The notes under the pieces are model-generated. The model did no database searches. It had not been told where the DNA came from and saw only the letters and a program-made list of their open reading frames with translations. From sequence record NC_041974.1: a DNA stretch of 64,000 nucleotides; one strand, 5' to 3'. Both the position numbers and the translations under genes were made by a program. Each line of letters begins with the position of its first letter. Positions within the stretch are counted from its first letter, which is position 1. Of the stretch, positions 1 to 64,000 are shown piece by piece.

Positions 1-2
1 TG

Positions 3-224
3 CCCGTCACCACCCTTGATCCGGTGTTCAACGATTTATTGATTACCGGTACTGAGCGGGAAGATGTTGAGGAAGGGGTCTTTGTGTCGTTTTATTTGGG
101 TGAACAGCGTAATGATGTGGTTAGGCATTTTATACCCGACCGGTCGTTACAGGCCTTTATCACCCAAACGCGTGCCTTCAGTGCTTACCTGCGACAGGCT
201 GCGAATACAAAACCACCACAATGA
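3..224 (+). CDS. Hypothetical protein, 3' part (frame open to the window start)
   Basis: Frame of ORF 24..224 has no stop back to position 3; next gene starts at 233. Confidence 0.6.
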   Translation, partial: PVTTLDPVFNDLLITGTEREDVEEGVFVSFYLGEQRNDVVRHFIPDRSLQAFITQTRAFSAYLRQAANTKPPQ

Positions 225-232
225 GGTGACAC

Positions 233-763
233 ATGACCAATTATGGTTTTCTGCTGAACACAGTACTTCTGGCTTTTCTTATTTGGTTTGGTTACCGACT
301 GCACACGTTGGTAAACAACAGCGAGAAAGCCACCCTCGCCGCTGATCATAACGCCAAGCTGCGCTTCCTGACCTATGCGGCCCGGCAGATAATGAGTGAC
401 TTGTATACGTCGCTCAATCTTCCGACGCTCACCGGGTGTGCGAAGATGTATCTACGCGATGACGGCAAGCTTGATAATATTGAAGTCATTATGCGACTCT
501 TCATGAAAACCCATAATGAGATTATTACCAAGCTCTCCGAGGGATTGGTGTCAGACCATTTGAAGATCACCGATGTTAAAGTTACCCATGATCTGGTGAC
601 CAACGAAGTGCTCATCACACTCTTGTATCCGAATAAAGTCACTGACATCCTGGTCTTCCATCATAACCACCTGGCGCAGGCGATCTACCAGCTGGATCGA
701 TTGCAGCATCGGCTCTCAACGTTCCACAAAGCGGTGCCGAACCGCGACCTGTACCAACTCTAA
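233..763 (+). CDS. Hypothetical protein with N-terminal transmembrane anchor
   Basis: GAGG RBS; hydrophobic FLLNTVLLAFLIWFGY; followed by terminator hairpin. Confidence 0.8.
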   Translation: MTNYGFLLNTVLLAFLIWFGYRLHTLVNNSEKATLAADHNAKLRFLTYAARQIMSDLYTSLNLPTLTGCAKMYLRDDGKLDNIEVIMRLFMKTHNEIITKLSEGLVSDHLKITDVKVTHDLVTNEVLITLLYPNKVTDILVFHHNHLAQAIYQLDRLQHRLSTFHKAVPNRDLYQL

Positions 764-766
764 ACC

Positions 767-795
767 AAGGGAGGGCTTCGGCTCTCCCTTATGCC
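767..795 (+). terminator. Hairpin followed by TTATGCC motif
   Basis: AAGGGAGGGC-TTCG-GCTCTCCCTT then ATGCC; T-rich tract about 10 nt later. Confidence 0.8.
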
Positions 796-883
796 ACCCG
801 TTCTTCTTTTTTGGTTATTACTATGAATTGCAAGATTCACCACGTAGTTCGTTTCACTTATTAACCCCTAAAGAGGAATAGTC

Positions 884-2806
884 ATGACAGATAGCACTAC
901 AGCGCAGAGCCCGACCGTGACGTTAGACCAAGTCATCGCGTCAGGCGGCCAGATTGTCTTCCTGGACAATGGGCAACTGAAAAGCTTTCCTGTCTCTCAG
1001 ATCACTGACTTACTGAAAAGCGGCATGTCTACTGATGTGTTGGGTCAGGCTGATTCTCTGAGTATGTTTGGTCAGGTGGAGTCGTTCGAGGCTCTACGTA
1101 AGCTTAAGCCACAGAAAGAAGGTGCACGCATCTCTCTTCGTGGTTGGAACAAAGGCAGTTGTCTGGGTGGTGGTGAGTTCATTGGTCATCTCGTAACCAA
1201 AGAGCTTAAAGCCCGTCCAGACGATGGCGGCATGATTGCAGCCGGTAGCGGGTTCTTCTGGGAACGTGTGTGCTCAGATTGCGGGCAAATGAATGTCACT
1301 CACTTCGGTGCGCTTCCTGGCGCAACTGCAGCGACTGATTGCGTGCCAGCAATGACCGCCATGCTGAACTGGAGTAATGCCAACGCTGTTGGTTTAGGAA
1401 TTCAATTCCCAGCCGGTACTTTCTTCGCTTCCAGTTTAAAGTTCACCAAAGAGATCGGGTATTTCCGTATCGCCGGTAACCACATCAACTTTGGTTATTT
1501 TGCTAACACGGTATTGGTGAGTGACGCTACTGAAAACTTTATGTTGGATGTTGCGGCCCGTCGGGTTGAGTTGGCAAACATCATCTTCCGCGGTGTGAGT
1601 ACTACTGAGAAGCCGAATAAGAAAGGGATCTTTAATAACATCGTCATTGGTGGTCAGTACTTCAACATGACCTGTGTGCGGTTTGAGAAAATCGGCGGGA
1701 CCTGTGTTAATCTGATCGATACTCTCGATACCAAGATGACACAATGGTACGCGTCACAATGTACTGGTGATGTGATCGTTAACAAATGGTCCGATCGTCA
1801 GGCAGGTGGCTGGAACCATACCACTGCTGTTGAAATGACCAACTTTAACATCCAGAAGTGTGTTGGTGGTAAAGTGTTTGACATGCAGCGCTGCGCTCAG
1901 TCGTTTATCACTAATGGCTGGATCGAGCACTGTGATGATCCAGGCGACCTGTCTAATGGTCAATGGACGGTAAATGGCCTGAGTATCGAAGATTGTAAGA
2001 AACCATTAAAGGCCTCTTACGCTCGCTTTATTGAGATCCAGCGTAACCTGCAGTCCGGGTCACGGATCGACTACTCCATTGACCCAGAGCTCGAAGAGTG
2101 GCTGAGTGAATGGGAACGCGGTCGTCTGGATATCGCCAACCACGGCATCTTCATCGACGGTACCTTAGAGCCGGGTACGATCATGTCTCGCAACAAGCTG
2201 AGCAACAGCAGCGACAAAGCGAAATGGTTCCGGGTCGGTACCTGGTACAGCCCATCTGAAGGCGATTCCATTGACATCAACTTGGTCGGCACCGGTAACT
2301 TCCTGTCGGTCGCACCAAAGCTTGATGATATCGATGGTGTGCGTCAAGGTGGCGGTAACACCCTGATCCGTGTGCAGTTGAAGAAAGACTCCGTAGGTGC
2401 GACCTTAGAACCACATGGTTCAAGCCCCCTGCAAGCGGCGAAGATTGCCAAAGTCGGTGCCGGTAAGTTTGTGATCTACGCCCAGCTGAAACCGTATACC
2501 CGTAATGTGATCCCGGTGATTGTTGCAACCGGCGCCACGCACTACGAAGCCGGTGTCTCTTATTACTTCCGTCCGGCGATTGCCTCGATGAGTGATGAAG
2601 AGATCGCAGCAGTGCCGGATGCGGTGGTGATTGCTGAACAGTGGTCGCTCGGTCAAATGGCCGGTGTGGGTGCCACTAACGAAGGTAACCTGATGCTGAA
2701 GAGTAAGATCGTTAACGATCACTTGCAGGTACAGGTCATGGTTAGCCAAGCACAATGGGCGAAACCAGAACTTCGTTATATCGAGCTGAAGAAAGAAGCC
2801 AAGTAA
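884..2806 (+). CDS. Tailspike-fold (beta-helix) protein, AmsF/WceF-like, putative exopolysaccharide depolymerase or receptor-binding protein
   Basis: GQVESFEALRKLKP..GGGEF..DDGG..WER head motif; NVTHFGA..DCVPA..FPAGTF pectate-lyase-3-like entry; C/Q/T-rich parallel beta-helix pattern; AGAGG RBS. Confidence 0.65.
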   Translation: MTDSTTAQSPTVTLDQVIASGGQIVFLDNGQLKSFPVSQITDLLKSGMSTDVLGQADSLSMFGQVESFEALRKLKPQKEGARISLRGWNKGSCLGGGEFIGHLVTKELKARPDDGGMIAAGSGFFWERVCSDCGQMNVTHFGALPGATAATDCVPAMTAMLNWSNANAVGLGIQFPAGTFFASSLKFTKEIGYFRIAGNHINFGYFANTVLVSDATENFMLDVAARRVELANIIFRGVSTTEKPNKKGIFNNIVIGGQYFNMTCVRFEKIGGTCVNLIDTLDTKMTQWYASQCTGDVIVNKWSDRQAGGWNHTTAVEMTNFNIQKCVGGKVFDMQRCAQSFITNGWIEHCDDPGDLSNGQWTVNGLSIEDCKKPLKASYARFIEIQRNLQSGSRIDYSIDPELEEWLSEWERGRLDIANHGIFIDGTLEPGTIMSRNKLSNSSDKAKWFRVGTWYSPSEGDSIDINLVGTGNFLSVAPKLDDIDGVRQGGGNTLIRVQLKKDSVGATLEPHGSSPLQAAKIAKVGAGKFVIYAQLKPYTRNVIPVIVATGATHYEAGVSYYFRPAIASMSDEEIAAVPDAVVIAEQWSLGQMAGVGATNEGNLMLKSKIVNDHLQVQVMVSQAQWAKPELRYIELKKEAK

Positions 2807-2831
2807 GGCAAGCGCGTTATACCGCTAACTG

Positions 2832-2860
2832 GAGGAGGGGATTCCCCTCCTCTTTATGCC
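2832..2860 (+). terminator. Hairpin followed by TTTATGCC
   Basis: GAGGAGGGG-ATT-CCCCTCCTC-TTTATGCC. Confidence 0.8.
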
Positions 2861-2878
2861 GCCCTAGATTTTACCAGA

Positions 2879-2897
2879 CCTATATTACCCTTGTGAT
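2879..2897 (+). promoter_or_regulatory. Putative phage early promoter
   Basis: CCTATATTAC-cctt-GTGAT; one of 9 intergenic copies; contains the TATATTAC early consensus reported for phiKZ. Confidence 0.7.
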
Positions 2898-2980
2898 CTC
2901 TGTAGAAATAAACGGAATCACCCAGTCTTATAACCCGCTGACCAAACCGAGTGTCGGCTAAACAAAGAAGAGGAAATACC

Positions 2981-3682
2981 ATGACTACCCGTAAGATTGC
3001 TCGCTTAGACAAACTCGCTAAATTTGTAAACGACAATTTTGATCGTGATTACAACCTGCCATTTGCGATCGAGATCGAACAGCATGAAGATAAGTGGCAC
3101 GGTGTTCGATACAGCCTCAACCTGACTCAGCCAGAGTGTGACGGTAGTCCTGTAAAAACGTTATTCCGTTCGAAGATGTTACCGGCTGAATTCGTTGGTG
3201 ATCGATTTACACGGCTAGAAGGCAGTGTGGCCGGAATGGCATCTGGGATTGAACTCCTGGGACAAGTTGCCTGGTACTGGATGTTATCAGGGGTAAACGG
3301 CAGTGATCGCGAATTGGGTGTGCAGGTAGCGTCGATGGCCTGGGATGCCTGGACACTGGCAACCGCCATATTTGATGGCTCTAAAGCCCGTGATCTCTTC
3401 GAGCGTGACGATTTCCTTTGCCCTGGCGTAACACTGAATCAGCACGTCCTGTGCGAAAAGTTTGTCAGCATTGACCGCGAAGTATGGCTAAAGCGTCGCA
3501 CTAAACTGCTCGATAATGCGGTGGTTATTGAAAGTCGTTGGACCTTCGTAAAACAATATATCGGGGCAGGCGGTCTGGGTCATGAAGAGAAACACACTGT
3601 CGCCGAGGTCACCAAACGCAGGCAAGTACCCGCGCCTTTTGAAATTATCTTTAAGGCCAAATCGTCTCCTTTTAATCCATGA
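2981..3682 (+). CDS. Hypothetical protein
   Basis: AGAGGA RBS before ATG 2981; first gene after promoter motif. Confidence 0.8.
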   Translation: MTTRKIARLDKLAKFVNDNFDRDYNLPFAIEIEQHEDKWHGVRYSLNLTQPECDGSPVKTLFRSKMLPAEFVGDRFTRLEGSVAGMASGIELLGQVAWYWMLSGVNGSDRELGVQVASMAWDAWTLATAIFDGSKARDLFERDDFLCPGVTLNQHVLCEKFVSIDREVWLKRRTKLLDNAVVIESRWTFVKQYIGAGGLGHEEKHTVAEVTKRRQVPAPFEIIFKAKSSPFNP

Positions 3683-3686
3683 GAAT

Positions 3687-3709
3687 GAGGAGGGGGTTTC
3701 GACCTCCTC
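3687..3709 (+). terminator. Terminator-like hairpin
   Basis: GAGGAGG-loop-CCTCCTC directly after stop. Confidence 0.55.
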
Positions 3710-3744
3710 CAATATTGCTATTTTAAGTTGCAGAAAATCTAACG

Positions 3745-3763
3745 CCTACATTACTAATGGGAT
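3745..3763 (+). promoter_or_regulatory. Putative phage early promoter
   Basis: CCTACATTAC-taat-GGGAT. Confidence 0.65.
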
Positions 3764-3799
3764 AGGCCTGATCAACAATTCTAATTAAGGGAATTTGTA

Positions 3800-4270
3800 A
3801 TGAGTGAAATCACGTTTAAAGACGCGCGGTATTACGACCTGATTACCAAAGAACAATTGCAACCTGGACACACCATCCTGCTGAGCCTCAAAGGTCAACC
3901 AGCGGGTGTCATGACCCCAGCAGTACAGTGGGCTAAAGACAACCTGGAAAACACGGTCGTGGTGTACGGCACGGTTGACGATCTGCAATCAATCCATAAA
4001 GAGATCAGTACTTGCGATCAACCGGTAGCTGTGGTCCTTACCGGCGGCTACCACGCAACGTATGAACTTACTCACTGGGCACGGGAAAACAACGTAGTGG
4101 TGTTCCTGGCTTCAGATACCAATGCACCGCGTCCACGTTATGCGGTACTGCTCGGTACCTGTCTGATCCAGCTGACTTATGACCAGACTGGTCGAGTGAG
4201 TTCTGCTACCGCCATTCGTAATCAAGCAACCGCATCAGGCTGGGTGATCGACTTCACCGCTGACGCATAA
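3800..4270 (+). CDS. Hypothetical protein (alpha/beta pattern)
   Basis: AAGGG RBS; 156 aa ORF. Confidence 0.75.
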   Translation: MSEITFKDARYYDLITKEQLQPGHTILLSLKGQPAGVMTPAVQWAKDNLENTVVVYGTVDDLQSIHKEISTCDQPVAVVLTGGYHATYELTHWARENNVVVFLASDTNAPRPRYAVLLGTCLIQLTYDQTGRVSSATAIRNQATASGWVIDFTADA

Positions 4271-4309
4271 TCCTTTATTCATCCAATTAATTTAACCTGA
4301 GGTAATATC

Positions 4310-4915
4310 ATGCAACTTCATCAATACGTCGCCCTCTTACTCGGTGTGGGTTTAATCACGATCATTCTCGTTATGCTGGTCGGTTGGCTCGTGCTTGAAA
4401 ACCAACGCAAATACGCCGCATTCCAACGGGTGCGTTACGAAAACATGCTGCGCTATCGCCTGACTGATTTCAGCAACCAGGTGACGGCAGATCTCTCAGC
4501 CATGTTCCTGCGCTATTTACTCTCCCCGCGGGTTGGTGGTACTGAGCGGGTGAGTGTAGAGGCAATAGCCGGTACCGTCCAGGGTATGCTGCAAGCGATC
4601 GCTGCTCACCACAACCATGAGTTTAAAAGCTCAGAGGTCGGTGATACGTTACTGGGTCTGTTGATTAAAGAGGTCTCTTATGAAACACAGAGCGACCGCA
4701 TCATCTTTACCTTGACACGTCCAGGTGCCACGAACCTCACTTATACCCTGACACACCCCGAAGCGTACGGTTCGATGCTCTGCTGTGAGCTGGAAGACTA
4801 TCGCATGCGTCTGCGTGACCGCGCAACCCTGCAGATCAAGCGTGAGTTCGATCAGGTACCGCAAACGTATAAAGCCGCCTTCCCTAACTCGGAGCGGATT
4901 AACACAACCGCGTAA
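4310..4915 (+). CDS. Hypothetical protein with N-terminal transmembrane anchor
   Basis: GAGG RBS; YVALLLGVGLITIILVMLVGWLVL. Confidence 0.8.
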   Translation: MQLHQYVALLLGVGLITIILVMLVGWLVLENQRKYAAFQRVRYENMLRYRLTDFSNQVTADLSAMFLRYLLSPRVGGTERVSVEAIAGTVQGMLQAIAAHHNHEFKSSEVGDTLLGLLIKEVSYETQSDRIIFTLTRPGATNLTYTLTHPEAYGSMLCCELEDYRMRLRDRATLQIKREFDQVPQTYKAAFPNSERINTTA

Positions 4916-4920
4916 TAAAT

Positions 4921-4947
4921 GGGAGGCCTTGCCTCCCTTTATTTTTT
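4921..4947 (+). terminator. Intrinsic terminator
   Basis: GGGAGGC-CTT-GCCTCCC plus T tract. Confidence 0.75.
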
Positions 4948-5014
4948 GTCATTGTAGTAAATGTGTACAACTTAACTAAATCATTTAGTAAACGTAAAAA
5001 GGAAAGTCAGCATC

Positions 5015-5311
5015 ATGTCAAACGAAGCCATTCTGAAAGCCCTGGAAACCATTGCCACCACATACCCAAAAGTTGAGGTGGTGTCGATTGGTGGGATTAT
5101 CGCCTGCTTCGGCACGATGAAAGATGGGAAGGTAGAAACCACGGTGTTTGGTAATCTGCCCGAGTTCACTGTCGCCAATGTGAAGAAGCTTTACAACGCG
5201 AAGTGGTCACAACGTCAATTGGGTTATATGTACGGTACATCACAGGCCCAGATCGCTAACTTCATGAAGAACCGTGAGGTTAACGTTCCCAATACGGTAA
5301 AAGGTTATTAG
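5015..5311 (+). CDS. Small protein with probable C-terminal helix-turn-helix
   Basis: WSQRQLGYMYGTSQAQIANFM resembles an HTH. Confidence 0.6.
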   Translation: MSNEAILKALETIATTYPKVEVVSIGGIIACFGTMKDGKVETTVFGNLPEFTVANVKKLYNAKWSQRQLGYMYGTSQAQIANFMKNREVNVPNTVKGY

Positions 5312-5312
5312 C

Positions 5313-5603
5313 ATGAAATGGTACGAACGACTGGTCGAGAGCACGGTGCTGCGGTTTATGGCAACCTTCCTCTTAGCCTGCTTGTGGTCCCTGCTCCTTT
5401 TAAGCCAATGCTCGTTAGCGCTCGATCTCACCTTAAGCGTGATCTCTCTGGTGATCGTGTATAACCTGCGGGATTTCTTAAAGGACCTGCACCACGGTGT
5501 TTCAACCCGTCATGACTTCGCAGGCTGGTTTGTGCTGAACGCTGCTGGTATGGCATTGCTCTCGGCAATCATTAACGCCCTGTTCATCTTACATAGACTC
5601 TAG
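5313..5603 (+). CDS. Small multi-pass membrane protein
   Basis: Three hydrophobic segments; WFVLNAAG motif. Confidence 0.75.
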   Translation: MKWYERLVESTVLRFMATFLLACLWSLLLLSQCSLALDLTLSVISLVIVYNLRDFLKDLHHGVSTRHDFAGWFVLNAAGMALLSAIINALFILHRL

Positions 5604-5611
5604 GAGCTCTC

Positions 5612-6193
5612 ATGTCAAAGAAACTCGATACCCGTAAAAGTATGTTCCTGGCCTTGGTGTTACGCCACCGTCCTGAGGAGATCGGAATTACCCTGGATGA
5701 GAACGGCTGGGCTAAAGTCAGCGAAGTGATCACCGGGTTTACCTTTACCGGGCGTGGGCTCTCATTACCTGAGCTTGAGATCATCGTTGAGACGGATGAG
5801 AAGAAGCGTTACCAGCTCTCTGACGATAAGTGCTATATCCGCGCTGTGCAGGGGCATTCTCACGAAAGCGTGATGAACATGCAGCTGGAAGTGGCGACAC
5901 CGCCAAAGTACTTGTATCACGGCACCCAACAGATCTCCTGTGAGTCGATCGAGCGACAAGGGATCTTGCGCCTTAAACGTTTATATGTCCACCTAACGGA
6001 TGACATCGAAGCGGCTTGGCGCGCAGCAACTCGTAAACGAACAGCCGGTGCAGTCTACCGAATCGACACCGAGAAGATGACGCGGATGGGCCATGTGTTC
6101 TATCGCGCTGAGAACGGGGTTTGGCTGGCGAAGCGCATTCCTTTCTCAGTCATTGAGATGGTTGATGCACATGACGAAGAAACAAGTACCTGA
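5612..6193 (+). CDS. kptA: RNA 2'-phosphotransferase, KptA/Tpt1 family
   Basis: VLRHRP, KKRY, IRAVQGHS, LYHGT and RLYVHL motifs; Arg-His-Arg-Arg catalytic set present. Confidence 0.93.
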   Translation: MSKKLDTRKSMFLALVLRHRPEEIGITLDENGWAKVSEVITGFTFTGRGLSLPELEIIVETDEKKRYQLSDDKCYIRAVQGHSHESVMNMQLEVATPPKYLYHGTQQISCESIERQGILRLKRLYVHLTDDIEAAWRAATRKRTAGAVYRIDTEKMTRMGHVFYRAENGVWLAKRIPFSVIEMVDAHDEETST

Positions 6194-6455
6194 GTGGTGG
6201 CACGTCCCCATGTTACCCATTGGGTTCATGATGATTTGGGTAGGATATGTAATAGGTGGGCAGTTCCTCAGTTTCTGGGGGTGTATCTGTGTCACGTTGA
6301 TTTGTGGTGGGGTTTCGTACCAGCACTGCATGCGCTCAACCAAGTATCGCAAAAATTCCGTAAGCTGGTTTATCTGTTGGAATGCTTACGGTATCATCGC
6401 GTGTTTGGGTATTGGGTTTATGGTAGCGGCAATTTATCTAGGCGGAGTCAAATAA
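6171..6455 (+). CDS. Small multi-pass membrane protein
   Basis: Three hydrophobic segments; WFICWNAYG motif; start reassigned to ATG 6171. Confidence 0.65.
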   Translation: MTKKQVPEWWHVPMLPIGFMMIWVGYVIGGQFLSFWGCICVTLICGGVSYQHCMRSTKYRKNSVSWFICWNAYGIIACLGIGFMVAAIYLGGVK

Positions 6456-6728
6456 GTGAAAAGTAAAACAGGCAGTAAGTTAACACGCACGTTGTTGTTT
6501 TGTTTTGGTGCTTACATCACGGGGATGTTTGCCTTGATGATGATCCTGTCATCACAAAGCACTGCAGGCATCACTGCAGGGAACTATGACAAAATGAGCG
6601 TGGATGACTCGCCTGAGTTTATTTTAACAGATCGCAGTAATGGATGTAGATACGTCTATGACTCGGTTACCAAAACAGCCCACACTGCAACAGGCTTCGA
6701 TTACTGCCTGTCGCTAAGGAAAGAATAA
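6456..6728 (+). CDS. Signal-anchored small protein
   Basis: GGAG RBS; N-terminal hydrophobic helix; LTDRSNGCRY and a second Cys near the C-terminus. Confidence 0.7.
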   Translation: MKSKTGSKLTRTLLFCFGAYITGMFALMMILSSQSTAGITAGNYDKMSVDDSPEFILTDRSNGCRYVYDSVTKTAHTATGFDYCLSLRKE

Positions 6729-6800
6729 TGGTTCGTGCTTATCGACACTCTGAGCTGCTACGATGGCCGCATCCCGCGGCCTGCACCCGGAGTTCGTTCT

Positions 6801-7028
6801 ATGTCTATTGCAGTCAACCGTCATCACGCTAAACGTTTAAAGGCCAAACGTAAACATTACTGGAACGTCGGCGGGAAACGCCAGAACAACAAGGCGGTGG
6901 GAATTATCTTCCATACCCCGTGCAAATGCAGCTGCACTATGTGCGGTAACCAACGCAAGCATTGGGGTCGCCCGATCCAGGAAGTGAAACAAGCGGCCCG
7001 TTTTAGTGATACGGTCACTGACATTTAA
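6801..7028 (+). CDS. Small basic Cys-rich protein, possibly Zn-binding
   Basis: GGAG RBS before ATG 6801; CKCSCTMCGNQRK. Confidence 0.65.
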   Translation: MSIAVNRHHAKRLKAKRKHYWNVGGKRQNNKAVGIIFHTPCKCSCTMCGNQRKHWGRPIQEVKQAARFSDTVTDI

Positions 7029-7076
7029 CCATGCAAGGGGGGTTGTTGGCTCCCCTTCTTTATTTGAGGAATCCGC

Positions 7077-7442
7077 ATGAAACGCGGCTACCCATCAGGC
7101 CAACCGATTGAAGTCGAAGTCGGTGGAGTCATGTACCAATTTAACCCCCTTGAAAACATGCTGGCTGATCTGCGTGCCAATAAGTTGATCATCGTGTGTT
7201 GTAGTAATAAGAAGCGCGCCATTACCGATATCTGGATGTGCGATGCCGAGATCGACTACTCGACGCAGTCACGCATGGAACACATCCTGGTCAGTGATCG
7301 TTGCAAGCAGTTCACCAAAGACTACGCCTTAACGCGAGTAGTGGATGTTGATAGCCGGTCATTGACGATAGCCGGTCCAGATAAAAAGATGCTGTCGATG
7401 GTGATTATGGGGGATACCCTCTACGCCGTTAAGCCAAGTTAA
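7077..7442 (+). CDS. Hypothetical protein
   Basis: GAGGA RBS; 121 aa. Confidence 0.75.
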   Translation: MKRGYPSGQPIEVEVGGVMYQFNPLENMLADLRANKLIIVCCSNKKRAITDIWMCDAEIDYSTQSRMEHILVSDRCKQFTKDYALTRVVDVDSRSLTIAGPDKKMLSMVIMGDTLYAVKPS

Positions 7443-7465
7443 CAGAACAGCGGTTGGGTGCCTCT

Positions 7466-7567
7466 ATGAACAATGTTTGGCTTTTAGTAATGGCCCTTAT
7501 TTATACAGCAGGGCTTATTGCCGCATGTGTGGTTGCACGCATGGCAGTCTTTCATCATGTGATCTAA
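7466..7567 (+). CDS. Small membrane peptide, 33 aa (not in ORF track)
   Basis: MNNVWLLVMALIYTAGLIAACVVARMAVFHHVI fills the gap between flanking genes. Confidence 0.5.
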   Translation: MNNVWLLVMALIYTAGLIAACVVARMAVFHHVI

Positions 7568-7576
7568 AGGGCAATT

Positions 7577-7855
7577 ATGAGTAAAGGTACTTTGAAAGGC
7601 CTTGGTGTGGTGTTGGCGTGTCTTGTGATTGGCGTATTGCTGTTTGTTTTTGCAACCGCTGTTCAAGCTGCCGATACACCCGTTAACCCCCACTGTGTTG
7701 CCATTACTAACGACAGTACAATTACCACCCAGTGTGACGACGGTACCGTGGTCATTACCAACACCGCAACCTCGACGGTGATGGTGTGTCATGTAAGTAA
7801 AGAAACAAAAGGTCTTCCGCAATGCGTGAAAGACCGGGTTGTCATTTCTAATTAA
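7577..7855 (+). CDS. Predicted secreted Cys-containing small protein
   Basis: Signal peptide ending AVQA; four Cys in the mature part. Confidence 0.7.
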
Positions 7856-7878
7856 CGTTATTCTTCGGAGCTACACAC

Positions 7879-9012
7879 ATGCAGTACAGTACCTTTAATA
7901 CCACTAAAAACGATCAGATGGCTGAACCGATGTTCCTGGGTCAGTCGGTTAACGTCTCACGTTATGATCAGCAGAAGTACCCCGCGTTCGAAAAGCTGAT
8001 TGAGAAACAACTTTCATTCTTCTGGCGCCCTGAAGAGGTGGATGTTTCGCAAGACCGTATCGACTTCCAGGGGTTACCGGATCATGAGAAACACATCTTC
8101 GTGTCTAACCTGAAATACCAAACCCTGCTGGACTCGATTCAGGGTCGTAGTCCGAACGTGGCCCTGCTGCCGATCTGTTCTATCCCGGAACTCGAAACCT
8201 GGATTGAAACCTGGGCGTTCTCTGAAACGATCCACTCGCGCTCATACACCCACATCATCCGTAATATCTTTACTGACCCCTCCATCGTGTTTGATGACAT
8301 CGTGACCAACGAACACATCAAAGCGCGTGCTGAGTCCGTCACGGAGTATTACGACCAGCTGATCGAAATGACCATGTACCTCAACTTACTGGGTGAGGGT
8401 AGCCATGTAATCAATGGTAAGAAAGTCGTGGTGTCGATGCGCGCTATCAAACGTCTGGTCTACCTGTGCATCGTGTCGGTCAACGTGCTGGAAGCCATCC
8501 GCTTCTATGTCTCGTTTGCCTGCTCGTTTGCCTTTGCTGAACGCGAGCTGATGGAAGGTAATGCCAAGATCATTAAACTGATCGCCCGTGATGAAGCCCT
8601 GCATCTGACCGGCACCCAGCACATGATCATGTTGATGAAGTCCGGTGCTGACGATGCTGAGATGGCGGAAATCGTTAAAGAGTGTGAAGCAGAAACATAC
8701 GCACTCTTTAAGGACGCTGCAGAGCAGGAGAAAGACTGGGCGAACTATCTATTCCAGGATGGGTCGATGATCGGTCTGAACAAAGAGATCGTGTGTCAGT
8801 ACATCGAATACATCACCAACATCCGTATTCGCGCCATCGGTTACGATGACATCTACGCCGGTGTCAAAGCTAACCCAATCCCATGGATCAACTCCTGGTT
8901 GGTTTCTGACAACGTGCAAGTCGCTCCACAGGAGTCAGAAATTACCTCCTATTTAGTAGGTCAGATCGATTCAACTGTCGATGCAGATGCGTTTGATAAC
9001 TTCGAACTTTAA
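7879..9012 (+). CDS. nrdB: Ribonucleotide reductase class Ia beta subunit
   Basis: [26 protein letters not shown] (radical Tyr), [16 protein letters not shown] and VQVAPQE; E. coli-like. Confidence 0.98.
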
Positions 9013-9069
9013 TACGTGATCAGCTTCACTCACGTAGAGGGCTGATCGCTAGCCCTTTATGGAGAGTGT

Positions 9070-9903
9070 ATGTCTGTGATAAAAGATAACCCGGATAACT
9101 GGAAAGTGATTCCGGGTTACTCACGTTATGAAATCAATGAAGTCGGCGTTGTAAGAAAGATACATAACAAGAAGGTGATGAAACAATGGCTGCGTGGTAA
9201 TTATACCGCCACTGCTATCACTTCTGATAATAAGTCAACTAGTAGAATAGAATCTATTCATATTTTACTGTGCCTTACATTTATTGGTCCAAAGCCCTTA
9301 CCTGAACCTGGGCACAAACTTGTTACCGCTAACCACAAGGACGGTAACAAACTTAACAATGTGAGGTCTAATGTAGAATGGTTATCCAATTCTGGTAATA
9401 TTCTGCATGCTTACAAGAACCGGCTAAATAAATCATCACAGCACCTGCGTCTAACCAATGTGGTCTCTGGTGAAGTTGTCGACCTACATTCTTACCGCGA
9501 ATTATCCAAATGGATGGGTAATCCTAATCTGCGCGGACGAATGGAGTATCTGAAGTATCGTAACAAGCTTTATCAAGGCCAGTGGCGAATAGAACTTCTT
9601 GGCGAATCAGAGAAGTCTTCAGGGTCTCGTACCAGTAAACAAGTATGCGTAATGGATGTGGCTAAACGACTTGGATTGAGGGAGGGTGAGTTTGATACTT
9701 TCATCTTTAATTCCATGCATGACGCCGCAGCGGCATTAGGCGTAAGTCGCAAAGGTATTGGTCGATCGATCAGTACCAAAGGACGCCATGTTGTAAATGG
9801 GTACGCTATATCGCTATCATTTGACGATATGGCTAATATCACTTATGACAAAGCGTATGTGGAGATTAGTCTTAAATGGGCGAAACTCAGGGGTCAGAAG
9901 TAA
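9070..9903 (+). mobile_element. Free-standing HNH homing endonuclease gene (NUMOD4-HNH-NUMOD1-like)
   Basis: WKVIPGYSRYEINEVG; HILLCLTF..NHKDGNKLNN..NVEW; FNSMHDAAAALGVS; AT-richer than neighbours. Confidence 0.88.
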
Positions 9904-9971
9904 GTTCTTATCTGGTCGGTCAGATCGACTCGAAAGTGGACGCCAACGATTTCGACGATTTCCAACTGTAA
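9888..9971 (+). pseudogene. Displaced second copy of the nrdB 3' end (27 codons)
   Basis: Reads [27 protein letters not shown]-stop versus [27 protein letters not shown]-stop at 8929..9012; both 84 nt. Confidence 0.9.
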
Positions 9972-9978
9972 CTGCCAG

Positions 9979-10002
9979 GCACCCATGCTTCGGTGTGGGT
10001 GC
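9979..10002 (+). terminator. Hairpin behind the displaced nrdB end
   Basis: GCACCCATGC-TTCG-GTGTGGGTGC. Confidence 0.6.
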
Positions 10003-10019
10003 TGTATAAAGGAGGATGT

Positions 10020-10616
10020 ATGGATGTAGGGCAACGCAATGTCCAGATCTCAGATCAGTATGAGATTATCGGCATGGCGGGTGTAAACTACCTGCCTTTA
10101 AAGAAGTCTTCCTCCGATACATACCGCGTGGTGTTGTGTCGGTTGGATGGGTTAGGGCGTGACAACACTAACTTGCATTATGACATCGATGATGCTTTTA
10201 CTGACCACTACCGCTTTATCACCCAGCAACTCCCCTTTGCCGAATTTGATGGTAGGGATCGTGTCACCACACTCATGCAGAACTGGCAAGGCAAAGCAAC
10301 CACCGAGATCATTGACAACATCTTTAGTTCAATTGATCCCGACGCAGGTGCCTTTACGCTAGAAAGCATCAGTGTGGAAAACGGTTACCTTTATGGCGAG
10401 GTCAGATTAGCCAATAGCATTGTGGGAACGAATCTCTCCATGATGCTGAACCATCCACGTCCCGATCAGGCGGCCATGATCTTTGGTGTTCGCTATCTGT
10501 CCGTCAATACCAGGCTTGACGGCCTGCAGTATGCTGACGTCAAGAAGATCTGTGCGTATGACGTGAATATCGTCAGCGAAACCGAATTAACCCAACGTCG
10601 TAACGGCGTGAAATAA
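10020..10616 (+). CDS. Hypothetical protein, weak resemblance to prohead protease fold
   Basis: AGGAGG RBS before ATG 10020; LYGEVRL..FGVRY..KKICAYDV. Confidence 0.7.
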   Translation: MDVGQRNVQISDQYEIIGMAGVNYLPLKKSSSDTYRVVLCRLDGLGRDNTNLHYDIDDAFTDHYRFITQQLPFAEFDGRDRVTTLMQNWQGKATTEIIDNIFSSIDPDAGAFTLESISVENGYLYGEVRLANSIVGTNLSMMLNHPRPDQAAMIFGVRYLSVNTRLDGLQYADVKKICAYDVNIVSETELTQRRNGVK

Positions 10617-10650
10617 TGAACCGTTTAAAAGGTGCTGTGAGAGCCTATAA

Positions 10651-11268
10651 ATGAAAAGAACAAAAAATATAAAGCTTGATCGTTTTCGTAAGGCATGGAA
10701 ATTTAAGAAGGTTACGCTGGCATTGATGGTGGTAACCGGATCGTTTTACCTGGTGGCGTGCGATGAGCCGCGGGACCAGCAAGTGCAGATGTATCAGAAT
10801 GCGGATGATTGTGGTCGTGCGCGCCCGCAAGACAAGCAGCACTGTTCTGATGCGTACAATAACGCCCTGCGTGAATCTGAGCGTACTGCCCCGCGTTACG
10901 GATCGAAAGGAGATTGTGATGCCGAGTTTGGCTCTGACAACTGCTACCAATCCACGGCCCATAGCCCGACCTGGATGCCTTACATGGGCGGGTACATGTA
11001 CGGACGCAACGGGAGTTACGCACAACCGTTGTATTCCTCACGGGTAACGTCAAGTCCTGCCTATCACCGCTACGTTGATGCTGGCGGGCATAACTACGGT
11101 AGCGCTATCTCTGGACGCTCGATTAATACCACACGCAGCGCGTTAGCGCCCAAGCCTGCAGTCACTTCAACCATTACCCGTGGCGGATTCGGTGCAACTG
11201 TGGCACACATGAGTAGTTCCCATTCTTCGTCCAGTCACAGCAGTGGCGGACATTCATCTGGCGGTTAA
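10651..11268 (+). CDS. ygiB: DUF1190/UPF0441 lipoprotein, YgiB-like
   Basis: MKRTK..FRK.W N-terminus; lipobox LVAC; YQNADDC, AYNNAL.E.ERTAP.Y, DC.AEFG; TITRGGFG and Ser/Gly tail. Confidence 0.9.
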   Translation: MKRTKNIKLDRFRKAWKFKKVTLALMVVTGSFYLVACDEPRDQQVQMYQNADDCGRARPQDKQHCSDAYNNALRESERTAPRYGSKGDCDAEFGSDNCYQSTAHSPTWMPYMGGYMYGRNGSYAQPLYSSRVTSSPAYHRYVDAGGHNYGSAISGRSINTTRSALAPKPAVTSTITRGGFGATVAHMSSSHSSSSHSSGGHSSGG

Positions 11269-11277
11269 GGAGCAGTA

Positions 11278-11799
11278 ATGCAAATCCCCGGTATGCCAAC
11301 TTCATTTGAAGAGCTGTGCAGTATCGTTGTTAAACTCGGGTTAGTTGACGCCTCGGTTGAAAAGACCACTGAACTTTTGTGGCAGTCTGTCGAAGACCAT
11401 GGTTACACCCATCGGTGGGATGATCCAGATCAAGAGATGACGTCAACAGAACGTTGGTTCAGCCGAGCAGAAGAGTTGAAAATGACGTTCCATGGTGATG
11501 TTGTCGCCATGCTAGTTGATTGGTCAATCATGACGGGTCGTATGGATCAGTACCATAATGACATTGATTATCAGCAACATTGTCGCAACTGGCTGGCTTC
11601 GCACATCAGTGTTAAGCTGCAGCTCGATGATGAAGGCGTCACTGAAACAACTCTACATCCGCCAACCTATCGCTACCTTCAAGGCGGCAAGATCTTTGTC
11701 ATCAATGCAGCGACTTCTGGTAACGGCGGCGGCATCAACTATTACACCATGTCATTAGAGGAGTACGTGAAGTACATTAAAACGCAACCGGTTATTTAA
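11278..11799 (+). CDS. Hypothetical protein
   Basis: AAGGAG RBS. Confidence 0.8.
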   Translation: MQIPGMPTSFEELCSIVVKLGLVDASVEKTTELLWQSVEDHGYTHRWDDPDQEMTSTERWFSRAEELKMTFHGDVVAMLVDWSIMTGRMDQYHNDIDYQQHCRNWLASHISVKLQLDDEGVTETTLHPPTYRYLQGGKIFVINAATSGNGGGINYYTMSLEEYVKYIKTQPVI

Positions 11800-11832
11800 T
11801 GTAAGAGCCCGCTATCAGTAGGAGAGTTACGT

Positions 11833-12135
11833 ATGGCGAACAAAAGTGTTATCGGCGTGATCAAATACAGTCGGGTGGACAGCAAAGACACCTGGACCGT
11901 CTACCAGCACGGTAAACACGTTGAGCTTTTCCAGAAAGCTTTCCAGCATCCCATCGAGGCGTTTAAGCTTCGGGATATTTCCAAAGTAGGTCGGCCTGAA
12001 GTCAGTCATGTCTCGGGTCATTATCCGATCGTTGATAACCCCAGTATCCGCGTCTTCTACGAAGATGGCAGTATCGGCGTGGGTGCTGGCGCGTTAATCA
12101 ATATCATGTTGCAGCAGTACCAATTAACGGAGTAA
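11833..12135 (+). CDS. Hypothetical protein
   Basis: AGGAG RBS; 4 nt upstream of higA-like gene. Confidence 0.75.
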   Translation: MANKSVIGVIKYSRVDSKDTWTVYQHGKHVELFQKAFQHPIEAFKLRDISKVGRPEVSHVSGHYPIVDNPSIRVFYEDGSIGVGAGALINIMLQQYQLTE

Positions 12136-12139
12136 CGTC

Positions 12140-12430
12140 ATGGGTAAAGTCAAAGAGATTTTGTATGGTCGTCGCGGTAGCACGGCCGGTGAGATTCTTA
12201 AGTTAGAATACATGGAGCCGTTAAACCTCACCGTCGATGAAACAGCAAAGAAGCTGAAAGTTGCAAAGTCTACCATCAGCCGGATTATTAATGGCCGTTG
12301 CCGCTTGAGCAAGCCCCTTGCCACCAAACTTGCCAAAGCGTTCGCCACTACGCCGGAATACTGGATGAACTTTGCCGACAACTGCACCAACCCCTATCCA
12401 AACTTACGGGCCAAGGGCTGGTACAGATGA
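12140..12430 (+). CDS. higA: HigA-family XRE helix-turn-helix protein (antitoxin-like)
   Basis: GEILKLEYMEPLNLT..AKKLKVAKSTISRIING..LATKLAKAFATTPEYWMN. Confidence 0.8.
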   Translation: MGKVKEILYGRRGSTAGEILKLEYMEPLNLTVDETAKKLKVAKSTISRIINGRCRLSKPLATKLAKAFATTPEYWMNFADNCTNPYPNLRAKGWYR

Positions 12431-12648
12431 ACATCGCTGAACCCATCTATGAGGTGGAAGTCGGCAAAACATATCTGTCACCTTCGGGCTTGCCGTTCGA
12501 AGTGTTGTTCTTGGCCGCCCATGGTCAGGACTGCACGGTACCGATGGTGGTATACCGCAACCTCACCCCGACGTACGACAAACCTGCAGGGCAGATCTGG
12601 ACCACATCGGAGTCACTCTTTCTAACACAATTCCGCGTGCCTGCGTGA
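12427..12648 (+). CDS. DUF1653-like small protein
   Basis: ATGA overlap with the higA stop; GKTY..FEVLFLAAH..PMVVYRNL..IW..F. Confidence 0.65.
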   Translation: MNIAEPIYEVEVGKTYLSPSGLPFEVLFLAAHGQDCTVPMVVYRNLTPTYDKPAGQIWTTSESLFLTQFRVPA

Positions 12649-12692
12649 TGCTATGGCGGTAACTGACCGTCTATCACTACAGAGGCAAGCGC

Positions 12693-12998
12693 ATGTCTAC
12701 GAACGAGAACTTTCATGTATCCGATCAGGCGATTATCGATGCCATCCTGGAATACACCCGTAACGGGAAAGAGCCAGCTGTAGTCAAGTACGACCCCGAT
12801 GGCCCTGAAGCAGAACGCATGAGTCAGGAGCATCGGATTGTCACCTGGTTTCAAGACATCCGTACCATTGTTGACGCGGTATGTCAACGTCCAGGTTTCT
12901 CCGGGCTTAACGTGCTGAAGATCGCAACCCGTGCTATGGAACAGGATATCATAGCACAGTCAGCGGGACCGGCATCGCCTATTAACCCTGAACTGTAG
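12693..12998 (+). CDS. Hypothetical protein
   Basis: AGAGG RBS. Confidence 0.7.
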   Translation: MSTNENFHVSDQAIIDAILEYTRNGKEPAVVKYDPDGPEAERMSQEHRIVTWFQDIRTIVDAVCQRPGFSGLNVLKIATRAMEQDIIAQSAGPASPINPEL

Positions 12999-13019
12999 AA
13001 AATAAGAAGACTTTCACAC

Positions 13020-13277
13020 ATGCAATTAAAAGACCTGCTTACCTGCATTCGCCCTGGTGATGTTATCACCAATACCGCCTGGCCACAGGGACGGACCTTT
13101 ACCGTCTCAACGGAGTTCATGAAGTTTCATACCGGTCGTGGTATGGATGTTCATGAACGCAATTCATGCCCAGATGGCGCGTGGCACGGTTGGTCGGTAG
13201 CAAACAAATATGCCACCGTACTTAACCGTCGTGCAGTAGCGCAATCCCACAACCCGATCAAAGAGGACGTTTCATGA
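13020..13277 (+). CDS. Hypothetical protein
   Basis: ATGA overlap with next gene. Confidence 0.7.
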   Translation: MQLKDLLTCIRPGDVITNTAWPQGRTFTVSTEFMKFHTGRGMDVHERNSCPDGAWHGWSVANKYATVLNRRAVAQSHNPIKEDVS

Positions 13278-13675
13278 TTACCATTACGGACATGCACGAT
13301 GAAGAAGGGTTCACTGACGAAAAGAAAGATGCGTTAGTGAAGCTTCTGCCAGAAGACAACAACGGTCTTGCACACACCTATCGTTTTACTGATGGTGCTG
13401 AAGAGAACCCGTTTGAAGGCTTCCTGATCATCGGCGCACCAACGCTGGTTTATCACTTTATCCGCACCGGTAAGAATGACGCGGGTGAAGCGGAAGAGGC
13501 CTACCTGGGTCAATACGTCCCAACGGTCGATGGCGGCGTTATGCCAGAGAACGGTCTGGGCCAGAACCTGAGCGACAACGTGGGTACCCGCGTGGCAGAG
13601 TTCGAATCTGTTATCCGTGGCTTCCACCGTAAAGTGCTCGAGCGTCTGGGTCAGCCAGTGCCTGGCGCACGGTAA
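13274..13675 (+). CDS. Hypothetical protein, paralogue of 14690..15088
   Basis: AGAGGA RBS; shared YxFxDG..FxGFL.I..P.L.Y, PEN and RVAxF motifs. Confidence 0.8.
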   Translation: MITITDMHDEEGFTDEKKDALVKLLPEDNNGLAHTYRFTDGAEENPFEGFLIIGAPTLVYHFIRTGKNDAGEAEEAYLGQYVPTVDGGVMPENGLGQNLSDNVGTRVAEFESVIRGFHRKVLERLGQPVPGAR

Positions 13676-13681
13676 GATGAC

Positions 13682-13723
13682 ACCCGGGGGTTCTCCCCGG
13701 GTTTTATGCCGTCTTTTTTTTTT
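13682..13723 (+). terminator. Hairpin, TTTATGCC, then T10
   Basis: ACCCGGGG-GTTCT-CCCCGGGT-TTTATGCCGTC-T10. Confidence 0.8.
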
Positions 13724-13779
13724 GTTACAGATTACATAGATGGTACTTATTATACACCACTACTGAAAAGGAATACATC

Positions 13780-14685
13780 ATGTCTGAGCAAGCCGCTGTA
13801 AAACCGAAGAATTATACCAACCTGACTGTCACCATCGCCGGTAATGATCCGGTTGCCGCCACTGCTGTTGCCAGTGCGTTATCAACGTACCTGAACGAAA
13901 AGGGTCTGGCCGGTCGTCGTCTGGGTGAGAATGCTATCGCTCCTGACTTCGCCGTGCAATCTGTTGAAGGTCTGGCTGCTGACCAGAACAACAGTGTAAA
14001 CGTTTCTGTTGATATCCTGACTATGGAATCCCTGCAGGGCAGAACGCAGGTCTGGGATTGGCCAACCTGGGGTGACAGCGAACAACCCTGGACCGCGCTG
14101 GTCGGTGACGAACTGCGTAACCTCTGGTCAACGTTCTCCGGTGTGCAGAAACGCGCTATCTATAAAAGCCTGTCGGCACTGAACATCGTGGTGGATGGCG
14201 ATGAGATGACCGAAGAGAAAGCACAGGAGATCATCAACAACTCTGAAGTTTATGTTGATCTGCGTGATGTGCGTAACGACGGCAGTTATAACCGTGTGCT
14301 GATTGACGGCGCTGCGACCATTGAAGAGCTTGATGCCATCAAGTTCATCTTCCAGACCGCACGTGAAGGCAACCCAGTCACGCACGAAGACATCACACTG
14401 CAACAGCAGCAGGATGCCAGCAACGGCGCGCATGCAGCACCTGAACTGCCGGATGGTCGTGAGACACCAGAGATGCCGGATACTCTCGAACCGCTGGCCA
14501 GTCCGGAATACAACCCGGAAGACTTAGAGCCGGGCACAGGCATTCCTGCTGTAAACCCAACCGACCCTTCGCTGGCGCCACAAACCAAACAGCAGGCTGT
14601 GTCGTTTGATAACAGCGACAAAGCTACCCTGGCTGCTGCACCTACTTCAGGAACCGTCCGTCCATCCGACGACATGGGAGACTAA
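13780..14685 (+). CDS. Acidic hypothetical protein with Pro-rich disordered C-terminus
   Basis: AAGGA RBS; 301 aa. Confidence 0.8.
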   Translation: MSEQAAVKPKNYTNLTVTIAGNDPVAATAVASALSTYLNEKGLAGRRLGENAIAPDFAVQSVEGLAADQNNSVNVSVDILTMESLQGRTQVWDWPTWGDSEQPWTALVGDELRNLWSTFSGVQKRAIYKSLSALNIVVDGDEMTEEKAQEIINNSEVYVDLRDVRNDGSYNRVLIDGAATIEELDAIKFIFQTAREGNPVTHEDITLQQQQDASNGAHAAPELPDGRETPEMPDTLEPLASPEYNPEDLEPGTGIPAVNPTDPSLAPQTKQQAVSFDNSDKATLAAAPTSGTVRPSDDMGD

Positions 14686-14689
14686 GTCA

Positions 14690-15088
14690 ATGCTACCGAA
14701 GTCTGAACCAATCTCCATCTTCAGCGTCTCGAGTGTTCAACTGACCGAAGCGTCAGAAGCGCACTTTCGTAAAGAGCTGAACGAGGCAGATACCATTCAC
14801 TCTGTCTACGCCTTTAAAGATGGCTCGCAATTCGGTGCCCGCTTTAATGGCTTTCTGGTGATTACCGGCCCTATCCTGGCGTACCAGCTGTTCCGGGGCA
14901 GTGAACTGGAGTCGTCTGAGTTTGTCGGCACCTTTATGTACGGTGAAGGCGGGGAGGCGATTATCCCAGAGAACGTTAAAACGGTGTTCAGTCAATATGA
15001 CCGTAACCGAGTGGCCCAGTTTAAGGCATTAGCCCAAGCACTGCACTCAGCGGTCACTGACCACATCAAAGGGGTACGGCGTGACTGA
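14690..15088 (+). CDS. Hypothetical protein, paralogue of 13274..13675
   Basis: GGGAG RBS before ATG 14690. Confidence 0.75.
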   Translation: MLPKSEPISIFSVSSVQLTEASEAHFRKELNEADTIHSVYAFKDGSQFGARFNGFLVITGPILAYQLFRGSELESSEFVGTFMYGEGGEAIIPENVKTVFSQYDRNRVAQFKALAQALHSAVTDHIKGVRRD

Positions 15089-15785
15089 CAGCACTTCAAC
15101 ACCAGAAGTAGCGACGGCACTGCCGGCGTTTAAAGGGGTGTTGGGTGAACAGGTAAAAGGCTTCGGAGCAAGCCAGCTTACCGGCTGGCACATTGTGGTC
15201 GCTGATCCGACTGACCTGCCAAAGGGGGCGCAAGAAGGCCTCAGTGCTTTGGTGGGTCGCTCCAGCATCTTTACCTATCTCGGTGCCCGCTGGGTATTTG
15301 ACAGTATCGGCACCGGTTACCTGCAACGCACCCGTATGGTCATTGACCCTGATACGGTTAACATCGAACAGATTGAAGACCGGTCTGCTCAACACGGTAT
15401 CGTCCGGGGAAGTGAAGATCGTCGAGAGTGGAACCTGGGTAACTGGGTCGCACACCTCGGGGGTCGCATCAACCGGGATAGCTACCTGGAGTTCGGTAGT
15501 CTGTATGCATTAGATCAGATGATCAATCAGATGCATAAATTGATGTTTCGCACCAAAGATGATGAGCTGAAGATTCACATCGTGGGCGGGTCACCTGATG
15601 ATCAAAAAGTTATTGCCCTGCTGATTGGCGGTGTCTTGGACGACTACGATGTCACCCCGAGCACCAGTCTTGGTAAACTCATTGAAGAGGCGTCAGTTAA
15701 TCCCCCTTCAATGGATAGCCTGAATGACACAGCGGACCATTCGTTGCGTCTTAAAATTGAAATTAATATCGTGCCTCGTAACTGA
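15081..15785 (+). CDS. Hypothetical protein
   Basis: Overlaps upstream stop; WVAHLGGR..YLEFGS motif. Confidence 0.8.
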   Translation: MTDSTSTPEVATALPAFKGVLGEQVKGFGASQLTGWHIVVADPTDLPKGAQEGLSALVGRSSIFTYLGARWVFDSIGTGYLQRTRMVIDPDTVNIEQIEDRSAQHGIVRGSEDRREWNLGNWVAHLGGRINRDSYLEFGSLYALDQMINQMHKLMFRTKDDELKIHIVGGSPDDQKVIALLIGGVLDDYDVTPSTSLGKLIEEASVNPPSMDSLNDTADHSLRLKIEINIVPRN

Positions 15786-15814
15786 GGCATTATTTCTCGT
15801 CGAAGGAAAAAGAG

Positions 15815-16462
15815 ATGGCTGACATTAACTATTACGAACTGATTCGCAACTGGGGTAAAGCCCGTAACATCATCGGTGGTGGCTCTACCCCGATCGATCA
15901 GTTCATCAAAGGTACCACGGAAGCGGCAGAGCTCTGGGCCAATGTATTGGGTAAAGAACCCGCTAAGCTGAAAGATGACATCGGCGACACCCTGGTCTGT
16001 CTGACGCAGTCTTACGGTATTGCTGGCAGTGTGGTGATTGAAGATGCAGCATCTCATGCTGACCAGTACCTGGCATCGCTGCGTAAAGATTACGAAGCCT
16101 ACGGCGAATGGGCACTGAAACGTTTTGCCCTGAAAGTGCTGCGTAGCATGTCTGATATCTCGACGCAGATTGAACACGCCCAGTTCGAAGCTGACCGCCA
16201 TTGCCCGGATCGTCTGTTTGATGAAACTGCAGAGCTGGTAGCCGTCCTGACGGTGATTGCAGAGAACCAGGGCTGGACGCTGGAAGAGTGTCTGGAAGAA
16301 GCGTACAACGACATCAAAGACCGTAAAGGTGTGATGTTCAACGGTGGCTTCGTAAAAGAAGCGAGCCTGTCAGTTGAGCGCGCGCAAGAGATGCTGGCCT
16401 CTGGTACCGTCGGTGGCGTGGGTGCAGAATACCTGAACGGTTATATCAGCGCAAACAGCTAA
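15815..16462 (+). CDS. MazG-like nucleotide pyrophosphohydrolase
   Basis: IRNWGKARNI, EAAEL..LKDDIGDTLV and ECLEEAYNDIKDRKG..NGGFVKE. Confidence 0.85.
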   Translation: MADINYYELIRNWGKARNIIGGGSTPIDQFIKGTTEAAELWANVLGKEPAKLKDDIGDTLVCLTQSYGIAGSVVIEDAASHADQYLASLRKDYEAYGEWALKRFALKVLRSMSDISTQIEHAQFEADRHCPDRLFDETAELVAVLTVIAENQGWTLEECLEEAYNDIKDRKGVMFNGGFVKEASLSVERAQEMLASGTVGGVGAEYLNGYISANS

Positions 16463-16479
16463 CTGTAAATAAAGCTAAA

Positions 16480-16498
16480 CCTACATTACCTAAGGGAT
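16480..16498 (+). promoter_or_regulatory. Putative phage early promoter overlapping a hairpin
   Basis: CCTACATTAC-ctaa-GGGAT. Confidence 0.55.
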
Positions 16499-16522
16499 AG
16501 TGAAAGCTATCCCTTTTATGCC
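16492..16522 (+). terminator. Hairpin followed by TTATGCC
   Basis: AAGGGATAG-TGAAAG-CTATCCCTT-TTATGCC. Confidence 0.7.
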
Positions 16523-16543
16523 AATTATAATTGAGGAGTAAAA

Positions 16544-16924
16544 ATGAAACAGGTTGCTGCTAACGTAAATGTTCTTTCTGTTGATTATCGTTTCGGTGCT
16601 AAACAGATGGAGACCTACGCCAAGTTTATCACTGATGCGTTAACGGCGGGTCGGAAAGTCTTTATCTATGCGGATAAAGAAGCGCGGGCAAAAGTTAACG
16701 AGCTCTTTCCTAACGTCCTCGGTCAGGAGGTGATGGAGAAGGTACTTGTTCGTGCGTACCCTATTAGTGAACTGACTGCGGTTAACGTCGGGCGGGGTAT
16801 GTCCAACATGTCGGCTATCTTCATCAGCGAAACCGGGCGTTATACCGATCTGATCACGAAAACGTTTTCAGTCGTCACCGGTCATGACGCACTGATTGTT
16901 GAATGCAGCGAAGTGGTGGCGTGA
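16544..16924 (+). CDS. Hypothetical protein
   Basis: GAGGAG RBS. Confidence 0.8.
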   Translation: MKQVAANVNVLSVDYRFGAKQMETYAKFITDALTAGRKVFIYADKEARAKVNELFPNVLGQEVMEKVLVRAYPISELTAVNVGRGMSNMSAIFISETGRYTDLITKTFSVVTGHDALIVECSEVVA

Positions 16925-17274
16925 TGTCAAAGGCTAAAGCGGTCTGGGATGATCTCTCATACACCCTGCTCATTCTGGGCGCATGGCTTCTGTATATTGT
17001 CTTTGTTGGCTGGTGTGCTTATCTCTTCCCAGAGAAAACTATCATCAAGAACGACGAGGATTTGCTGGCGTATCAGGAAGGCGACGGGCGTTTCAATCGG
17101 TTTGTTAACGAAGCATTAGAAACGGTGATTGCTGACACGGAATGTTTATATCCCATCACAATCACTAAACGCGGGCATTGGTTCTTTGCCGCAGATATGT
17201 TTACTGTCCAGAATGCCAAATGCATAAGTCAGGTTAGTCTCAATAATAACGTGACGACTACCCCGATCATTTAA
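16924..17274 (+). CDS. Membrane-anchored hypothetical protein
   Basis: Start overlaps upstream TGA; TLLILGAWLLYIVFVGWCAYLF. Confidence 0.7.
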   Translation: MSKAKAVWDDLSYTLLILGAWLLYIVFVGWCAYLFPEKTIIKNDEDLLAYQEGDGRFNRFVNEALETVIADTECLYPITITKRGHWFFAADMFTVQNAKCISQVSLNNNVTTTPII

Positions 17275-17331
17275 CCCTCAAGGGAGGTAATCCCTCCCTA
17301 TCACTCATTAACCTACTTGTGGAGATTTGCC

Positions 17332-17748
17332 ATGACAACGTCGCGTACTGACTTGATTACTAGCCGGATCAAAGAAGCATTGAATGGGGTCCGGGTACAA
17401 ACCAGTGAGCTGTATCATGAATCGACTGATGTCGCATCGTTCGGTGCGGTAAAAACGGTGATGTTCTTTTGGAACGTAGCTGACAATGATTTAACTGCTG
17501 AGATGGTTGAGCGTGAAATCCTGGTCCGACTACAGACCGAGAACATTTACGTGGCCTTTCACAAAACCCGCCGGCGTGAAGGGGAGCGCTTAATCGCAGC
17601 CAGTATTGCCTGTAATCCGAATAACCCGAATTACACCTACGGCAACCTGCGGGGCTTCACCCAGATGTGGCTACAGAAAAGCTTCGGGGCAACGAAAGAA
17701 CGTCTGCAGCAAAAGCAACGTGACAGCAATTTGTTTATTCGTCGTTAA
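17332..17748 (+). CDS. Hypothetical protein
   Basis: GGAG RBS before ATG 17332. Confidence 0.75.
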   Translation: MTTSRTDLITSRIKEALNGVRVQTSELYHESTDVASFGAVKTVMFFWNVADNDLTAEMVEREILVRLQTENIYVAFHKTRRREGERLIAASIACNPNNPNYTYGNLRGFTQMWLQKSFGATKERLQQKQRDSNLFIRR

Positions 17749-17759
17749 TTAAGGAACGC

Positions 17760-18488
17760 GTGATGGATATTGATAATAAAAAGATCTTGGGTTTGGTGTT
17801 GAATGACTTTGTGGACATGTACATGCTACAGCTCAACAACAAGAACCGTGATGCCTGCATCAATGAGTTAAACTCGGGGCTGTGTGGTGTAGCGGCCATG
17901 TGCGTTGGGAATGTCATGCGTGAGCGCTACGGGGCAACTGACATCGACTGGGAGTCACACTGTTTGCACATGTGGCTGGTATTGGACGGCAAACGCTACG
18001 ACACTCTTTATCCGGAAGGTTATGACGTCCCAGTGGTAGATGCCTGGTTACTGAAAGAACAGAAATACAACAGTCATGTCATGGCCGGGGAAAGTGTCAT
18101 CGATATTGAAGATAACAGCGGTTATGTGGCGGGCGGTTGGTGGGATTGTCTCTATCTCATCAAAGGCTGGTATGAACGCTACGGTATGACTCCTCCTGCT
18201 TACGTTAAGCGCATGATGACCAATCTACGCGGTAATCATCTCCATCGCCGAGAGCGTCGTGCAGCACGTCGTTACCAGCTCGTGTTGAAAGCCCCACTTC
18301 CCTCCTTTACCGATGAAGTGCGCACCAATACCGTATTGCCAATGACCCACTATTGGCATGGTGAGTTCGAAGGCAGCCAAGAGCGTGTTCTGGCACGTAA
18401 GCCGGGCATGCCGTCCGTGAAGACCTATAAAAGCTTATTGAAGTATTACCGTGAGAAAGGTGTGCCTGTCACGCAGTACTTCTGTTAA
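17760..18488 (+). CDS. Hypothetical protein with predicted Cys-His-Asp (papain/transglutaminase-like) motif
   Basis: LNSGLCGVAA..HMWLVLDGKRYD; paralogue of 25915..26454. Confidence 0.7.
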   Translation: MMDIDNKKILGLVLNDFVDMYMLQLNNKNRDACINELNSGLCGVAAMCVGNVMRERYGATDIDWESHCLHMWLVLDGKRYDTLYPEGYDVPVVDAWLLKEQKYNSHVMAGESVIDIEDNSGYVAGGWWDCLYLIKGWYERYGMTPPAYVKRMMTNLRGNHLHRRERRAARRYQLVLKAPLPSFTDEVRTNTVLPMTHYWHGEFEGSQERVLARKPGMPSVKTYKSLLKYYREKGVPVTQYFC

Positions 18489-18517
18489 TCAATCATTTAC
18501 TAAGAAGGAAACGATTC

Positions 18518-19066
18518 ATGACGCTGAAGAGTAATGAACAATTAAATGCCGAGACCCCTGAACTGCGTGACCTGGTTATTGTCATTGACGGTTTGAACGT
18601 CCTGGACTTGAATCTGGCACCAGGGGCCCGTGCACCGCGTTACAGTGTTCAACTGTCAGGCGACATGGGGTTGACCGCAACCAATAAACGTGCAGTCTAT
18701 GGTCATGCCGCACAATTGCTAAACGCACTCCTGGAGAGAGGGTTCTCTGCCCATGCAAACGTGTCACGTGATGATCTGGACAACGACACCGCACGTGCAA
18801 CTGAACTCATGCAGCAAGCGATCACTTTACTGGTTGAGACGGGTGAAGATGTTATCGTACGTTGCCATTCGTTATCCATTTCAGTCACCACGGTTAATTT
18901 CGACCTGACTGAACTGCGTGTTATCAGCGATGAAGCAATGGCGAAGGTCGAGTTCCTGCTAGCCCAACCCGGTGAACCGTCTGAGGCGTTAACTAAGTTG
19001 ATGACCGGTAAGCGTAAGAACCTGATCCGTGAAGACCTGGGTAATGATGACCAGTCACCAATCTAG
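18518..19066 (+). CDS. Hypothetical protein
   Basis: AAGGA RBS. Confidence 0.8.
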   Translation: MTLKSNEQLNAETPELRDLVIVIDGLNVLDLNLAPGARAPRYSVQLSGDMGLTATNKRAVYGHAAQLLNALLERGFSAHANVSRDDLDNDTARATELMQQAITLLVETGEDVIVRCHSLSISVTTVNFDLTELRVISDEAMAKVEFLLAQPGEPSEALTKLMTGKRKNLIREDLGNDDQSPI

Positions 19067-19237
19067 TAATTAAATACTAGACAGTGTAATCATATACGTA
19101 AAGGGGTCTGGTGAAAGCCATATCCCTTTTGGTTATGCTGTCTTTTTTTTTTTGGTTAAGAAATACTAGCCTTCTCCATTATATGCAATTTACACGATAC
19201 ACTTTTCTATTTATTACATCAGCAAGAGAGATAAGAC

Positions 19238-19381
19238 ATGAGCGCACCTGAAGAATTTGATATGGACGGCCTGGAATCACTGGATCTGGAAGGCGCTGAG
19301 AAAGCGGCAGAAGAGAAAGCAGCCGGCGGTGGCGAAGCCCTGTCTGATGGCGAAGCAGATTGCGAAGGCTGCAAGATCTAA
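19238..19381 (+). CDS. 47-aa acidic peptide resembling the NrdA C-terminal redox tail (not in ORF track)
   Basis: MSAPEEFDMDGLESLDLEGAEKAAEEKAAGGGEALSDGEADCEGCKI-stop; GAGAG RBS; codon usage like neighbouring genes. Confidence 0.75.
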   Translation: MSAPEEFDMDGLESLDLEGAEKAAEEKAAGGGEALSDGEADCEGCKI

Positions 19382-19434
19382 ATACCGTGATGTGAATCGG
19401 GTCTGATATGGGATCAGTTAACCGAGGAAACATC

Positions 19435-19734
19435 ATGAACATTTATCTTGTCCAACGCAAATCAGAGCCCCGTTACACACCGGATTCATTTATCGCTGTT
19501 GCAACATCGACCGAAGAGGTGCTGATGATTCACCCTAGCTACTTTCAGGGAAAGAACACACCTGTGAAGTTCGACGAGGCAATGGCCGCCCTCTGGGCGA
19601 ATGAGTTATCCGATAGTCCAATGGATCATAACTGGGTCACCGATAAGAACGAGCTCGAGGTCACCTATCTGGGTGAGGCTGCGATGGAGTTCACCGACCC
19701 CACGATCATTGAGATGTGGTACGGGTACGCCTGA
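19435..19734 (+). CDS. Hypothetical protein
   Basis: GAGGA RBS before ATG 19435. Confidence 0.75.
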   Translation: MNIYLVQRKSEPRYTPDSFIAVATSTEEVLMIHPSYFQGKNTPVKFDEAMAALWANELSDSPMDHNWVTDKNELEVTYLGEAAMEFTDPTIIEMWYGYA

Positions 19735-19741
19735 TCATACG

Positions 19742-19767
19742 GGGAGGCTTCGGCCTCCCTTTATGCC
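19742..19767 (+). terminator. Hairpin followed by TTTATGCC
   Basis: GGGAGGC-TTCG-GCCTCCC-TTTATGCC. Confidence 0.8.
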
Positions 19768-19811
19768 GGTCGTTATCCTATGACTTGTATTTGGCAGGTC
19801 TGAGGTGACGT

Positions 19812-20423
19812 ATGTTTAAACGTTTCATGTTCTATCTGTTCAGTAAGTTATTTGACCATAAAGGGGAGTACACCATGTCCGAAGCAGTGAAAGATCAGCA
19901 AAGTAATGATGTTAATGCAACCAACGATGTTGAGGTGCAGCCAACACCTGCTGAGACCTCTGCACCGGAACTGGCATCTAACGATGTGGTTGCCGCACCT
20001 GAAGCCGCAGGCGATGCCCGTCCTGAAGTCCAGGACACGGTAGAGTCGACGCCAGTGGTGATTGAACCGGTTGCAGTTGTTGAACCATCCGCACCTGTCG
20101 TGGCACCTGCCCCTGTTGTTGTACCTGCGGCTGAGCCAGCTCCCGCACCTGTAGCACCGACCACCCCGACCGACAGCGATAAGACTGAAGGCGAACCCGA
20201 TACCAATCGCTTCGACCATCTGGCCAGCACCTTGAAGAGTTTACTTCAGGTAGCCGGTCATGAGCTCGACGAAGCATTTGACGATGCAGTACCTTTGGCA
20301 AAACAGATCGCTTCCAGTGACGAAGAGTTCGGTGACAAGCTGAAAGACATCCTTGTGGTTGTCGGTCGTGAATACGGCGAAGCTTTCCATCATTTCTTCA
20401 GCTATGCGAAGAAGCACATCTAA
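19812..20423 (+). CDS. Pro/Ala/Val-rich acidic protein; alternative start at 19875
   Basis: GAGGTG RBS for 19812 and GGGGAG RBS for 19875. Confidence 0.8.
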   Translation: MFKRFMFYLFSKLFDHKGEYTMSEAVKDQQSNDVNATNDVEVQPTPAETSAPELASNDVVAAPEAAGDARPEVQDTVESTPVVIEPVAVVEPSAPVVAPAPVVVPAAEPAPAPVAPTTPTDSDKTEGEPDTNRFDHLASTLKSLLQVAGHELDEAFDDAVPLAKQIASSDEEFGDKLKDILVVVGREYGEAFHHFFSYAKKHI

Positions 20424-20431
20424 GAAAACAG

Positions 20432-20460
20432 GGGGCGGGATTTCCTGCCCCTTTTATGCC
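20432..20460 (+). terminator. Hairpin followed by TTTTATGCC
   Basis: GGGGCGGG-ATTT-CCTGCCCC-TTTTATGCC. Confidence 0.8.
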
Positions 20461-20501
20461 GATTATCCTATAACTGACTTACATCATTAAAGGGTTTTAC
20501 C

Positions 20502-21467
20502 ATGACAGTTATTCAGCACGAGGCTATTGGTTATTGCGGGCATGCCATGATGGTGCACCAAATGGAAAAAGATCAAGCAACCATTAAGCAATACGCAAAG
20601 CAGTTGGAAGGTGCCGGGCTGGAGGCGTTTGATACTCCTTCGCACAAACTGGTACTGCAGGGCATGTCTGCTCGCTACGGCGATTACATGAAGCTTGGTT
20701 CTGGTCAGGAAGGACTGGGAACAATGGTTCTGTTGGGAGTGGCTATCGGTGGTGGGGTAGCAGCATATAAGAAATTGATGCTGGCGAAAAACTCCCCGAT
20801 TACAAAAGATATCAGTGATGTATTGAGTAAGGTCACTGAAACCTATACCCCGAAATGGCTCGAAGGTAAAACATCGGTTAATAAAGATGTGACTTGCGGA
20901 AAACTGAATAAGTTATTCGGTGGGTCGGAGTTGTCAGTACTTGATACTGCAGCCATCAAATACGCCACACAAGCTGAACGTGAAACAAAAGCAGCCGGCG
21001 TATATTTGACAGGTGCGTGGGATAAAATAAAACCTCTGTTAGAGCGGTGGAAGAAAGCTGGTGAAGGGGAGGAGGATGAAGTCATCGAGCTAATGACTGA
21101 TCTATACCCAGAGCCGCCTTACTCTACTATGCCTGCTATTCATGCCAATACCCCTGGGGGTAAAGGTGAAAAAGTTAAAGCTCTCTCAGAGGCTGAATAC
21201 CCTAAAGCGGTTGCGTTATTGAAAGCACTCCTGAAAGCCGCCGAAGAAGTCGACGGGATGTCTTACGATATTGCCAATAACGTTGGCTTTAAAGATCACT
21301 GGTACGATGGTATCCCGGCCGATAAACGTGGTGAGGAACACGCATTCCAATACGGACACTACCGCTACTACCTTGACCATTGTGGCGTAAAGACATGGAA
21401 CCAACACGAAACATTGATCAATGCAGCGCGCGGTGTCGAGGAATGGATCACCAAGTCATTTAAGTAA
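20502..21467 (+). CDS. Putative internal head protein
   Basis: N-terminal propeptide-like region with AGLE and SGQE, then a hydrophobic segment; resembles phiKZ-type head proteins. Confidence 0.6.
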   Translation: MTVIQHEAIGYCGHAMMVHQMEKDQATIKQYAKQLEGAGLEAFDTPSHKLVLQGMSARYGDYMKLGSGQEGLGTMVLLGVAIGGGVAAYKKLMLAKNSPITKDISDVLSKVTETYTPKWLEGKTSVNKDVTCGKLNKLFGGSELSVLDTAAIKYATQAERETKAAGVYLTGAWDKIKPLLERWKKAGEGEEDEVIELMTDLYPEPPYSTMPAIHANTPGGKGEKVKALSEAEYPKAVALLKALLKAAEEVDGMSYDIANNVGFKDHWYDGIPADKRGEEHAFQYGHYRYYLDHCGVKTWNQHETLINAARGVEEWITKSFK

Positions 21468-21476
21468 TCGCTACGA

Positions 21477-21506
21477 GGGGAGGGATAACACCTCCCCTTT
21501 TATGCC
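21477..21506 (+). terminator. Hairpin followed by TTTTATGCC
   Basis: GGGGAGG-GATAACA-CCTCCCC-TTTTATGCC. Confidence 0.8.
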
Positions 21507-21551
21507 GGACGAGGAATCGTATAGGTGCTTTTGCCAACGAGGAATCTTATC

Positions 21552-22334
21552 GTGTTTGAAATGCTTTTAGGCGGTAGTCCGAACGGGAACTTGCCATTTG
21601 GGCAGTTGTTAGCCAAAACAACAACAGACTTTACAGTCCCTGCTGGAGTGACCGATATTTCCGGTGTTGCTATCGGTGGTGGGGGTGGGAACTCACGCGG
21701 CAATACCATTGGTGGGTCAGGGGGTGATTTGCGCTGGCGGAATCACATTGCCGTTATTCCAGGTGAAGTGCTGTCACTTATTACCGGTGTGGTAACAGCG
21801 GCTGGGAAACCGGGCACCTCCAGTAAGATCATCCGTAAGTCAACCGGCGAAGTATTACTGATCGCTAAAGGCGGTGACTCCACTGATGTATCAACACCGA
21901 TCAATGGAGCTGATATAGGTGGCGGGAACGGTGGTGCTGGTACCAATCCATCAGGTGGTGGTGCTGGCGGGTATACCGGCAATGGTGGTAAAGGTGGTTC
22001 AGCTGCCGATGTTGATTCTGGTGGTGGCGGTGGTGGTGGTTCTTATACCTTCAGCGGAAACAGTTTTGGTTGTGGCGGTGGTGGTGTCTACCCTAACGGT
22101 AAAGGCGCTGATGGTGGCGCACCCCCTGTCAATACCGGCAGTCAGGCGTTTGGTGGTAAAGGGGGTTCTGGTGGTAATCCTGGTCAAAACACGAATGGGG
22201 GCTTATACGGCGGCGGCGCTGGCGCACCCATTAGGATAACCTTTGCAACAACAGGGACTGCCGGCTGCATCAGACTCATCTGGGGTTCGGGTCGTGCTTT
22301 CCCAGCTACGAAGACCGCAGATATTACAGCATAA
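21552..22334 (+). CDS. Glycine-rich virion or tail-fibre-associated protein
   Basis: GTG start with GAGGA RBS gives MFEMLL; FTVPAGV..AIGGGG; GGGAGGYTG repeats; IRLIWG..RAFP; paralogue of 33831..34670. Confidence 0.75.
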   Translation: MFEMLLGGSPNGNLPFGQLLAKTTTDFTVPAGVTDISGVAIGGGGGNSRGNTIGGSGGDLRWRNHIAVIPGEVLSLITGVVTAAGKPGTSSKIIRKSTGEVLLIAKGGDSTDVSTPINGADIGGGNGGAGTNPSGGGAGGYTGNGGKGGSAADVDSGGGGGGGSYTFSGNSFGCGGGGVYPNGKGADGGAPPVNTGSQAFGGKGGSGGNPGQNTNGGLYGGGAGAPIRITFATTGTAGCIRLIWGSGRAFPATKTADITA

Positions 22335-22393
22335 ATGTTAAGGGATAAATAGGTTATAAATATATGAAACCCTCCCCTCATTGAGATTGAATT

Positions 22394-22972
22394 ATGGCCA
22401 AGATGACTTTCTATTACGCTTCGATGAACGCCGGCAAATCCACTGCGTGCATTCAAGCGGGTTACAACTATTTAGAACGCGGACTGCGGGCCTTGATGAT
22501 CAAGCCTGAAGTTGATAACCGTGATGCCACAGAGAAGGTCAGCTCGCGCGTCGGTCTCAGTGCAAAGGCGGTTGTTTTTGACAGTGAGGTTAATCTAACC
22601 GAACTGGTATTACACCAGATGAAGACTTCCAAGGTCTCGGTGGTGCTGGTTGATGAAGCGCAGTTCCTGACACCGGATCAAGTCAAAGAGCTCAGTGACA
22701 TCGCCGACTTCGAAGACATCCCCGTGGTCTGTTATGGTTTGCGTACCGATTTCCAAGGTGAACTCTTTCCTGGGTCTGCAGCCTTGATGGCTCGCTCAGA
22801 TCGCCTTAAAGAACTGATCGGTGTTTGCCACTGTGGTAAGACAGCTCACTTCGTACTGCGTCGTGATGACAAAGGTCAGGTGGTGAAAGAAGGCGAGCAA
22901 ATCCTGATTGGCGGGAATGACCGCTATGAAGCAGTGTGTCGCAAGCACCATCGCGTTGCTATGCTGAGTTAA
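22394..22972 (+). CDS. tdk: Thymidine kinase
   Basis: YASMNAGKST, VSSRVG, VLVDEAQFL, YGLRTDFQGELFPGS, CHCG and YEAVCRKH. Confidence 0.97.
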   Translation: MAKMTFYYASMNAGKSTACIQAGYNYLERGLRALMIKPEVDNRDATEKVSSRVGLSAKAVVFDSEVNLTELVLHQMKTSKVSVVLVDEAQFLTPDQVKELSDIADFEDIPVVCYGLRTDFQGELFPGSAALMARSDRLKELIGVCHCGKTAHFVLRRDDKGQVVKEGEQILIGGNDRYEAVCRKHHRVAMLS

Positions 22973-22987
22973 GCCTAAGAGGTAGGT

Positions 22988-23704
22988 ATGTTAGAAATGA
23001 TAATGGCGATGCCAAAGGCGCTGATACCTAAAGCCGGTCAGCCGCTGATGGGGTTTAACTTTGATCAGGGTAAAAGTATTAGTGCGCCTAGTGCAACCGC
23101 GTACTCCGGCGGGACGATTGAAACACTTAGCGCCAGTAACGCCCTTGCGGGATATGGTCGTAGCTTGCGTTGTAATGGCACGGTCACCAACGTTACCCCG
23201 CTGAGCGCATTATCAACCCTCGGGCTGGGTGATTTCACTTTAGAGTGTTACGCCTGGATGACCACGATTCCTAGTGCCTATTTCCAGCTCTTCCTGCTCC
23301 AGTTCGCTAACGGCAAATACCTCACCATCCGTGTGGGTGATGGCGGGTACGGCCAGCGCATGCAGGTAGGGATCGATTTAGGCAATGGCGGTAACTACTG
23401 CAGTAGCAAGACTGGTCCTTCATTGCGTAACGGCTGGCACCATTATGCTTTTGTGCGTAAAGCCGGGAAGTGTCGCTTCTTCATTGATGGGCAGCTTCAG
23501 TTACTGGCGCTGGGCACTAGCACCACCTTTAACCTCACTGAGTTTAACGGGAACTTTGATCTGTCGGGTAATTTGAGTTCGTTCGCTATTGGTAAAGCCA
23601 ACTCCGGTGTAGGTGATATGTACATGCCTGAATTCCTCTTGTCCAATACCGCACGCTATCAAGAAACCTTTACACCACCTCCCGGTCCTATCTACCGCCC
23701 GTGA
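22988..23704 (+). CDS. LamG/concanavalin A-like jelly-roll protein, likely virion fibre component
   Basis: DFTLECYAW, GWHHYAFVR..RFFIDG and SNTARY..FTPP; MLEMIM N-terminus. Confidence 0.75.
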   Translation: MLEMIMAMPKALIPKAGQPLMGFNFDQGKSISAPSATAYSGGTIETLSASNALAGYGRSLRCNGTVTNVTPLSALSTLGLGDFTLECYAWMTTIPSAYFQLFLLQFANGKYLTIRVGDGGYGQRMQVGIDLGNGGNYCSSKTGPSLRNGWHHYAFVRKAGKCRFFIDGQLQLLALGTSTTFNLTEFNGNFDLSGNLSSFAIGKANSGVGDMYMPEFLLSNTARYQETFTPPPGPIYRP

Positions 23705-23710
23705 CATTCT

Positions 23711-23737
23711 GCCAGGGTTTGTCCCTGGCTTTATGCC
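23711..23737 (+). terminator. Hairpin followed by TTTATGCC
   Basis: GCCAGGG-TTTGT-CCCTGGC-TTTATGCC. Confidence 0.8.
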
Positions 23738-23754
23738 GCCCAAAGTATCTCAGT

Positions 23755-23773
23755 CCTACATTACCCTTGTGTA
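23755..23773 (+). promoter_or_regulatory. Putative phage early promoter
   Basis: CCTACATTAC-cctt-GTGTA. Confidence 0.7.
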
Positions 23774-23827
23774 GAAAACAACATTGTTAACTTAACCTAT
23801 AGTGTTTTAGCTGGGAGGTTTCTTAAG

Positions 23828-24190
23828 ATGAATCACTTATTATTGGATGTGACCGAGAATGTCACCCCGATCACGCGCCAATTTACCAATACCGATTGGG
23901 ATGGCATCCTGCGCGATGTTAGCTTGTACATCATGCGCCTTTACTGTGCCTCCCGAGTACTTGGCGAACATATTCCCCATAACCCTGCGGCGCACTTAAA
24001 GGACATTCAGTGGCGCTATGGCTTTGACCCAAATGACGGGCCGGTCTCGGTAGAGTTTGTGAAACTGTATAAATGCCTGAGTGATACCATCGGGCTTTAT
24101 GTGACACAGACCAACCCCACTAAACTGTTAACCGTAGTACGTGTTTCAACGGCTAACAACATTTTTCAACTGCACTTAGGATATGCCTGA
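23828..24190 (+). CDS. Hypothetical protein
   Basis: GGGAGG RBS; stop overlaps the hslU start. Confidence 0.8.
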   Translation: MNHLLLDVTENVTPITRQFTNTDWDGILRDVSLYIMRLYCASRVLGEHIPHNPAAHLKDIQWRYGFDPNDGPVSVEFVKLYKCLSDTIGLYVTQTNPTKLLTVVRVSTANNIFQLHLGYA

Positions 24191-25899
24191 TGTCATCATT
24201 AACCACCAATGAAGTTGTTGAGCATTTAGACCAGTACGTAATTGGACAGGTAAATGCCAAACGGGCGATCGCATTGGCGTATCGTGAACGAAGCTTGAAA
24301 GCGGAGAACAGCGGAGAAGGCTGGCGTTATATCACCCCGTCTAACATCATGATGGTCGGGCCGTCAGGCAGCGGTAAGACGGAACTGGCTAAGCAGTTAG
24401 CGGACATGACCAACTCACCTTTTGTGAAGTGCGAGATCACCGAGTTCACACAAGTCGGTTACTACGGGCGCGACGTTAAAACCATTCTGACTGATCTGTT
24501 GAAAGAAGCCATTCGGATTGCCCCGGAGATCTGGCGGAAAGAAAACAAACCAAAACTCAGTAAAGCGAACCGTGACCTGTTGGCACTGATGCTCAAAGAC
24601 CCAGAGACGTTGGATGCCTTTGCTAAAGCACTGAACATCACTGCTGATAAATGCACCGTGCCGTTTGTGGAAGAGAAGCTCCTCAACGGCACTACCCTGC
24701 GCAAACTCAATGTGCGTTATGGTTGGCGAGCGAATCCTTTATTGGCCGCCATCGATAAGCGGGCGGATAAACCGGAGAAGGGAGAAGAAGAGCCCCCAAT
24801 GGAAGATGCGGCGGCGTGGACGCAGTGGTATGTCCGCACCAAGATGAACTTTAGCAAGCTCGGGTATTCAGGCACTGAAGACAGTCTGGTGAAAGAAGCT
24901 GCCCGCGTGTTAGAAGCGATTCCTATTAAGGATAAGATGGAACCGGTGCTGATTGAGGTGATTGGCGAAACCCTTAATGAGAAACGCAAAAAGATCATCG
25001 CTGCCCGCGGCGCCAGTCAACCGAAACTGATTCGTCTGCTGCTGGATGAGAAAGACTACAAAGCCCTGTGCCGTAAGCTACTGGAAACAATGGGTTCCCG
25101 ACTGTGGATGAAGCTTGACACCATCATCGATATCGGTGATGCGCTGAATCAAAGCAAGAACCCACCGCCGGACTTCATTGTTAAACTGGTTGAAGAACGC
25201 GGCATTGTCTTCATTGATGAGTTCGACAAGATCTTCCTCGACAGCCGGGGCGAGAACGTCGGTAACATGGGTGTAGTGCGTGACCTGATGCCTTACCTTG
25301 ATGGGGTCGTGACTGAAGTCTCTACGGTCAATGAACGTGAACGGGGTGGTGGGTTATTTGGTGAACGGAACGAGAAGTACATCATCAATACCGCTAATAT
25401 CCTCTGGATCGCATCAGGTGCGTTTCATCTCGCTAAGGTGAGTGATGTGCCCGCTGAGATCTTAGGACGTCTCCCTGTGCATGTGAAGCTCAATCGCTTG
25501 ACTGCAGACGATCTGGAAAAGGTACTCATCAAACCCCACGGGTCGATCATTGCGGGTGTCACGCTGCTGATGTCAGCGGAAGGAGCTGAGTTCGTTATTG
25601 ATGCTGCTGCGATTCGTGCCATTGCTGATCTGGCCTATGAGTGCAATACCGTCGGCGAGGACACCGGAGCACGTCGTCTGAAAGGCGTCTGCTTCGAGCT
25701 GTTCCGCGACATGCTCTATGGCGCATCCAACCTATTACCTGACCAAAAGAAAGTGCACTTCACCGCAGAGCAAGTGATGGCTGAGCGTGAACGCATTCTG
25801 GCGACTGTTGAGCGCCGTAAAGAAAAACCCAAAGAAACCGACCCTGCTCAGCGCTTTGCAAAAGCCATGAAAGAGCTCGGGACTTTGGTTAACAATTAA
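24190..25899 (+). CDS. hslU: HslU/ClpY-like AAA+ ATPase
   Basis: LDQYVIGQ..AKRAIA; NIMMVGPSGSGKTE; TEFTQVGYYGRDV; GIVFIDEFDK; LWIASGAF; EILGRLP; TGARRL. Confidence 0.92.
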   Translation: MSSLTTNEVVEHLDQYVIGQVNAKRAIALAYRERSLKAENSGEGWRYITPSNIMMVGPSGSGKTELAKQLADMTNSPFVKCEITEFTQVGYYGRDVKTILTDLLKEAIRIAPEIWRKENKPKLSKANRDLLALMLKDPETLDAFAKALNITADKCTVPFVEEKLLNGTTLRKLNVRYGWRANPLLAAIDKRADKPEKGEEEPPMEDAAAWTQWYVRTKMNFSKLGYSGTEDSLVKEAARVLEAIPIKDKMEPVLIEVIGETLNEKRKKIIAARGASQPKLIRLLLDEKDYKALCRKLLETMGSRLWMKLDTIIDIGDALNQSKNPPPDFIVKLVEERGIVFIDEFDKIFLDSRGENVGNMGVVRDLMPYLDGVVTEVSTVNERERGGGLFGERNEKYIINTANILWIASGAFHLAKVSDVPAEILGRLPVHVKLNRLTADDLEKVLIKPHGSIIAGVTLLMSAEGAEFVIDAAAIRAIADLAYECNTVGEDTGARRLKGVCFELFRDMLYGASNLLPDQKKVHFTAEQVMAERERILATVERRKEKPKETDPAQRFAKAMKELGTLVNN

Positions 25900-25914
25900 C
25901 CCTCTGGAGTTGTC

Positions 25915-26454
25915 ATGGACCACAATACCGCTCTTTGTACGTTAAACCCGAAAGTCTTGATTCAGAATGAGTTGTATCGCTTCATTCGTCTGTATGCTTT
26001 GTTTAATGACTTGGATGTCCACGATGTGAACGCAATAACCAAGAAGATCAATTCTGGGGATTGTGGTCTGGCGGCAATTACTGTGCACCACCTGCTAAAG
26101 GAAAAGTACAAACTGGATACGGATATCCTGATGTGCCGTAATCACTGTTGGCTGGCTTATCATGAAGGTGAATACGATACGGCCTTTCCCGGCGGGTACA
26201 CGAAACGGGTGGTGGAGGTCTGGGACGGAAGCCCGGATGAATCCGTCCACTATTTAACCTTTCAGGAAGCGTGTGATGAATGGATGCCGATGGATGTCAA
26301 AGGGGCTTACATTGTAAAAGCCTTCTGCGCTATCACATGGACACAGTTTCCCAAAGAGCTTCAGCATTGCTTAGACAATGCGGACGAATATGAGATGCCG
26401 GGTATTGCAGCGCAGTACGAGGCGAAATGTAAATTTGTCACTGACAAGATGTAG
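25915..26454 (+). CDS. Hypothetical protein with predicted Cys-His-Asp motif
   Basis: INSGDCGLAA..HCWLAYHEGEYD; paralogue of 17760..18488. Confidence 0.7.
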   Translation: MDHNTALCTLNPKVLIQNELYRFIRLYALFNDLDVHDVNAITKKINSGDCGLAAITVHHLLKEKYKLDTDILMCRNHCWLAYHEGEYDTAFPGGYTKRVVEVWDGSPDESVHYLTFQEACDEWMPMDVKGAYIVKAFCAITWTQFPKELQHCLDNADEYEMPGIAAQYEAKCKFVTDKM

Positions 26455-26461
26455 GTGGATT

Positions 26462-27001
26462 ATGTCTGACGTTATCGTTATTCCTCGTTTAAGTGTAGTA
26501 AAAGGCGGATCGTATCAGCAGGTCAGTGGTGGTGTGTTAGCACAACTGCGACTTATCCTTGGTCCGGATATCCGCAACGTTGTGTTGCATGGTGCCCAGC
26601 GCAGTCATGCTAAGTTGTTAGTGGATGCCCTGCGGGCTGAGTACGAGCCCTTTGGTGTGACGCTGCAGTTCAACGCCAAGCCGTTGTATGACACGTTGGA
26701 CATCAGCTGGCCAGACAGTGACGCGGTGACGATCCTCACCCTTCGCCCTGAAGAGTTTGATATCGAAGCGCCGTTACGTCTGAGTCACGATACCCACATC
26801 GTGGTTATCAGCACCAAACCGATCCTGACCACCCAATTGCTCAATCTCTACGACCATGCCGTTATGAGCGGTGTGCACGTTACCCTGTTCACCACTGGGT
26901 ATGTCCCAGCTGGGATCGTGTTGCTCGAGCCGTTGGAAGGGTTTGTTTATCAGCCGATGATTGACAACGTTATCAAGACACGGGCGATGGCACACGTGTA
27001 A
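26462..27001 (+). CDS. Hypothetical protein
   Basis: AGGTGG RBS before ATG 26462. Confidence 0.7.
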   Translation: MSDVIVIPRLSVVKGGSYQQVSGGVLAQLRLILGPDIRNVVLHGAQRSHAKLLVDALRAEYEPFGVTLQFNAKPLYDTLDISWPDSDAVTILTLRPEEFDIEAPLRLSHDTHIVVISTKPILTTQLLNLYDHAVMSGVHVTLFTTGYVPAGIVLLEPLEGFVYQPMIDNVIKTRAMAHV

Positions 27002-27095
27002 TTGGCGACATAATCTGCTGTTTATATGTTAACCGGCCTCCTGGTTATTCCGGGAGGCTTTTATAGCAGCATTCATTTTTTTATCGAGGTTGGGT

Positions 27096-27446
27096 ATGGT
27101 TGGTATTGGCTTATCTGTCTGCTTTCGTTTACGTGCAGAAGAAGTCGACCCTTTCTTGGTGGGGGTGTGTAATTACGATGTCCTGATCACCGAGGAACGG
27201 GTGCCCAGTTTATTGAAAGAGCTGGAGGGGATGTATAAGCGGGTGATGTATCGTTACGATCATCAGTGTGATTTCAAACTGGAAGGTAACCTGCTGGAGA
27301 TCGTGTTGCCGTTTCACCCTAACCCGTTCGAAGGAAAGCTTGCACCGGCAATCACCGTGCGCATCCCTAAAGATGTGAACTATGCGGTGAACGGCTGTAT
27401 GAAAGAAACCCATGAAGTGTTGTATCCGCTGACCAAAGCAGCTTAA
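27096..27446 (+). CDS. Hypothetical protein
   Basis: GAGG RBS. Confidence 0.7.
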   Translation: MVGIGLSVCFRLRAEEVDPFLVGVCNYDVLITEERVPSLLKELEGMYKRVMYRYDHQCDFKLEGNLLEIVLPFHPNPFEGKLAPAITVRIPKDVNYAVNGCMKETHEVLYPLTKAA

Positions 27447-27458
27447 AGAATTTATAAA

Positions 27459-27477
27459 CCTACATTACTCTCGTGAT
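27459..27477 (+). promoter_or_regulatory. Putative phage early promoter
   Basis: CCTACATTAC-tctc-GTGAT. Confidence 0.7.
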
Positions 27478-27505
27478 GTAAGATAATTAACTAAGTGGGT
27501 GCATT

Positions 27506-28123
27506 ATGGCCTGGAATGGGTATGTCCTGGAATTCTTGGGCAATGACCTCGGGAAGTATTACCTGGGAATCAGTAACATCGATGCTAAGCAGCAAGATGA
27601 GTTGATGCTTGCAGCATTACGTGCCGGTGGTCCTGCGTTACCAGTAGAAATCCAAACAGCCTATAAACAGATGGCTGAGAAAGAAGTCTTGCTGTTTACT
27701 CATGTTCCGTTTAATGCGGAGTATGCGGTTGTGGAAGCCTGGCAGAATGATCACATTCATGCACAGTCTCTGAAAGCACGTCGGTTTCGATTCCCGAGTC
27801 ATCGACGAGAGACACTGTTCCAATGTATCAATGCTGAACAGATTGTCAGTAAGATAAAGCAATTGCGCAGTCGAGTGACCGTGCAAGCCGGTATCCGTTT
27901 TGATGGCTTTTATCATCCACAGCTGATGATGACAGACCAGCAATGGGTACAGGAGCTGGAGATGCTCAATCAGCTGCAATCGCTTTATTATTATCTGGGC
28001 GATTTCATTGAGTTCTTTGATGAAGAGTTCAAGGAGTTCAAAGGCACCGAAAGTGTCAAGGCGTTACCGTACCGCAATCCTTATTTCATCAACTTAGGAT
28101 TGCAGTTAAGTCAGATGTGTTAA
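27506..28123 (+). CDS. Hypothetical protein
   Basis: First gene after promoter motif. Confidence 0.8.
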   Translation: MAWNGYVLEFLGNDLGKYYLGISNIDAKQQDELMLAALRAGGPALPVEIQTAYKQMAEKEVLLFTHVPFNAEYAVVEAWQNDHIHAQSLKARRFRFPSHRRETLFQCINAEQIVSKIKQLRSRVTVQAGIRFDGFYHPQLMMTDQQWVQELEMLNQLQSLYYYLGDFIEFFDEEFKEFKGTESVKALPYRNPYFINLGLQLSQMC

Positions 28124-28175
28124 CCCTCCTACCTTGGCCTATCATGGCCGCTTACTAAAGCAAAGAGAGATTACC

Positions 28176-28805
28176 ATGAATATCATCAATACCGTATGTG
28201 AACTGACCAACATCTCCATCGCCATCACCATCACCCATGATGAGGAGGTGAACTCCACCCTGGTGGCATTGGATATTAACAATGTCCCGTTCTTCAGCTA
28301 CCAGTGGGGTCAGGTAACCAAAGGTCAGCGTAAAGTCCAGCTGGGTGCTACAAGCCACGGGCTGAGTGCGTTGTATCTGCACCTGCATCACAATGTCATC
28401 GACAGCCGTAACACCGACATCGCCCAGTGCTATCTCACCAACCGGGATGAGATCTTAGCCGTAGTGCGAGACCTGGGTGTGATCTTTAATGGCACTGAGT
28501 GGATTGAGAAACTCGATATCTCGCATTACCGTCTGGCAATCGAAGAGCAGTTCCCAGGGGAAACCAAAGCAGTGATGGTGCTGACCAGCAAGGGTGATGA
28601 ACACCGCGCGGCGTACACTTTCACTGCTAACAATTTAGGTGACCTTATGGGGACCGGGATCAAGCGGGGTGAGACGGTGGTGTTGAGCGGGCACAACAGC
28701 CGGTTTGTTCACGACTACGCATCCACTGTAGTGCCGCCTCAGATCAGCGATGTTATTAGCAGTCATGCCGATACATTGAAAGCCCGTTTTCCGGCGTTAG
28801 TTTAA
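28176..28805 (+). CDS. Hypothetical protein
   Basis: GAGAG RBS before ATG 28176. Confidence 0.75.
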   Translation: MNIINTVCELTNISIAITITHDEEVNSTLVALDINNVPFFSYQWGQVTKGQRKVQLGATSHGLSALYLHLHHNVIDSRNTDIAQCYLTNRDEILAVVRDLGVIFNGTEWIEKLDISHYRLAIEEQFPGETKAVMVLTSKGDEHRAAYTFTANNLGDLMGTGIKRGETVVLSGHNSRFVHDYASTVVPPQISDVISSHADTLKARFPALV

Positions 28806-28838
28806 TCTCCCCTTTTCCTTCTATTTAGAGAAACCGTT

Positions 28839-30479
28839 ATGCACATTCAAGATATGACCTTTCACCTTCGCGTAGACACTCACGTTAACCCCGGGCCAAC
28901 TTACAATACCCTGCGTCTTGTTAACCAGGATGAAGCTGTGGTGATTGAGCACCCGATCACCATTGGTGCCCTGAACGACATGAGTAATGGCGGGGATTAC
29001 GATAGCGATGAGTTTAAGAAAGCAGCAGCAGCTTTTCTGTATACCGCTTATCTCTACACTCGTGATTACCCAGAAGGTAAAGGCGCGGCAAGTTACGACT
29101 TCCATCGTACAGCTGGTATTATTCTGGCGCAATATCTGGATGAAGAGCATCTGGGTGAGTTTGAGCCCGATGACTGGAACCGGGAAGAAATCAGGGTGCC
29201 TGGAAACCCAGCTGGTGTCAGTGCCTTTGTGTTCAGCAACGATGGCTCCGATATCAACATCCGTATCTATCGCCAAGACCGCGGTCTGGTGAATGAGCGT
29301 CTGTTTACCTACAGTGATGAAGAGACGGTTCCTTCTATTGAAGAGATGCTTGCGCAATGGGATGCTGATGTCGCTCCTACCGCCGATCCGGTACAGGAAA
29401 ACGCAGCCAGCATCTCGTTTGGCGACGTCTCCTTTATTTACACCCTGGACATGAGCAAGGAAGGACGCGAGCAACGTAAAGCTATCATGCAGGTAGTGAT
29501 CGGTGATCGCCTGGTCGCTCAGCAGAAAGTCCATGAGAACACCCAACCGCTCATGTATTACATGATGGAAGTGTTCAACATGTTGGCGCTGCGCATGACC
29601 GTGGGTCCGGTAGAAGGCATTAACGCGCAAGACCGGGTAACCTTACTGACAGCTATCAGCGGGTTTGTGGGCGGGCATTTAGCGATGCCAGATCAGGTGC
29701 AGATCGCAGAAGGTATGCAGTACATGCACGAAGGTGCGATCAGTGACGAAGTAACCTACATGGTTTCACATCAGCTGATTGCCGACAACCATCTGCGGGC
29801 GACCTACCAGTTCAATACCGTGGTCGATGAAACGATGCGTCGTTCAATCACCATGTGTGATGAAGTGAGCTACCTGGAAAACCCGATGAGTCCACAGGCG
29901 TTCTTCACTGCGTATCAGGCAGACCTCAGCCGTGAGCTGAAACTGTCTCGGATGTTTGACATTGCAATGATTGCGGCCATCGATCGCGGTCAGGGTCTCG
30001 GTAAAGATAACGAACTGCTGTATCGTATCAAAGAAGACATGAAGTACTTCAAAGAGATGACACTGCATTCACCGGTGATCATGGGACGGAAAACGTATGA
30101 GTCGTTACCGAACCCGTTGGTAGATCGCCTGAACATCGTTATCACTACTGCTCCGACCAACACCTACACCACCCGCTCAGGTGTGGTGTTCGTCAACAGC
30201 AAAGAAGAAGCCCTGTTGCACGCGAAAGGTTATCTGGCTGAACACGGCGGTGATAAGATCTGGATCATCGGAGGCGCGAGTATCTATGCTGCATTCCTGC
30301 CAGATGCCAAAGAGATCCATCTGACCACCATCGGCACTGAGCGTGAAGATGCTGATACGTTCTTCCCGGAAGTTGATCTGCGTCAGTTTAACGCTGCACG
30401 TCAGTTTGAGGAAGACCAGGTGTTCGAGCGTGAAGGTGAAACCTTTGGCTACAACCGCGTCATCCTGACTCGTAAGTAA
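28839..30479 (+). CDS. folA: Dihydrofolate reductase fused to a ~370 aa N-terminal region of unknown function
   Basis: C-terminal IAAID..LGKDNEL..EDMKYFKEMT..VIMGRKTYESL, WIIGGASIY, IHLT and DTFFP; no stop before it and no clear internal RBS. Confidence 0.9.
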   Translation: MHIQDMTFHLRVDTHVNPGPTYNTLRLVNQDEAVVIEHPITIGALNDMSNGGDYDSDEFKKAAAAFLYTAYLYTRDYPEGKGAASYDFHRTAGIILAQYLDEEHLGEFEPDDWNREEIRVPGNPAGVSAFVFSNDGSDINIRIYRQDRGLVNERLFTYSDEETVPSIEEMLAQWDADVAPTADPVQENAASISFGDVSFIYTLDMSKEGREQRKAIMQVVIGDRLVAQQKVHENTQPLMYYMMEVFNMLALRMTVGPVEGINAQDRVTLLTAISGFVGGHLAMPDQVQIAEGMQYMHEGAISDEVTYMVSHQLIADNHLRATYQFNTVVDETMRRSITMCDEVSYLENPMSPQAFFTAYQADLSRELKLSRMFDIAMIAAIDRGQGLGKDNELLYRIKEDMKYFKEMTLHSPVIMGRKTYESLPNPLVDRLNIVITTAPTNTYTTRSGVVFVNSKEEALLHAKGYLAEHGGDKIWIIGGASIYAAFLPDAKEIHLTTIGTEREDADTFFPEVDLRQFNAARQFEEDQVFEREGETFGYNRVILTRK

Positions 30480-30491
30480 TTTAACCCCCTG

Positions 30492-30506
30492 GGGAGGCAA
30501 CTCCCC
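30492..30506 (+). terminator. Short hairpin
   Basis: GGGGAG-GCAA-CTCCCC. Confidence 0.45.
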
Positions 30507-30534
30507 ATTCTTGTCTATAAAGGAAACATTTCTC

Positions 30535-31167
30535 ATGGCGATTGAAAAAGCAGCAGTACCGGCAAACGTAGTTGAAATCACTGGCAAGACCCTGGAACAA
30601 GCTCGTGGTGATATCCCGAACGCCATCATGTTACTGGACAGCAATACGGTCGATGTGCGCTACACCCCGGCATTCAATAAACTACCTGCTGATCTGCAAC
30701 ACGTCATCCTGGTTGCACAGACCGGTAACCCAGTGATCTCATTAGAGCGCCCACTGGATGCGACCGGAAAGGTTGACGCGACCAACCCGAACATGGTGAT
30801 TGCCGCAGCAGTACAAAAAGATGGCCAGCCATTAGGGATCTACCACCCTGCTCTGATGGGTCGTCTGCGTCAAATTCCAAACGGCTATCTGCTTTATACC
30901 CACTACCACACCAGTAGTAAAGCAGACTTCTCTTATCCGGCGTTTGAGAAAGCCTTGGCGGAATATTGCATGCTGGCGTTTGCGTTAGGTACGAAAGAGC
31001 AACCGGTGGTAATTAACATGCCCGGTCTGCAATGTGCCAATAGCTTCGTCTGGGAAGAGATCAACGGTGAGCGTGTACCGGTACTGAGCCCGCGTCATCT
31101 TGAGCGTGTGAAAGAAGTGATTGCTAACACCATGTTCGCCGGGTCAACGGTTTATCTGGTGCTGTGA
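30535..31167 (+). CDS. Divergent macrodomain-like protein
   Basis: AAGGA RBS before ATG 30535; LLYTHY..DFSYPAFEKAL..INMPGL pattern of phage macrodomains; Gly loops eroded. Confidence 0.45.
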   Translation: MAIEKAAVPANVVEITGKTLEQARGDIPNAIMLLDSNTVDVRYTPAFNKLPADLQHVILVAQTGNPVISLERPLDATGKVDATNPNMVIAAAVQKDGQPLGIYHPALMGRLRQIPNGYLLYTHYHTSSKADFSYPAFEKALAEYCMLAFALGTKEQPVVINMPGLQCANSFVWEEINGERVPVLSPRHLERVKEVIANTMFAGSTVYLVL

Positions 31168-31358
31168 TGAAAGCGTGTCCCCTCTGTGCTTCATCGGCTA
31201 AGACCTACAAATACGCGTTAGTGTTCTGGGGTGTGCGTTGTACCAGCTGTATGTTGTTCCTCAAAGATATGAACACCTCTGAGGCGGCGGCTATTCGTCA
31301 GTGGGATACGCGCATTACCCCCGAAGAGAAAGCAGCAAAGAAACGCAAGAAAGCTTAA
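31164..31358 (+). CDS. Lar-family restriction-alleviation-like Zn-ribbon protein
   Basis: CPLC..VRCTSC..EAAAIRQWDTR. Confidence 0.65.
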   Translation: MMKACPLCASSAKTYKYALVFWGVRCTSCMLFLKDMNTSEAAAIRQWDTRITPEEKAAKKRKKA

Positions 31359-31379
31359 CCCCTGGATAAAGGAGTCGTC

Positions 31380-31694
31380 GTGCTGAAAAGAACAGTACTG
31401 AGTTTGGTCACCTGCTTTATGCTATCGGGCTGTGGAATGGCAGAATCCGAAGATGTGCCGGTCAAATCGGTTGAGGGCGTTGTGATCAGCGATGAGGTCT
31501 GTCAAGTCGGTCAAAAGTGCGAGGCAGTGATTGCCCGCGATCAAACCGCCTGGACATACCAGATTGCAGAAGGGCCTTTTAAGAAAGGCACGGTGCTTTA
31601 TAAAGCGTGTGCATATCACCGCACACACGAGCGCTGCAGTTCGGTCTGGTCGCCCACTCCCGATCGGTTTATTCCGCCGGAGTCAAAGAACTAA
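31380..31694 (+). CDS. Predicted lipoprotein
   Basis: AAGGAG RBS; lipobox LSGC. Confidence 0.75.
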   Translation: MLKRTVLSLVTCFMLSGCGMAESEDVPVKSVEGVVISDEVCQVGQKCEAVIARDQTAWTYQIAEGPFKKGTVLYKACAYHRTHERCSSVWSPTPDRFIPPESKN

Positions 31695-31754
31695 GTTGTA
31701 ACCACGGCGTGTCATGCGCCGTTTTAATTTAACCCTGCTGTAAGGTAACTCACC

Positions 31755-32843
31755 ATGAAAGACTCAGAACACCAAGATACTACAATTGATAATGTCTCTC
31801 CGTATGCGGGGGAACTGGCGGACCTGATTGAAGAGTTTGTGGCAGACCGATTTACCTTAATGGATGATGCGGTTCTTGAATCGCTTTATGCCGACTTACC
31901 GGATGTCACCTATTTGAAAGGTGTGGTGAAAGGCTTACGTCGAAACCTGATGCGACAGGCAGCGTCGATCAATGTCGAAGACGCATACCCGAAAGTTATG
32001 GCGTTTAAAGAACAGCCGCTAACCGCTGAGGATATCAAAGAGATTATCCAGACTGATTGTCCGGACATGCCGGCGGATGAAGTTACACAAACCGTAACAG
32101 AAGTCATGACGGCAACTGATGAAGAAGAAGACGACGATAACAGCGAAGCGCTGCGTCTACGGGAAAGCAACAAACTCGAACATATCCCAAGCCTTGATGA
32201 ACTCATGCAAGCGGATGGGAAAGGCTGGGGTTCGGTGAGTGCGGTGATCACACCCCCGCCAGTCATTGAACCTGCTCGTCCTGCAAGACCCTCACGCGCT
32301 GAACGCTTTGGCACCTCAAATGTTGAGTTAGCTGAATTACTGAGCCAGGCCAAGCCAGGCAGTGTGTTCTCTGTTGACACCATTAAATCTGCAAAAGATA
32401 AAAGCCTGGTGTTGGTGAAATCCCCCGAGACAAAACACTTTGAACCCCTGCGTCTGTTAGAGCGTTCTGATCCGCAATATTACCAATACATGTGGCCAGC
32501 ATTATTCGAAGCCCTGGAGGCTGTGTTGAATGACACAAGCTTAACGGTGAATCGGATGCGTCGTCTGGATGAAGAGATGCTTGAGCGCTTTGGTGATACC
32601 TTAGCTGCCGCGGTCACGACCATCCTGAGTATTGGTAATCACGATCTGTTGATTAAAGAGAACGTCAACTATTTCATGCAGCAGTGTAATGACCGTGGAC
32701 TGGATATCAAGCTCTATATGGGCGCTAAGGTTTATAAGCAAGGTCGCTGGATTAACACCTGGATCGACGCAGCATTACAAACCCCTAAAGGCAAGTTTAT
32801 CTTTGGTACCCCGGAGGTGGATGTGGTATGGCAAGCGAAATGA
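31755..32843 (+). CDS. Acidic hypothetical protein
   Basis: AAGG RBS; C-terminal GRW..LQTPKGKFIFG. Confidence 0.8.
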   Translation: MKDSEHQDTTIDNVSPYAGELADLIEEFVADRFTLMDDAVLESLYADLPDVTYLKGVVKGLRRNLMRQAASINVEDAYPKVMAFKEQPLTAEDIKEIIQTDCPDMPADEVTQTVTEVMTATDEEEDDDNSEALRLRESNKLEHIPSLDELMQADGKGWGSVSAVITPPPVIEPARPARPSRAERFGTSNVELAELLSQAKPGSVFSVDTIKSAKDKSLVLVKSPETKHFEPLRLLERSDPQYYQYMWPALFEALEAVLNDTSLTVNRMRRLDEEMLERFGDTLAAAVTTILSIGNHDLLIKENVNYFMQQCNDRGLDIKLYMGAKVYKQGRWINTWIDAALQTPKGKFIFGTPEVDVVWQAK

Positions 32844-33145
32844 TTGAATGGGAAAAGCTCTTTAACTCGCTAAAGGCGATTGAACAAAGCGACCAGGTCT
32901 GTGATTTACCGACGCGCAATCTGTCGGTCATGATGGCACAGCGGCGCCTCAAGGCTGGATTGCAACGCTCAGTGAAACGGGTGGACGCGATCATGAGCGC
33001 ACAGGTACAAACTGATGAAGCGTACGATGAACTGATGCATCGCCTGCAAGTGCTGGCATTGCCTGTCACTGTGACGCGCTTTACCGGTGGGAAGTGGAAT
33101 CATGGAGTGATCAGAACCAAGAAAGGTACGATCATGTATGGTTAG
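32840..33145 (+). CDS. Hypothetical protein
   Basis: ATGA overlap; C-terminal GKW..IRTKKGTIMYG. Confidence 0.7.
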   Translation: MIEWEKLFNSLKAIEQSDQVCDLPTRNLSVMMAQRRLKAGLQRSVKRVDAIMSAQVQTDEAYDELMHRLQVLALPVTVTRFTGGKWNHGVIRTKKGTIMYG

Positions 33146-33458
33146 AAATAACGTTGTCTCTATTTATAAACCGACGTTTCGTAAACGTCTCGCTGTCGAC
33201 CCGATGGTACTCATCACCGAGTTGCAGCATGTCTTTACAGTGATCGAACTGTGTAAAGCATCTAACAAATATGACCATCGCGTGTATGGTAAATTGCTGA
33301 AAGATGAGGTACAATTAGTTCGTGACTGTGCAGCGGTGCTTGTACGACATGTGCAGACACCATCCATCGTGCAGATGTTGCAAACCGCAATTACCCACGA
33401 GAAGCCGGTTGAGTTGATTGCAGCCCGACACGGTGAGTTTTTACAATTGATAAATTAA
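33138..33458 (+). CDS. Hypothetical protein
   Basis: Overlaps upstream stop. Confidence 0.7.
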   Translation: MVRNNVVSIYKPTFRKRLAVDPMVLITELQHVFTVIELCKASNKYDHRVYGKLLKDEVQLVRDCAAVLVRHVQTPSIVQMLQTAITHEKPVELIAARHGEFLQLIN

Positions 33459-33485
33459 CCCCTGAGTATAAGGAAAATAAAAAAT

Positions 33486-33776
33486 ATGGCTAAGAAGATT
33501 ACCGCAGCAGCTTTAGAGAAAGACATCTTTGATCACGAAGGCATCCGTGTCATCTTCCGTGTACCAACTGGTAAGCGCATTGCTGAACAGAAATACACTG
33601 AAGTCTTCACGAATCGTTCGCCAAAGAACTACACGTTAAAAACCTTACGCGAACGCATCGTCCGTGTGGTGGGCGAGAACATTGAGTTCTCCATCATCAC
33701 AGGCGGCGGTGAGATCGCAAACGGCAATTACAAGATCGGTAACTTACGCACCACCTACGAAGTAATCGAAGAGTAA
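33486..33776 (+). CDS. Small hypothetical protein
   Basis: AAGGA RBS; EGIRVIFR..TGGG..GN..IGNLRTTY. Confidence 0.8.
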   Translation: MAKKITAAALEKDIFDHEGIRVIFRVPTGKRIAEQKYTEVFTNRSPKNYTLKTLRERIVRVVGENIEFSIITGGGEIANGNYKIGNLRTTYEVIEE

Positions 33777-33781
33777 TAGAC

Positions 33782-33832
33782 GGCATAAGAGGAGGAGCAA
33801 ACGCTCCTCCTCTGTTTATGCTGCTTTTTTTT
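33782..33832. terminator. Bidirectional terminator with TTATGCY on both strands
   Basis: GGCATAA-GAGGAGGAGC-AAAC-GCTCCTCCTCT-GTTTATGCTGC-T8 between convergent genes. Confidence 0.85.
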
Positions 33833-34670
33833 ATCCTGCGACCACAGTCTGGTCGGCAGTTAATGCAGAAGGGAAGCTTCGACCTTTACCCCAGATGATA
33901 CGAATCCCGCCTGTACCTGGCGTGTAACCAGAACCCATCCCGGCACCACCACCGTATCGTCCACCGGTGCCGCCATTTGCGGCGGTGCCTGCAGACCCGG
34001 CTTTACCAAACTGCGTAATTGTACCGCCTGCTCCGGACGTGCTACCGATTGAGATATCCCCACTGGCACCTTCACCGTAGAGGCCAACACCCCCACCACC
34101 GGCGCCATAACGGTTACCGTTGTAAGACCAACCAGCACCACCGCCACCGCCACCTCCTTTACCGGCCTGACCATCCACTGTAGGGCAACCACCCATTCCG
34201 CCATCACCGGAGTAGCCACCTGCGCCACCACCACCGTTATTGGTGCCGGCAGTCTGTCCACCCAACCCACCGTTTCCACCACCGAGAAGAGGTAGACTAA
34301 TGGGGGTACTGGTGCTGGTCGAATCACCACCCCTGGCTAGCAACAAGACCGTATTGCCCCTTAAGAGTTTACTGTCGTTGCCGGTCATGTCACCAACGAC
34401 CAGGGTCAGAACTTCACCCGGGGTCACTTTCAAACGGTTGACATAACGTAGATCACCACCACGCGCACCGATATGAGGTGTACCGGTAAGTCCTTTGCCA
34501 CCCGAGCCAACAGCCACAGCACAGATATCAAACACACCGGCAGGTACCGTCCAAGAGGTGGTTCCGCTGGTTGCAAATATCTGCTGACCTACCGCAGTGG
34601 TGTCACTATCCGGTAACGGACCTCCTCCGGATACTGGCCGGTAACTTGAGTTCAGTAACAGTTCAAACAC
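33831..34670 (-). CDS. Glycine-rich virion or tail-fibre-associated protein
   Basis: GTG start with AGGAG RBS, MFELLL; WTVPAGV; IRIIWG..RSFP; paralogue of 21552..22334. Confidence 0.8.
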   Translation of the reverse strand: MFELLLNSSYRPVSGGGPLPDSDTTAVGQQIFATSGTTSWTVPAGVFDICAVAVGSGGKGLTGTPHIGARGGDLRYVNRLKVTPGEVLTLVVGDMTGNDSKLLRGNTVLLLARGGDSTSTSTPISLPLLGGGNGGLGGQTAGTNNGGGGAGGYSGDGGMGGCPTVDGQAGKGGGGGGGAGWSYNGNRYGAGGGGVGLYGEGASGDISIGSTSGAGGTITQFGKAGSAGTAANGGTGGRYGGGAGMGSGYTPGTGGIRIIWGKGRSFPSALTADQTVVAG

Positions 34671-34679
34671 GGTAACTCC

Positions 34680-36803
34680 TTACCAGCTAAATGCTTTATT
34701 GGCACGTGGCATAGTCACTTCCATTGGGATATCTTCCGTGACGAGCTCTTGGCTTTCCAGATCGTCTAACCACGCTTCCATTCCTGCTGAGAGGAACTGG
34801 TGCTCGTGTGCACTTTCTTCAAACGATTCCAACCCTACTGCTTCAGCGATCTCTTCAACTTCAACGTTCGAACCATAACGGTCCAAGCCCATCAATGCAT
34901 CAACCTGAGACTTCGACCAAGCCATGATGTCTTCTGAGCGTGTTGAGATGTTCGGCATGGCGCCAGTATCCAATACGAAGTTAAAGATATACACTTCGTC
35001 TTCCTGACCAATACGGTGCATACGTGAGACAGCCTGCTCGTAGTGGTGGAAGCGGAAAGGTTTGTTCAACATCAATCCACAGTTCGCTTCAGTCAGGGGC
35101 ACGGCCTCTGCCAGTGAGCGGAAGGTGGCGATCCCGGGGTTAACGTCTTCAGAAGCACGGAACGACTTCACCATCTCAACCAGGTCTTTGTTGGTATCGC
35201 CGTAAACCACAACTGGCTTATACCCCAGACCCCGACAGATCAACGCCATGGTTTCCAGCGCAGGCACAAAGTCAGTGAAGATCAGGGTCTTCTTCTTGGC
35301 GTTGTCAATGTAGGTGCCGAACGGAATCGCTTCAGCAAGCTCTACGTGACACATGGTGCGTTCTTTACCCAACACCCTACCCAGACACTCCCCTTTGATC
35401 TTCAAGTCCACATACTTGATTACAGAGCGGGCATCTTTGAACGGCTTACGCATGTGGTCCGGGATCACCGGGATGATACGCTTGAGTTCGTACTCATTAC
35501 AATACTGACTCATGTAGGCCATCGAGTAGGGATCAAACCCCTGGGTGACAAACGTGTTCACATATTGGTTGTAGAGTTTGAAGTCCTCTTTCTCTTTGGG
35601 GGAGTGCAAGGTCTTCTCATACCACCCCAGTGCATCGTCGTAGATTTTCTGGTAGGCCGGCTTGTTGTCGGTATAGAACTTAAACCGCTCTTGAATGAAC
35701 GCCATCATGATCCGTTGGATGTTATCCAGAGTATAATGCGCACCATTCTTAATCTTGATCTTCACCGTCATCTCGATCGGCTTGGTGGTCATGAACTTCG
35801 ACTTCGGTACTGAGAAGCTCACAATCCCCAATCGGTTCGCCAGGATGTCGTTGGCTTTGGTGGCGGTTTTGCCCCAGATCTTACGCATCGCTAATTCAAC
35901 ATCATTAGTGAAACCGGGGATCAGGGTACGGAACAACGGCACCGCCTCAGTACCCATGGCGGTCAATGCTGTGCCGGAGGCCCAGACGATATCCTGCGAC
36001 CCTGAGGCCTGGCAGAGTTCCACAAACAGGTTGGTGCGAATCGACTCTTTGGTTTTCTGGTTTAAGTTGTGTGACTCATCGAGGATAATCCCGACGTTGG
36101 GCAGGCGCAGTTCTTTTACCATCTTCACCACTTCGTCCAGACGCTCGTAGTGCGCAACGATCCATTTGGTGCCTTTACGGTATGGCTGGTCATACTCCGC
36201 AACCCAGACCGACTCCTCTGTCGTAAGTTCTGTGGTGATCGTGCGTTCCCAAACATCGCGTGTGGCTTTCTTGGGGGCAATGACAATCACGTAATCTTTC
36301 TTACGACAGAGCATGGTCATGATACTGCAGAGCGTCTTACCGGCACCGGGTGCGGCAGAGAGTAAAGCACCGCGCAGACCGTAACGTGGGATCACGGTGT
36401 TATAGTAGTTCAGCCAGTTACGCTGTTCAGGTAGTGGGGTCTTCTTAACATACTTCAGTTGGCCCAGGTCGATGATATCTTCATACTGCTCCTCGAGGTT
36501 GCGCATCCAGGTGTTCTTGCGCAGCAGCTCCAGGATCTTACCCAGACCCCGACGATCTGACCAGGTCTTATCGTGCTCGTAGAGTTGCTTTAAGATGTAC
36601 TCGACTTCGATGGCAAAGAAGCTGTTAAAGCTGATCTTGTTCTGGGTTACCTCTCGAAAGAGATAGCCAGCAATTTTACTGGTCTTCCAGACCTTAAGGA
36701 TGTCGCGCGTTGCCAGTGGGGCATTAAAGCCAGTGATGGTGATGATATCGTTTTTCTCTTCGACGTTAATGAACCCTAACGCCCGACGCAGGTAGTCAAA
36801 CAT
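34680..36803 (-). CDS. SF2 (SNF2/DExH-like) helicase
   Basis: SAAPGAGKT (I), ILDESH (II), ASGT (III), EQAVSRMHRIGQ (VI). Confidence 0.9.
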   Translation of the reverse strand: MFDYLRRALGFINVEEKNDIITITGFNAPLATRDILKVWKTSKIAGYLFREVTQNKISFNSFFAIEVEYILKQLYEHDKTWSDRRGLGKILELLRKNTWMRNLEEQYEDIIDLGQLKYVKKTPLPEQRNWLNYYNTVIPRYGLRGALLSAAPGAGKTLCSIMTMLCRKKDYVIVIAPKKATRDVWERTITTELTTEESVWVAEYDQPYRKGTKWIVAHYERLDEVVKMVKELRLPNVGIILDESHNLNQKTKESIRTNLFVELCQASGSQDIVWASGTALTAMGTEAVPLFRTLIPGFTNDVELAMRKIWGKTATKANDILANRLGIVSFSVPKSKFMTTKPIEMTVKIKIKNGAHYTLDNIQRIMMAFIQERFKFYTDNKPAYQKIYDDALGWYEKTLHSPKEKEDFKLYNQYVNTFVTQGFDPYSMAYMSQYCNEYELKRIIPVIPDHMRKPFKDARSVIKYVDLKIKGECLGRVLGKERTMCHVELAEAIPFGTYIDNAKKKTLIFTDFVPALETMALICRGLGYKPVVVYGDTNKDLVEMVKSFRASEDVNPGIATFRSLAEAVPLTEANCGLMLNKPFRFHHYEQAVSRMHRIGQEDEVYIFNFVLDTGAMPNISTRSEDIMAWSKSQVDALMGLDRYGSNVEVEEIAEAVGLESFEESAHEHQFLSAGMEAWLDDLESQELVTEDIPMEVTMPRANKAFSW

Positions 36804-36882
36804 AAATGCCCCTTAGGAAAGTTAAATCATACTAATGTGATCTATAAAATAACGTGCGATATAGAATCTATATTTTTACATA

Positions 36883-36901
36883 CCTACATTACGGTAGTGA
36901 T
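36883..36901 (+). promoter_or_regulatory. Putative phage early promoter
   Basis: CCTACATTAC-ggta-GTGAT. Confidence 0.7.
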
Positions 36902-36926
36902 ATGTTGTACAACATAAAACATATTA

Positions 36927-36992
36927 GTTGGGTATACTAAAGTTTTATTAGATCCACTACACTTTCGAATAGTGTTTTAGTATACAACCAAC
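36927..36992 (+). promoter_or_regulatory. Long stem-loop in 5' leader
   Basis: GTTGGGTATACTAAA (36927-36941) pairs with TTTAGTATACAACCAAC (36976-36992); inner ACACT/AGTGT hairpin. Confidence 0.5.
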
Positions 36993-37008
36993 AACTTGGA
37001 GGTCCACT

Positions 37009-37080
37009 ATGGATCGTTTAATCATTTTCACCGGGGTAATCGTTACATTCGTCATTAGCATTGCGATGACTGTGACGTAA
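37009..37080 (+). CDS. 23-aa single-helix membrane peptide (not in ORF track)
   Basis: GGAGG RBS; MDRLIIFTGVIVTFVISIAMTVT. Confidence 0.6.
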   Translation: MDRLIIFTGVIVTFVISIAMTVT

Positions 37081-37096
37081 CACAAAGGAGAGGGTT

Positions 37097-37510
37097 ATGA
37101 ATCGCCCTACATTGACCGTTCGCGGCATGATCGATGAGCTATTAGCCGCTGCAAAAGCGCAACACCCAGATATAACTCGACTGGCAATAAAGGTCGCATA
37201 TATTCAGAATGAAAAAATTAAGTACATTGTGAATATCACCACCGCTACAGGAGTGATACCATTCACGGATGAAAGTCAGATGGATGTTATGGGAGTTGTC
37301 GAGCATGAGGTGGCAAAGATCACCGAACGCGAACGCAATAGACCCAACGTAGGCGAATTAGACATAGCCAGTAACACCACAATAAACCTGTATACGAAGT
37401 TTAGGCGCATCTTTGGGCCTCGACCCATTATCACAGTGAAATTGGGTTATCTTGATCCCGTCACCCCTAACGTCAACAGGGTTACCGTGGAATTAGACTA
37501 CACTTACTAA
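37097..37510 (+). CDS. Hypothetical protein
   Basis: AAGGAGAGG RBS. Confidence 0.8.
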   Translation: MNRPTLTVRGMIDELLAAAKAQHPDITRLAIKVAYIQNEKIKYIVNITTATGVIPFTDESQMDVMGVVEHEVAKITERERNRPNVGELDIASNTTINLYTKFRRIFGPRPIITVKLGYLDPVTPNVNRVTVELDYTY

Positions 37511-37524
37511 AGGGTTTGACAATA

Positions 37525-38100
37525 ATGTTAAACAAAATCATTACTGAGAATGTTGGACGCATCTCACTGAAGGTCTGGGATAACTGCGAAGATTATTTGC
37601 TTCGCGTTACTCAGGGGATTAAACGTGACATCATGCGGGAAATCAAAACGCATGGTGGTCGCACGCAATTCCGCGTCACTGTCCGTAACTCTCTCGGCTA
37701 TAACAAGGCCGAGGGGATCTTTCACGATCTGCAAGTGGTAGTCACCTGTCTGGCCACTTCCAAAGAACTGAAAGAAACCGTGCGCCTGCCCGTCAGCAAA
37801 GACAACCCCCTGGCCATTATCCAGGGTACGTTAATGCATGCGGCGATCAAAGCCAATGCAGTGCGCAGCTATACCTCGATGAACTCACGAGCTGATGAAG
37901 TCCGTAAGACACTGAAGAGCAACCTGGATGACATGCTGAAAACGCACTCCACGGTCATCTCAGTGCATCAACACAAATCTGGCCATCCTGAAATTGCTGC
38001 GGAATTCATTCAAACTGACGGTCCTTCCATGGCCGCCTTATTTGAGAAACTTGCGCAGCACTCCCCATTGGGTGGTCTCTCAACACAACCTTCCATGTAA
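37525..38100 (+). CDS. Hypothetical protein
   Basis: AAGGG RBS. Confidence 0.75.
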   Translation: MLNKIITENVGRISLKVWDNCEDYLLRVTQGIKRDIMREIKTHGGRTQFRVTVRNSLGYNKAEGIFHDLQVVVTCLATSKELKETVRLPVSKDNPLAIIQGTLMHAAIKANAVRSYTSMNSRADEVRKTLKSNLDDMLKTHSTVISVHQHKSGHPEIAAEFIQTDGPSMAALFEKLAQHSPLGGLSTQPSM

Positions 38101-38157
38101 GTTCTCGTAATTGGCTGGGCGGGTGAGTATCACCGCCTGGCTTTCCAGGAGTCTATT

Positions 38158-38658
38158 ATGAGCGCCTTGCTTACAGAACTCCTCTCTGGACCCGCAATTC
38201 CTTTCGGGTTGGTAATTGGTATACTCGTTTGGTTATTGCATGTGAAGCTGTCAAACAAATCACATCAGCATGTTTACGATGTGGTCGGTCATCAATTGGT
38301 TAATGATATCGAACACCTGTGCCGGGAGCTAGCCAGCCCATCGGATCATCGGCGTTACATCAAAACCGATCTTCCACCACAAGGTGATCAGATTAACTAC
38401 CTGCGTAAGCACATCGAATCGCACCTTAAAGCGCGTGTAACTAAATACATCGATGCTGCTTGTTATAACGACAGGACAGCCCGCAGACCACGGGCGAAGT
38501 TACACGTCAAGGTGGTTAACCTGGCGCATATGGGGCAGGGGCTTGAGATAAGTTTTAAACTAGGCCGAGGGATCTTCACCGATCACCGTACCTATTTTAA
38601 ACCATCCACCTATGCCCATGTCAGTCTCTTCTTTAAAGATGAAGTTCTTTCCAAATAA
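38158..38658 (+). CDS. Hypothetical protein with N-terminal transmembrane anchor
   Basis: AGGAG RBS; AIPFGLVIGILVWLL. Confidence 0.8.
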   Translation: MSALLTELLSGPAIPFGLVIGILVWLLHVKLSNKSHQHVYDVVGHQLVNDIEHLCRELASPSDHRRYIKTDLPPQGDQINYLRKHIESHLKARVTKYIDAACYNDRTARRPRAKLHVKVVNLAHMGQGLEISFKLGRGIFTDHRTYFKPSTYAHVSLFFKDEVLSK

Positions 38659-38670
38659 AGGAATCAGTAG

Positions 38671-39987
38671 ATGTCAAGCAAAAAAGCAGCCAAAGTCAAT
38701 CCAAAGAAACAACACAAACAAGCTGTTGCGCAGCAGACGCAGCAGGTTAACGGTGACCTGGAATGGGCCCGTGGTATCTTTAGCCATATCGACAGCTATT
38801 TTGTTCAGCAGGTGAATAACCTGGTGCACCGTCGTTATAAAGGCAGCGACAACTATCCGAAACATTTCGGTGCCCGTGTTGAGATCAATGAAAAGCACGG
38901 TCGCTACGACATCCTGAAATTCCTGAGCTGGGATGAAGCCGGTGTGCTGGATGACTTCGGTAACCAGACCGGTGAGTTCGAACTCGGCTATGTGCATTTC
39001 CATCGCCTGAAAGAGATCTCGCAGGATGCACACAAAAACAACCGTCCGGTGGATATCGGCTGGGCGTATGTACCGCATGTTGATTTCGAACACTCCGTTG
39101 ATGCAGCCATGAAAGCGGCAGCAAAACATGATCACTTCGAAGCGGCGGTGCGCGCACATCTGCAAGGCGCACTGGATGTCTATGCGACACTGGTCGATGA
39201 ACTCAAAGCTGAATACCAGCCTGAGAACGCAGACGGCCAATACGTTGGCGTGTGTTTCTACTTCAACCCAGAAACCAACGTATTGGAATACGTGATGCAG
39301 AAACACGGCGTAACCGATCTGATCGACGGCAAAGCCTCTGAGCGTGACTTCCGTGATCTACCGGCTGGCGCAGAAGTTACTGGTCCAATCGTGGTGGATG
39401 GCGATACGGACTTCCGTAACTACAACTCCTGCATGCTGCGTCTGGTCAGTGAAGTGGCACGTTGGGAACGTATCAGTAAACCAAACAAAGAGTGCATGGA
39501 AACCGCAGCAACGGATCTGGTTGGTCGCATGATCACCAATGCCGAAGCGGCGTTTGAGAAAGCCAAAGAGAAAGCCGCTGCTGAAGGTATCACAGCAGAT
39601 CTCTCTCTGCGTTACAATGGTCTGCGTGGTCTGCTGGAAGTGGTCTACAAAGATGAGCTGGGTAATACCGCGCTGGTTGATATCGGTATGGACGCAGCCG
39701 CTGTGCTGTTGATCATGACCCGTATCGAACCGGATCTGCAGATGTACGTCACCCCACGTTTCAATAAAGCCTTTGTTGAGCGTTTCGGTGCAGGTGACCA
39801 GCACGTCAAAAATGACAACGGTGATGTGATTGCCACCGAAGTCCCGGCGCGTGGCCTGACTGCTGACTTCCTCGCTTTTGATGAACTCGCTGTCACTGGT
39901 CAGGCGTCACCGGTACAGGAGCTGGATGATGCGTTTGATAAAGACGACGAACCGGCTGCTGATGAAAACTACGCCCTGAAGGCGTAA
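38671..39987 (+). CDS. Hypothetical protein, 438 aa
   Basis: AAGGA RBS; long ORF with strong codon bias. Confidence 0.85.
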   Translation: MSSKKAAKVNPKKQHKQAVAQQTQQVNGDLEWARGIFSHIDSYFVQQVNNLVHRRYKGSDNYPKHFGARVEINEKHGRYDILKFLSWDEAGVLDDFGNQTGEFELGYVHFHRLKEISQDAHKNNRPVDIGWAYVPHVDFEHSVDAAMKAAAKHDHFEAAVRAHLQGALDVYATLVDELKAEYQPENADGQYVGVCFYFNPETNVLEYVMQKHGVTDLIDGKASERDFRDLPAGAEVTGPIVVDGDTDFRNYNSCMLRLVSEVARWERISKPNKECMETAATDLVGRMITNAEAAFEKAKEKAAAEGITADLSLRYNGLRGLLEVVYKDELGNTALVDIGMDAAAVLLIMTRIEPDLQMYVTPRFNKAFVERFGAGDQHVKNDNGDVIATEVPARGLTADFLAFDELAVTGQASPVQELDDAFDKDDEPAADENYALKA

Positions 39988-39999
39988 GTTCGGTTATGG

Positions 40000-40023
40000 G
40001 GGAGGGCTTAGGCTCTCCCTTTT
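40000..40023 (+). terminator. Intrinsic terminator
   Basis: GGGAGGGC-TTAG-GCTCTCCC-TTTT. Confidence 0.75.
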
Positions 40024-40075
40024 AACAGTTATCTTTCTTTTTTATTTGATTTTTTACAATGCAGATTTTTTCAGA

Positions 40076-40094
40076 CCTATATGACGGAAGTGAA
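40076..40094 (+). promoter_or_regulatory. Putative phage early promoter (variant)
   Basis: CCTATATGAC-ggaa-GTGAA. Confidence 0.55.
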
Positions 40095-40148
40095 TAGAGC
40101 CAGTAGTCACTGACTCGACAATCTTAATTCACTTACGAGGTATAGATT

Positions 40149-40586
40149 ATGAAACTGAATAAACTGCGTTATGTTCTTTCTAAGGGATTCATTTCTCTTT
40201 GTGCCGACAACATCGAAGCCATGGGCATGGAAAGAGTTATCCGTATGGCCGAACGTCGTTACATGTTCGCTAACCCAAAAGCTGACGAAGTCGAAATTGA
40301 CGAGTCTGATGTTAACCGTGCCCTTAGCATCGCTAAGAACAAAGATGCACGCTATGACCGTATTGCTAACCTGTACTCTTGGTTGGCACGTAACATCTCT
40401 GGTGTTCGTAACACTGCGGCGTTAAACCGTGATGTAATGAAAAGCCTGTGGATGAGCTACCGCGGTTATATCACTGCAAACGCTCTGGAAGAACTGTGGG
40501 TGGTTACTAAGGTGTATGACAATGGTACTGACCTCGAAGTTGAGTTCAGTGAAGTTTGTGCCCTGATTGCCAACAGCGAAGTATAA
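40149..40586 (+). CDS. Hypothetical protein, codon usage suggests high expression
   Basis: GAGG RBS; GCT/AAC/CGT/GAA-rich codons. Confidence 0.85.
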   Translation: MKLNKLRYVLSKGFISLCADNIEAMGMERVIRMAERRYMFANPKADEVEIDESDVNRALSIAKNKDARYDRIANLYSWLARNISGVRNTAALNRDVMKSLWMSYRGYITANALEELWVVTKVYDNGTDLEVEFSEVCALIANSEV

Positions 40587-40596
40587 GGAGCACATT

Positions 40597-41082
40597 ATGT
40601 CAAACGGGGTAATGTGGATGATGCTAGCGGCCTGTATCGCTATCGGCTTCAAGATTATCGGTACGGCCTTATCTTCCCCGGCCTCGACCGTTGCAGATCT
40701 AAAACGCTGGGCTTCTATTAAGACACCAGATTTCATTGATGCGGCTTTCACCGGGGAAACGATGTATTGCATTACTGAGCGTACTGCGAAACGCCATTTG
40801 GAACTTTATGGACCAGACGGTATCGTGGGAATGTACAGTGATGTGTTTGATGAACTTAGGCAATGTACCACTATGGACGGGTGGTTAATCGACGGTAGGA
40901 TTGTCGACAATAAAAACGGAGCAGTACAGATCGCCTTGACCATGACCCGCAACGAAGTGGTTCTCAATAAAGCATACGTTGTCCCATACTTGCAAATCCT
41001 GCGAGTCACCGACACGTTCTCTCCTGAGATTCTCCGTCGTTCTGTTCGTGATGTTCAGGTTATTAATGCAAATGTTGTTTGA
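40597..41082 (+). CDS. Signal-anchored hypothetical protein
   Basis: AAGGAG RBS before ATG 40597; VMWMMLAACIAIGFKII. Confidence 0.75.
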   Translation: MSNGVMWMMLAACIAIGFKIIGTALSSPASTVADLKRWASIKTPDFIDAAFTGETMYCITERTAKRHLELYGPDGIVGMYSDVFDELRQCTTMDGWLIDGRIVDNKNGAVQIALTMTRNEVVLNKAYVVPYLQILRVTDTFSPEILRRSVRDVQVINANVV

Positions 41083-41096
41083 TCCCTCCGAATTTT

Positions 41097-41125
41097 AGGC
41101 CAGGTGCAAACCTGGCCTTTATGCC
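41097..41125 (+). terminator. Hairpin followed by TTATGCC
   Basis: AGGCCAGG-TGCAAA-CCTGGCCT-TTATGCC. Confidence 0.8.
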
Positions 41126-41178
41126 GGCCTGGGAATGGTACCCGTTATGCCACTATCAATTAACCAAAATGTAGAAAT

Positions 41179-41249
41179 GGTAGATTGGCCTAACCAAGGG
41201 CCAACTACCTAGCCGTCATACTGCGCTGGGGGTTCGATGTAACCCCCAG
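41179..41249. ncRNA. Candidate structured RNA (two stem-loops)
   Basis: GGTAGaTTGGCC/GGCCAACTACC and CTGGGGGTT/AACCCCCAG in an ORF-free gap. Confidence 0.3.
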
Positions 41250-41297
41250 GCAACCCTTATCTATTTAACCTAATTTAACACCAGGGAATTTACTAAA

Positions 41298-41462
41298 ATG
41301 GCTTTTATCAAATCACTGTTCCACAAAGCGTCTTCTACTACCCCTGTTAACATCAGCGTAATCGAAGCCCAGCTGGAAGAGACCCAACGTATCCTGAACC
41401 GTTTAAACAAACATCAGGCATCAGCCGTCCGTGGCGAACGTACTCGCCACAATCACCACTGA
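41298..41462 (+). CDS. 54-aa hypothetical protein (not in ORF track)
   Basis: AGGGA RBS; MAFIKSLFHKASSTTPVNISVIEAQLEETQRILNRLNKHQ... Confidence 0.5.
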   Translation: MAFIKSLFHKASSTTPVNISVIEAQLEETQRILNRLNKHQASAVRGERTRHNHH

Positions 41463-41508
41463 GTGGTGTGTACGAAAGCAAGAAAAGTGTAGTGCAGAAA
41501 ATCTCACA

Positions 41509-41527
41509 CCTATATAACCTGGGTGAT
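41509..41527 (+). promoter_or_regulatory. Putative phage early promoter (variant)
   Basis: CCTATATAAC-ctgg-GTGAT. Confidence 0.6.
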
Positions 41528-41587
41528 ATACAGTAGTAAATCAATTGCAGTAACCAACTTAACCTAATTGTCTTGTGAGGTATTATC

Positions 41588-42217
41588 ATGTCAAACGTAC
41601 TCGAACTGAACACAACTCCTTCTAACCCGGCAATGGCTGAAGCTTTCCGTAAAGCAGCAACCAAGGATCTCTCGCCGGAACTGGGCGGTGATACCTTACA
41701 AGCCGAATTAGCGAACATGGAACGTGCAAAAACTGAGCCTGAATCAAACACTGCACGTCTGGCCAAAACCTTAGCGGGCATGACTTCTTCTGTGAAGGAC
41801 ATGAACGAGACGCTGCACGAAGCAGCAGGAGTGAACACCATGCATCACACTGATGGCGCTGATAACATGTTCAGCGAAGTAGAAGAAATGATCGAGCCTG
41901 AATTCACTGGCAGTCATGGTCGTGTCAAAGCCATGGCGCTGCTGTCAGCGGGTTCATTGATTGCGACTACTGCTACTGCTGCGTTATTCACACGTAACAG
42001 CAAGACTGTCAAATCAGTCGCAGTAACGGGTCTGTTAACCAGCAGCATGCTGATCGGCATGGAAGCGATTCAGGCTAAACGTAATCCGTCTGTGGCGGAT
42101 CGTCTGGTCATGGGCAAGAAACGTGCCGCCAAGTTACTGGGCGGTGGTCTGGCAATCGGTGCGGCAACCATGTCAATCGGTTTAACTGTAGGTCGTATCT
42201 TTAACTCCGGAGAGTAA
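41588..42217 (+). CDS. Ala/Gly-rich membrane protein
   Basis: GAGG RBS; polar N-half and three hydrophobic segments. Confidence 0.8.
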   Translation: MSNVLELNTTPSNPAMAEAFRKAATKDLSPELGGDTLQAELANMERAKTEPESNTARLAKTLAGMTSSVKDMNETLHEAAGVNTMHHTDGADNMFSEVEEMIEPEFTGSHGRVKAMALLSAGSLIATTATAALFTRNSKTVKSVAVTGLLTSSMLIGMEAIQAKRNPSVADRLVMGKKRAAKLLGGGLAIGAATMSIGLTVGRIFNSGE

Positions 42218-42218
42218 C

Positions 42219-42599
42219 ATGAGCCAGTTATTCGAGAACATCGATGACGTCATCGAACCAGTAGTCGATCTGAATGTGGCGAAACGTACCCTGATGTTAG
42301 CATCCGGGGTACGAGCTGTAGCACTGGCAGTGGGTGTCGGTGTCGGCGCAGCTGCCATGAAGATCAAACCTTCAACTGCGGTGAAAGCCGCAGTGATCCC
42401 AGCGGTGATCGAACTCGGTGCAACTTACCTCGGGGTGAGTCGTGCCAGCGAAGTCGAGATCCTGGATAAAGAAGCAACTGTCAGCAACAAATCACACCTC
42501 AACGATGCAGCCGTCAATTTCATTGCCGGTGCCGTTGCCATTGTAGGCGGTGCAGTCATTGCCCGTGTACTCAAAGGGCCGGAAACACCGGCTGAATAA
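42219..42599 (+). CDS. Ala/Val/Gly-rich membrane protein
   Basis: GGAGAG RBS; AKRTLM then hydrophobic segments. Confidence 0.8.
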   Translation: MSQLFENIDDVIEPVVDLNVAKRTLMLASGVRAVALAVGVGVGAAAMKIKPSTAVKAAVIPAVIELGATYLGVSRASEVEILDKEATVSNKSHLNDAAVNFIAGAVAIVGGAVIARVLKGPETPAE

Positions 42600-42614
42600 T
42601 CCCAGTAAAGGAAC

Positions 42615-42809
42615 ATGACCATGTTTAACAAAACCTGCGAACAGAAAGAGCCAGCTTGTGAAGTCACCATCAATCTTAACGTACAGATCGTAGGCATGGC
42701 CGTGGGTTGTGTTCTTGCGCAGAGTGAGAACACCATGGTCAAAGCCGGCGGCGTGGGCTTGGTAGCCGCGTCCTTCCTGGGCATGATTAAGAAACTGTCT
42801 AAACTGTAA
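42615..42809 (+). CDS. Small membrane protein
   Basis: AAGGA RBS; two hydrophobic segments. Confidence 0.7.
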   Translation: MTMFNKTCEQKEPACEVTINLNVQIVGMAVGCVLAQSENTMVKAGGVGLVAASFLGMIKKLSKL

Positions 42810-42875
42810 TTCCTTGTAGTAACCAAACCCAATCAAACTCACTGTAATTAACCTAACTGTAAAAGAGAGAATATC

Positions 42876-43175
42876 ATGGAAAACATCAACGCATCTGCAA
42901 TCAACGAAACTGCTAAAACTGCTGGCGCTACTGTTGAAGGTATCGTAAAAGAAACCATGTTCGCGAAAGTGGCAGAAGCTGTCGAACCAACTGTTGCGAA
43001 GAAGATCGCCAAACGCACCCTGATGGCAGGCGGCGTGTTAGCGCTCTGTGGTCTGGGTTACTTCGGCTACCGTGCACTGAAGAAAACCAAAGCAGTCGTA
43101 ATCATCACCGAAGGCGATGCAGCTAACGAAACCACCACTGACACCACCGTGGTAGCAGACGACACTGCTGCGTAA
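42876..43175 (+). CDS. Single-pass membrane protein
   Basis: AGAGAG RBS; AKRTLMAGGVLALCGLGYFGY. Confidence 0.8.
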   Translation: MENINASAINETAKTAGATVEGIVKETMFAKVAEAVEPTVAKKIAKRTLMAGGVLALCGLGYFGYRALKKTKAVVIITEGDAANETTTDTTVVADDTAA

Positions 43176-43182
43176 TTTTGTG

Positions 43183-43207
43183 AGGGCTAGGATATCCTAG
43201 CCCTTTC
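43183..43207 (+). terminator. Intrinsic terminator
   Basis: AGGGCTAGG-ATAT-CCTAGCCCT-TT. Confidence 0.75.
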
Positions 43208-43244
43208 CTTTCTCACTCTTTTTTTTGTTAAAGTAGGGACGCCC

Positions 43245-43715
43245 ATGCATGCAATCACAACCGGTACCGTCGCTATTCTGATCTTCATCACCTTCTTGTT
43301 TATTTCAGAATGGCGATTAAAGGTAAGTAAGAACCTTATCTTCAAAGAAGTCACCCGAATCGCGTACTCGATTATTCGCTATACCGACGTCAAGCAGATC
43401 ACCCCGGAGATCTACCTTATTGCGGCTGAACTACAAAACCGCATGGTAAAGGTAGGGAACTTCAGCGTGACCGAGAAGGACCGGGAAGTCGCCATGACGA
43501 TTGCCAAGTACATTTCAATCTTTGGCAACCAGCGGGTGCGTGATCCGGTTATCCTGTTGCACGTGATCGCCAGACGGCTAAATGAGTTCGATGGGATATC
43601 CGCTAAATCGCTGGTCTCCACCAATGGCCGCCTGGAGCTCGTTATAGGGCGTGATGACGCCACAGACTATGATCGGGTCATCTATCGCTTCAACTCCCCG
43701 CAGACGCTCTTCTAG
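43245..43715 (+). CDS. Hypothetical protein with N-terminal transmembrane anchor
   Basis: AGGGA RBS; TVAILIFITFLFI. Confidence 0.75.
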   Translation: MHAITTGTVAILIFITFLFISEWRLKVSKNLIFKEVTRIAYSIIRYTDVKQITPEIYLIAAELQNRMVKVGNFSVTEKDREVAMTIAKYISIFGNQRVRDPVILLHVIARRLNEFDGISAKSLVSTNGRLELVIGRDDATDYDRVIYRFNSPQTLF

Positions 43716-43718
43716 GCC

Positions 43719-43746
43719 GGCATAAGGGGCAGGGTTTCCCCCGCCC
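43719..43746 (-). terminator. Hairpin followed by TTATGCC on the minus strand
   Basis: Reverse complement GGGCGGGG-GAAA-CCCTGCCC-C-TTATGCC. Confidence 0.7.
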
Positions 43747-43751
43747 ACTTA

Positions 43752-44390
43752 TTAACTGGTTAACCGTGCTTCGTAATCCGCAATGATCGTGCGTAACTGG
43801 GCAATGGTGTTGTTGGCTTCCAGCAATTGTGCATGTTCCGTTGTCCGGCGCTTAATGGCGTTCAAACGGTTCTGCTCGGCCAATCGATATTGCTCAGCCG
43901 TCACGGCATTAGTAGAAGGAGCCACCGCAATCGCAATGGTAGGTTCTATCCCGATCAAATCACTGATCGCTGCTTTAATCACATCTTGTGTTTGTTGCAA
44001 TTGATCAATGATCGCCGACGGCACTGCACCCAGCGACATCGACATGACAATGTACTGATATTGAATTGCCGAGTCATCAGGGAACTGGGTGATGTACGTA
44101 CTGGGGATGTAGATCGGGGTACGGCCTACCGCGCTTAAGGTGATGATGTTCGCCGCCACCAATACATCCGCATCCATGTCCGCTTGCTTTAACCCCACCG
44201 GGGTATAGACACGCGCCAGAATGTCCACGCCTAAAGCCTGGAGCTCCTGGAAGGTACGAATGGCTTGCACGGTATAGATCACACCTGGATCAACCCGAGC
44301 AAAATCCGTGACGTTGGCCGCACCCATATACGGGGTGGCGACTTTGAACAACCCCTTCGTTAGAATGGGTGGGGTTAATGACGTTGCCAT
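43752..44390 (-). CDS. Putative virion structural protein (phiKZ-like core)
   Basis: AGGAG RBS; co-oriented with a long structural-type gene; coiled-coil C-terminus. Confidence 0.65.
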   Translation of the reverse strand: MATSLTPPILTKGLFKVATPYMGAANVTDFARVDPGVIYTVQAIRTFQELQALGVDILARVYTPVGLKQADMDADVLVAANIITLSAVGRTPIYIPSTYITQFPDDSAIQYQYIVMSMSLGAVPSAIIDQLQQTQDVIKAAISDLIGIEPTIAIAVAPSTNAVTAEQYRLAEQNRLNAIKRRTTEHAQLLEANNTIAQLRTIIADYEARLTS

Positions 44391-44400
44391 GGACTACTCC

Positions 44401-45714
44401 TTATGTATACAGTGACTCAACATAAGGTTTCGCCACGACTAAAAACTTAATGCCATTAACAGACTTCGCTGCACAGATTACACCGTCACGCACCACGCGG
44501 GAGATCTCTGATGGCAACTCACTGAACTCCGACATGGTCTCAGCGGCAATCAGCATCTGTTGCATGGCAAAGATAAACGCCTGGGTGTCTGGCGAGATAC
44601 GGTCAAACTCCACATCGTCAGACGGTAGTAAGGCATAATCCGGGTAGAGCTCTTTCAGCTTGATCTGACCGCCGCGGTTAGTCGGTTTCGCCACGCTGTA
44701 GAGTGCCAGGGATTTGTGCAATGCCGGGAAGACCTGCAGTGACGCTTTGATGTGATCGGCCGGATACCACTTCATTACCTTGGTCGGCATCTCCAGCATT
44801 GTTTCATAATCCACAACCGGCGAGTTGGTACCCGTTTCGGTGGTTTTGTTAGGAATGCTATAGGAGCGCCAGTCAGGTGCAATGACATACTCGATCGGGT
44901 TAAAAAGATCAGGGATGACCAACGCCCACTCATCTTCACCGAACTTTGAGTTCGCCAGGATATCGGCTTTCAGCAACTCATAGATCGCATCATCGTTGTT
45001 ACCGTTCTTACCGTAACCGACGATGGTGAAATATCCCGTCTGCCATTTACTGGTATTCTCTTTGTCGTAGATCTTGAATTCAATATCACGGACAAAGGTC
45101 GGCGGATTAATGCCCATGATGGCATTAATGTTCTTGGCGATATCGCCTTTCGTTACCGAATCGATTGCAGTTTTTGCTGTTGCGTAATCTTCGTGCAACA
45201 CATCAATTTGGCTCAATGGGACAGGATAGTCAGCAAAGAGTTCATAGCGCGGGTAGCTCAGCTCGAACGACTCATCAGATAACCAAATCTTGATGGTGTT
45301 GTCATCGCTGCCGCTCAGTTTACCTGAGACCCATTCAGGCGCCCAGTACTTACCGTCAGTGATCATGTCACCGATTGCTAAGTTTTCCCATGACGTATCG
45401 AAGTCTGCTTTGATCTGCTGCAGCGCAATCGTCTTGTCATTGGTGAAACGACCATCAGCAATACGTACGAGCATCCACGCCTGCAAACTAAGGATTGCCA
45501 GACTGTAAGTATTTGCTAATTGGAACGCTACGTTATTCTCATCAACTGCTGTGAAAACAAGTAGAGCAGTACCTGGTTTATCCGTGTTAGTGTACGTCCC
45601 AATATCCCGTGAAAAAGACATTGAGAGTTGCGATATTTCGCCAATGGGGTTAGTAACACCTTTCTGGTTGTTATTCAGTGACGGATACACCGAAAACCCT
45701 AAGATCGTTTTCAT
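44401..45714 (-). CDS. Putative virion structural protein (phiKZ-like core)
   Basis: AAGGG RBS before ATG 45714; NNQKGVTNPIGEISQLS N-terminus recalled from phiKZ-like structural proteins. Confidence 0.6.
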   Translation of the reverse strand: MKTILGFSVYPSLNNNQKGVTNPIGEISQLSMSFSRDIGTYTNTDKPGTALLVFTAVDENNVAFQLANTYSLAILSLQAWMLVRIADGRFTNDKTIALQQIKADFDTSWENLAIGDMITDGKYWAPEWVSGKLSGSDDNTIKIWLSDESFELSYPRYELFADYPVPLSQIDVLHEDYATAKTAIDSVTKGDIAKNINAIMGINPPTFVRDIEFKIYDKENTSKWQTGYFTIVGYGKNGNNDDAIYELLKADILANSKFGEDEWALVIPDLFNPIEYVIAPDWRSYSIPNKTTETGTNSPVVDYETMLEMPTKVMKWYPADHIKASLQVFPALHKSLALYSVAKPTNRGGQIKLKELYPDYALLPSDDVEFDRISPDTQAFIFAMQQMLIAAETMSEFSELPSEISRVVRDGVICAAKSVNGIKFLVVAKPYVESLYT

Positions 45715-45792
45715 AGCTCGCCCTTTACATGGGATGGGATTAAGATACATAACATTTAACACAGTGTACGAGGGCCTGTAGGGAGACGAGAC

Positions 45793-46200
45793 GTGTTGTG
45801 GTTAAAGCTATTCTTTTGGAGTCTTCCTTTCATAAAAAAGCGGTCAAAGACTTTCATGGCCGATGGAGCGACTCGTTATAATGCATCGAAAAAAGCACGG
45901 GGTTGGTTCTACGCTATTTCGATGTCATTCTTTCTATTCCTTGGCATCCTTACCTGGGGCTACCGCCAGTATGACTACCTGTCCAAACAGAACCGTCATA
46001 TGACTGAAGAGATCTCCCAGCTTAAAGGTCGCATCAACATCTACCCTACTCTTTCTGATACAATTGAACAGAACCGTTTGTTATTGACACAAAACCATGA
46101 TCTTGCAGAGGAACTCATTAAAACTCGTCAAAACAATAACGAGTTATATAAAGAGAACCAAAAACTGCAAAGTCAGCTTGAAAAAGCATTAGGTAAATGA
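45793..46200 (+). CDS. Membrane protein with coiled-coil C-terminus (possible inner spanin or lysis-related)
   Basis: GGGAG RBS; TM WFYAISMSFFLFLGILTWGY then heptad-rich helix. Confidence 0.6.
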   Translation: MLWLKLFFWSLPFIKKRSKTFMADGATRYNASKKARGWFYAISMSFFLFLGILTWGYRQYDYLSKQNRHMTEEISQLKGRINIYPTLSDTIEQNRLLLTQNHDLAEELIKTRQNNNELYKENQKLQSQLEKALGK

Positions 46201-46274
46201 TGAACACCCGTTTTGGTAATTTATTACGTAGTTGATCAATTATAAGAGAGATATTGTTTATTCGAGGGTGTTTC

Positions 46275-47795
46275 ATGGACAAGTTACCAAGTACCGCACT
46301 GCCAAAGGTGTCAATGGTTTTATACACCGATGGCGGTTGTCGTCAAAACATCGGAGGCTGGGGAATACATGGTTATTCCTGGCTGGTTGAAGACGATGAC
46401 AAAAAGAAAAAGAAAAAGCCGGCGCGTGACGTCCCGTCAACGACTGGCTACATTGTAAAAGACGATCCGAAACTCGACAGTCGTGAAGTGGTCAGGCCCC
46501 ACGAAGTGATTGAAGGGTTCGGTGGGATTTTACCTAACACCACAAATAACGTTGCGGAACTTACGGCAACTATTAATGGTATTGACTTAGCACTGCAGCA
46601 GAACACAGAAAAGCTCCTCGTCATCTCCGATTCCAAATATGTCGGCGACAATGCAAAGAACCAATTGCATCGTTGGATGAAAGCCGGCTGGAAGAAAGCG
46701 GATGGCGGGGATGTTGCCAACAAAGAGCTGTGGGAAACCCTCAGCAGCAAACTTGATGAGCTGAAATACCGCGGCATCTCGTTTGACATCGAATGGTTGA
46801 AAGGGCATGCGGGTCACCGTGGAAATCAGTTCGCTGACTACATGGCAACCCGTGGTGTCTTTAAAGGCCGTGTTGGTGACGCTACCCCGTATTATCAGAT
46901 CCAGGATGCTGGTGAGTACGATAAGTACAAAACCGAACGTCCGCGCTTTGTCACGCACTCGCGCTGGTACTTCACGTTACAGACTGAAAAGTTGATGAAC
47001 AAGAATGAACAGGGCTTGTACGAGTATTGCTTTGGCCACCCAAGTAAAGGGGACGCTGATCAGCAGTACTTAGGCAAAGCGTTAGCCGACACCGCCTTTA
47101 GCGTGGTGTGGTTGAAAGCACCTGAAGAGTGTTTGGATCTGGTTTATTCACGCACCAAAGAGATCGCTACCGACGTTTACGGTAACGCCTTCATTGGTCG
47201 CCTGGATAACATTTACAACTCATTCATTCACAAAGAGATCATGGACTACGGCGGGTCGTTATTGCAACGTGCGAATAAGTACAACAATGACATCACCAAC
47301 TGTACCGATGCTCAAGTGGTGCGTGAGTGTAACCCGCCAGGTATCTCTTACCGGGCACTGTCGAATTTAGGACAGCTTAGTAAGATCCTGAATGAATTTG
47401 TCAGCGACAGTTTACCTGCGACAACCAGGGTGGTAGAGATTACTGACAAAATCTACCAGACCGTGAAAGGTAAGAAAGAAGATAAGCTGGCATTGCTCGG
47501 TTCGATTCGTCAAACCGACAAAGCGCTCAAGTTCGATGTACCGTGTGATGTACTCGACAAAGCGATCTCCGTCGAAGTTACAGCCACGCTTGGATTGACC
47601 TTACCCAACCGTAATACGTTAAACGGTCTTACGGAACTCAATCCAAAGGTATACCTGTTCTTGACAAAAGAGTCCGACATTGCATTTCGCTACGGATCGA
47701 TTGTGGTATGCGATGAAGGGTATTGCATCATGGCCAACGTATACGCTGACCTGCGTACGCTGTCAAAAAAGGATCTGGAGCGTTGCGGGCAGTAA
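46275..47795 (+). CDS. rnhA: Ribonuclease H with long C-terminal extension (phiKZ-type)
   Basis: LYTDGGC, TNNVAELTA, VISDSKYV, VANKELW, WLKGHAGHRGNQFAD. Confidence 0.93.
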   Translation: MDKLPSTALPKVSMVLYTDGGCRQNIGGWGIHGYSWLVEDDDKKKKKKPARDVPSTTGYIVKDDPKLDSREVVRPHEVIEGFGGILPNTTNNVAELTATINGIDLALQQNTEKLLVISDSKYVGDNAKNQLHRWMKAGWKKADGGDVANKELWETLSSKLDELKYRGISFDIEWLKGHAGHRGNQFADYMATRGVFKGRVGDATPYYQIQDAGEYDKYKTERPRFVTHSRWYFTLQTEKLMNKNEQGLYEYCFGHPSKGDADQQYLGKALADTAFSVVWLKAPEECLDLVYSRTKEIATDVYGNAFIGRLDNIYNSFIHKEIMDYGGSLLQRANKYNNDITNCTDAQVVRECNPPGISYRALSNLGQLSKILNEFVSDSLPATTRVVEITDKIYQTVKGKKEDKLALLGSIRQTDKALKFDVPCDVLDKAISVEVTATLGLTLPNRNTLNGLTELNPKVYLFLTKESDIAFRYGSIVVCDEGYCIMANVYADLRTLSKKDLERCGQ

Positions 47796-47805
47796 AGGGT
47801 GACTT

Positions 47806-48162
47806 GTGACCACGTTATTCGCCGGTGCACCAACCAAGCTTCCGATGATGGACCTGTCTGCGATCATTGATCCAGATAAGGATATCGAGTCTCGGCTTAA
47901 ACGGAAACTGTTATTAACTTTCGTTTGTCATTGTCGTCGTCCTCGTGCGAGTGCAGATGAGCTTAACCGCACACATGCACTATGCGAGGACTCGGCAGAC
48001 GTTGAGCAGTGTCTTGATTACATCTCGCGCATGGGTCCTGAGTTCAGTGAAGCTTACGATGGTGTTGATCTTGAATGTGTGATGGATATCATCGGGCGTA
48101 CGCCTGAATGGCTCCGTTACGGATCTGCTATTGAAATGTGGACAGACCTCAAGCAGTTGTAG
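47806..48162 (+). CDS. Hypothetical protein
   Basis: AAGGGTG RBS; GTG start. Confidence 0.7.
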   Translation: MTTLFAGAPTKLPMMDLSAIIDPDKDIESRLKRKLLLTFVCHCRRPRASADELNRTHALCEDSADVEQCLDYISRMGPEFSEAYDGVDLECVMDIIGRTPEWLRYGSAIEMWTDLKQL

Positions 48163-48214
48163 GGCATAAGAGGAGGGCTCACGCCCTCCTCTACTTTATG
48201 CTGCTTTTTTTTTT
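48163..48214. terminator. Bidirectional terminator with TTATGCY on both strands
   Basis: GGCATAA-GAGGAGGGC-TCAC-GCCCTCCTCT-ACTTTATGCTGC-T10. Confidence 0.85.
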
Positions 48215-49010
48215 ATTTGACTTCTTTTGCCAACTTCACTGCAGTGTTGTTCAGTGCCGTTCCTGTTGAAATGAACAGGGTATGACAAACACTATAGAGA
48301 TCAGCCGCACGGGCCGTAGACAGCAGCGTCTTCGCCAGGTTGTCGATATCAGCCTTACTGAGTACCAGTTCGCCAGACTCAATCTGACTGAAGACCAGAT
48401 CAGACAGTTCCGCCACGCGTTTCACCGCCAGGTTGAAATTGTAGATCTGCCCACGCTTTAACATCGCCACGAGCTTATTAAAGTCCGTGTAGACGTTGGT
48501 GAATTCCGTCAGGTTTGGGAAGCGGGCGGCGAAGCTGATATCGGTGACATCCTTTCCACCCAGCGATTTACCTAACATTGCTTCCACTTTACCCAGGATA
48601 GCCTTGTCCACGTTCGGGGCGTACGCCACACTGGCATTACCCGCAGAGACACCCGCGAGCCAAGAGTGCAGCTTACTGATGTGGGTCGACTCCAGCATGG
48701 TGCAGAAAGCCCGGGCAGTGGCCAGGTTCTCAACCCATTCCTGATAGCTGACATTCAGACGCGCCGGTTGATAGATCGTGCGATCCATGAAGTCGGTGTA
48801 GTTGTGCGATGCCAGCGCTTTGGATAACGGGCTGAGGTCAGCGGTGATCAGATCCTGTGCAGTACCATACGCACGATCGCTGAAGAACTTCTTAATACCA
48901 TCAAAGAAGTTGCGGATGGGGGCAATAATGTTTAATGCTTCGAGGCCGGCACCGGTTGACTCACGCAGTTCCTGGTAGTCGGCTTCGAGGTTTTCAATGT
49001 TGTACGACAT
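48213..49010 (-). CDS. Putative internal head protein
   Basis: GGAG RBS; short acidic N-terminus ending STGAGLE, then amphipathic ALNIIAPIRNFFDGIKKFF. Confidence 0.6.
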   Translation of the reverse strand: MSYNIENLEADYQELRESTGAGLEALNIIAPIRNFFDGIKKFFSDRAYGTAQDLITADLSPLSKALASHNYTDFMDRTIYQPARLNVSYQEWVENLATARAFCTMLESTHISKLHSWLAGVSAGNASVAYAPNVDKAILGKVEAMLGKSLGGKDVTDISFAARFPNLTEFTNVYTDFNKLVAMLKRGQIYNFNLAVKRVAELSDLVFSQIESGELVLSKADIDNLAKTLLSTARAADLYSVCHTLFISTGTALNNTAVKLAKEVK

Positions 49011-49091
49011 ATGTACTCCGTGAGATAAAAGTAATCTGTTACATAAGATGACTTATTATGAAGGTATTATTAATTAAAAGGACCGCACACA

Positions 49092-50477
49092 ATGTTGTCA
49101 TTCGGTGAATTTGTTGAGAAGTCACGCCCTATTCGACCTTTCTTGAATATCGGCGCGGGCTTTGATATCCCAACCGGTAGCTATCGTTTCGGTAAGCACG
49201 GTGAATCTATTCTTAATGGTGGTCTGGCGCCATTCATTGCGATTGTTGGTAAAGGCAACACCTTTAAAACAGCGATCGGTTGTTTCATGATGACCCGCGT
49301 GCTGGAGCGCTACAATAACTCTAACGGCTTGCACTACGATACCGAGTGTACGTTCAGTGCTGATCGTCTTACCAGTCTTACCAGTCGTCTGGGTCCGAAT
49401 GCTGCTGCAGAGTGGCTGGCCAACGAACGTATCTACCTGACTGATGACTCCATCATTAAAGGTAACCAGTGGTTTAAGAAATCGGTGCAGGAATACTCCG
49501 AAGCGAAGAAGAAAGCCAAAATGGGCACGCTGCCGTTTGTGGATAAAGATGGGAACCTGATCCCGTATCCATACCCGACAGTCAACTTTGGCGATTCCAT
49601 GTCTGAGATGAAATTCGACGACCTGGAAAAGAACTACGCCAAGATGGAAATCGGCCAGGGTGAAATGCAAACGGAAGCCATGCGTGTGTCGAATGCCAAA
49701 CGCATGTTAATCGAAAAGACCCAGGGTTACGCCAACGCCGGCGGCATGTATGTCATCATGACAGCGCACTTAGGTAAAGAGCTGAACATGGATGGTAAAC
49801 CACAAGAGAAGAAAACCACCTTTATGAAACAAGGTGACAAAATCTCTAAGGTGCCTTCACAGATCCTCTCTCTGCCAAACAACGCCTGGGAGATCTCTAC
49901 CGGTACGGTGTTGATTGATAAGAACACCAAAGAGTGGATGTACCCGAAACAGGGTCGCAATGACGTGGATACCAACGGTAACCCGGACATGATCACTCTG
50001 GTGGCGAAGAACCTGCGCGGGAAGAATGGTCCGTCTGGTGTGCCGTGGGAATTCGTGATGTCACAGTCTGAAGGTCTGCTGCCGTCCCTGACTGAGTTCC
50101 ATTACATTAAGAACAACGGTCGTTATGGCCTGGGTGGCAATGACCGTAATTATTATGTTGAATTGTGCCCAGATATCAAGCTGCAGCGCACCACCGTGCG
50201 TGATCGCATCGACGACAACCCTGAGTTACGTCGGGCATTAGAGATCACCATGGAGATGTGTCAGATGCGTTTCCTGTGGCACACCCGCGATCCAAAGTAC
50301 AACATGACTCCTCAGGAACTGCGTGAAGGCCTGGAGAAGAAAGGGTACAAATGGGATCAGCTGCTCAACACCCGTGGGTTCTGGACGTTTGAAGAAGACA
50401 ACCATCCATTACCATTCTTAAGCACAATGGATCTACTCCGCATGTATCATGATGAGTATCGCCCATACTGGCTGTAA
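49092..50477 (+). CDS. uvsX: UvsX/RecA-like recombinase (phiKZ-type)
   Basis: LNIGAGFDIPTG; GKGNTFKT Walker A; HYDTE; NFGDSMSE; NLRGKNGPSG. Confidence 0.85.
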   Translation: MLSFGEFVEKSRPIRPFLNIGAGFDIPTGSYRFGKHGESILNGGLAPFIAIVGKGNTFKTAIGCFMMTRVLERYNNSNGLHYDTECTFSADRLTSLTSRLGPNAAAEWLANERIYLTDDSIIKGNQWFKKSVQEYSEAKKKAKMGTLPFVDKDGNLIPYPYPTVNFGDSMSEMKFDDLEKNYAKMEIGQGEMQTEAMRVSNAKRMLIEKTQGYANAGGMYVIMTAHLGKELNMDGKPQEKKTTFMKQGDKISKVPSQILSLPNNAWEISTGTVLIDKNTKEWMYPKQGRNDVDTNGNPDMITLVAKNLRGKNGPSGVPWEFVMSQSEGLLPSLTEFHYIKNNGRYGLGGNDRNYYVELCPDIKLQRTTVRDRIDDNPELRRALEITMEMCQMRFLWHTRDPKYNMTPQELREGLEKKGYKWDQLLNTRGFWTFEEDNHPLPFLSTMDLLRMYHDEYRPYWL

Positions 50478-50491
50478 GTGTACCCACTGTG

Positions 50492-50520
50492 GGAGAGGGT
50501 TATCCCTCTCCTTCTTATAC
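50492..50520 (+). terminator. Hairpin with variant TTATACC motif
   Basis: GGAGAGGG-TTAT-CCCTCTCC-TTCTTATACCG. Confidence 0.7.
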
Positions 50521-50557
50521 CGTCAGTAGAGGGAAATAAGCTAATAGGAAGCAGTAT

Positions 50558-50977
50558 ATGCTTAACAAAGAAATACGCATTGTCGTTGCGTCGACTAAAG
50601 GTTTCAACGACGCAGAGCGTTTAAAACTGACTATTGACGGCCTCCTGGAAGATATCTACTACCTCAACGAAGGGGTAGGTGATGAGGACGAGGAGTTGAT
50701 CACTGATGCCAAGATCGTTTTCATCACCAATGGCGAACACAAAACAGCGGCTGAGTTGCTGCCTGGTGTGTTGGGTGATCGGAACATCGACATCGAAGTG
50801 ATCAAGGTTGATTGGTCAAAAGGTAAGAAAGCGTTTTTTGATAACTGCGCTGTATTGGGTGCGAAGTCGACCCACGGCGTCATTTTTACGGACAGCAAAG
50901 ATGACGGGATGCAGACACTGCTGAAAGCATGTCTCGATGCCGGCTCACGCGTTCGTACTTATAGCTCTGCTATTTGA
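50558..50977 (+). CDS. Divergent SLOG (YspA-like) domain protein
   Basis: IVVASTKGFND..IVFITNG..IKVDWSKGKKAFFDN..VIFTD..GMQTLL pattern parallels the YspA SLOG motifs. Confidence 0.6.
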   Translation: MLNKEIRIVVASTKGFNDAERLKLTIDGLLEDIYYLNEGVGDEDEELITDAKIVFITNGEHKTAAELLPGVLGDRNIDIEVIKVDWSKGKKAFFDNCAVLGAKSTHGVIFTDSKDDGMQTLLKACLDAGSRVRTYSSAI

Positions 50978-50991
50978 GAAAGGTAACCCCC

Positions 50992-51438
50992 ATGATAACC
51001 TCAGAAGCTCACGTTAGTATACTTGACGTTAATGTCACCCACGTTATATGCACAGTTAATTGCGAAGGGCATATGGGTCGTGGCATAGCCTTGTATCTGC
51101 GTAAGTGTATTCCGGGGCTATATGAGCGGTATAAACACCTGTGCAGTTTAGGGATCATCACGGTAGACAAACTCTGGATCTACCCATCACACCCCCGTCA
51201 GATTCTCTGCTTTCCAACCAAAGATAAAACCTGGGAAGACAGCAAGCTTGAATGGATCGAAGCCAATCTCATAAAGCTTCGTGACAACTACAAAACAAAA
51301 GGCATTGTCTCTGTGGCGATGCCTCCTCTTGGATGTGGAAACGGTAACCTAAAGTGGGATGAGGTGCGGAGCCTCATTTATGCCATCTTGGGTGATTGTG
51401 ACCTTGAAGTCCACATCTGTTTAGGTAAACCGAAGTGA
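50992..51438 (+). CDS. Macrodomain protein, DarG/Poa1p-like
   Basis: TVNCEGHMGRGIA, CFPTK (DarG catalytic Lys position) and SVAMPPLGCGNGNLKW; AAAGG RBS before ATG 50992. Confidence 0.88.
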   Translation: MITSEAHVSILDVNVTHVICTVNCEGHMGRGIALYLRKCIPGLYERYKHLCSLGIITVDKLWIYPSHPRQILCFPTKDKTWEDSKLEWIEANLIKLRDNYKTKGIVSVAMPPLGCGNGNLKWDEVRSLIYAILGDCDLEVHICLGKPK

Positions 51439-51467
51439 GGGAAACACCCTGAATAGGAGCCAGTATT

Positions 51468-52349
51468 ATGTCTGATAACGCACGCGTTTTACCCGATCCA
51501 CGCGAAGATGGCAAGACGCACATCAACGTCTATAGCCGTGGCGCTTCCTGGCTAGGACAGCAACTTTCTAATATGTCCTACTACGACTTCGCACATCCAC
51601 GCTACGGCGTGTTCGCCTCGTTGGAGGGCTTCTGGTATTGGTTGTCTACGGGCAAGCAACACGAGGAGTTACGGAAGCTTGCCGGGGTCAAAGCGAAAAT
51701 GACCGGCCGGGAGTTCGAGACGATCCCAAATGAAAACTTTGAAGAAGAGTTCAAAGAAGCCATGCGTCTGCGTCTGGAGCAACACCCGATCATCGCCAAT
51801 GCCCTGGCTGAATCGTTACTGCCGTTAAAGCACTACTATTGTTACGGCGGGAAAGTGATCGACTTGTATGACCGCCACAAATGGCAAATGGACTTCTACG
51901 AGGAGTGGCGTAAAGCCAATGCCCCCGAAGACACCACCTTGGTATTGTTGATCTCTGGCTCACGTAAAGAGAAAGACTACGACGCCTTTAAGCACATCGT
52001 GATGACCTACCTGCAACCGTATATCGACAAGATAAAGGACACGTACAAAATCACCCTGCTTTCGGGGCTCGCCTGGGAAGGTCCCGATGACATGGCAATT
52101 CGTCTGTGTCGGGAAGAAGGCTTCATGTTGATTGGTCTGCCGGCGAAGTGGAAAGAGCAAGGCAAAGCCGCGGGCATGATCCGCAATGGTGCCATGGGGC
52201 GGTTGTGTAACAAGGCTTTGGTGTTCTGGGATGGTGAGTCACCGGGGACAAAAGGGATGATTGATTACCTGAAGAAAAATACTATAGACCATCTTGTGTA
52301 TTTACACGGTAAACATGAACCTGACTGGAAAGCCCCGGAGACATCATGA
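51468..52349 (+). CDS. NADAR (T4 gp30.3-like) domain fused to a SLOG/YspA domain
   Basis: N-half LSNM..F..G.FASLEGF, G..AK..GR, QH..ANAL..LKH; C-half LISGSRK, LSGLAWEGPD, PAKW..GKAAGMIRNG and FWDGESPGTKGMI. Confidence 0.78.
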   Translation: MSDNARVLPDPREDGKTHINVYSRGASWLGQQLSNMSYYDFAHPRYGVFASLEGFWYWLSTGKQHEELRKLAGVKAKMTGREFETIPNENFEEEFKEAMRLRLEQHPIIANALAESLLPLKHYYCYGGKVIDLYDRHKWQMDFYEEWRKANAPEDTTLVLLISGSRKEKDYDAFKHIVMTYLQPYIDKIKDTYKITLLSGLAWEGPDDMAIRLCREEGFMLIGLPAKWKEQGKAAGMIRNGAMGRLCNKALVFWDGESPGTKGMIDYLKKNTIDHLVYLHGKHEPDWKAPETS

Positions 52350-53020
52350 CCCCAGCACGCGAACAGACCCAGCAATTTGTGATCGAGGCTATTGCTGAGA
52401 TTCTACCCGGTTCTAAGAACCGGGATATCTATATCGACTTCTTCTCGCGGTTGAGCGATGAGGCGTTTGATGCCCTGATGCAGCGGATGGATGAAGACCA
52501 GGAGATCTTCCCCTTCTACCATCCGAACTTTACCGGTACGGTAATTGATGTTGAACGTGTGATCAAGTTAATTGAAAAGCACGGCGACACCATCATGGAG
52601 CAGCTCTGGGATATCGACCCGGAAACCGGACTGCAGTACCTGACCCCGTTGAAGTATCCGGTGCTGTTACTTCCGCTGCGTATTCAGCAGCAGAAGCTGC
52701 AGAAGAAGATGTCGATTCCAAAAGACAACAACCACATCGACGATCTGACTAACCAGCCCACCACCGAATCCAAAGGGGCTTCCTTGTCTTACCCGGAAGT
52801 GCAGATCATCTATGCCATGGGTGGCGACAAGATCCTGGAAGAGACCATGAAGGTTCGTGGTGGTGATGAGAAGGCGTTTCGTGATTACAATAACGAAATC
52901 ATTGCAAGCGGCGGTGTCACCATTGGTGCAATCAGCAGCAGCAAGACCAAGGTGAAGTCCACCAAAACCGTGCAAGTGATTCTTGAGGCCATGCACCTGA
53001 GCAACAACCTGGCCAGTTAA
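52346..53020 (+). CDS. Virion RNA polymerase beta subunit, C-terminal fragment (phiKZ gp149-like)
   Basis: KYPVLLLPLRIQQQKLQKK..IDDLTNQP..KGASLSYPEVQIIYAMG..EETMKVRGGD aligns with the RpoB C-terminal GQRFGEME..QEMLTVKSDD region. Confidence 0.85.
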   Translation: MTPAREQTQQFVIEAIAEILPGSKNRDIYIDFFSRLSDEAFDALMQRMDEDQEIFPFYHPNFTGTVIDVERVIKLIEKHGDTIMEQLWDIDPETGLQYLTPLKYPVLLLPLRIQQQKLQKKMSIPKDNNHIDDLTNQPTTESKGASLSYPEVQIIYAMGGDKILEETMKVRGGDEKAFRDYNNEIIASGGVTIGAISSSKTKVKSTKTVQVILEAMHLSNNLAS

Positions 53021-53029
53021 GGATGCAAC

Positions 53030-53590
53030 ATGAGTAGCTTGATAAACAACCTGACCGGTAAAAACAAAGTTGAGTTCAGCCCGATTGATCTTGACAGTGA
53101 AGTCGAGCGGGTTGTCTCTGAGTATGTCGGTACATACTTACGCAACCGTATCTTTCTGGCAGCACAATCGAAGATACCGGTGAATGAAGACCCAGGGTAT
53201 CTGCAGATTGTAAACTTCTTGGCTTTGGTGAACATGGAGTTCAACCATATGCGCATGTGGTCTACGTCCGACATGACCAATACCGTCTGGCCGCAGATCG
53301 TTGAAGATGAGTATGTGTTGCGCTTTGTGTTTAAAGGCACTACCCATGTCAGTGTGCGGTGCTTTGATGGCGATGTGCCCTTTCAGAAACTGGTCGACCA
53401 TGTGGCCGGTTCTCTAAGCTGTATGTCACACGGCGGAAATGAAATCATCGCAGCAGCGTTAACCCAGGTCCTGCCACGCAATGACGAACTGGTTGAGCTC
53501 TTTACCGGTAACCAGTGGTCGTTGTTCATTTATTACCTGACGCGCATTAACATCATTGAGATTGTGACCAATTCGGGAGGTAGTGTATAA
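53030..53590 (+). CDS. Hypothetical protein (core region)
   Basis: AAGGA RBS. Confidence 0.8.
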   Translation: MSSLINNLTGKNKVEFSPIDLDSEVERVVSEYVGTYLRNRIFLAAQSKIPVNEDPGYLQIVNFLALVNMEFNHMRMWSTSDMTNTVWPQIVEDEYVLRFVFKGTTHVSVRCFDGDVPFQKLVDHVAGSLSCMSHGGNEIIAAALTQVLPRNDELVELFTGNQWSLFIYYLTRINIIEIVTNSGGSV

Positions 53591-54318
53591 TGGTGGGCGG
53601 TGATCGTATTGGGTGTTACGTCCCCCTGGATGCTTTGTTGGATACCCGTATCGGGGTCATTGATCAAGTGGCCGGGGAAGTAGGATTGGAGTTGGTTAAG
53701 TCATGGTACCATACTCGCACGGCTGATCGCTTTGACCGAAAAGGCACACCGTTGACGCAGGCGGCATATCAGGCAGCCTGGGCCGCCCGCAGTGAAGAGA
53801 CCTTAAAGCGTACACGCATGACCTTTGTGCCGATGTACCTGATGAACCTGATCAGTCGCTTTAACACCTCACACGGCATGCCGATCATGGCCGCAACCTA
53901 CAACATCACGGTGAACACGTATCCGTATCGGTTATCCGATGAGCGCAAAGAGCAGCTGCAGAAGATCATCGAAACGTACACGTCAGGCATTGCTGAAATC
54001 ACCATTGACTATATCAGTCCAGCAGACCTGACTGTCGAGTACGTGAAGGCGAACTACTCCGTGTGCATCATGTATGAGTTTGATGAGTGGTTGATGTTGC
54101 ATAAAGACGAGTTCAGCCAGACCCAGATGCCCGGGACCGTAATCCTGGCACCTAAGTTGTATCTGGCGGATGTGGGGGAAGATGTGATTAAGCGGGCAGA
54201 GCAGACCGATGGCTTTGCAGGCCTGAGCCTGGCACTCTGTGCATTGGTGACAGTGGTGTTCCTGGATGTAAGGTTGTTCTCTTATGTCACAGACACACCA
54301 CCGAATCTGGATGAGTGA
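53590..54318 (+). CDS. Hypothetical protein (core region)
   Basis: GGAGG RBS; YVPLDALLDTRIG. Confidence 0.8.
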   Translation: MVGGDRIGCYVPLDALLDTRIGVIDQVAGEVGLELVKSWYHTRTADRFDRKGTPLTQAAYQAAWAARSEETLKRTRMTFVPMYLMNLISRFNTSHGMPIMAATYNITVNTYPYRLSDERKEQLQKIIETYTSGIAEITIDYISPADLTVEYVKANYSVCIMYEFDEWLMLHKDEFSQTQMPGTVILAPKLYLADVGEDVIKRAEQTDGFAGLSLALCALVTVVFLDVRLFSYVTDTPPNLDE

Positions 54319-54777
54319 TTACTTCTTTTCGCCGCCTGGGTTCATGATATCATCGTACTCGATGTGCTCACTGCCTTGACGGGTCTCACCTGCTTTAAAC
54401 TCCGGGACCGGTAACTGACTGGCATCCGGGGTTGGAGCAGGGACGGCGGCAATCGAGGTGTCTGCGCCTTCACCACGCAGGGCAAAACCACCGGCAGCCA
54501 ACACTTGCTTAACTGCACCGATGATAACAGCACCTTGCGCTTCGTCGTTCTCTTGGGCTTTCTGCTCAAGGTCAAGACGTTGACGGTTAATGATTGATTT
54601 GTCGATATCGCCCATCGCGGTCAGGGCGATCTTCAGCATCTTCGGGTCTTGTCGGGAGGCCTTGATGGGAGCACCGGACTCAGAGTCCTTCTCATCAAGG
54701 ATATCTTCGACAATCCCTAACCGTCGCATTTGCATACGACGCATCAAGGCCGCATCGTCTAATTCATAATCAGCCAT
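54319..54777 (-). CDS. Hypothetical protein (core region)
   Basis: GGAGG RBS before ATG 54777. Confidence 0.75.
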   Translation of the reverse strand: MADYELDDAALMRRMQMRRLGIVEDILDEKDSESGAPIKASRQDPKMLKIALTAMGDIDKSIINRQRLDLEQKAQENDEAQGAVIIGAVKQVLAAGGFALRGEGADTSIAAVPAPTPDASQLPVPEFKAGETRQGSEHIEYDDIMNPGGEKK

Positions 54778-54799
54778 GAGGCCTCCAGAATAATTCACA

Positions 54800-54818
54800 C
54801 CTACATTATCTAGGTGAT
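54800..54818 (+). promoter_or_regulatory. Putative phage early promoter (variant)
   Basis: CCTACATTAT-ctag-GTGAT. Confidence 0.6.
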
Positions 54819-54842
54819 CGTAGTGTATTAAAAGGAATCGTT

Positions 54843-55373
54843 ATGCGCTTTTTTAAAAAGCTTGCACTCAAACGATGCATGGCGATGTTGCGTGATGCGA
54901 AGCACGATACCTTCACCGCGCAAGAAAGCATGAACGTTCTACATGTGCTTGATACCGTGATTTCCACGGACGGCATCATAAAATATTTCGATGTTCGGGT
55001 TTCGCTCTCCATATTGATGGAAACACAACTCCCCAATGCGATGGCGATGCTGGACTTGATCACCGAAATAAACAAACACATTCAAAAGGATTTGGATGCC
55101 ACGTTACCGGATCACGGGACACTATTTGCTGAGTTTCGTGATCTGCGAGTCTTAAGCTTATATGACTGGTTATCTGATAGCGCGGGTCGAGTAGTAGATG
55201 CACCACACTTTTACCAACTGTTCATTGATCAGTTGAACCAATTAATTACCGTTATAGTGAACTGTGAAGACCAGGCAACCCAACAGTATTATCTGCGTAG
55301 ATTGCAACCGCTCTACAACGAATTACTGGGAACAGTGTATGCGGCGTTACACTGCGGAATGCTGAGTCTCTAA
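54843..55373 (+). CDS. Hypothetical protein
   Basis: AAGGA RBS. Confidence 0.8.
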   Translation: MRFFKKLALKRCMAMLRDAKHDTFTAQESMNVLHVLDTVISTDGIIKYFDVRVSLSILMETQLPNAMAMLDLITEINKHIQKDLDATLPDHGTLFAEFRDLRVLSLYDWLSDSAGRVVDAPHFYQLFIDQLNQLITVIVNCEDQATQQYYLRRLQPLYNELLGTVYAALHCGMLSL

Positions 55374-55384
55374 GGAGTTATCAG

Positions 55385-55849
55385 GTGTCTGACAAGAAAA
55401 AACCAAGGGATCAATTGACGGAGATGTTAACCGATCCGACAAAGCGGTCACGGCAGACCGCGCATCCGTTGGTGAGGCTCTGGCGACAATTCATGGCACG
55501 GGAGCTCATCACTCCTTCCAAATGGGGTGCCTTGATTGCCGAGCACATCACTCGATTGCGACAATACAAAGAAATGGATGTCCAGGCTGTTGGTACCGAA
55601 CGGGGTAATTTAAAGAAAGCGTTTATTGAAAAGAACACCATGTCTTTTTCGGCGTTTCAACGTGGCTTACGTTTCCTGGGTTTTGCCAAGGTCACGATCA
55701 TCGTCATTGCAGAGCGACCTAATGGTGAGAAGGTTGAAGAGCGTGTCGAGATTGAATTAATTAAGCGTATGTTTACAGCAGGAACACCGCCAGCCACACC
55801 GCCAACAGAGAAAGATAAACCCGATTCTGATAAACCGCCTGAGAAGTAA
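55385..55849 (+). CDS. Hypothetical protein, possibly HTH-like
   Basis: AAGGAG RBS; GTG start; MSFSAFQRGLRFLG. Confidence 0.75.
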   Translation: MSDKKKPRDQLTEMLTDPTKRSRQTAHPLVRLWRQFMARELITPSKWGALIAEHITRLRQYKEMDVQAVGTERGNLKKAFIEKNTMSFSAFQRGLRFLGFAKVTIIVIAERPNGEKVEERVEIELIKRMFTAGTPPATPPTEKDKPDSDKPPEK

Positions 55850-55865
55850 AGACGATACTATAGAA

Positions 55866-55906
55866 GATGGGACTTCGGTCCCATCGCTATTCCCTTCTTT
55901 TTTTTT
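55866..55906 (+). terminator. Hairpin with displaced T tract
   Basis: GATGGGAC-TTCG-GTCCCATC then T9 about 12 nt later. Confidence 0.65.
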
Positions 55907-55920
55907 GTTGAGGTTTGATC

Positions 55921-56991
55921 ATGGCTGGAGTGGATATTGGGCAATCGATTCAAAACTCGATTAAGGCAGCAGGTTCAGTAACAACCAACGCCGTGAACAA
56001 AGTTCAATCAACTTTTGTCGGAGGCGTGAAAGAAGACCTGGCATTAATCGATGCCAAAGCGAAGTCAGCGGTACAAACCCTGAACTCGTTTAAAGATACC
56101 CAGATTGGTGCTATCGATGGCTTTATTAAGAAAGTCTCCGGGGGTGCGCTCAGCATCTCTGAACTCTCGAGCATCATCGATGTACGTAATGGCATCAGCA
56201 TTGACTACCAGCGCCTCTATCGTCGCTTAGGGGACGCGGCGGGTTTCCCGATGGATTCAATCATTGGGATGACGGCTGATCTTAAAATGGAAGTGGCGAA
56301 TCTCCTTGATGCCTATTCCAGCAAGAACTACACCTACCTGCTTAATAAAGCCGGGGTGAAGATCGGGGTCAATGACTCGAGCTATCAAGCGGCACAGTTG
56401 ATTGCTGGTGTGATCAGTAAGATGTCCAAGTCGGACTCTGACTTTAATACCATGGTGGATGAAGCAGCGCAACTGGCGTTGTTAAATGTCATGGTGCGTA
56501 ATGCGGTGCAGGTCGGACTCTGGTCGGGGATTGATACCTTACTGGGTCAGTACACCGATAAAGCAGCTGGGATCACCAATCTGGCGACCTGTGCCCAGAT
56601 CTCAATTCGGGGTGGGGATGTCTTTACCACCAAGTACATCATTGACACCGTCGGGATTGCGCGGGTCACTGCACTGAACACCGATTTCCTGACTGACATG
56701 TTGCGTTACTTTAAGTTCAAGAGTGATGTGACTGCGGACCAGTACGCGAACTACCTGGCGACGTTGACTTACTGTTTACAGCAGGCCGAAGCGGATTGGG
56801 CGTATATGCAGTTCGGTACAGTGCGGGCATTACGGTTAAAGCCGTTCACCAATGCATCTACCGATGCAATTACCTTGTTTCAGCATACTGACGAATACCG
56901 TCAACACGTCATGATTGCCCGGACTTATCCACCTCGTGATCTGATGGATTTACTGAAACAGAATTACCCGTACATGGCTGTCGTGCAATAA
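55921..56991 (+). CDS. Putative virion structural protein
   Basis: GAGG RBS; 356 aa; next to the tail module. Confidence 0.6.
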   Translation: MAGVDIGQSIQNSIKAAGSVTTNAVNKVQSTFVGGVKEDLALIDAKAKSAVQTLNSFKDTQIGAIDGFIKKVSGGALSISELSSIIDVRNGISIDYQRLYRRLGDAAGFPMDSIIGMTADLKMEVANLLDAYSSKNYTYLLNKAGVKIGVNDSSYQAAQLIAGVISKMSKSDSDFNTMVDEAAQLALLNVMVRNAVQVGLWSGIDTLLGQYTDKAAGITNLATCAQISIRGGDVFTTKYIIDTVGIARVTALNTDFLTDMLRYFKFKSDVTADQYANYLATLTYCLQQAEADWAYMQFGTVRALRLKPFTNASTDAITLFQHTDEYRQHVMIARTYPPRDLMDLLKQNYPYMAVVQ

Positions 56992-56994
56992 CCA

Positions 56995-57043
56995 ACATAA
57001 GGAGAGGGCGTTTGCCCTCTCCTCTATGCCGTCTTTTTTTTTT
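56995..57043. terminator. Bidirectional terminator with TATGCC motif
   Basis: ACATA-AGGAGAGGGC-GTTT-GCCCTCTCCT-CTATGCCGTC-T10. Confidence 0.8.
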
Positions 57044-57073
57044 GGTTCTAAATTAACTTAAGTGTTACCTTCT

Positions 57074-59062
57074 TCAATTTCTGTAGGTACCCTCGACAAA
57101 TGCGCTGATTGCCTGCCCGACCAGCGAGGACGAGAAGGTTGCAGCCATTTGGGTTGGAGACACCCACTGTTTCACATCGAGCTGGGTCTTGGCTAACACG
57201 CGTGCCAATTTGTCTGAACGGTAGATCTGTTCATTCAATCCCATGCCAGACAGCACCGCCAGGTAGTCGGAGTAGTTGTTGTCATCGGTCATGAGCTTAG
57301 CCGCTGCACGTGCCGGGTTGGTTAAGTCACCCGGGTTCAACGCAGGATCGATCGGTGCATGCAGCATTGGTGACATATCGGCCACCGAGAACGTCACGTC
57401 AATCCCCAAAGGATGTTTGTCTTTGTTCCAGCCCACGTTACCCACACCACGTTGAATACTCATTGAGTCGATCATCCCTAAACGGGTTTGTGAGCGACCT
57501 TTTGAATACGCTTCGACTAAGAACGGTGAGGTATAGGCCTGAGCGCCCACAGAACGCGGTAGGACCATGTTTAACAAACAAACCAAGGGAATGATCAGGT
57601 TCTGGATGCGTGCCACTGGGTGACCGTACGGAGAGCGTAGATTGATGGTGTACGTTTCCCGGGGTAAGGATGCCGTCGAACCTGTCCAGTGTTGTGGGAT
57701 CTCAATGTACCCTTGACCCAGCATCAGGTTAACAATCCCACCAAGACTGGTGCCCGATGCATAACCTTGGACTACCTGCATACTGGAGTCAATCAAGGCA
57801 TCGATCGGTGCAAAGCCAGTCTTACCACCGCCAGCCATGAAGCGAGCATCCTGTGCTGCAGTAGACGCACCGTTCAGTATCCCGGTTAACTGGTTCTCGC
57901 CAAACGAACTCTGGAAGGATTCCCCGATCGCCCCGTTATGGTTGACCTTAAAACCAATAAAGGAACCGCCATCACGTAACTCCGATTCCATGTGGTCGAG
58001 CACACTGTTAAAGAACCCAGTGGATTTCTCCACATCAGTGACCGACGCAGCATCACCTGTGGCAGTTGGTGCAGTTACTCCGGTATCACCATCAGCATCC
58101 GTGGTGTAGTTCCCCGCCCCTTCCATCCCGGTACCAGACGGATCTTTCACTTGACCCAATCCCGAACTGAAGTAGGACTGCAGATACGTGGTCAGATTAG
58201 ACTCTGGGCTGTCGCCAGCCGGATCGGTCCATTCGTTACCGTGTTTGTTAATCGCCCGGATCGCACTGTTACGTTCAGTTACCGAAGAGGACTCGATACG
58301 CTGGGCCAGTGCTTTCTGCCAACGAATGTGTTTACGGTTTGCACGGTTAGCAAGATAGAAAAGGTCAACAGAACCATCAGCACGCCACAAACCAGGCAAC
58401 ATGTTCGCAAGCAGTTTACGCTCGTTCGGTGTGTAAGCAGAGAAGTCAAACGTTTGTTCCTTAGCCTGAGCATGACGTGTACGGAATGCCGGTGGGATAA
58501 TCCCCATGTTGATCATGATGGCGTTCAACATATTGGTACAGGATTTCCAATAGAGCGGCATTGCGTTCTTGGAGTAATAGAACTTGGATTTCGGAATCCC
58601 CATCAACCAGGTAACCGTGGTATAGGTGACCGAGATGGCCTGCAGTGGCCAGTGCACAATCGCTGACGCCGCTTCGGCAAAGTGGAACAACCAACCCGGA
58701 GCACGGCCAGTACGCGCCAGGTAGGCGGCATTGGCATCAAACATGTTGGCCAGGAAACTGAAGATCCCGTTGAACTCCGGCACCCCCATACGGAAATAGA
58801 CCACATCGGCATTGTCATCAATGTTAGCACTATAGTCCGACCCCATTCCACCAAACTGATCATTCCACCAACGACTGGCACGAATGTCACAGCTCGGCGA
58901 CCACTGAGGCGGTGGGTTAATCCAGAAGTTACCACCCGGGGTTGTGTCTGTGAATTTGTTTCGGGCCTTCTGATATTGCCTACGGTCTTTTAACCCGTCA
59001 TCAATATTTACACCAGAAAGCATAAATGCCTGTTGTAAATAATCATGGTCTTTAATGTTCAT
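57074..59062 (-). CDS. Putative tail or baseplate structural protein (phiKZ-like core)
   Basis: GGAG RBS; directly downstream of the giant lytic tail gene; YTSPFLVEAYSKGR..GMIDSMSIQRG. Confidence 0.65.
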   Translation of the reverse strand: MNIKDHDYLQQAFMLSGVNIDDGLKDRRQYQKARNKFTDTTPGGNFWINPPPQWSPSCDIRASRWWNDQFGGMGSDYSANIDDNADVVYFRMGVPEFNGIFSFLANMFDANAAYLARTGRAPGWLFHFAEAASAIVHWPLQAISVTYTTVTWLMGIPKSKFYYSKNAMPLYWKSCTNMLNAIMINMGIIPPAFRTRHAQAKEQTFDFSAYTPNERKLLANMLPGLWRADGSVDLFYLANRANRKHIRWQKALAQRIESSSVTERNSAIRAINKHGNEWTDPAGDSPESNLTTYLQSYFSSGLGQVKDPSGTGMEGAGNYTTDADGDTGVTAPTATGDAASVTDVEKSTGFFNSVLDHMESELRDGGSFIGFKVNHNGAIGESFQSSFGENQLTGILNGASTAAQDARFMAGGGKTGFAPIDALIDSSMQVVQGYASGTSLGGIVNLMLGQGYIEIPQHWTGSTASLPRETYTINLRSPYGHPVARIQNLIIPLVCLLNMVLPRSVGAQAYTSPFLVEAYSKGRSQTRLGMIDSMSIQRGVGNVGWNKDKHPLGIDVTFSVADMSPMLHAPIDPALNPGDLTNPARAAAKLMTDDNNYSDYLAVLSGMGLNEQIYRSDKLARVLAKTQLDVKQWVSPTQMAATFSSSLVGQAISAFVEGTYRN

Positions 59063-59091
59063 TCACCAACTCCGAATGATTAAGAATAAGA

Positions 59092-59113
59092 AGGCGGGGT
59101 ATGATCCCCGCCT
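59092..59113 (-). terminator. Hairpin between the tail genes
   Basis: AGGCGGGG-TATGAT-CCCCGCCT. Confidence 0.55.
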
Positions 59114-59124
59114 GATGTTACTGA

Positions 59125-62100
59125 CTAGCCATTACCGTACTTGCGAGCAAAGCTCACCGGTGGTGTACCGGCACCACTGGCAGGTGCTTGCGGTGCCGCC
59201 GGTGCAGGTTTGTTCAACATCTGGGTTTGCACCGCAATGAACTGCTTCATGATCTCAACCAACGAGTTCATGTTATTGTCGATGTTCGCCAGGTGGTCTT
59301 TACTGCCAGAGATCGCCGCAGCAGACTCTTTCGGTAAGACCGGTACGGGTGCCGGTGCAGGGGTAACTGTCGTGACCTGCGGGGCATTAGGAACCTGCCC
59401 TTGGGTCGGTTGCATGCGAGGAGGTGTGTTAAGGGTTGGGGTGGTTGGTGTTGGCGTAGACGCATCAGCGGCTGCTTGCTTATCGATAGCCGATGCCGTG
59501 GAGTCTTTGGCATTCGGTGTCGATGAACCTGCAGAAACGGCTGCGGCTACACTTGGTCCACTTGTTGACTTCAATGCTGGCGCATCACCCTGGCCCGGAG
59601 GTGGTGCTACGGCATTAGCCGCAGATGCACCCGGTGCAGTCAGCTCAGCTGCCGTCTTCGCGCCCGACAATGCCGGAGTAGAAGGCCCGCTCTGTGCTTG
59701 ACCGGATGCCAAGGTTTGTGCCTGGTTATCCTCAGCTGCATCACCTTGTGGGCCAGCAGACTGATCTTTACCCGAGAGAATGTCATCAAACTTCCCAGTC
59801 CCCATTAGATCCGTATACTGTTTGAACAACTGACCACGTTCAGCTAAACCGTGTGTCCCGCCGTTAACCAATTTGGTAACAGTATTCAGATCCCCTTTCT
59901 TCGCAGCTTCCTCAATCCCATTACGCGACTTCCAATACCACAGTGCTGACTTCGCAGCCATGGTTGGGTCAGTCGAGAGTTTATCGGGATCGGACACCAG
60001 GTCAACGCCAAGGCCTTTACTGGCGGCTGCGTAGTTGGCTTTACCGGTCAGCTGCATGAAGCCACGTCCACGGTACTTCCAACCATCTCCCGGTTTGTCG
60101 TTCCCCATACGACCGCCGTAGATCGAGTTGGCAATCGCCACTGGACCCGCTGTCGCTAACTGCTGCGCAGCTGCCAGGGTGGGGAAGCGGTTAGGCCAGA
60201 GCCTCATCAGAGTCTCTGCTTTATAACGCAGGTTCTCTTCGAGTTTGCTAAAGCCTCCGGACTCCAGGTGAGTCTGGGCCAAGAGCATGGCGAGTTCTTG
60301 TTTATCCGTAATGCCGGACTTCATGGCTTCACGAATCAAGATACGCGCACCCTCTTCAGCACCTGGACCTAACTTAATCGGCCCAACCTTCCCGGTGTTG
60401 TCAATCCCCCCGCCTGCACCTGCCGCACCACCTGCCGCACCGCCACCATAGGCTGTCTCGATACGTCCCGTTTCCGGGTTGTATGTTGTTACCTGACGCT
60501 GAGAGGTATAGACTTGACCGGTACTCGTCTTCACCTGGTTGTTCACCATGTTACCGGACGAGTCCTTACGCCAATCTTTCTCAGTAGTGCCATCGGCCCG
60601 TTGTTGCACACCGCCTTTTACCGCTTCAGCAGAATACTGCGCTTGTTTGACTTGTGCCTTCAGGTTATTCAGGTGGTTTTGAACAACAGAGGCATCATCA
60701 TTAAGTTCACCGGTTGACCACGGCGAGGTCTTAATGGTCCAAACAGAGATCGCATTCACGCCATCGCTGTATTTGGCATTGGTTATCGCTGTCGCTGCAG
60801 CGAACTTCAACTCAGGTGGCATCTTCGGTACAGCAAGCGTCGGTCGACTGTCTCCGGTCTGGGTATATACCGTGCTGGCAAACGCTAAGTACGCTGGTAA
60901 GAAGCGACGAGTAAACCACGGCTCCCATGATTTGTAAGACCACTGGTTGGATGGACTCAAGCCAAAGCTTGCAGCAACAACCCGGTAGATGTCTGAGGCT
61001 TTACCGTCAAACGTCGCACCATTATCTGCAAACTTGATCTTGTTCGCCATCACCAGTTCCAACTGCAGGAGTGTCGACACACGATCAACATCCAACGTTG
61101 GCAGGCCATACACTTTCATACGCAGCGCAGTGAGATCATCCATCGGCTGACCGGCTTTAGGTAGTAAGCCACCTAAGAGATCCCCGGCACTGACCACAGT
61201 ACGATCACCGGTAAACCACGACGACTCTTTATGCCCAACCGTTTTCAGCTCAGGGATATCACCATTTGGATTAATGGCTTTGACCATGTCACTGCTGAGT
61301 TCACGGCTGGAGGCAACCTTATCCATCCCGGTTGCAAAGACCGACGCTGATTTCCCCGTGGTCATCTTCTGAGCTTTGTTGCGCAGACGATCCAGCACAT
61401 CTTTTACCAGCGCTTCGGTCTGTTTGCGATCAGTTGCATTCAGATCCGGGAAGATACGACCAGTAAACATGTACGGGTGATCAGATGACTCATCGAACTG
61501 TTGTGCGCGTTTGGCGATCTCGTACTTTGCCGCTTCATCCGTCGACTTATCCAGATCCATGAAGGCCTGGCTTGGGAGGACTTGTTTCGCCACGGCTTTG
61601 TGGGTCAGGTAAACCGGTTTGAAGCGATGCAGGAACCAACCCGCGAATTGCTCCACTTGCTCACGGTCATTCGGGTCATCAACAAACAATGAACCGAGTT
61701 GGGCGATTGGGGCTTTCGGGTCGAGTGAGGCATAGCCATCATCGGTGGTTTTGACATACGGCTCTAACGCTGCTTCCAACTTCAGGATGGCTGAGACATG
61801 ACTGGAGTCATTATCCGGAACACCATACTGACGCAGGCGCATCTGCTGCAGTAAGCCCGGGTCATTAAACCAGGTGTATAAAGAACGACCGATAGCACCG
61901 CCCCCTAATGCACCAATGGCACCGCCAGCAATAGCACCGATGGCTGTACCGACAACTGGCACGACTGAACCGATAGCGGCACCCATCGCCGCACCACCCA
62001 GAATACCACCAACACCGGAGCCAGCTGCTTCTGCCACACCTGCGTTATCACCTGCCTTGTACGAATCCCACGCTTCCAGTGCTGAAACCCCGGCTGTGAC

Positions 62101-64000
62101 AATCCCGCCACCTTTAACCAGTAGTTTCAGGTTACCGGCAACACCACGACCCAACATACCGCCTGTACGACCAACGATACCTCGGCCGAGACCACGAACA
62201 CCCCGGGCGGCTTTGCCGGCTAAGCGACGGATCAATCCGCCACGTGGACGTGGACCGCCGCCGCCAGCACCGCCGCGGTTACGACGACCACCCCGACGCC
62301 TGCGACCGCCATCCTCTTCACCGCCCTCATCATCATCACCGAGCGCATCGCTGAGTTCATCCATGACGCCTTTGCCGCCGGAGATCACACTACCGATCCC
62401 TTTGACAATATCACCGATCCAACCCAGCCCTAAGAACTTGGCCAGCCCACCGAGGATACCGAACTCCTTGATACCGGAGACCAGACCAGTAACGGAGGAG
62501 AACAACCCTGCCACCAATCCAAACAATGTGGTGGGTTTCTCCTTGTCTTTGGCGTGGTCATCAGAGTCATGTGCGTGTTGGGCTTCTTCACGTTCTTTCT
62601 TCTGTTGAGCACGGCGACGAATCAGATCAGCAACCGAGTTATTGCGCACCCCATCGTGATCCGGGTCACTGGCATCTTCTCGTTTCTTATCACGCAGCAT
62701 CCGCCATAAGCCACGAGTCGCTTTGAAGCCTAGAACCGCCGGCATGACGGTAGTCCACTTCGCAACGGTCAAAACGGGACTGTTGATGTTCGGTAAGCTT
62801 TTGAAGACTTTACGAATCAACCCAGATGACTTGCCTTGGTTACTCATCCGACCCGACAGTTTACGCAACCACCCCTGACGCTCATTCACCGAATCCTTCA
62901 TAATGTCAGGATCACCGGTCACTTGCGCAATGGTGGCATCTTTGGTCGCTGTTACGCTATCACGCACAGAGGCCAGGACACCGATGGTTTCACGCAGCAA
63001 GGCATTGTTATCAAGTTGGGCCTGTACAATCGCTGCCGTCTCTGAGGCACTGCCCGCATCCGGTGCAGTAATCCCTTCAGAAGGTAAGCGAGTGCGTGAA
63101 GCCCGATCCGCCGTACCGTCATTGAACACCCCAGAGGAGCGTACGACTTCTGCTTCCTGAGCAATCTCTGAAGCCGCCTCTTCTACAGCCTGACGACCAA
63201 AGCGACGTTGCAGTTCGGTGGTGGCATTACGCAACGCTTCCTTACCACTGGATGCAGCATTCAACAGCGCTTGTTTCACCGCACTGGTGTCCGGACGAAC
63301 TGAGTTGATCTTGCCAAACAAGTTACTGGCACTTTCACCCATGTTACGCAATGAATCACCCAGACCGCCACTGCCGCCTGCAGCGCCTGCCGCACCCGCA
63401 CCACCAAAGCCGTTTACTCGATCGCGCAGACTTTGGCCAAGGCTGTTATCCAAACGACGAGCAATACGATTAACAGCAGCCTCCCCATATCGCGCACGAA
63501 GCTGCTGAAGCACCACTTGATAATATTCCGGGCTGTTAGCTCGGGCTTGGGAAAGTTGTGCACGGATCTCCTCCTCTTGTTCACGGGTGAGTCGACCCCG
63601 CAGGTTGCCCAGACTGTCTGTCACGCCACGACGCAGGTTATCCAGCGTCTCACGCCCCATCTCACCGAGTTCTGCTCCAGGGTTAACATTACTGCCGCGT
63701 TCATTGGAATCTTCCCCTTCACGATCAGGACGATAGTTCGGGTTAGCAATGAACTTCTGCATCATCTCCCAGTACATCTCGTGGTTAAAGACATCCTGGC
63801 CATTAACCCGTTTGATGACACCCATGTCTTTGAGCTGTGCCCGACTACCACTGTTAGCCATGGTATTCAGTGACTGCTCGACATTCGGCATATACTGCGA
63901 CTGGGCCTGCATAACGTTAGACAGGTTATTACGCATCTGTGCCAGTTCGGGTGCATCGCCAATCTGATAATCACCAAAGGCTTTGGCCCGACCGGTTGCT
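59125..64000 (-). CDS. Giant tail (tape-measure-like) protein with GH19 peptidoglycan hydrolase domain; N-terminus outside window
   Basis: LLAQTHLESGGF..EENL..YGGRMGN..GDGWKYRGRGFMQLTGKANY; Gly-rich hydrophobic tape-measure segments; frame stays open from 63936 to the window edge. Confidence 0.85.
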   Translation of the reverse strand, partial: ATGRAKAFGDYQIGDAPELAQMRNNLSNVMQAQSQYMPNVEQSLNTMANSGSRAQLKDMGVIKRVNGQDVFNHEMYWEMMQKFIANPNYRPDREGEDSNERGSNVNPGAELGEMGRETLDNLRRGVTDSLGNLRGRLTREQEEEIRAQLSQARANSPEYYQVVLQQLRARYGEAAVNRIARRLDNSLGQSLRDRVNGFGGAGAAGAAGGSGGLGDSLRNMGESASNLFGKINSVRPDTSAVKQALLNAASSGKEALRNATTELQRRFGRQAVEEAASEIAQEAEVVRSSGVFNDGTADRASRTRLPSEGITAPDAGSASETAAIVQAQLDNNALLRETIGVLASVRDSVTATKDATIAQVTGDPDIMKDSVNERQGWLRKLSGRMSNQGKSSGLIRKVFKSLPNINSPVLTVAKWTTVMPAVLGFKATRGLWRMLRDKKREDASDPDHDGVRNNSVADLIRRRAQQKKEREEAQHAHDSDDHAKDKEKPTTLFGLVAGLFSSVTGLVSGIKEFGILGGLAKFLGLGWIGDIVKGIGSVISGGKGVMDELSDALGDDDEGGEEDGGRRRRGGRRNRGGAGGGGPRPRGGLIRRLAGKAARGVRGLGRGIVGRTGGMLGRGVAGNLKLLVKGGGIVTAGVSALEAWDSYKAGDNAGVAEAAGSGVGGILGGAAMGAAIGSVVPVVGTAIGAIAGGAIGALGGGAIGRSLYTWFNDPGLLQQMRLRQYGVPDNDSSHVSAILKLEAALEPYVKTTDDGYASLDPKAPIAQLGSLFVDDPNDREQVEQFAGWFLHRFKPVYLTHKAVAKQVLPSQAFMDLDKSTDEAAKYEIAKRAQQFDESSDHPYMFTGRIFPDLNATDRKQTEALVKDVLDRLRNKAQKMTTGKSASVFATGMDKVASSRELSSDMVKAINPNGDIPELKTVGHKESSWFTGDRTVVSAGDLLGGLLPKAGQPMDDLTALRMKVYGLPTLDVDRVSTLLQLELVMANKIKFADNGATFDGKASDIYRVVAASFGLSPSNQWSYKSWEPWFTRRFLPAYLAFASTVYTQTGDSRPTLAVPKMPPELKFAAATAITNAKYSDGVNAISVWTIKTSPWSTGELNDDASVVQNHLNNLKAQVKQAQYSAEAVKGGVQQRADGTTEKDWRKDSSGNMVNNQVKTSTGQVYTSQRQVTTYNPETGRIETAYGGGAAGGAAGAGGGIDNTGKVGPIKLGPGAEEGARILIREAMKSGITDKQELAMLLAQTHLESGGFSKLEENLRYKAETLMRLWPNRFPTLAAAQQLATAGPVAIANSIYGGRMGNDKPGDGWKYRGRGFMQLTGKANYAAASKGLGVDLVSDPDKLSTDPTMAAKSALWYWKSRNGIEEAAKKGDLNTVTKLVNGGTHGLAERGQLFKQYTDLMGTGKFDDILSGKDQSAGPQGDAAEDNQAQTLASGQAQSGPSTPALSGAKTAAELTAPGASAANAVAPPPGQGDAPALKSTSGPSVAAAVSAGSSTPNAKDSTASAIDKQAAADASTPTPTTPTLNTPPRMQPTQGQVPNAPQVTTVTPAPAPVPVLPKESAAAISGSKDHLANIDNNMNSLVEIMKQFIAVQTQMLNKPAPAAPQAPASGAGTPPVSFARKYGNG

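Follow-up and report, generated by a model that had tools for sequence, protein, structure and literature searches.

A hairpin-TTATG element of the phiKZ type as the probable main transcription terminator of Erwinia phage vB_EamM_Simmy50

Introduction

The closest described counterparts of the element studied here are the terminators of phiKZ and 201phi2-1, whose shared motif was mapped by RNA-end sequencing (PMC10914365, PMC11512511). In phiKZ, the consensus of 61 terminators is a stem-loop followed by TTATKYYGT (...GGBYTTATKYYGT; Putzeys et al. 2024, microLife, PMC10914365), and motif A of the 201phi2-1 terminators is of the same kind (n = 59; PMC11512511). Most phiKZ copies are classed as intrinsic terminators by ARNold (PMC10914365), and eight 201phi2-1 terminators of mixed motif content stop reporter expression in the uninfected host. 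The late promoters of phiKZ carry a related word, TATG, with the G as the start, which is bound in the non-template strand by GP123, the beta-like subunit of the phage's non-virion RNA polymerase (nvRNAP).

We analysed a 64-kb window, i.e., bases 62001-126000 of the record of Erwinia phage vB_EamM_Simmy50, a phiKZ-like, nucleus-forming Agricanvirus. Its annotation includes a nuclear shell protein, PhuZ, and seven fragments of RNA polymerase beta subunits (split subunits), and by this gene content Simmy50 is a chimallivirus predicted to possess both a virion and a non-virion multisubunit RNA polymerase. The phiKZ GP123 ortholog is gp2 (tblastn 1e-48), which has aromatic residues at all five stacking positions of the GP123 pocket. 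An earlier note, made from the letters of the window alone, had described a TTATGCY motif directly behind terminator-like hairpins and asked whether it was known from related phages, which the phiKZ (PMC10914365) and 201phi2-1 (PMC11512511) studies answer in the affirmative.

Results

Hairpin-TATG elements in the window

The window holds 16 sites at which a hairpin is followed by TATG[CT], 12 on the plus and 4 on the minus strand, in addition to two variants. They are listed here in window coordinates from hairpin start to motif end, each as the putative terminator of the gene named:

767..796, plus strand, after gp78: 10-bp stem, TTCG loop, (T)TATGCCA
2831..2861, plus strand, after gp79 (EPS depolymerase): stem 10, loop 3, TTATGCCG
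13682..13711, plus strand, after gp101: stem 9, TTTATGCCGTC then T10
16492..16523, plus strand, after gp105 (MazG-like): stem 10, TTTATGCCA
19100..19139, plus strand, after gp110: looser case with bulged hairpin, motif at 19133, UUGGUUAUGCUG / UUGGUUAUGCUGUC, then a T run
19741..19768, plus strand, after gp112: stem 8, TTCG loop, TTATGCCG
20432..20461, plus strand, after gp113: stem 8, TTTTATGCCG
21475..21507, plus strand, after gp114: stem 9, loop 7, TTTATGCCG
23711..23738, plus strand, after gp117: stem 7, TTTATGCCG
33781..33823, both strands, two-faced between convergent gp132 (plus) and gp133 (minus): one 11-bp stem; tails TTATGCTGC plus T8 (33788-33823, plus) and TTATGCCGT (33781-33813, minus)
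41097..41126, plus strand, after gp140: stem 9, TTTATGCCG
43718..43746, minus strand, after gp147 at a convergent junction: stem 8, CTTATGCCG
48162..48203, both strands, two-faced between convergent gp151 (plus) and gp152 (minus): tails TTATGCTGC plus T10 (48169-48203, plus) and TTATGCCC (48162-48192, minus)
50491..50522, plus strand, after gp153 (UvsX-like): variant with 9-bp stem, motif at 50514, TCTTATACCG / UCUUAUACCG
56993..57031, both strands, two-faced between convergent gp163 (plus) and gp164 (minus): tails CTATGCCG / CTATGCCGTC plus T10 (57000-57031, plus) and TATGTTGG / TTATGTTGG (56993-57024, minus)

Every motif position given in the earlier note was found as described, including the looser cases at 19133, where the bulged hairpin has an MFE of -16 kcal/mol (z -2.85), and at 50514, where the G of the TATG word is changed to A. 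The same holds for its remark that in convergent gene pairs both strands have the motif (33782/33816, 48163/48196, and 56999/57025). At the first site the T of TATG lies 27 nt past the gp78 stop codon, with a loose T run further downstream. A promoter-like word, CTATATTAC, is found 20 nt downstream of the terminator at 2831..2861, and CTACATTAC lies at the same distance downstream of the one at 23711..23738. A search of the 64-kb window against Rfam gave no family match.

The tail is fixed and enriched behind hairpins

TTATGCY alone occurs 27 times in the window (13.8 +/- 3.7 in shuffles), and the strict composite motif, defined as a stem of at least 7 pairs followed by TATG[CT], occurs 15 times compared with a mean of 0.34 and a maximum of 3 in 100 dinucleotide shuffles. 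The association noticed in the window extends to the whole Simmy50 genome, where TATGC follows 55 of 215 strong hairpins (1.4 expected), TTATG and TATGC rank first among the 5-mers enriched behind strong hairpins, and ca. 60 hairpin-motif sites are found in total. Among the about 118 hairpin-bearing gene ends of the genome, 55 have TATG[CT] and ca. 10 have T-rich tails.

A logo of 81 sites reads T(0.90)-TAT-G(0.78)-C(0.75)-C(0.68)-G(0.59), giving the consensus stem-T-TATGCCG and thus the stem-loop followed by TTAT-K-Y-Y-G-T of the phiKZ type. The U-rich tract of ca. 7-9 nt immediately past the stem that defines canonical terminators is missing from the hairpin-TATG sites of Simmy50, and a generic intrinsic-terminator scan missed them. 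The earlier note had also correctly remarked that the T run, where present, is not in the canonical intrinsic layout: a run of at least six T is seen at only 11 of the 51 high-confidence sites (absent at the other 40) and usually begins 7-9 nt (range 5-17) downstream of the first T of TATG, i.e., ca. 10 nt past the stem.

Simmy50 departs from phiKZ in its stems. The published phiKZ stem, CCYCCCC...GGGRRGG, has a pyrimidine 5' arm that Simmy50 does not share; purines make up a fraction of 0.82 of this arm in Simmy50 vs 0.30 in phiKZ and 0.27 in Goslar (genome GC content 50% in Simmy50 vs 37% in phiKZ). This reversed stem polarity is new here and sets the element apart from a simple copy of that of phiKZ.

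Position relative to genes

All 51 high-confidence sites follow a gene of the same orientation, with the T of TATG 27-75 nt past its stop codon. About 25 sites are followed by a convergent gene on the opposite strand and point into its 3' end, and the 11-12 two-faced elements of the genome lie mostly at convergent junctions, so that both the co-oriented placement past gene 3' ends and the bidirectional arrangement known from phiKZ recur in Simmy50. The 17 divergent, promoter-only spacers of the genome contain no copy of the element. Downstream, the next start codon follows after 1-476 nt (mostly less than 180) or the next gene is convergent, i.e., the spacing is unconstrained. Three annotated Simmy50 start codons are the ATG inside a terminator tail.

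Conservation and terminator classes in relatives

In the distant Erwinia relative pEa_SNUABM_48, whose proteins are 27-73% identical to those of Simmy50, [TC]TATG[CT] is kept at 27 of 29 orthologous gene ends and a hairpin at about 22, with stems unrelated in sequence to those of Simmy50. This retention of the motif at orthologous gene ends is new here. Since stems vary so freely between relatives, the stem composition of the published phiKZ consensus is probably not functional. Among the first five genomes searched, enrichment of the exact octamer TTATGCCG was confined to the nearest relative, pEa_SNUABM_48 (57 vs 17 in the control), with none in phiKZ, SEGD1, or RSL2; Eowyn, a genome added later, has the GCCG tail too. 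The GCCG part is therefore lineage-restricted.

The hairpin-TTATG tail itself is a conserved feature shared by chimalliviruses of Pseudomonas, Erwinia, Klebsiella, Escherichia, and Ralstonia, and SPN3US-like phages, CR5, and PCH45 have TTATT or T-rich tails instead. Chimalliviruses thus fall into two classes by their tails, TTATG and TTATT/T-rich, a division that we describe here for the first time. Across 11 genomes, we compared this class with the GP123 pocket: S144, K158, H185, and S334 are changed in the SPN3US-like clade (SEGD1, Huxley, CR5; TTATT) and kept in PCH45 of the T-rich class, which amounts to about two independent contrasts pointing in opposite directions. Enrichment of TATG k-mers upstream of genes, with terminators masked, was undetectable even in phiKZ, where this promoter word is known, so this test has no power.

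RNA ends of phiKZ at hairpin-TATG sites

Published coordinates from the bioRxiv supplement (118 rows of transcription termination sites [TTS] and 123 of 149 transcription start sites [TSS], i.e., without P005-P007 and P127-P149) were compared with the phiKZ genome sequence. Among the TTS, 56 of 118 fall at a hairpin followed by TTAT, 2-8 nt past the stem, although such ONT 3' ends look the same for true termination and for trimming back to a protective hairpin. Seen from the sites, only 30 of 66 phiKZ hairpin-TATG sites have a mapped TTS. For 57 such sites, no TSS maps within 0-6 nt, and of 51 TATG-type starts a single one is preceded by a hairpin at a distance of at most 8 nt.

Discussion

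We propose that the hairpin-TTATGCCG elements are the main transcription terminators of Simmy50, i.e., signals of the phiKZ type at which RNA 3' ends form, and give this reading a probability of roughly 0.85. Its basis in Simmy50 itself is what was observed there: the anatomy, enrichment, position, and orientation of the elements, their conservation in relatives, and their match to the published motif. That RNA ends at the Simmy50 copies is expected by analogy with the phiKZ and 201phi2-1 data. Of the readings offered by the earlier note, termination is supported by sites lying co-oriented behind stop codons, by the match to a mapped motif, and by phiKZ 3' ends 2-8 nt past the stem.

As we picture it, a GC-rich RNA hairpin would form a few bases past the stop codon, directly followed by U-UAU-G-C-C-G. 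The short UUAU may replace the usual long U tract, as the RNA:DNA hybrid that it forms directly past the hairpin would be weak, and the presumed release point would coincide with, or immediately precede, the conserved G and the GC-rich CCG. There, the polymerase would probably pause with a pyrimidine at the 3' end, G incoming, and hard-to-melt DNA ahead, though this step is speculative. The hairpin would then release the transcript, with its 3' end in UUAUG(CC) or immediately behind it. As the stem is palindromic, a tail written on both strands would make a two-way stop between convergent genes.

The readings that compete with termination differ in what they make of the hairpin and its tail. 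Polymerases might read through the element, with a host or phage nuclease cutting at or trimming to the hairpin, UUAUGCCG as the recognition or protection sequence, and the mapped 3' ends as processed ends. The ONT maps are compatible with this, the scatter of phiKZ ends over 2-8 nt past the stem is what trimming could give, a conserved single-stranded tail would suit a sequence-specific RNA-binding protein or nuclease, and Simmy50 does encode a ribonuclease (gp150). However, reporter expression downstream of the 201phi2-1 terminators is cut without infection, and therefore no phage factor is needed, the ARNold classification of most phiKZ copies (PMC10914365) also favours intrinsic termination, and a hairpin that served for protection only could do without a conserved tail. 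Taken together, we regard RNA processing or stabilization as improbable.

Another possibility raised by the earlier note, that the element ends one transcript and starts the next, with the TATG behind the hairpin acting as an nvRNAP late promoter (G = +1), fares considerably worse, and we consider it highly improbable. It draws on the presence of the GP123-bound promoter word in the tail and on the phiKZ starts P049 and P075, where the TATG in use is a second one, 9-12 nt past the TTAT of a terminator. However, the phiKZ data that place 3' ends at hairpin sites and starts at 0 of 57 of them support termination and not restart, and the near absence of hairpins just upstream of TATG-type starts (1/51) agrees with this. 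In Simmy50, ca. 25 sites are directed against the 3' end of a gene on the other strand, the next start codon follows at no set distance, the element is missing from divergent promoter spacers, and the tail has conserved positions (T before TATG, CCG after it) that are absent from late promoters. A palindrome bound by a protein at the DNA level, with a role, for instance, in replication, packaging, or nucleoid organisation and none in transcription, would account for a dispersed, conserved family of palindromic repeats in intergenic DNA. We rejected it as extremely improbable, given a strand-specific tail that invariably has the orientation of the upstream gene (51 high-confidence sites), the fixed short distance past stop codons, and stems that vary freely with the tail alone fixed; such a strand-specific, gene-oriented tail is the signature of a transcript-level signal.

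If termination is the right reading, it may be linked to the promoter word in a further way, which we offer as a tentative and rather unlikely idea. The nvRNAP pocket that fixes the late-promoter start (phiKZ GP123; Simmy50 gp2) might also capture the terminator's TATG on the non-template strand during elongation, behind the hairpin, and hold the enzyme with U as the last base of the RNA and G as the next to be added, so that a polymerase-encoded pause would replace the long U tract. TATG would then be a start signal without a hairpin and a stop signal with one, and the split between TTATG and TTATT/T-rich classes would reflect changes in the polymerase.

For practical purposes, the element provides a usable rule for finding the main class of transcript ends in Simmy50 and marks ca. 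60 transcription-unit boundaries that generic terminator finders miss. The two classes of phages form a natural comparison set for how sigma-less phage polymerases terminate and why a stop signal would hold the promoter word, and the in vitro system of the phiKZ nvRNAP makes the termination question directly testable.

Among known systems, the class II pause/termination signal of T7 RNA polymerase (ATCTGTT) resembles the Simmy50 element in that a short conserved word, rather than a long U tract, helps to stop a phage polymerase. It is an analogy only, however, as the T7 signal needs no hairpin, serves a single-subunit enzyme, and has no sequence similarity. With the phiKZ late promoter, the tail shares TATG on the non-template strand and the presence of a GP123 ortholog, but the Simmy50 sites lie after genes, many of them facing convergent genes, and have extra conserved flanking letters. 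Like canonical intrinsic (Rho-independent) terminators, the element has a stable GC-rich hairpin near the stop codon and U residues directly past the stem; 3' ends in phiKZ likewise fall 2-8 nt past the stem, and terminators of a related phage function in uninfected bacteria. Unlike them, it lacks the 7-9 nt U tract and has only U-UAU followed by GCCG (tail UUAUGCCG). The likeness to the phiKZ and 201phi2-1 motif (PMC10914365, PMC11512511) goes furthest: a GC-rich stem-loop and then TTAT-K-Y-Y-G-(T) past gene ends, two-faced between convergent genes and present in dozens of copies per genome, in phages with their own multisubunit RNA polymerases. The Simmy50 tail TTATGCCGT is even a literal instance of the phiKZ TTATKYYGT. 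Simmy50 differs from phiKZ in its host, Erwinia, in a sharper tail (GCCG vs KYYG), and in a GGAGG-like instead of a CCYCC 5' arm. The finding is thus sound but mostly ordinary, and the element is almost certainly the local version of the phiKZ/201phi2-1 terminator motif.

The hairpin-TATG element in the Simmy50 genome

Over a 5-kb piece, the window matches Erwinia phage vB_EamM_Simmy50 (NC_041974.1, 271,088 bp, genus Agricanvirus) at 100% identity and RAY, Ea35-70, Deimos-Minion and others at 96-98%. It covers bases 62001-126000 of the Simmy50 record, in which a nuclear shell protein, the tubulin PhuZ, and seven RNA polymerase (RNAP) beta-subunit fragments are annotated; Simmy50 therefore belongs to the phiKZ-like jumbo phages that form a nucleus and carry their own multisubunit RNAPs. 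We put the whole genome together from six annotated stretches of the record and called genes for site context with a simple ORF-based procedure that made few errors compared to the RefSeq table.

The window contains 27 copies of TTATGCY compared to 13.8 +/- 3.7 in shuffles, and inspection of the flanks revealed a GC-rich hairpin directly 5' of 16 of them as well as of CTATGCC at 57024. The strict composite, i.e., a perfect stem of at least 7 pairs followed 0-6 nt on by TATG[CT], is found 15 times in the window compared to a mean of 0.34 and a maximum of 3 in 100 dinucleotide-preserving shuffles. Behind the 215 strong hairpins of the whole genome, TTATG (57 vs. 1.5 expected) and TATGC (55 vs. 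1.4) are the top-enriched 5-mers by a wide margin, and the position logo reads stem-T(0.90)-T-A-T-G(0.78)-C(0.75)-C(0.68)-G(0.59). The earlier note had correctly described hairpins followed by TT(T)ATGC(C/T) as a real and highly non-random feature, whose enrichment it had suggested looking for genome-wide and in relatives; its two looser cases also fold as claimed, with a bulged stem at 19133 and a G-to-A variant of the tail (TTATACCG) at 50514.

Among ca. 118 gene ends with any hairpin, TATG[CT] follows in 55, near variants (TTATACCG, TTATTACCG, or TGTGCCG) in ca. 6, and a T-rich tail in ca. 10; the TATG[CT] class is the dominant terminator-like class at Simmy50 gene ends. Some gene-end hairpins, a minority class, precede TTTATTTTTT, i.e., TTAT and a T run without GCCG, and are intermediate between the TTATG class and canonical terminators.

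Position, orientation, and T run

Intergenic sites behind a co-oriented gene number 51 in Simmy50, with the T of TATG 27-75 nt past the stop codon so that the hairpin begins a few bases after the stop. What follows downstream is unconstrained: a start on the same strand at 1-476 nt (mostly less than 180 nt) or a convergent gene, whose 3' end is just 5-49 nt downstream at ca. 25 sites. Convergent gene pairs with the motif on both strands, as previously claimed, are seen at three places in the window, and the genome holds 11 or 12 two-faced elements, mostly at convergent junctions. The element is missing from all 17 divergent intergenic spacers, each of which necessarily holds promoters.

Only 11 of the 51 sites have a run of at least six T, always on the plus strand and at co-directional and convergent junctions alike. 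Its onset is usually 7-9 nt (range 5-17 nt) past the first T of TATG, as TATGCYGY-T8-11. A canonical U tract would lie closer to the stem, and the earlier note had rightly called this layout non-canonical. The run is not consistently trailed by a promoter-like word and is not required for the element. At 13000-24500, a generic scan for hairpins with T-rich tails detected none of the region's seven sites, and canonical terminator-like and sigma-70-like sites were both no commoner than in shuffles; this shortage fits a host-independent transcription programme.

Two terminator faces are antisense inside plus-strand gene arrays with no minus-strand gene upstream, where they would halt antisense read-through. 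Among all mapped terminators of six phages pooled, the antisense share is 9% (PMC10914365).

Variants of the element (window coordinates unless stated otherwise; L001 and L006 are stretches of the Simmy50 record)
33781-33823; 48162-48203; 56993-57031, both strands: two-faced elements
13712-13723; 33824-33831; 48204-48213; 57032-57043; L001:6048-6061, plus: T run of 8-11 in the near-fixed register TATGCYGY-T(8-11)
Record 11336 (L001); record 270171 (L006), minus: antisense terminator faces
4921-4950 (record 66921); record 58795; record 214476: hairpin followed by TTTATTTTTT

Mapped RNA ends in phiKZ

The earlier note could not tell whether the motif had been described in related phages, and it has. 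Transcript ends of phiKZ mapped by ONT-cappable-seq revealed it at 61 terminator regions, six of them bidirectional between convergent genes (Putzeys et al. 2024, PMC10914365), and TTATGCCGT of Simmy50 is a literal instance of the phiKZ consensus TTATKYYGT. In 201phi2-1 the same motif is motif A (n=59), and eight chosen terminators of that phage, mixed in motif content, shut off a reporter in uninfected P. chlororaphis (PMC11512511). For Ea35-70-like phages, our literature search found no description of the element.

We re-analyzed phiKZ using the supplement of the bioRxiv version (118 rows of mapped 3' ends and 123 of the paper's 149 starts), whose coordinates agree with the genome sequence. 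A hairpin with TTAT is present at 56 of the 118 ends, which lie 2-8 nt past the stem, equal to 0-6 nt counted from the first T of TAT; the RNA therefore ends within or just past UUAUG(YY), the distance expected of hairpin-driven release. Mapped ends are found at 30 of 66 phiKZ hairpin-TATG sites.

The phiKZ late promoters consist of TATG with the G as +1 (Yakunina et al. 2015), and the earlier note, citing a reported TATG at their start site, had also considered a restart site. This reading is disfavoured by the convergent gene contexts and because none of the 57 phiKZ hairpin-TATG sites within range of the start list has a start within 0-6 nt. Conversely, a strong hairpin ends at most 8 nt upstream of just one of 51 TATG starts (P049, among the 123), which uses a second TATG just past the terminator's own; the closest starts past a terminator belong to separate promoters at a distance of 24-60 nt. 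Promoters and terminators of phiKZ are thus separate populations that share a four-letter word. The published coordinates directly demonstrate that transcripts end, and do not begin, at its hairpin-TATG sites. The strand specificity and gene orientation of the tail speak against a role at the DNA level. An RNA processing or stability signal is a possible, though less likely, alternative to termination.

Conservation among chimalliviruses

The same post-hairpin scan on ten further chimallivirus genomes found TTATG as top or near-top word in phiKZ (62/251 hairpins), pEa_SNUABM_48 (45/224), Klebsiella phage Eowyn (54/284, with GCCG too), Goslar (12/136), and RSL2 (15/312). Vibrio phage pVp-JHP1101 is mixed (9 TTATG, 18 TTATT). 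The TTATG tail is lacking in SEGD1 (SPN3US-like), Huxley, CR5, and PCH45 (1-3 matches each), where hairpins are followed by TTATT, CTTTT, or TTTTT, nearer to canonical terminators; there are therefore at least two terminator styles among chimalliviruses. Of the five genomes searched first, only the nearest relative is enriched in the exact octamer TTATGCCG.

At 29 orthologous gene ends of pEa_SNUABM_48 (proteins 27-73% identical), [TC]TATG[CT] recurs in 27, directly behind a hairpin in ca. 22, and the stems have no sequence similarity to those of Simmy50. Selection acts on the tail and leaves the sequence of the stem free. The mean purine fraction of the 5' arm is 0.82 in Simmy50 (GGAGG-like) compared to 0.30 in phiKZ and 0.27 in Goslar (pyrimidine-rich), i.e., stem polarity is reversed.

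Proposed termination mechanism

The analysis shows how the elements are built, that they are enriched and conserved, that they sit at gene ends in the orientation of the gene, and that they match a motif with mapped RNA 3' ends in two relatives. We infer that they are hairpin-dependent terminators, one of the readings originally offered. UUAU would form a weak proximal hybrid behind the hairpin, with G and CCG located where the transcript is released or just in front of that point. The combination of U at -1 and G at +1 is also known as the universal elemental-pause signature of multisubunit RNAPs.

In a 2026 structure, non-template-strand TATG is bound by a pocket of GP123, the beta-like subunit of the phiKZ nvRNAP. 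In its Simmy50 ortholog gp2, F151 and H331 are identical, the remaining three stacking positions are still aromatic (H185Y, Y399H, Y406F), and S144, K158, S334, and Q466 are retained. A pause mediated by a GP123-type pocket is therefore possible at terminators. Comparing pocket residues with terminator class across 11 genomes, the SPN3US-like clade agrees with this idea and PCH45 disagrees. Terminators follow early-looking and late structural genes alike, and therefore the virion RNAP presumably stops at them too, which a GP123-specific model leaves unaccounted for.

Neighbouring words and annotated starts

The word CTAYATTAY occurs seven times in the window (1.2 expected) and 23 times genome-wide, always on the plus strand. 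Mostly intergenic, it is preceded by AT-rich DNA and lies 36-105 nt before a gene start. The core of phiKZ early promoters (..TCTATATTAC.. in the phiKZ start table) is similar to it, and several copies of CTAYATTAY lie ca. 20-25 nt behind a TTATGCCG terminator (2880, 23756) as terminator-then-promoter modules. Two neighbouring terminators share TTATCCTAT(G/A)AC 8-15 nt behind them, and two minus-strand terminators in other parts of the genome are followed by similar words (CCTATAAGTC, GCTATGAC); these words may be TATG-type promoters just past the stop, as at the phiKZ starts P049 and P075.

For RefSeq gp52, gp58, and gp64, the annotated start is the ATG inside the tail (TTATGCCG/C), so that the annotated proteins open with MP. 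In all three, an in-frame ATG with a Shine-Dalgarno-like sequence before it lies 6-17 codons further on, and the motif has probably misled the annotation of the starts.

Words and gene starts near terminators (L002, like L001, is a stretch of the Simmy50 record)
2880; 3746; 16481; 23756; 27460; 36884; 54801, plus: CTAYATTAY
19775-19786; 20463-20476: TTATCCTAT(G/A)AC
L001:45344; L001:48828; L002:2345 (record 52345), outside the window: annotated starts of gp52, gp58, and gp64

Relation to known terminators

Within a published terminator family, the Simmy50 element is the Agricanvirus representative. To the maps of phiKZ and 201phi2-1 we add genome-wide Simmy50 statistics, tail selection at orthologous sites, the reversed stem polarity, two chimallivirus terminator classes, and, from published coordinates, the finding that the phiKZ sites are ends and not starts.

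Follow-up and report, generated by a model that had tools for sequence, protein, structure and literature searches.

In fungal mitochondria, several genes are hybrids associated with an endonuclease ORF. Such mORF gene hybrids have been described for atp6 of Allomyces macrogynus, for atp6, atp9, cox2 and nad3 of Glomus sp., for atp9 of Rhizopus and for cox2 of Mortierella (PMC3630166). In these hybrids, the core of the gene is followed by a foreign, in-phase C-terminal piece, then by the endonuclease ORF and finally by the native piece. The native piece matches element-free relatives, while the inserted piece is divergent (64–81% there, about 67% at the locus described below). In phages, the seg and mob genes of T4, including MobE between nrdA and nrdB, are free-standing genes located between other genes, and they spread by intronless homing (PMC2790892, PMC2988022). 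In the Aeromonas phage Aeh1, the insertion of mobE is reported to have divided nrdA in two (PMC3045599; Friedrich et al. 2007).

The order of parts known from the fungal hybrids is also found at the nrdB gene of Erwinia phage vB_EamM_Simmy50 (NC_041974.1), a 271-kb jumbo phage of the genus Agricanvirus, whose record annotation includes a nuclear shell protein and a PhuZ tubulin. The window analysed here is a stretch of 64,000 nucleotides of this record, and a window coordinate equals the record coordinate minus 62000. It is likely, in our judgement, that the 3′ end of nrdB is occupied by a free-standing I-HmuI-like HNH gene, carried in a 959-nt cassette at about codon 352/353. The features of the locus are as follows:

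7879–9012, plus strand: nrdB, encoding the class Ia ribonucleotide reductase beta subunit (377 aa), a hybrid of a native body and a foreign tail
8934–9893, plus strand: inserted cassette of about 959 nt, comprising the foreign tail, a spacer and the endonuclease gene, delimited by comparison with the Ea35-70 locus
8929–9012, plus strand: in-use nrdB tail, codons 351–377 and stop, of foreign origin as judged from identity to other tails and from GC3
9013–9069, plus strand: cassette spacer of 57 nt, with a predicted fold, near-identical in contigs L013 and L015
9070–9903, plus strand: I-HmuI-like HNH homing endonuclease gene (277 aa), assigned from the PDB match to 1u3e
9888–9971, plus strand: orphaned native nrdB tail, overlapping the endonuclease stop codon, 99% identical to the Ea35-70 tail
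9978–10003, plus strand: native post-nrdB hairpin with an 11-bp stem and a UUCG loop, a predicted fold that is also present in phages without the endonuclease gene
10020–10616, plus strand: gp93, annotated as a hypothetical protein, the downstream neighbour and right-hand homology region

The record itself annotates nrdB (7879–9012), a "putative homing endonuclease" (9070–9903) and a hypothetical gene (10020–10616), and the second nrdB end (9888–9971) bears no annotation.

Two nrdB tails and the empty allele

The Simmy50 NrdB matches the Pfam family Ribonuc_red_sm (E=1e-52), and E. coli NrdB structures align with it over its full length in a PDB search (E=1e-201). An earlier note on this DNA had reported that the end of nrdB is present twice, and this observation is borne out. 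The two copies (8929–9012 and 9888–9971) are each 84 nt long, in frame and 959 nt apart. They agree at 58 of 84 nucleotides and, besides the stop, at 19 of 27 residues; of the codon differences, 11 are synonymous and 8 non-synonymous. The binomial probability of this match is about 1e-15, the next-best ungapped 84-mer match in the window, on either strand, reaches 40/84, and the motif SYLVGQID occurs in the six frames of the window only in the two tail copies. The exact start of the duplication had been placed about 6 nt too early, because the first 6 nt of the downstream copy are the endonuclease's own 3′ end, as in contig L015, which lacks the orphan. The HNH ORF ends at 9903, 16 nt into the downstream copy.

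The check set beforehand was a comparison with an endonuclease-free relative. Ea35-70 lacks the endonuclease gene, and its nrdB follows that of Simmy50 up to window position 8933. Beyond the equivalent of this position, it continues with the sequence of the downstream copy, then with the same hairpin and downstream gene, and its locus is 959 nt shorter than that of Simmy50, which is the spacing of the two tail copies. This identifies the downstream copy as the native tail, and the foreign tail, the 57-nt spacer and the HNH gene as the inserted block. The nrdB end of Ea35-70 thus corresponds to the copy at 9888–9971 and runs into the hairpin, as anticipated, and both the empty allele and the 959-nt difference agree with the proposal that the endonuclease inserted inside nrdB and brought a replacement tail. 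The identity between the two phages is 98–100% on both sides and drops only over the in-use tail: there are 20 differences in the 1050-nt nrdB body (98% identical) and 30 in the final 84 nt. Starting at the orphan tail and including gp93, Simmy50 is 97–100% identical to both Ea35-70 and Deimos-Minion. The donor-type sequence of the Simmy50 cassette starts with base 8934, and the match to the empty allele returns within 9894–9900.

By its sequence, the in-use tail is foreign and resembles those of other Agricanvirus-like phages. In the last 69 nt, its identity is 65–67% to the native tail, 78% to the native tail of AH06, a phage without the endonuclease, and 86–87% to the tails of the cassette-bearing contigs L013 and L015; over the same length, the orphan tail is 99% identical to that of Ea35-70. 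The A/T-ending codons of the upstream copy had been likened to those of the HNH gene, and the GC3 values agree: the in-use tail (0.36–0.37) and the HNH gene (0.40) are both lower than the nrdB body (0.65) and the downstream copy (0.57). The downstream copy is also closer to the E. coli NrdB tail, as taken from the PDB alignment, in line with what had been noted. The description of the inserted tail as synonymous, however, does not hold, since 8 of its 27 residues differ from the native ones, and it resembles the natural tails of AH06 and contig L015. It keeps the tyrosine and the SYLVGQIDS block, and its changes fall at codons 353, 355 and 356 as well as within the twelve C-terminal residues. 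Codon 355 is mostly I or Q in endonuclease-linked tails, and V in endonuclease-free and orphan tails.

The copies are direct repeats in the same orientation, which could also be the product of a local tandem duplication of the nrdB end that diverged in place, with the endonuclease gene inserted independently between the copies. We consider such a history very improbable. The flanks are 98–100% identical to Ea35-70, and yet the in-use tail differs at 30/84 nt, with its synonymous sites saturated. Moreover, the in-use tail and the spacer co-occur with 82–87% identical endonucleases in other contigs, and the composition of the tail matches that of the endonuclease gene.

In the nrdB translation, the native body leads into the cassette tail and the cassette stop, so that the gene is complete and splicing is not needed; the hybrid nrdB is predicted to use the inserted tail, and the phage's original tail, a short way downstream, would go untranslated. 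The claim that neither an intron nor an intein is required was upheld, because there is no intron signal (no Rfam match for a group I intron at E≤1 in window positions 7500–10700) and nrdB ends at its own stop. An intein is not indicated by the layout either, in which the nrdB stop at 9010–9012 is followed by the 57-nt non-coding spacer and then by a separate endonuclease ORF. The loci of N1M2, L015, L016 and L017 likewise gave no Rfam match to an intron RNA at the gathering score. One could still suppose that an intron, an intein or a translational bypass is involved and that mature NrdB uses the downstream tail: phage nrdB genes are known to host group I introns with HNH genes, the nrdB of the related phage Sureiya is interrupted and has weak intron-like signals, and the downstream copy in Simmy50 is intact and near the native sequence. 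This supposition is hardly credible in the light of the Rfam result, of the conserved, complete tail and stop codon that nrdB already possesses, of the separate endonuclease ORF with its own ribosome-binding site after the 57-nt spacer, and of the downstream copy in phage RAY, which contains one stop in the nrdB frame.

Related loci, and the probable spread and origin of the cassette

Within one ICTV species, both states of the locus exist, with the cassette in Special G and without it in MadMel. The right junction is identical in Simmy50, Special G, RAY, Mortimer, Bosolaphorus and the metagenomic contig L013. On the left, at least three different crossover points are found among these five isolates and the one contig: the donor-type tract starts at 8934 in Simmy50, at 8925 in Special G, and at 8920 or further left in RAY, Mortimer and Bosolaphorus, and contig L013 is a mosaic at its left side. 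A single right junction combined with varied left tract starts is the pattern expected of co-conversion. As with homing genes, presence or absence at one site is polymorphic among close relatives, and the flanks are co-converted. The architecture, the empty allele, the foreign in-use tail, the common right junction, the variable left junctions and the recurrence of the arrangement are all directly supported by the loci compared.

The homologues recovered, which are metagenome proteins of 87, 82, 46 and 43% identity and a 46%-identical protein of Klebsiella phage N1M2, all adjoin nrdB directly downstream. In N1M2, which belongs to another genus, the in-use tail is followed by a strong hairpin, the HNH gene and then an orphan tail, and the endonuclease ORF reads in frame into the orphan. 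Compared with the endonuclease-free Serratia phage Yubaba, the orphan tail of N1M2 is 74% identical and its in-use tail 59%, and the DNA 3′ of the orphan matches the post-nrdB DNA of Yubaba. An IMG/VR single-protein search and exact tail–spacer junction scans of metagenome and viral contigs returned phage RAY only, and an HNH-alignment scan of bacterial-genome contigs yielded no close relatives, all matches reaching at most about 40% over the N-terminal domain.

We also examined 123 loci harbouring more distant I-HmuI-like genes, asking whether the end of the upstream gene was duplicated. One clear further case was found, in an Acetatifactor phage contig (L128), where an HNH gene, preceded by a spacer, lies downstream of the large terminase gene. 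The last 22 or so residues of this HNH protein are an in-frame copy of the terminase tail (z=19, 56/84 nt), and the GC3 is 0.42 in the terminase body, 0.26 in the in-use tail, 0.22 in the HNH gene and 0.44 in the orphan. A search for an endonuclease-free relative of this terminase gave nothing closer than 62%. Two short duplicated-end candidates (L068, which equals L121, and L091) are only suggestive. The terminase case emerged from the HNH-alignment scan of genome contigs.

Deimos-Minion, MadMel, Rebecca and Desertfox carry a 43%-identical HNH gene upstream of nrdB. The flanks in this group are 97–100% identical to Simmy50, and the nrdB body is nearly all foreign (52–95% identity in 60-nt windows), becoming native again at codons 357–359. 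The published description of these phages refers to a "reversed order" of the HNH and reductase genes (PMC6690015). By sequence comparison, these are two paralogous endonuclease genes at opposite nrdB ends, not an order reversal, and the published account is corrected in this respect. The Deimos-Minion NrdB has been detected by mass spectrometry, from an allele without the Simmy50-type cassette (PMC6690015).

The positions of the boundaries bear on the target site. The first codon of the orphan is 353 in Simmy50 and 355 in N1M2; with the foreign-to-native boundary of the Deimos-Minion group, this gives three independent boundaries that cluster in about 24 nt of the 1134-nt nrdB. The left crossovers of the occupied alleles lie 0–35 nt upstream of this stretch of codons 353–359. 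We infer, with moderate confidence, that the HNH enzyme cuts or nicks the endonuclease-free nrdB near codons 352–359, since recombination between the two tail copies could also make some of the boundaries. Repair would then copy the cassette from an occupied genome, with the nrdB body serving as the left arm and the orphan tail, the hairpin and gp93 as the right arm. The orphan fragment thus acts as a marker of the insertion point and, with the two other boundaries, narrows the likely target to about 24 nt. The earlier suggestion that recoding destroys the cut site has to be modified, as recoding alone is insufficient for immunity. The native sequence from codon 353 survives in the orphan, and a target confined to the tail would therefore still be cuttable in occupied genomes. 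More likely, the target spans the junction, and the insertion itself would split it.

The duplication is not obligatory, given that contigs L015, L016 and L017 have the endonuclease after nrdB and lack the orphan tail. In L015, the endonuclease 3′ end resembles nrdB codons 350–356 at 13/19 positions, and the Simmy50 junction lies inside that stretch. From these sequences, a single origin of the duplication, at the entry of the cassette into the Ea35-70-like lineage, appears most likely. The cassette would have entered this lineage once, from a relative with a non-homologous downstream flank, and the duplication would have arisen at that time. In this founding event, the left end of a break in nrdB would have copied the tail, the spacer and the endonuclease from the relative, and the right end, having no downstream homology, would have been joined through microhomology of the endonuclease 3′ end with nrdB codons 351–353. 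The later spread among 98%-identical phages would have had homology on both sides. L015 was considered as the direct donor and ruled out, because the dS between the Simmy50 and L015 HNH gene plus tail (about 1.2–1.3) is equal to that of the nrdB bodies, and the synonymous divergence of this contig is therefore that of the genome backbone.

Another possibility would be that the element is an old, intron-like insertion at a fixed position in nrdB, that the orphan is its integral downstream homology arm, and that L015, L016 and L017 lost the orphan by deletion. The orphan start positions lie within two codons of each other in two genera, and the L015 endonuclease stop abuts the ribosome-binding site of the next gene, which is compatible with a deletion between short repeats. 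The in-use tails of L015, L016 and L017 also have a low, HNH-like GC3 (0.37, 0.41 and 0.30, against 0.61, 0.57 and 0.49 in the bodies), suggesting that the tail travels with the endonuclease. However, endonuclease-free tails are likewise below their bodies in GC3, and 27 codons provide a noisy estimate. Furthermore, the endonuclease-side junction is not alike in Simmy50 and N1M2, and no intermediate with a decaying orphan was found among the loci recovered. We therefore regard the old insertion as possible but doubtful, and continue to favour a single entry accompanied by the duplication.

The endonuclease, its expression and the NrdA interface

The best PDB sequence match of the HNH protein is I-HmuI (1u3e, E=4e-5, residues 10–121), and the alignment reveals both the HNH catalytic motif and an N-terminal NUMOD4-type region. 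The motif HKDGNK..N..N..W is conserved in the Simmy50 protein, and its columns are invariant in nine homologues. The Pfam matches to NUMOD4 and HNH_3 are below the curated cut-offs in Simmy50 (18.7 against 23.4, and 17.4 against 24.8, respectively), and the HNH_3 cut-off is passed by the Deimos-Minion and N1M2 homologues. The AlphaFold model is of low confidence (mean pLDDT 62, core below 50), and its top Foldseek match is again 1u3e, although not at a significant level (E=0.15). The endonuclease gene is full length in all five cassette-bearing isolates, and its dN/dS of 0.07–0.21 against homologues indicates that it is under purifying selection.

We infer that the Simmy50 HNH protein is capable of cleavage and homing. 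Its mobility is putative, however, with the Pfam matches under their cut-offs, and HNH genes have other roles in phages. The protein might accordingly be a domesticated or decaying nuclease that is not currently mobile, the allele pattern being the outcome of ordinary recombination among co-circulating phages. We find this improbable, in view of the conserved catalytic motif, the low dN/dS, the strict association with the nrdB 3′ end over 43–98% sequence identity, and the sharp fall in identity, which coincides exactly with the cassette.

The spacer may have a role in controlling the expression of the endonuclease. The spacer and its flanks (9008–9083) have a predicted MFE of −29.2 kcal/mol (z=−4.6, with 0/200 shuffles as stable), and the predicted structure pairs the ribosome-binding site and the start codon of the endonuclease gene. 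A different, equally strong hairpin is predicted at the corresponding place in N1M2. By analogy with other phage endonuclease genes, this structure may limit the translation of the endonuclease from the nrdB transcript. Since the cassette brings its structured spacer after the in-use tail, the native post-nrdB hairpin is replaced as well. This native hairpin, which had been described as a TTCG hairpin after the downstream copy, was recovered at 9978–10003 with its 11-bp stem and UUCG loop, and is located directly 3′ of nrdB in Ea35-70, Deimos-Minion and AH06, where no endonuclease gene follows. The terminator scan misses it because it lacks a T-run, and a consensus scan for promoters and terminators gave matches no more numerous than in shuffled sequence.

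The C-terminal peptide of NrdB is the part that docks on NrdA. A gene for the large reductase subunit (nrdA) is neither annotated in the Simmy50 record nor present among the long ORFs scanned against Pfam, and the docking partner is therefore presumably the host NrdA. The earlier claim that homing alters the subunit interface is thus retained as a change at the sequence level, amounting to 8 substitutions, while the partner affected would presumably be the host protein rather than an annotated phage NrdA. Homing would thereby swap the NrdA-docking peptide in a phage that apparently depends on host NrdA.

In N1M2 and in the Acetatifactor terminase locus, the displaced tail forms the predicted C-terminus of the endonuclease. 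In Simmy50, a 31-codon ORF (9876–9971) spans the orphan tail behind a possible ribosome-binding site; its candidacy as a conserved gene is weakened by the one stop in the RAY copy. As the NrdB tail docks on NrdA, an endonuclease or a small peptide carrying this tail could bind NrdA. The displaced tail might then not be inert, and could disturb the reductase of the host or of competitors that lack the endonuclease. We offer this as a speculation with little chance of being correct. If true, tail-replacement cassettes would join introns and inteins as a third means by which homing endonucleases reside inside phage coding sequences.

Comparison with known systems

I-HmuI of the Bacillus phage SPO1 (PDB 1u3e) is the closest solved relative of the endonuclease by sequence, and its N-terminal and HNH motifs are kept in the Simmy50 protein, which is about 100 residues longer. 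I-HmuI is a nicking enzyme inside a group I intron, whereas the Simmy50 locus has no detectable intron, and nicking by the Simmy50 enzyme is putative.

The Simmy50 gene shares several features with the seg and mob genes of T4, such as MobE. In both cases, a free-standing gene is found beside an essential gene of nucleotide metabolism, flanking markers are co-converted, and presence or absence is polymorphic among close relatives. The T4 genes, however, sit between genes without a duplicated gene end, while the Simmy50 insertion lies within a coding sequence, the missing end of which is provided by the cassette. The likeness to mobE of Aeh1 is of another kind. There, an HNH gene is likewise reported to lie inside a ribonucleotide reductase gene, the function of which is kept without splicing and with the help of element-borne sequence. 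In Aeh1, two polypeptides reassemble, whereas in Simmy50 one complete NrdB is predicted and the displaced piece is unused.

Phage homing endonucleases would thus need neither an intron nor an intein to enter the coding sequence of an essential gene, since they bring along the piece of the gene that they displace. This may also explain the short gene-end fragments and the odd C-terminal extensions on HNH genes that occur in phage annotations. A description of a tail-replacement cassette in a phage was not found in the searchable literature, the coverage of which is partial, so that this absence is weak evidence. The earlier documentation of the tail-carrying solution comes from fungal mitochondria.

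The resemblance to the fungal mORF hybrids extends from the order of the parts to the distribution of divergence: relative to Ea35-70, the Simmy50 orphan is 99% and the in-use tail 65% identical, and the corresponding values for N1M2 relative to Yubaba are 74% and 59%. Unlike the fungal elements, those described here are found in dsDNA phages, encode an I-HmuI-like HNH enzyme and target nrdB and a terminase gene, and their endonuclease ORF either terminates within the orphan or continues into it in frame. Judged from the arrangement and identities of its parts, the Simmy50 locus is the known architecture of fungal mitochondria, here in a new type of host and with a different endonuclease family.

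Tail copies in N1M2, a terminase locus and two short candidates

A nrdB tail-replacement locus is also found in a genus other than that of Simmy50, in a Klebsiella phage. The corresponding loci, together with two possible short orphan tails, are as follows.

L010:1822-3804, Klebsiella phage N1M2, nrdB tail-replacement locus
L128:1024-3070, Acetatifactor sp. MAG contig JBGVKL010000171.1, large terminase gene, then a spacer, then an I-HmuI-like HNH gene
L068:2025-3092 (= L121, Chryseobacterium daeguense), possible short orphan tail, 13 residues to a stop
L091:1837-3010, possible short orphan tail, 10 residues to a stop

In N1M2, the endonuclease ORF takes in the orphan native tail in the same frame, and the protein thus terminates in an NrdB C-terminal peptide. 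At the terminase locus, the HNH protein closes with ~22 residues that duplicate the terminase tail in frame, and the GC3 signature is that of Simmy50. A search for an endonuclease-free relative of this terminase returned none closer than 62%. In both L068 and L091, the candidate tail from the upstream gene is located at or past the 3' end of an HNH gene, with z ~4-5, and both are only suggestive as orphan-tail cases.

Cassette region and presumed reductase partner of Simmy50

Two further features were located in the cassette region of the window.

9876-9971, 31-codon ORF consisting of Met, five residues and the orphan tail
9008-9083, RNA segment predicted to fold stably (-29.2 kcal/mol, z=-4.6)

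The 31-codon ORF is preceded by a GGAG ~11 nt upstream and is called as a gene in the metagenomic contigs L013 and L014, while the copy in phage RAY has one stop in frame. The predicted RNA structure pairs the ribosome-binding site and the start codon of the endonuclease gene, and the cassette spacer is conserved in L013 and in a further metagenomic contig, L015.

The whole Simmy50 record has no annotation for a ribonucleotide reductase large subunit, and none was found among its long ORFs; the phage seems to carry nrdB without a large-subunit gene. Given that Simmy50 NrdB is highly similar to E. coli NrdB over its full length (E=1e-201), this solitary occurrence implies a pairing with the host NrdA.

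Elsewhere in these genomes, ~0.6 kb of extra annotated ORFs lies between the gp89 and gp90 homologues of Ea35-70 (L001:458-1091) and Mortimer (L007:458-1091), and is missing from Simmy50 (window ~7443-7576), RAY, Special G and Bosolaphorus. The adjacent stretch, window 7540-7700, is only 87-93% identical. A second annotated HNH endonuclease gene of Simmy50, gp63, lies outside the window (record 51576-52166; L106:1576-2166).

Other HNH genes in and beside nrdB

L021:2501-4595, Serratia phage Sureiya, nrdB with a single ~0.9 kb insertion
L002:442-2428, Deimos-Minion, HNH gene upstream of nrdB, a 43%-identical paralogue of the Simmy50 HNH

The ORF within the Sureiya insertion combines HNH_3 and HTH, has the annotation DNA-binding protein, and lies between sub-threshold group I intron matches (19 bits, E ~0.02-0.03). 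The nrdB of its sister phage, Yubaba, is uninterrupted.

In Deimos-Minion, almost all of the nrdB body is foreign (52-95% identity), with flanks that are 97-100% identical, and the return to native sequence occurs at codons 357-359. MadMel (L009) has the same layout, with the paralogous HNH upstream of nrdB. The Deimos-Minion-type HNH/nrdB arrangement has been published as a reversed gene order (PMC6690015).

What the first reader, a model, noticed from the sequence alone, without database searches (positions are those of the whole stretch)
19238..19381. Free-standing gene for an NrdA-like C-terminal redox tail (47 aa, ends CEGCKI)
Seen: an uncalled ORF with its own RBS, downstream of a terminator region, encodes an acidic Gly/Ala-rich, probably disordered linker ending D-C-E-G-C-K-I-stop. 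No nrdA lies next to it. Known: class Ia NrdA ends in an acidic flexible tail with a terminal Cys pair (E. coli ..GCESGACKI, T4 ..DDCAACKL) that carries electrons from thioredoxin or glutaredoxin to the active site. This phage has a class Ia nrdB at 7879. Inference: the tail may have been split off as a diffusible thiol shuttle that works in trans on a tail-less phage NrdA or on host NrdA, or it acts as a thioredoxin/glutaredoxin decoy. An ATTTATTAC element at 19209-19217, also found before rnhA (46219-46227), hints at replication-phase expression.
Basis: partly seen in the sequence, partly recalled or inferred. Interest (0 to 1): 0.85.

Follow-up and report, generated by a model that had tools for sequence, protein, structure and literature searches.

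The report
Free-standing ribonucleotide reductase tail peptide
A real 47-residue phage gene belongs to a widespread, unnamed family of tiny acidic proteins in Erwinia-like bacteria and their phages. They end in the same two-cysteine tail as the large subunit of ribonucleotide reductase, so they may plug into the electron supply for making DNA building blocks.

Summary
The ORF at 19238-19381 is real. It is already annotated as gp111 (hypothetical protein) of Erwinia jumbo phage vB_EamM_Simmy50 and is under purifying selection (dN/dS 0.18-0.44).

Its end, D-C-E-G-C-K-I-stop, is identical to the end of a genuine class Ia NrdA (Pantoea phage Phynn). It differs from the NrdA end found in four Erwinia species (C-E-S-G-A-C-K-I) only by two missing residues.

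gp111 is not a piece split from a phage NrdA:
- Simmy50 has a host-like nrdB (76% identical to E. coli NrdB) but no nrdA at all.
- gp111 belongs to a large unnamed family (phrog_10239, no Pfam or NCBIfam model).
- The family includes a 43-residue chromosomal protein found widely in Erwinia amylovora assemblies, and also in Pantoea, Serratia and Pragia.
- It also occurs in lambdoid, T7-like, N4-like, Dibbivirus, Zobellviridae and three jumbo phage groups.
- The tail also sits on longer proteins. Some of these carry the exact enterobacterial Cx4C NrdA tail.

Best reading: a portable NrdA-tail module that meets the partners of the NrdA tail (the NrdA active site, thioredoxin or glutaredoxin). In phage it most likely supports host NrdA working with phage NrdB. 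The function is inferred, not shown. The ATTTATTAC promoter hint is not supported.

The parts
19238..19381 (+). gp111 coding sequence (47 aa plus stop), a member of the small-protein family phrog_10239
   Evidence: ORF and translation. Annotated CDS. dN/dS 0.18-0.44. PHROG match E = 9e-30 over the full length. Homologues.
19358..19378 (+). C-terminal tail D41-C42-E43-G44-C45-K46-I47, the NrdA-type cysteine pair
   Evidence: 102 of 120 listed homologues end in these seven residues. They are identical to the end of Pantoea phage Phynn NrdA. The enterobacterial NrdA end C-E-S-G-A-C-K-I is close. After the family's own members, the next 16 hits of the tail profile among 6705 ORFs are all NrdA.
19250..19291 (+). 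N-terminal acidic motif (residues 5-18) with conserved Phe7, Leu12, Leu15, Asp16
   Evidence: These columns are invariant in alignment A1. An acidic-Phe-acidic pattern is kept in bacterial and distant phage members. Its partner is unknown. It does not resemble the NrdB tail by profile search.
19286..19324 (+). Predicted short helix (residues 17-29) linking the two motifs
   Evidence: AlphaFold2 model built on alignment A3: helix 17-29, mean pLDDT 67.6, the rest without regular structure.
19226..19230 (+). GAGAG, a Shine-Dalgarno-like stretch 7 nt before the ATG
   Evidence: Read from the sequence. An AGAGA-type stretch is kept in AH06, L092 and L093.
19091..19152 (+). Conserved hairpin followed by a T-run. 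It is probably the terminator of the upstream gene gp110, so gp111 would start a new transcript.
   Evidence: Fold -19.6 kcal/mol, z -2.83. Nearly identical in Simmy50, AH06, L092 and L093. Not called by the simple scanner.
19176..19185 (+). Locally conserved block CCATTATATG between the hairpin and the gene; a possible promoter element, unproven
   Evidence: Conserved in four related contigs. It is not repeated elsewhere in the window: 2 matches at up to 1 mismatch against 3.4 expected.
7879..9012 (+). Phage nrdB (class Ia small subunit), the only RNR gene of this phage and the likely working partner of host NrdA
   Evidence: Pfam Ribonuc_red_sm, E = 1e-52. 76% identical to E. coli NrdB, including the C-terminal stretch that binds NrdA. 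No nrdA anywhere in the genome.

Best explanation
gp111 is a free-standing copy of the C-terminal redox tail of the class Ia ribonucleotide reductase large subunit (NrdA). The tail is mounted on a short acidic helix-and-linker.

**Shown**
- The gene is real and under selection.
- Its last seven residues equal a genuine NrdA end.
- The family carries both spacings of the cysteine pair (CxxC and Cx4C) that NrdA tails also show.
- The tail is portable, because it is found on unrelated N-terminal parts.
- The phage has nrdB but no nrdA.

**Inferred**
- Because the tail is the conserved part, it should be recognised by whatever recognises the NrdA tail. That means the NrdA active-site cleft, and thioredoxin or glutaredoxin, which re-reduce the tail.
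- The mechanism I commit to is a diffusible second tail. Host thioredoxin or glutaredoxin reduces the peptide. The reduced peptide then reduces the active-site disulfide of host NrdA while NrdA's own oxidised tail is away being recharged.
- This would raise deoxyribonucleotide output of host NrdA paired with phage NrdB.

The direction (support rather than inhibition) is the weakest step. It rests on the argument that phages depending on host NrdA would not keep an inhibitor.
For: **Tail identity and parallel variation**
- Identity with NrdA ends.
- 106 of 120 listed family members end C-x-x-C-K-I and 4 end C-x4-C-K-I.
- Longer members end D-D-C-E-S-G-A-C-K-I or E-C-E-G-G-A-C-K-I, which are exact enterobacterial NrdA-type ends.
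- A natural NrdA with C-x-x-C-K-I exists in Photobacterium (L083).
- An orthologue in a contig syntenic with Simmy50 has switched to Cx4C.

**Specificity**
- After the family's own members, NrdA fills the next 9 ranks (whole profile) and the next 16 ranks (tail profile) among 6705 ORFs.

**Modularity**
- The tail is fused to a Phage_gp49_66 domain in phiEaP8 and to other N-terminal parts.

**No fixed neighbour gene**
- Bacterial contexts differ in Erwinia, Serratia and Pragia. This fits a stand-alone protein acting on universal host parts.

**Genomic company in jumbo phages**
- Simmy50: MazG upstream and thymidine kinase downstream.
- Wellington: thymidylate synthase and MazG.
- L097: thymidylate synthase.
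- pEa_SNUABM_5: CMP deaminase.

**RNR setting and precedent**
- The phage has nrdB only, with the NrdA-binding end kept.
- Background from papers: the tail cysteines shuttle electrons from thioredoxin or glutaredoxin to the active site (PMC11903788).
- A second reductant acting while the tail is away raises RNR activity in vitro (PMC4078304).
Against: - No experiment of any kind bears on this family. No paper holds the tail strings.
- Sequence likeness to NrdA is confined to about 8-11 residues. Profile E-values against NrdA are only 0.1-4, and no full-length NrdA reaches E <= 0.001 in the 1.84-billion-protein search.
- In Erwinia the resident NrdA uses Cx4C while the small protein uses CxxC, so it is not an exact copy of the host tail.
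- A tethered tail has a large local-concentration advantage over a free peptide.
- Members occur in a T7-like phage. From general knowledge, such phages mostly salvage host DNA, so RNR support is less obviously useful there.
- No similarity to the conserved nrdA upstream blocks was found upstream of the bacterial copies.
- The conserved N-terminal motif has no identified partner.
Confidence: 0.4

Rival explanations
1. The same tail mimic works the other way, as a competitor. It occupies the NrdA active-site entrance, or soaks up thioredoxin or glutaredoxin, and so lowers or re-times RNR activity or diverts reducing power. This resembles in outline how yeast Sml1 blocks regeneration of the large subunit.
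For: - The tail identity and modularity are the same as for the main explanation.
- Small disordered RNR inhibitors exist in yeast. Sml1 is described as competing at the R1 catalytic site (PMC6382339 citing Zhang et al. 2007). Hug1 is described in the abstract of PMC4245953.
- The family is a chromosomal gene in many bacteria, where a brake on dNTP synthesis makes sense.
- It is present in a T7-like phage, which by general knowledge has little need of RNR.
Against: - Phages that seem to rely wholly on host NrdA carry it: Simmy50, which has nrdB but no nrdA, and a lambdoid phage contig with no RNR gene in the fetched part.
- In jumbo phages it sits among genes that raise dNTP supply.
- No sequence relation to Sml1 or Hug1 was returned by any search.
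Confidence: 0.22
2. The tail is a docking tag for a partner other than RNR chemistry. For example, it could recruit thioredoxin or glutaredoxin, or another host protein that reads this C-terminal motif, to whatever the tail is attached to. In that case the short free form acts as a decoy, possibly in host takeover or counter-defence.
For: - The tail is appended to several unrelated N-terminal parts, as expected of a portable short linear motif: Phage_gp49_66 in phiEaP8, at least three unknown domains, and a Cys-rich extension in KKP 3828.
- It lies in accessory slots. One is between the lysis genes and terminase of a lambdoid phage. Another is two genes downstream of an AcrVA2-like gene in L109.
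- It is very acidic.
Against: - It does not explain why the tail tracks NrdA tail variants so exactly, including the CxxC/Cx4C alternation.
- A chromosomal copy found widely in Erwinia amylovora assemblies (P0113, 323 contigs) argues against a purely anti-host role.
- No match to PADLOC was sought, and no defence link was seen in the window.
Confidence: 0.18
3. The two cysteines bind a metal (for example two peptides sharing one Zn, Fe or Cu), or the peptide is a precursor that is chemically modified. The likeness to NrdA would then be convergence on a short motif.
For: - A terminal CxxC is a common metal ligand pair (general knowledge).
- The central helix could pair two chains.
- Likeness to NrdA is short and statistically weak by E-value.
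Against: - 116 of 120 short members have exactly two Cys.
- There is no conserved neighbouring enzyme gene in three bacterial genera or in the phages, which speaks against a modified-peptide pathway.
- The non-cysteine residues E, G, K, I and the position at the very end are conserved just as in NrdA. Metal binding does not require this.
- The Cx4C variants copy NrdA residue for residue.
Confidence: 0.1
4. The ORF is a decaying remnant of the 3' end of a lost phage nrdA gene, or it is not translated at all.
For: - The phage lacks nrdA.
- Elsewhere in the window a 27-residue relic of an nrdB 3' end does exist. Such relics therefore occur in this genome.
Against: - Purifying selection in the annotated frame.
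- It has its own start, an SD-like stretch and a conserved upstream region.
- The N-terminal two thirds have no likeness to NrdA, yet they are conserved across bacteria and six or more phage groups.
- The gene lies 10 kb from nrdB.
Confidence: 0.03

Closest known systems
C-terminal redox tail of class Ia ribonucleotide reductase large subunit NrdA (Enterobacterales; Pantoea phage Phynn)
   Same: Both have a cysteine pair at the very C-terminus followed by K-I-stop, preceded by acidic residues and a flexible stretch. The seven-residue end is identical to Phynn NrdA. Longer family members share the eight-residue end of enterobacterial NrdA. Both show the CxxC and Cx4C spacings.
   Different: It is not attached to an NrdA catalytic body. 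It is a 47-residue protein of its own, in a genome without nrdA. It has a conserved N-terminal motif that NrdA lacks. In Erwinia the small protein uses CxxC while the NrdA of the four Erwinia species fetched uses Cx4C.
PHROG family phrog_10239 (unknown function)
   Same: gp111 matches over its full length with E = 9e-30. The bacterial and distant phage members also match.
   Different: The PHROG entry carries no function and no link to RNR. The bacterial chromosomal members and the longer fusion proteins were found here.
Yeast Sml1, Hug1 and fission-yeast Spd1: small disordered regulators of RNR
   Same: They are small, largely disordered proteins that act on RNR subunits. Sml1 is reported to interfere with regeneration of the large subunit, which normally needs its C-terminal CX2C (PMC6382339; PMC4245953).
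   Different: No sequence relation was found by any search. Those proteins are eukaryotic inhibitors and do not themselves carry the tail's cysteine pair (from memory, not tested here). Whether gp111 inhibits or supports RNR is unknown.
Glutaredoxin domain fused to NrdB in Facklamia ignava
   Same: It is another case where a part of the RNR electron-supply chain has been rearranged at the gene level (PMC6187632).
   Different: That case is a fusion of a reductant to the small subunit. Here a tail-like module stands alone or is fused to non-RNR proteins.
Thioredoxin, glutaredoxin and NrdH redoxins
   Same: They use a CxxC dithiol that cycles with RNR.
   Different: gp111 has no thioredoxin fold. 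It has 47 residues and one predicted helix, with no Pfam match. It looks like the substrate of these proteins, not like one of them.

Membership tests
NrdA C-terminal redox tail (class Ia RNR) | Cysteine pair within the last ten residues, spacing CxxC or Cx4C, followed by two residues and the stop | tested here: met
   gp111 ends C-E-G-C-K-I-stop. NrdA ends are C-E-S-G-A-C-K-I, C-T-S-C-K-I (L083) and D-C-E-G-C-K-I (Phynn).
NrdA C-terminal redox tail (class Ia RNR) | Acidic, flexible stretch before the cysteines | tested here: met
   15 Asp+Glu in 47 residues. No regular structure after residue 29 and pLDDT about 60.
NrdA C-terminal redox tail (class Ia RNR) | Part of a polypeptide with the RNR catalytic barrel | tested here: not met
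   47-residue stand-alone ORF. No NrdA in the whole phage genome. It is therefore not an NrdA, only tail-like.
NrdA C-terminal redox tail (class Ia RNR) | Reduced by thioredoxin or glutaredoxin, and reduces the active-site disulfide | not testable with these tools
   This needs structural, redox-state or biochemical data. None exists in the searched literature.
phrog_10239 | Full-length match to the family profile | tested here: met
   E = 9.3e-30, residues 1-47 on profile positions 1-47.
Sml1/Hug1-type small RNR regulators | Sequence relation to those families | tested here: not met
   No Pfam hit at E <= 10. No solved-structure sequence hit of relevance.
Sml1/Hug1-type small RNR regulators | Direct binding to an RNR subunit | not testable with these tools
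Ribosomally made, modified peptide precursor | Conserved adjacent gene for a modifying enzyme | tested here: not met
   Neighbours differ completely in Erwinia, Serratia, Pragia, the lambdoid contig, AAM37, Wellington and Simmy50.
Thioredoxin-fold redoxins | CxxC inside a thioredoxin fold of about 80-110 residues | tested here: not met
   47 residues, one helix, no Pfam match.

The most novel reading that the evidence does not exclude
Enterobacterales and many of their phages encode a so far unrecognised accessory factor of class Ia ribonucleotide reductase. It is a free or portable copy of the NrdA redox tail. It would work in trans as a diffusible electron shuttle or as a regulator between thioredoxin/glutaredoxin and the NrdA active site. 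Phages would use it to tune host dNTP synthesis, in Simmy50 together with a phage NrdB that pairs with host NrdA.
Probability: 0.35. Interest if true: 0.85.

Novelty: new variant of a known kind. Interest (0 to 1): 0.74.

Why it matters
RNR is the only de novo route to DNA building blocks. Its electron supply through the NrdA tail has been studied for decades as a strictly built-in feature of the enzyme.

A separately encoded tail would add a new layer to RNR biology in bacteria. This one is conserved in bacterial chromosomes and picked up by at least eight phage lineages. It would also give a concrete handle on how phages that lack their own large subunit exploit the host enzyme.

It would assign a testable role to a family of more than 100 'hypothetical' small proteins that has no Pfam or NCBIfam model. 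It is also an example of a short C-terminal motif moving between an enzyme and free-standing genes.

Even if the partner turns out not to be RNR, a seven-residue C-terminal tag kept nearly unchanged on unrelated proteins calls for an explanation.

Tried and rejected
1. **Split phage NrdA.** Rejected. There is no NrdA in the Simmy50 genome by tblastn or by annotation.
2. **N-terminal motif as a copy of the NrdB C-terminal NrdA-binding peptide.** This was suggested by eye. A profile of the N-terminal part does not rank NrdB among its top hits, so I dropped it.
3. **Longer homology with the NrdA tail upstream of the cysteines** (the D-G-A-E-D stretch). It is not kept in distant family members and is treated as chance.
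4. **ATTTATTAC as a promoter.** Not above chance and not conserved. The locally conserved CCATTATATG block is not repeated in the window either.
5. **Shared regulation with nrdA.** The upstream regions of three bacterial copies show no similarity to the conserved blocks upstream of 80 nrdA genes.
6. **Solved-structure sequence searches** with the peptide and with the family profile gave nothing relevant.
7. **Pfam and NCBIfam** gave no model.
8. **N-terminal domains of the longer fusion proteins** have no Pfam or PHROG match. The AlphaFold2 model was too poor (pLDDT 51) to search with, so no fold search was run.
9. **E. coli genomes** gave no DNA match to the lambdoid-phage copy.
10. **Literature.** No paper holds the tail strings or describes such a protein.
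11. **Not done.** I did not take a full RNR gene inventory of pEa_SNUABM_5, Wellington and Y3, and I did not scan PADLOC.

Full report
**Where the window comes from.** The window is bases 62001-126000 of Erwinia phage vB_EamM_Simmy50 (NC_041974.1, 271 kb, Agricanvirus). The match is 100%, and record position equals window position plus 62000. The phage carries PhuZ tubulin, a nuclear shell protein and split multi-subunit RNA polymerases, so it is a nucleus-forming jumbo phage.

**The observation.**
- The ORF at 19238-19381 (+) exists and encodes 47 residues ending D-C-E-G-C-K-I-stop.
- It is not uncalled. The record annotates it as gp111, hypothetical protein YP_009605895.1.
- It has 15 acidic and 3 basic residues and two cysteines.
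- AlphaFold2, run on a 42-sequence alignment, gives one helix (residues 17-29) and unstructured, low-confidence ends.
- GAGAG lies 7 nt before the ATG.
- The 171-nt spacer after gp110 holds a hairpin and a T-run. A CCATTATATG block follows. Both are nearly identical in four related contigs.

**Is it a gene?** Yes.
- All 17 matching records (Simmy50, the other Agricanvirus phages and AH06) encode it.
- Against orthologues from AH06 and two metagenomic contigs, dN/dS is 0.18-0.44. Changes at the three codon positions number 16, 16 and 37.
- The family profile finds 187 proteins at E <= 10 in the 5.8-billion-protein collection. It finds 52 clusters at E <= 0.001 among 1.84 billion representatives.
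- PHROGs lists the family as phrog_10239, function unknown.
- Pfam and NCBIfam have no model.

- I reached E. coli nrdAB through the phage nrdB. E. coli NrdA ends G-C-E-S-G-A-C-K-I.
- Among 80 nrdAB loci of Enterobacterales and Vibrionaceae, 57 NrdA end Q-D-D-G-C-E-S-G-A-C-K-I. These include four Erwinia species.
- Providencia and Xenorhabdus NrdA end D-C-E-G-G-A-C-K-I. One Photobacterium NrdA ends D-D-C-T-S-C-K-I, a natural CxxC form.
- The T4-like Pantoea phage Phynn has a genuine NrdA ending D-S-D-C-E-G-C-K-I, identical to gp111 over the last seven residues.
- Within the small-protein family, 106 of 120 listed members end C-x-x-C-K-I and 4 end C-x4-C-K-I.
- One Cx4C member lies in a contig syntenic with Simmy50.
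- Longer members end D-D-C-E-S-G-A-C-K-I or E-C-E-G-G-A-C-K-I, which are enterobacterial NrdA ends residue for residue.
- I searched 6705 ORFs from all fetched loci with the family profile. After the family's own members, the next 9 hits (whole profile) and the next 16 hits (tail part) are all NrdA. Their E-values are only 0.1-4 because the shared stretch is short.

- Simmy50 has no large subunit at all. tblastn of E. coli NrdA against the complete genome gives nothing better than E = 1.4, and none is annotated.
- The phage does have an nrdB that is 76% identical to E. coli NrdB, with the C-terminal NrdA-binding stretch conserved. The natural inference is that phage NrdB works with host NrdA.
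- The peptide is not a private invention of this phage. A 43-residue homologue is a chromosomal gene in Erwinia amylovora, seen on 323 contigs including full-length chromosomes. It is also in Pantoea, Serratia, Rouxiella, Pragia, Leminorella, Budvicia, Mixta and others.
- The NrdA fetched from Erwinia, Pantoea and Serratia species keeps its own tail.
- The chromosomal neighbours differ between genera and are never RNR genes:
  - Erwinia: the gene lies between a DUF808 membrane protein and a DUF2158 protein.
  - Serratia: it lies after ylaC.
  - Pragia: it lies between an acetyltransferase and dcuB.

**Spread in phages.** Members occur in the following lineages.

| Phage or contig | Lineage | Member |
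|---|---|---|
| Simmy50 and relatives | Agricanvirus | 47 aa |
| pEa_SNUABM_5 | Rivsvirus | 208 aa, very acidic, same last 19 residues but one |
| Wellington, Kwan, pEa_SNUABM_11 | Wellingtonvirus for Wellington; the other two are Erwinia jumbo phages with the same tblastn hit | 75 aa in Wellington; not read in the other two |
| Y3 | Erwinia jumbo phage | 51 aa |
| Metagenomic contig L096 | lambdoid | 41 aa, in the slot between Rz/Rha and the nuclease/terminase genes |
| Salmonella phage KKP 3828 | T7-like | 94 aa |
| Pantoea phage AAM37 | Dibbivirus | 41 aa |
| Erwinia phage Pecta | Zobellviridae | 72 aa |
| phiEaP8 | N4-like | tail follows a Phage_gp49_66 domain |

- Thirteen further clusters of 127-296 residues carry the module at their C-terminus, behind at least three unrelated unknown domains.
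- The tail is therefore a portable C-terminal module.
- In jumbo phages the gene keeps company with dNTP-metabolism genes:
  - Simmy50: MazG and thymidine kinase.
  - Wellington: thymidylate synthase and MazG.
  - L097: thymidylate synthase.
  - pEa_SNUABM_5: CMP deaminase.

**How it most likely works.**
- Established background comes from papers. [quoted passage not shown]
- In vitro, a second reductant that acts on the active site while the oxidised tail is away raises activity (PMC4078304).
- In this family the conserved, portable part is the tail, and it follows NrdA tail variants. The partner is therefore most likely what reads the NrdA tail.
- I commit to a diffusible second tail that is charged by host redoxins and discharges into host NrdA. 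This would support dNDP production by host NrdA plus phage NrdB (confidence 0.4).
- The opposite sign is the main rival (0.22). That would be a Sml1-like blocker or a redoxin sponge (PMC6382339).
- A docking tag for another partner (0.18) and a metal site or modified peptide (0.1) are not excluded.
- A gene relic or untranslated ORF is contradicted by selection and by the conserved non-NrdA part.

**What was tested and failed.**
- The N-terminal motif does not resemble the NrdB tail by profile search.
- The bacterial copies share no upstream similarity with nrdA.
- No solved structure, Pfam or NCBIfam relative was found.
- The fusion-domain model was too poor for a fold search.
- Literature searches found no description of such a protein.
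- The Agrican357virus paper reports NrdB by mass spectrometry, but nothing on this gene (PMC6690015).

**Novelty.**
- The gene family is catalogued but has no function.
- The idea of a separately encoded NrdA tail, present in host chromosomes and many phages and also used as a portable tag, was not found in the searchable literature.
- I rate it a new variant of a known kind, the known kind being the RNR tail module. If the trans-acting role is shown, it would be a new accessory factor of RNR.

Noticed in passing
window 9888-9971 (+), just after the HNH homing endonuclease gene at 9070-9903: A second, orphan copy of the NrdB C-terminal end lies downstream of the intact nrdB (7879-9012) and overlaps the end of the endonuclease gene. 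It is 27 residues plus a stop, 67% identical to E. coli NrdB residues 350-376. It looks like a relic left by endonuclease-driven replacement of the nrdB 3' end.
   Followed up: partly
window 7879-9012 compared with other Agricanvirus records: Neighbouring DNA in this genus is about 95-98% identical. Even so, the NrdB proteins of MadMel, Deimos-Minion, Desertfox and Rebecca are only 77.5-78.3% identical to Simmy50 NrdB. The genus paper reports a reversed order of the HNH endonuclease and RNR genes in three of these phages (PMC6690015). This suggests allele swapping at this locus.
   Followed up: partly
whole Simmy50 genome (L001, L004-L009): The phage carries nrdB without any nrdA. Several other jumbo phages (Kc263, AH04, OBP, pEt-SU, D6, PCH45, N1M2) and the phiEcoM-GJ1 group have an NrdB 71-76% identical to the Simmy50 NrdB. 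They do not appear among the 60 best NrdA matches listed. nrdB-only phages may be common.
   Followed up: partly
   Followed up: no
window 19812-20423 (+), gp113: This is a 203-residue protein with a long Pro/Ala/Val-rich low-complexity middle section, two genes downstream of gp111. It has no Pfam match, and its PHROG is of unknown function.
   Followed up: no
L109 2112-3389 and 4656-5351: A 231-residue family member ends in the exact enterobacterial Cx4C NrdA tail. It lies two genes downstream of an AcrVA2-like (anti-CRISPR-like) gene in a 51-kb phage contig.
   Followed up: no
proteins P0053, P0069, P0070, P0072: Some metagenomic gene calls run on past ...C-K-I with a Trp and unrelated residues. 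This may be a stop read through by the gene caller rather than real extensions. P0095 also runs on, but without the Trp.
   Followed up: no
L098 5055-6132 (Erwinia amylovora chromosome): The bacterial 43-residue gene starts 35 nt after the stop of a DUF808 (YedI-type, PRK10062) membrane protein gene on the same strand, so the two may be co-transcribed. This linkage is not kept in Serratia or Pragia.
   Followed up: partly
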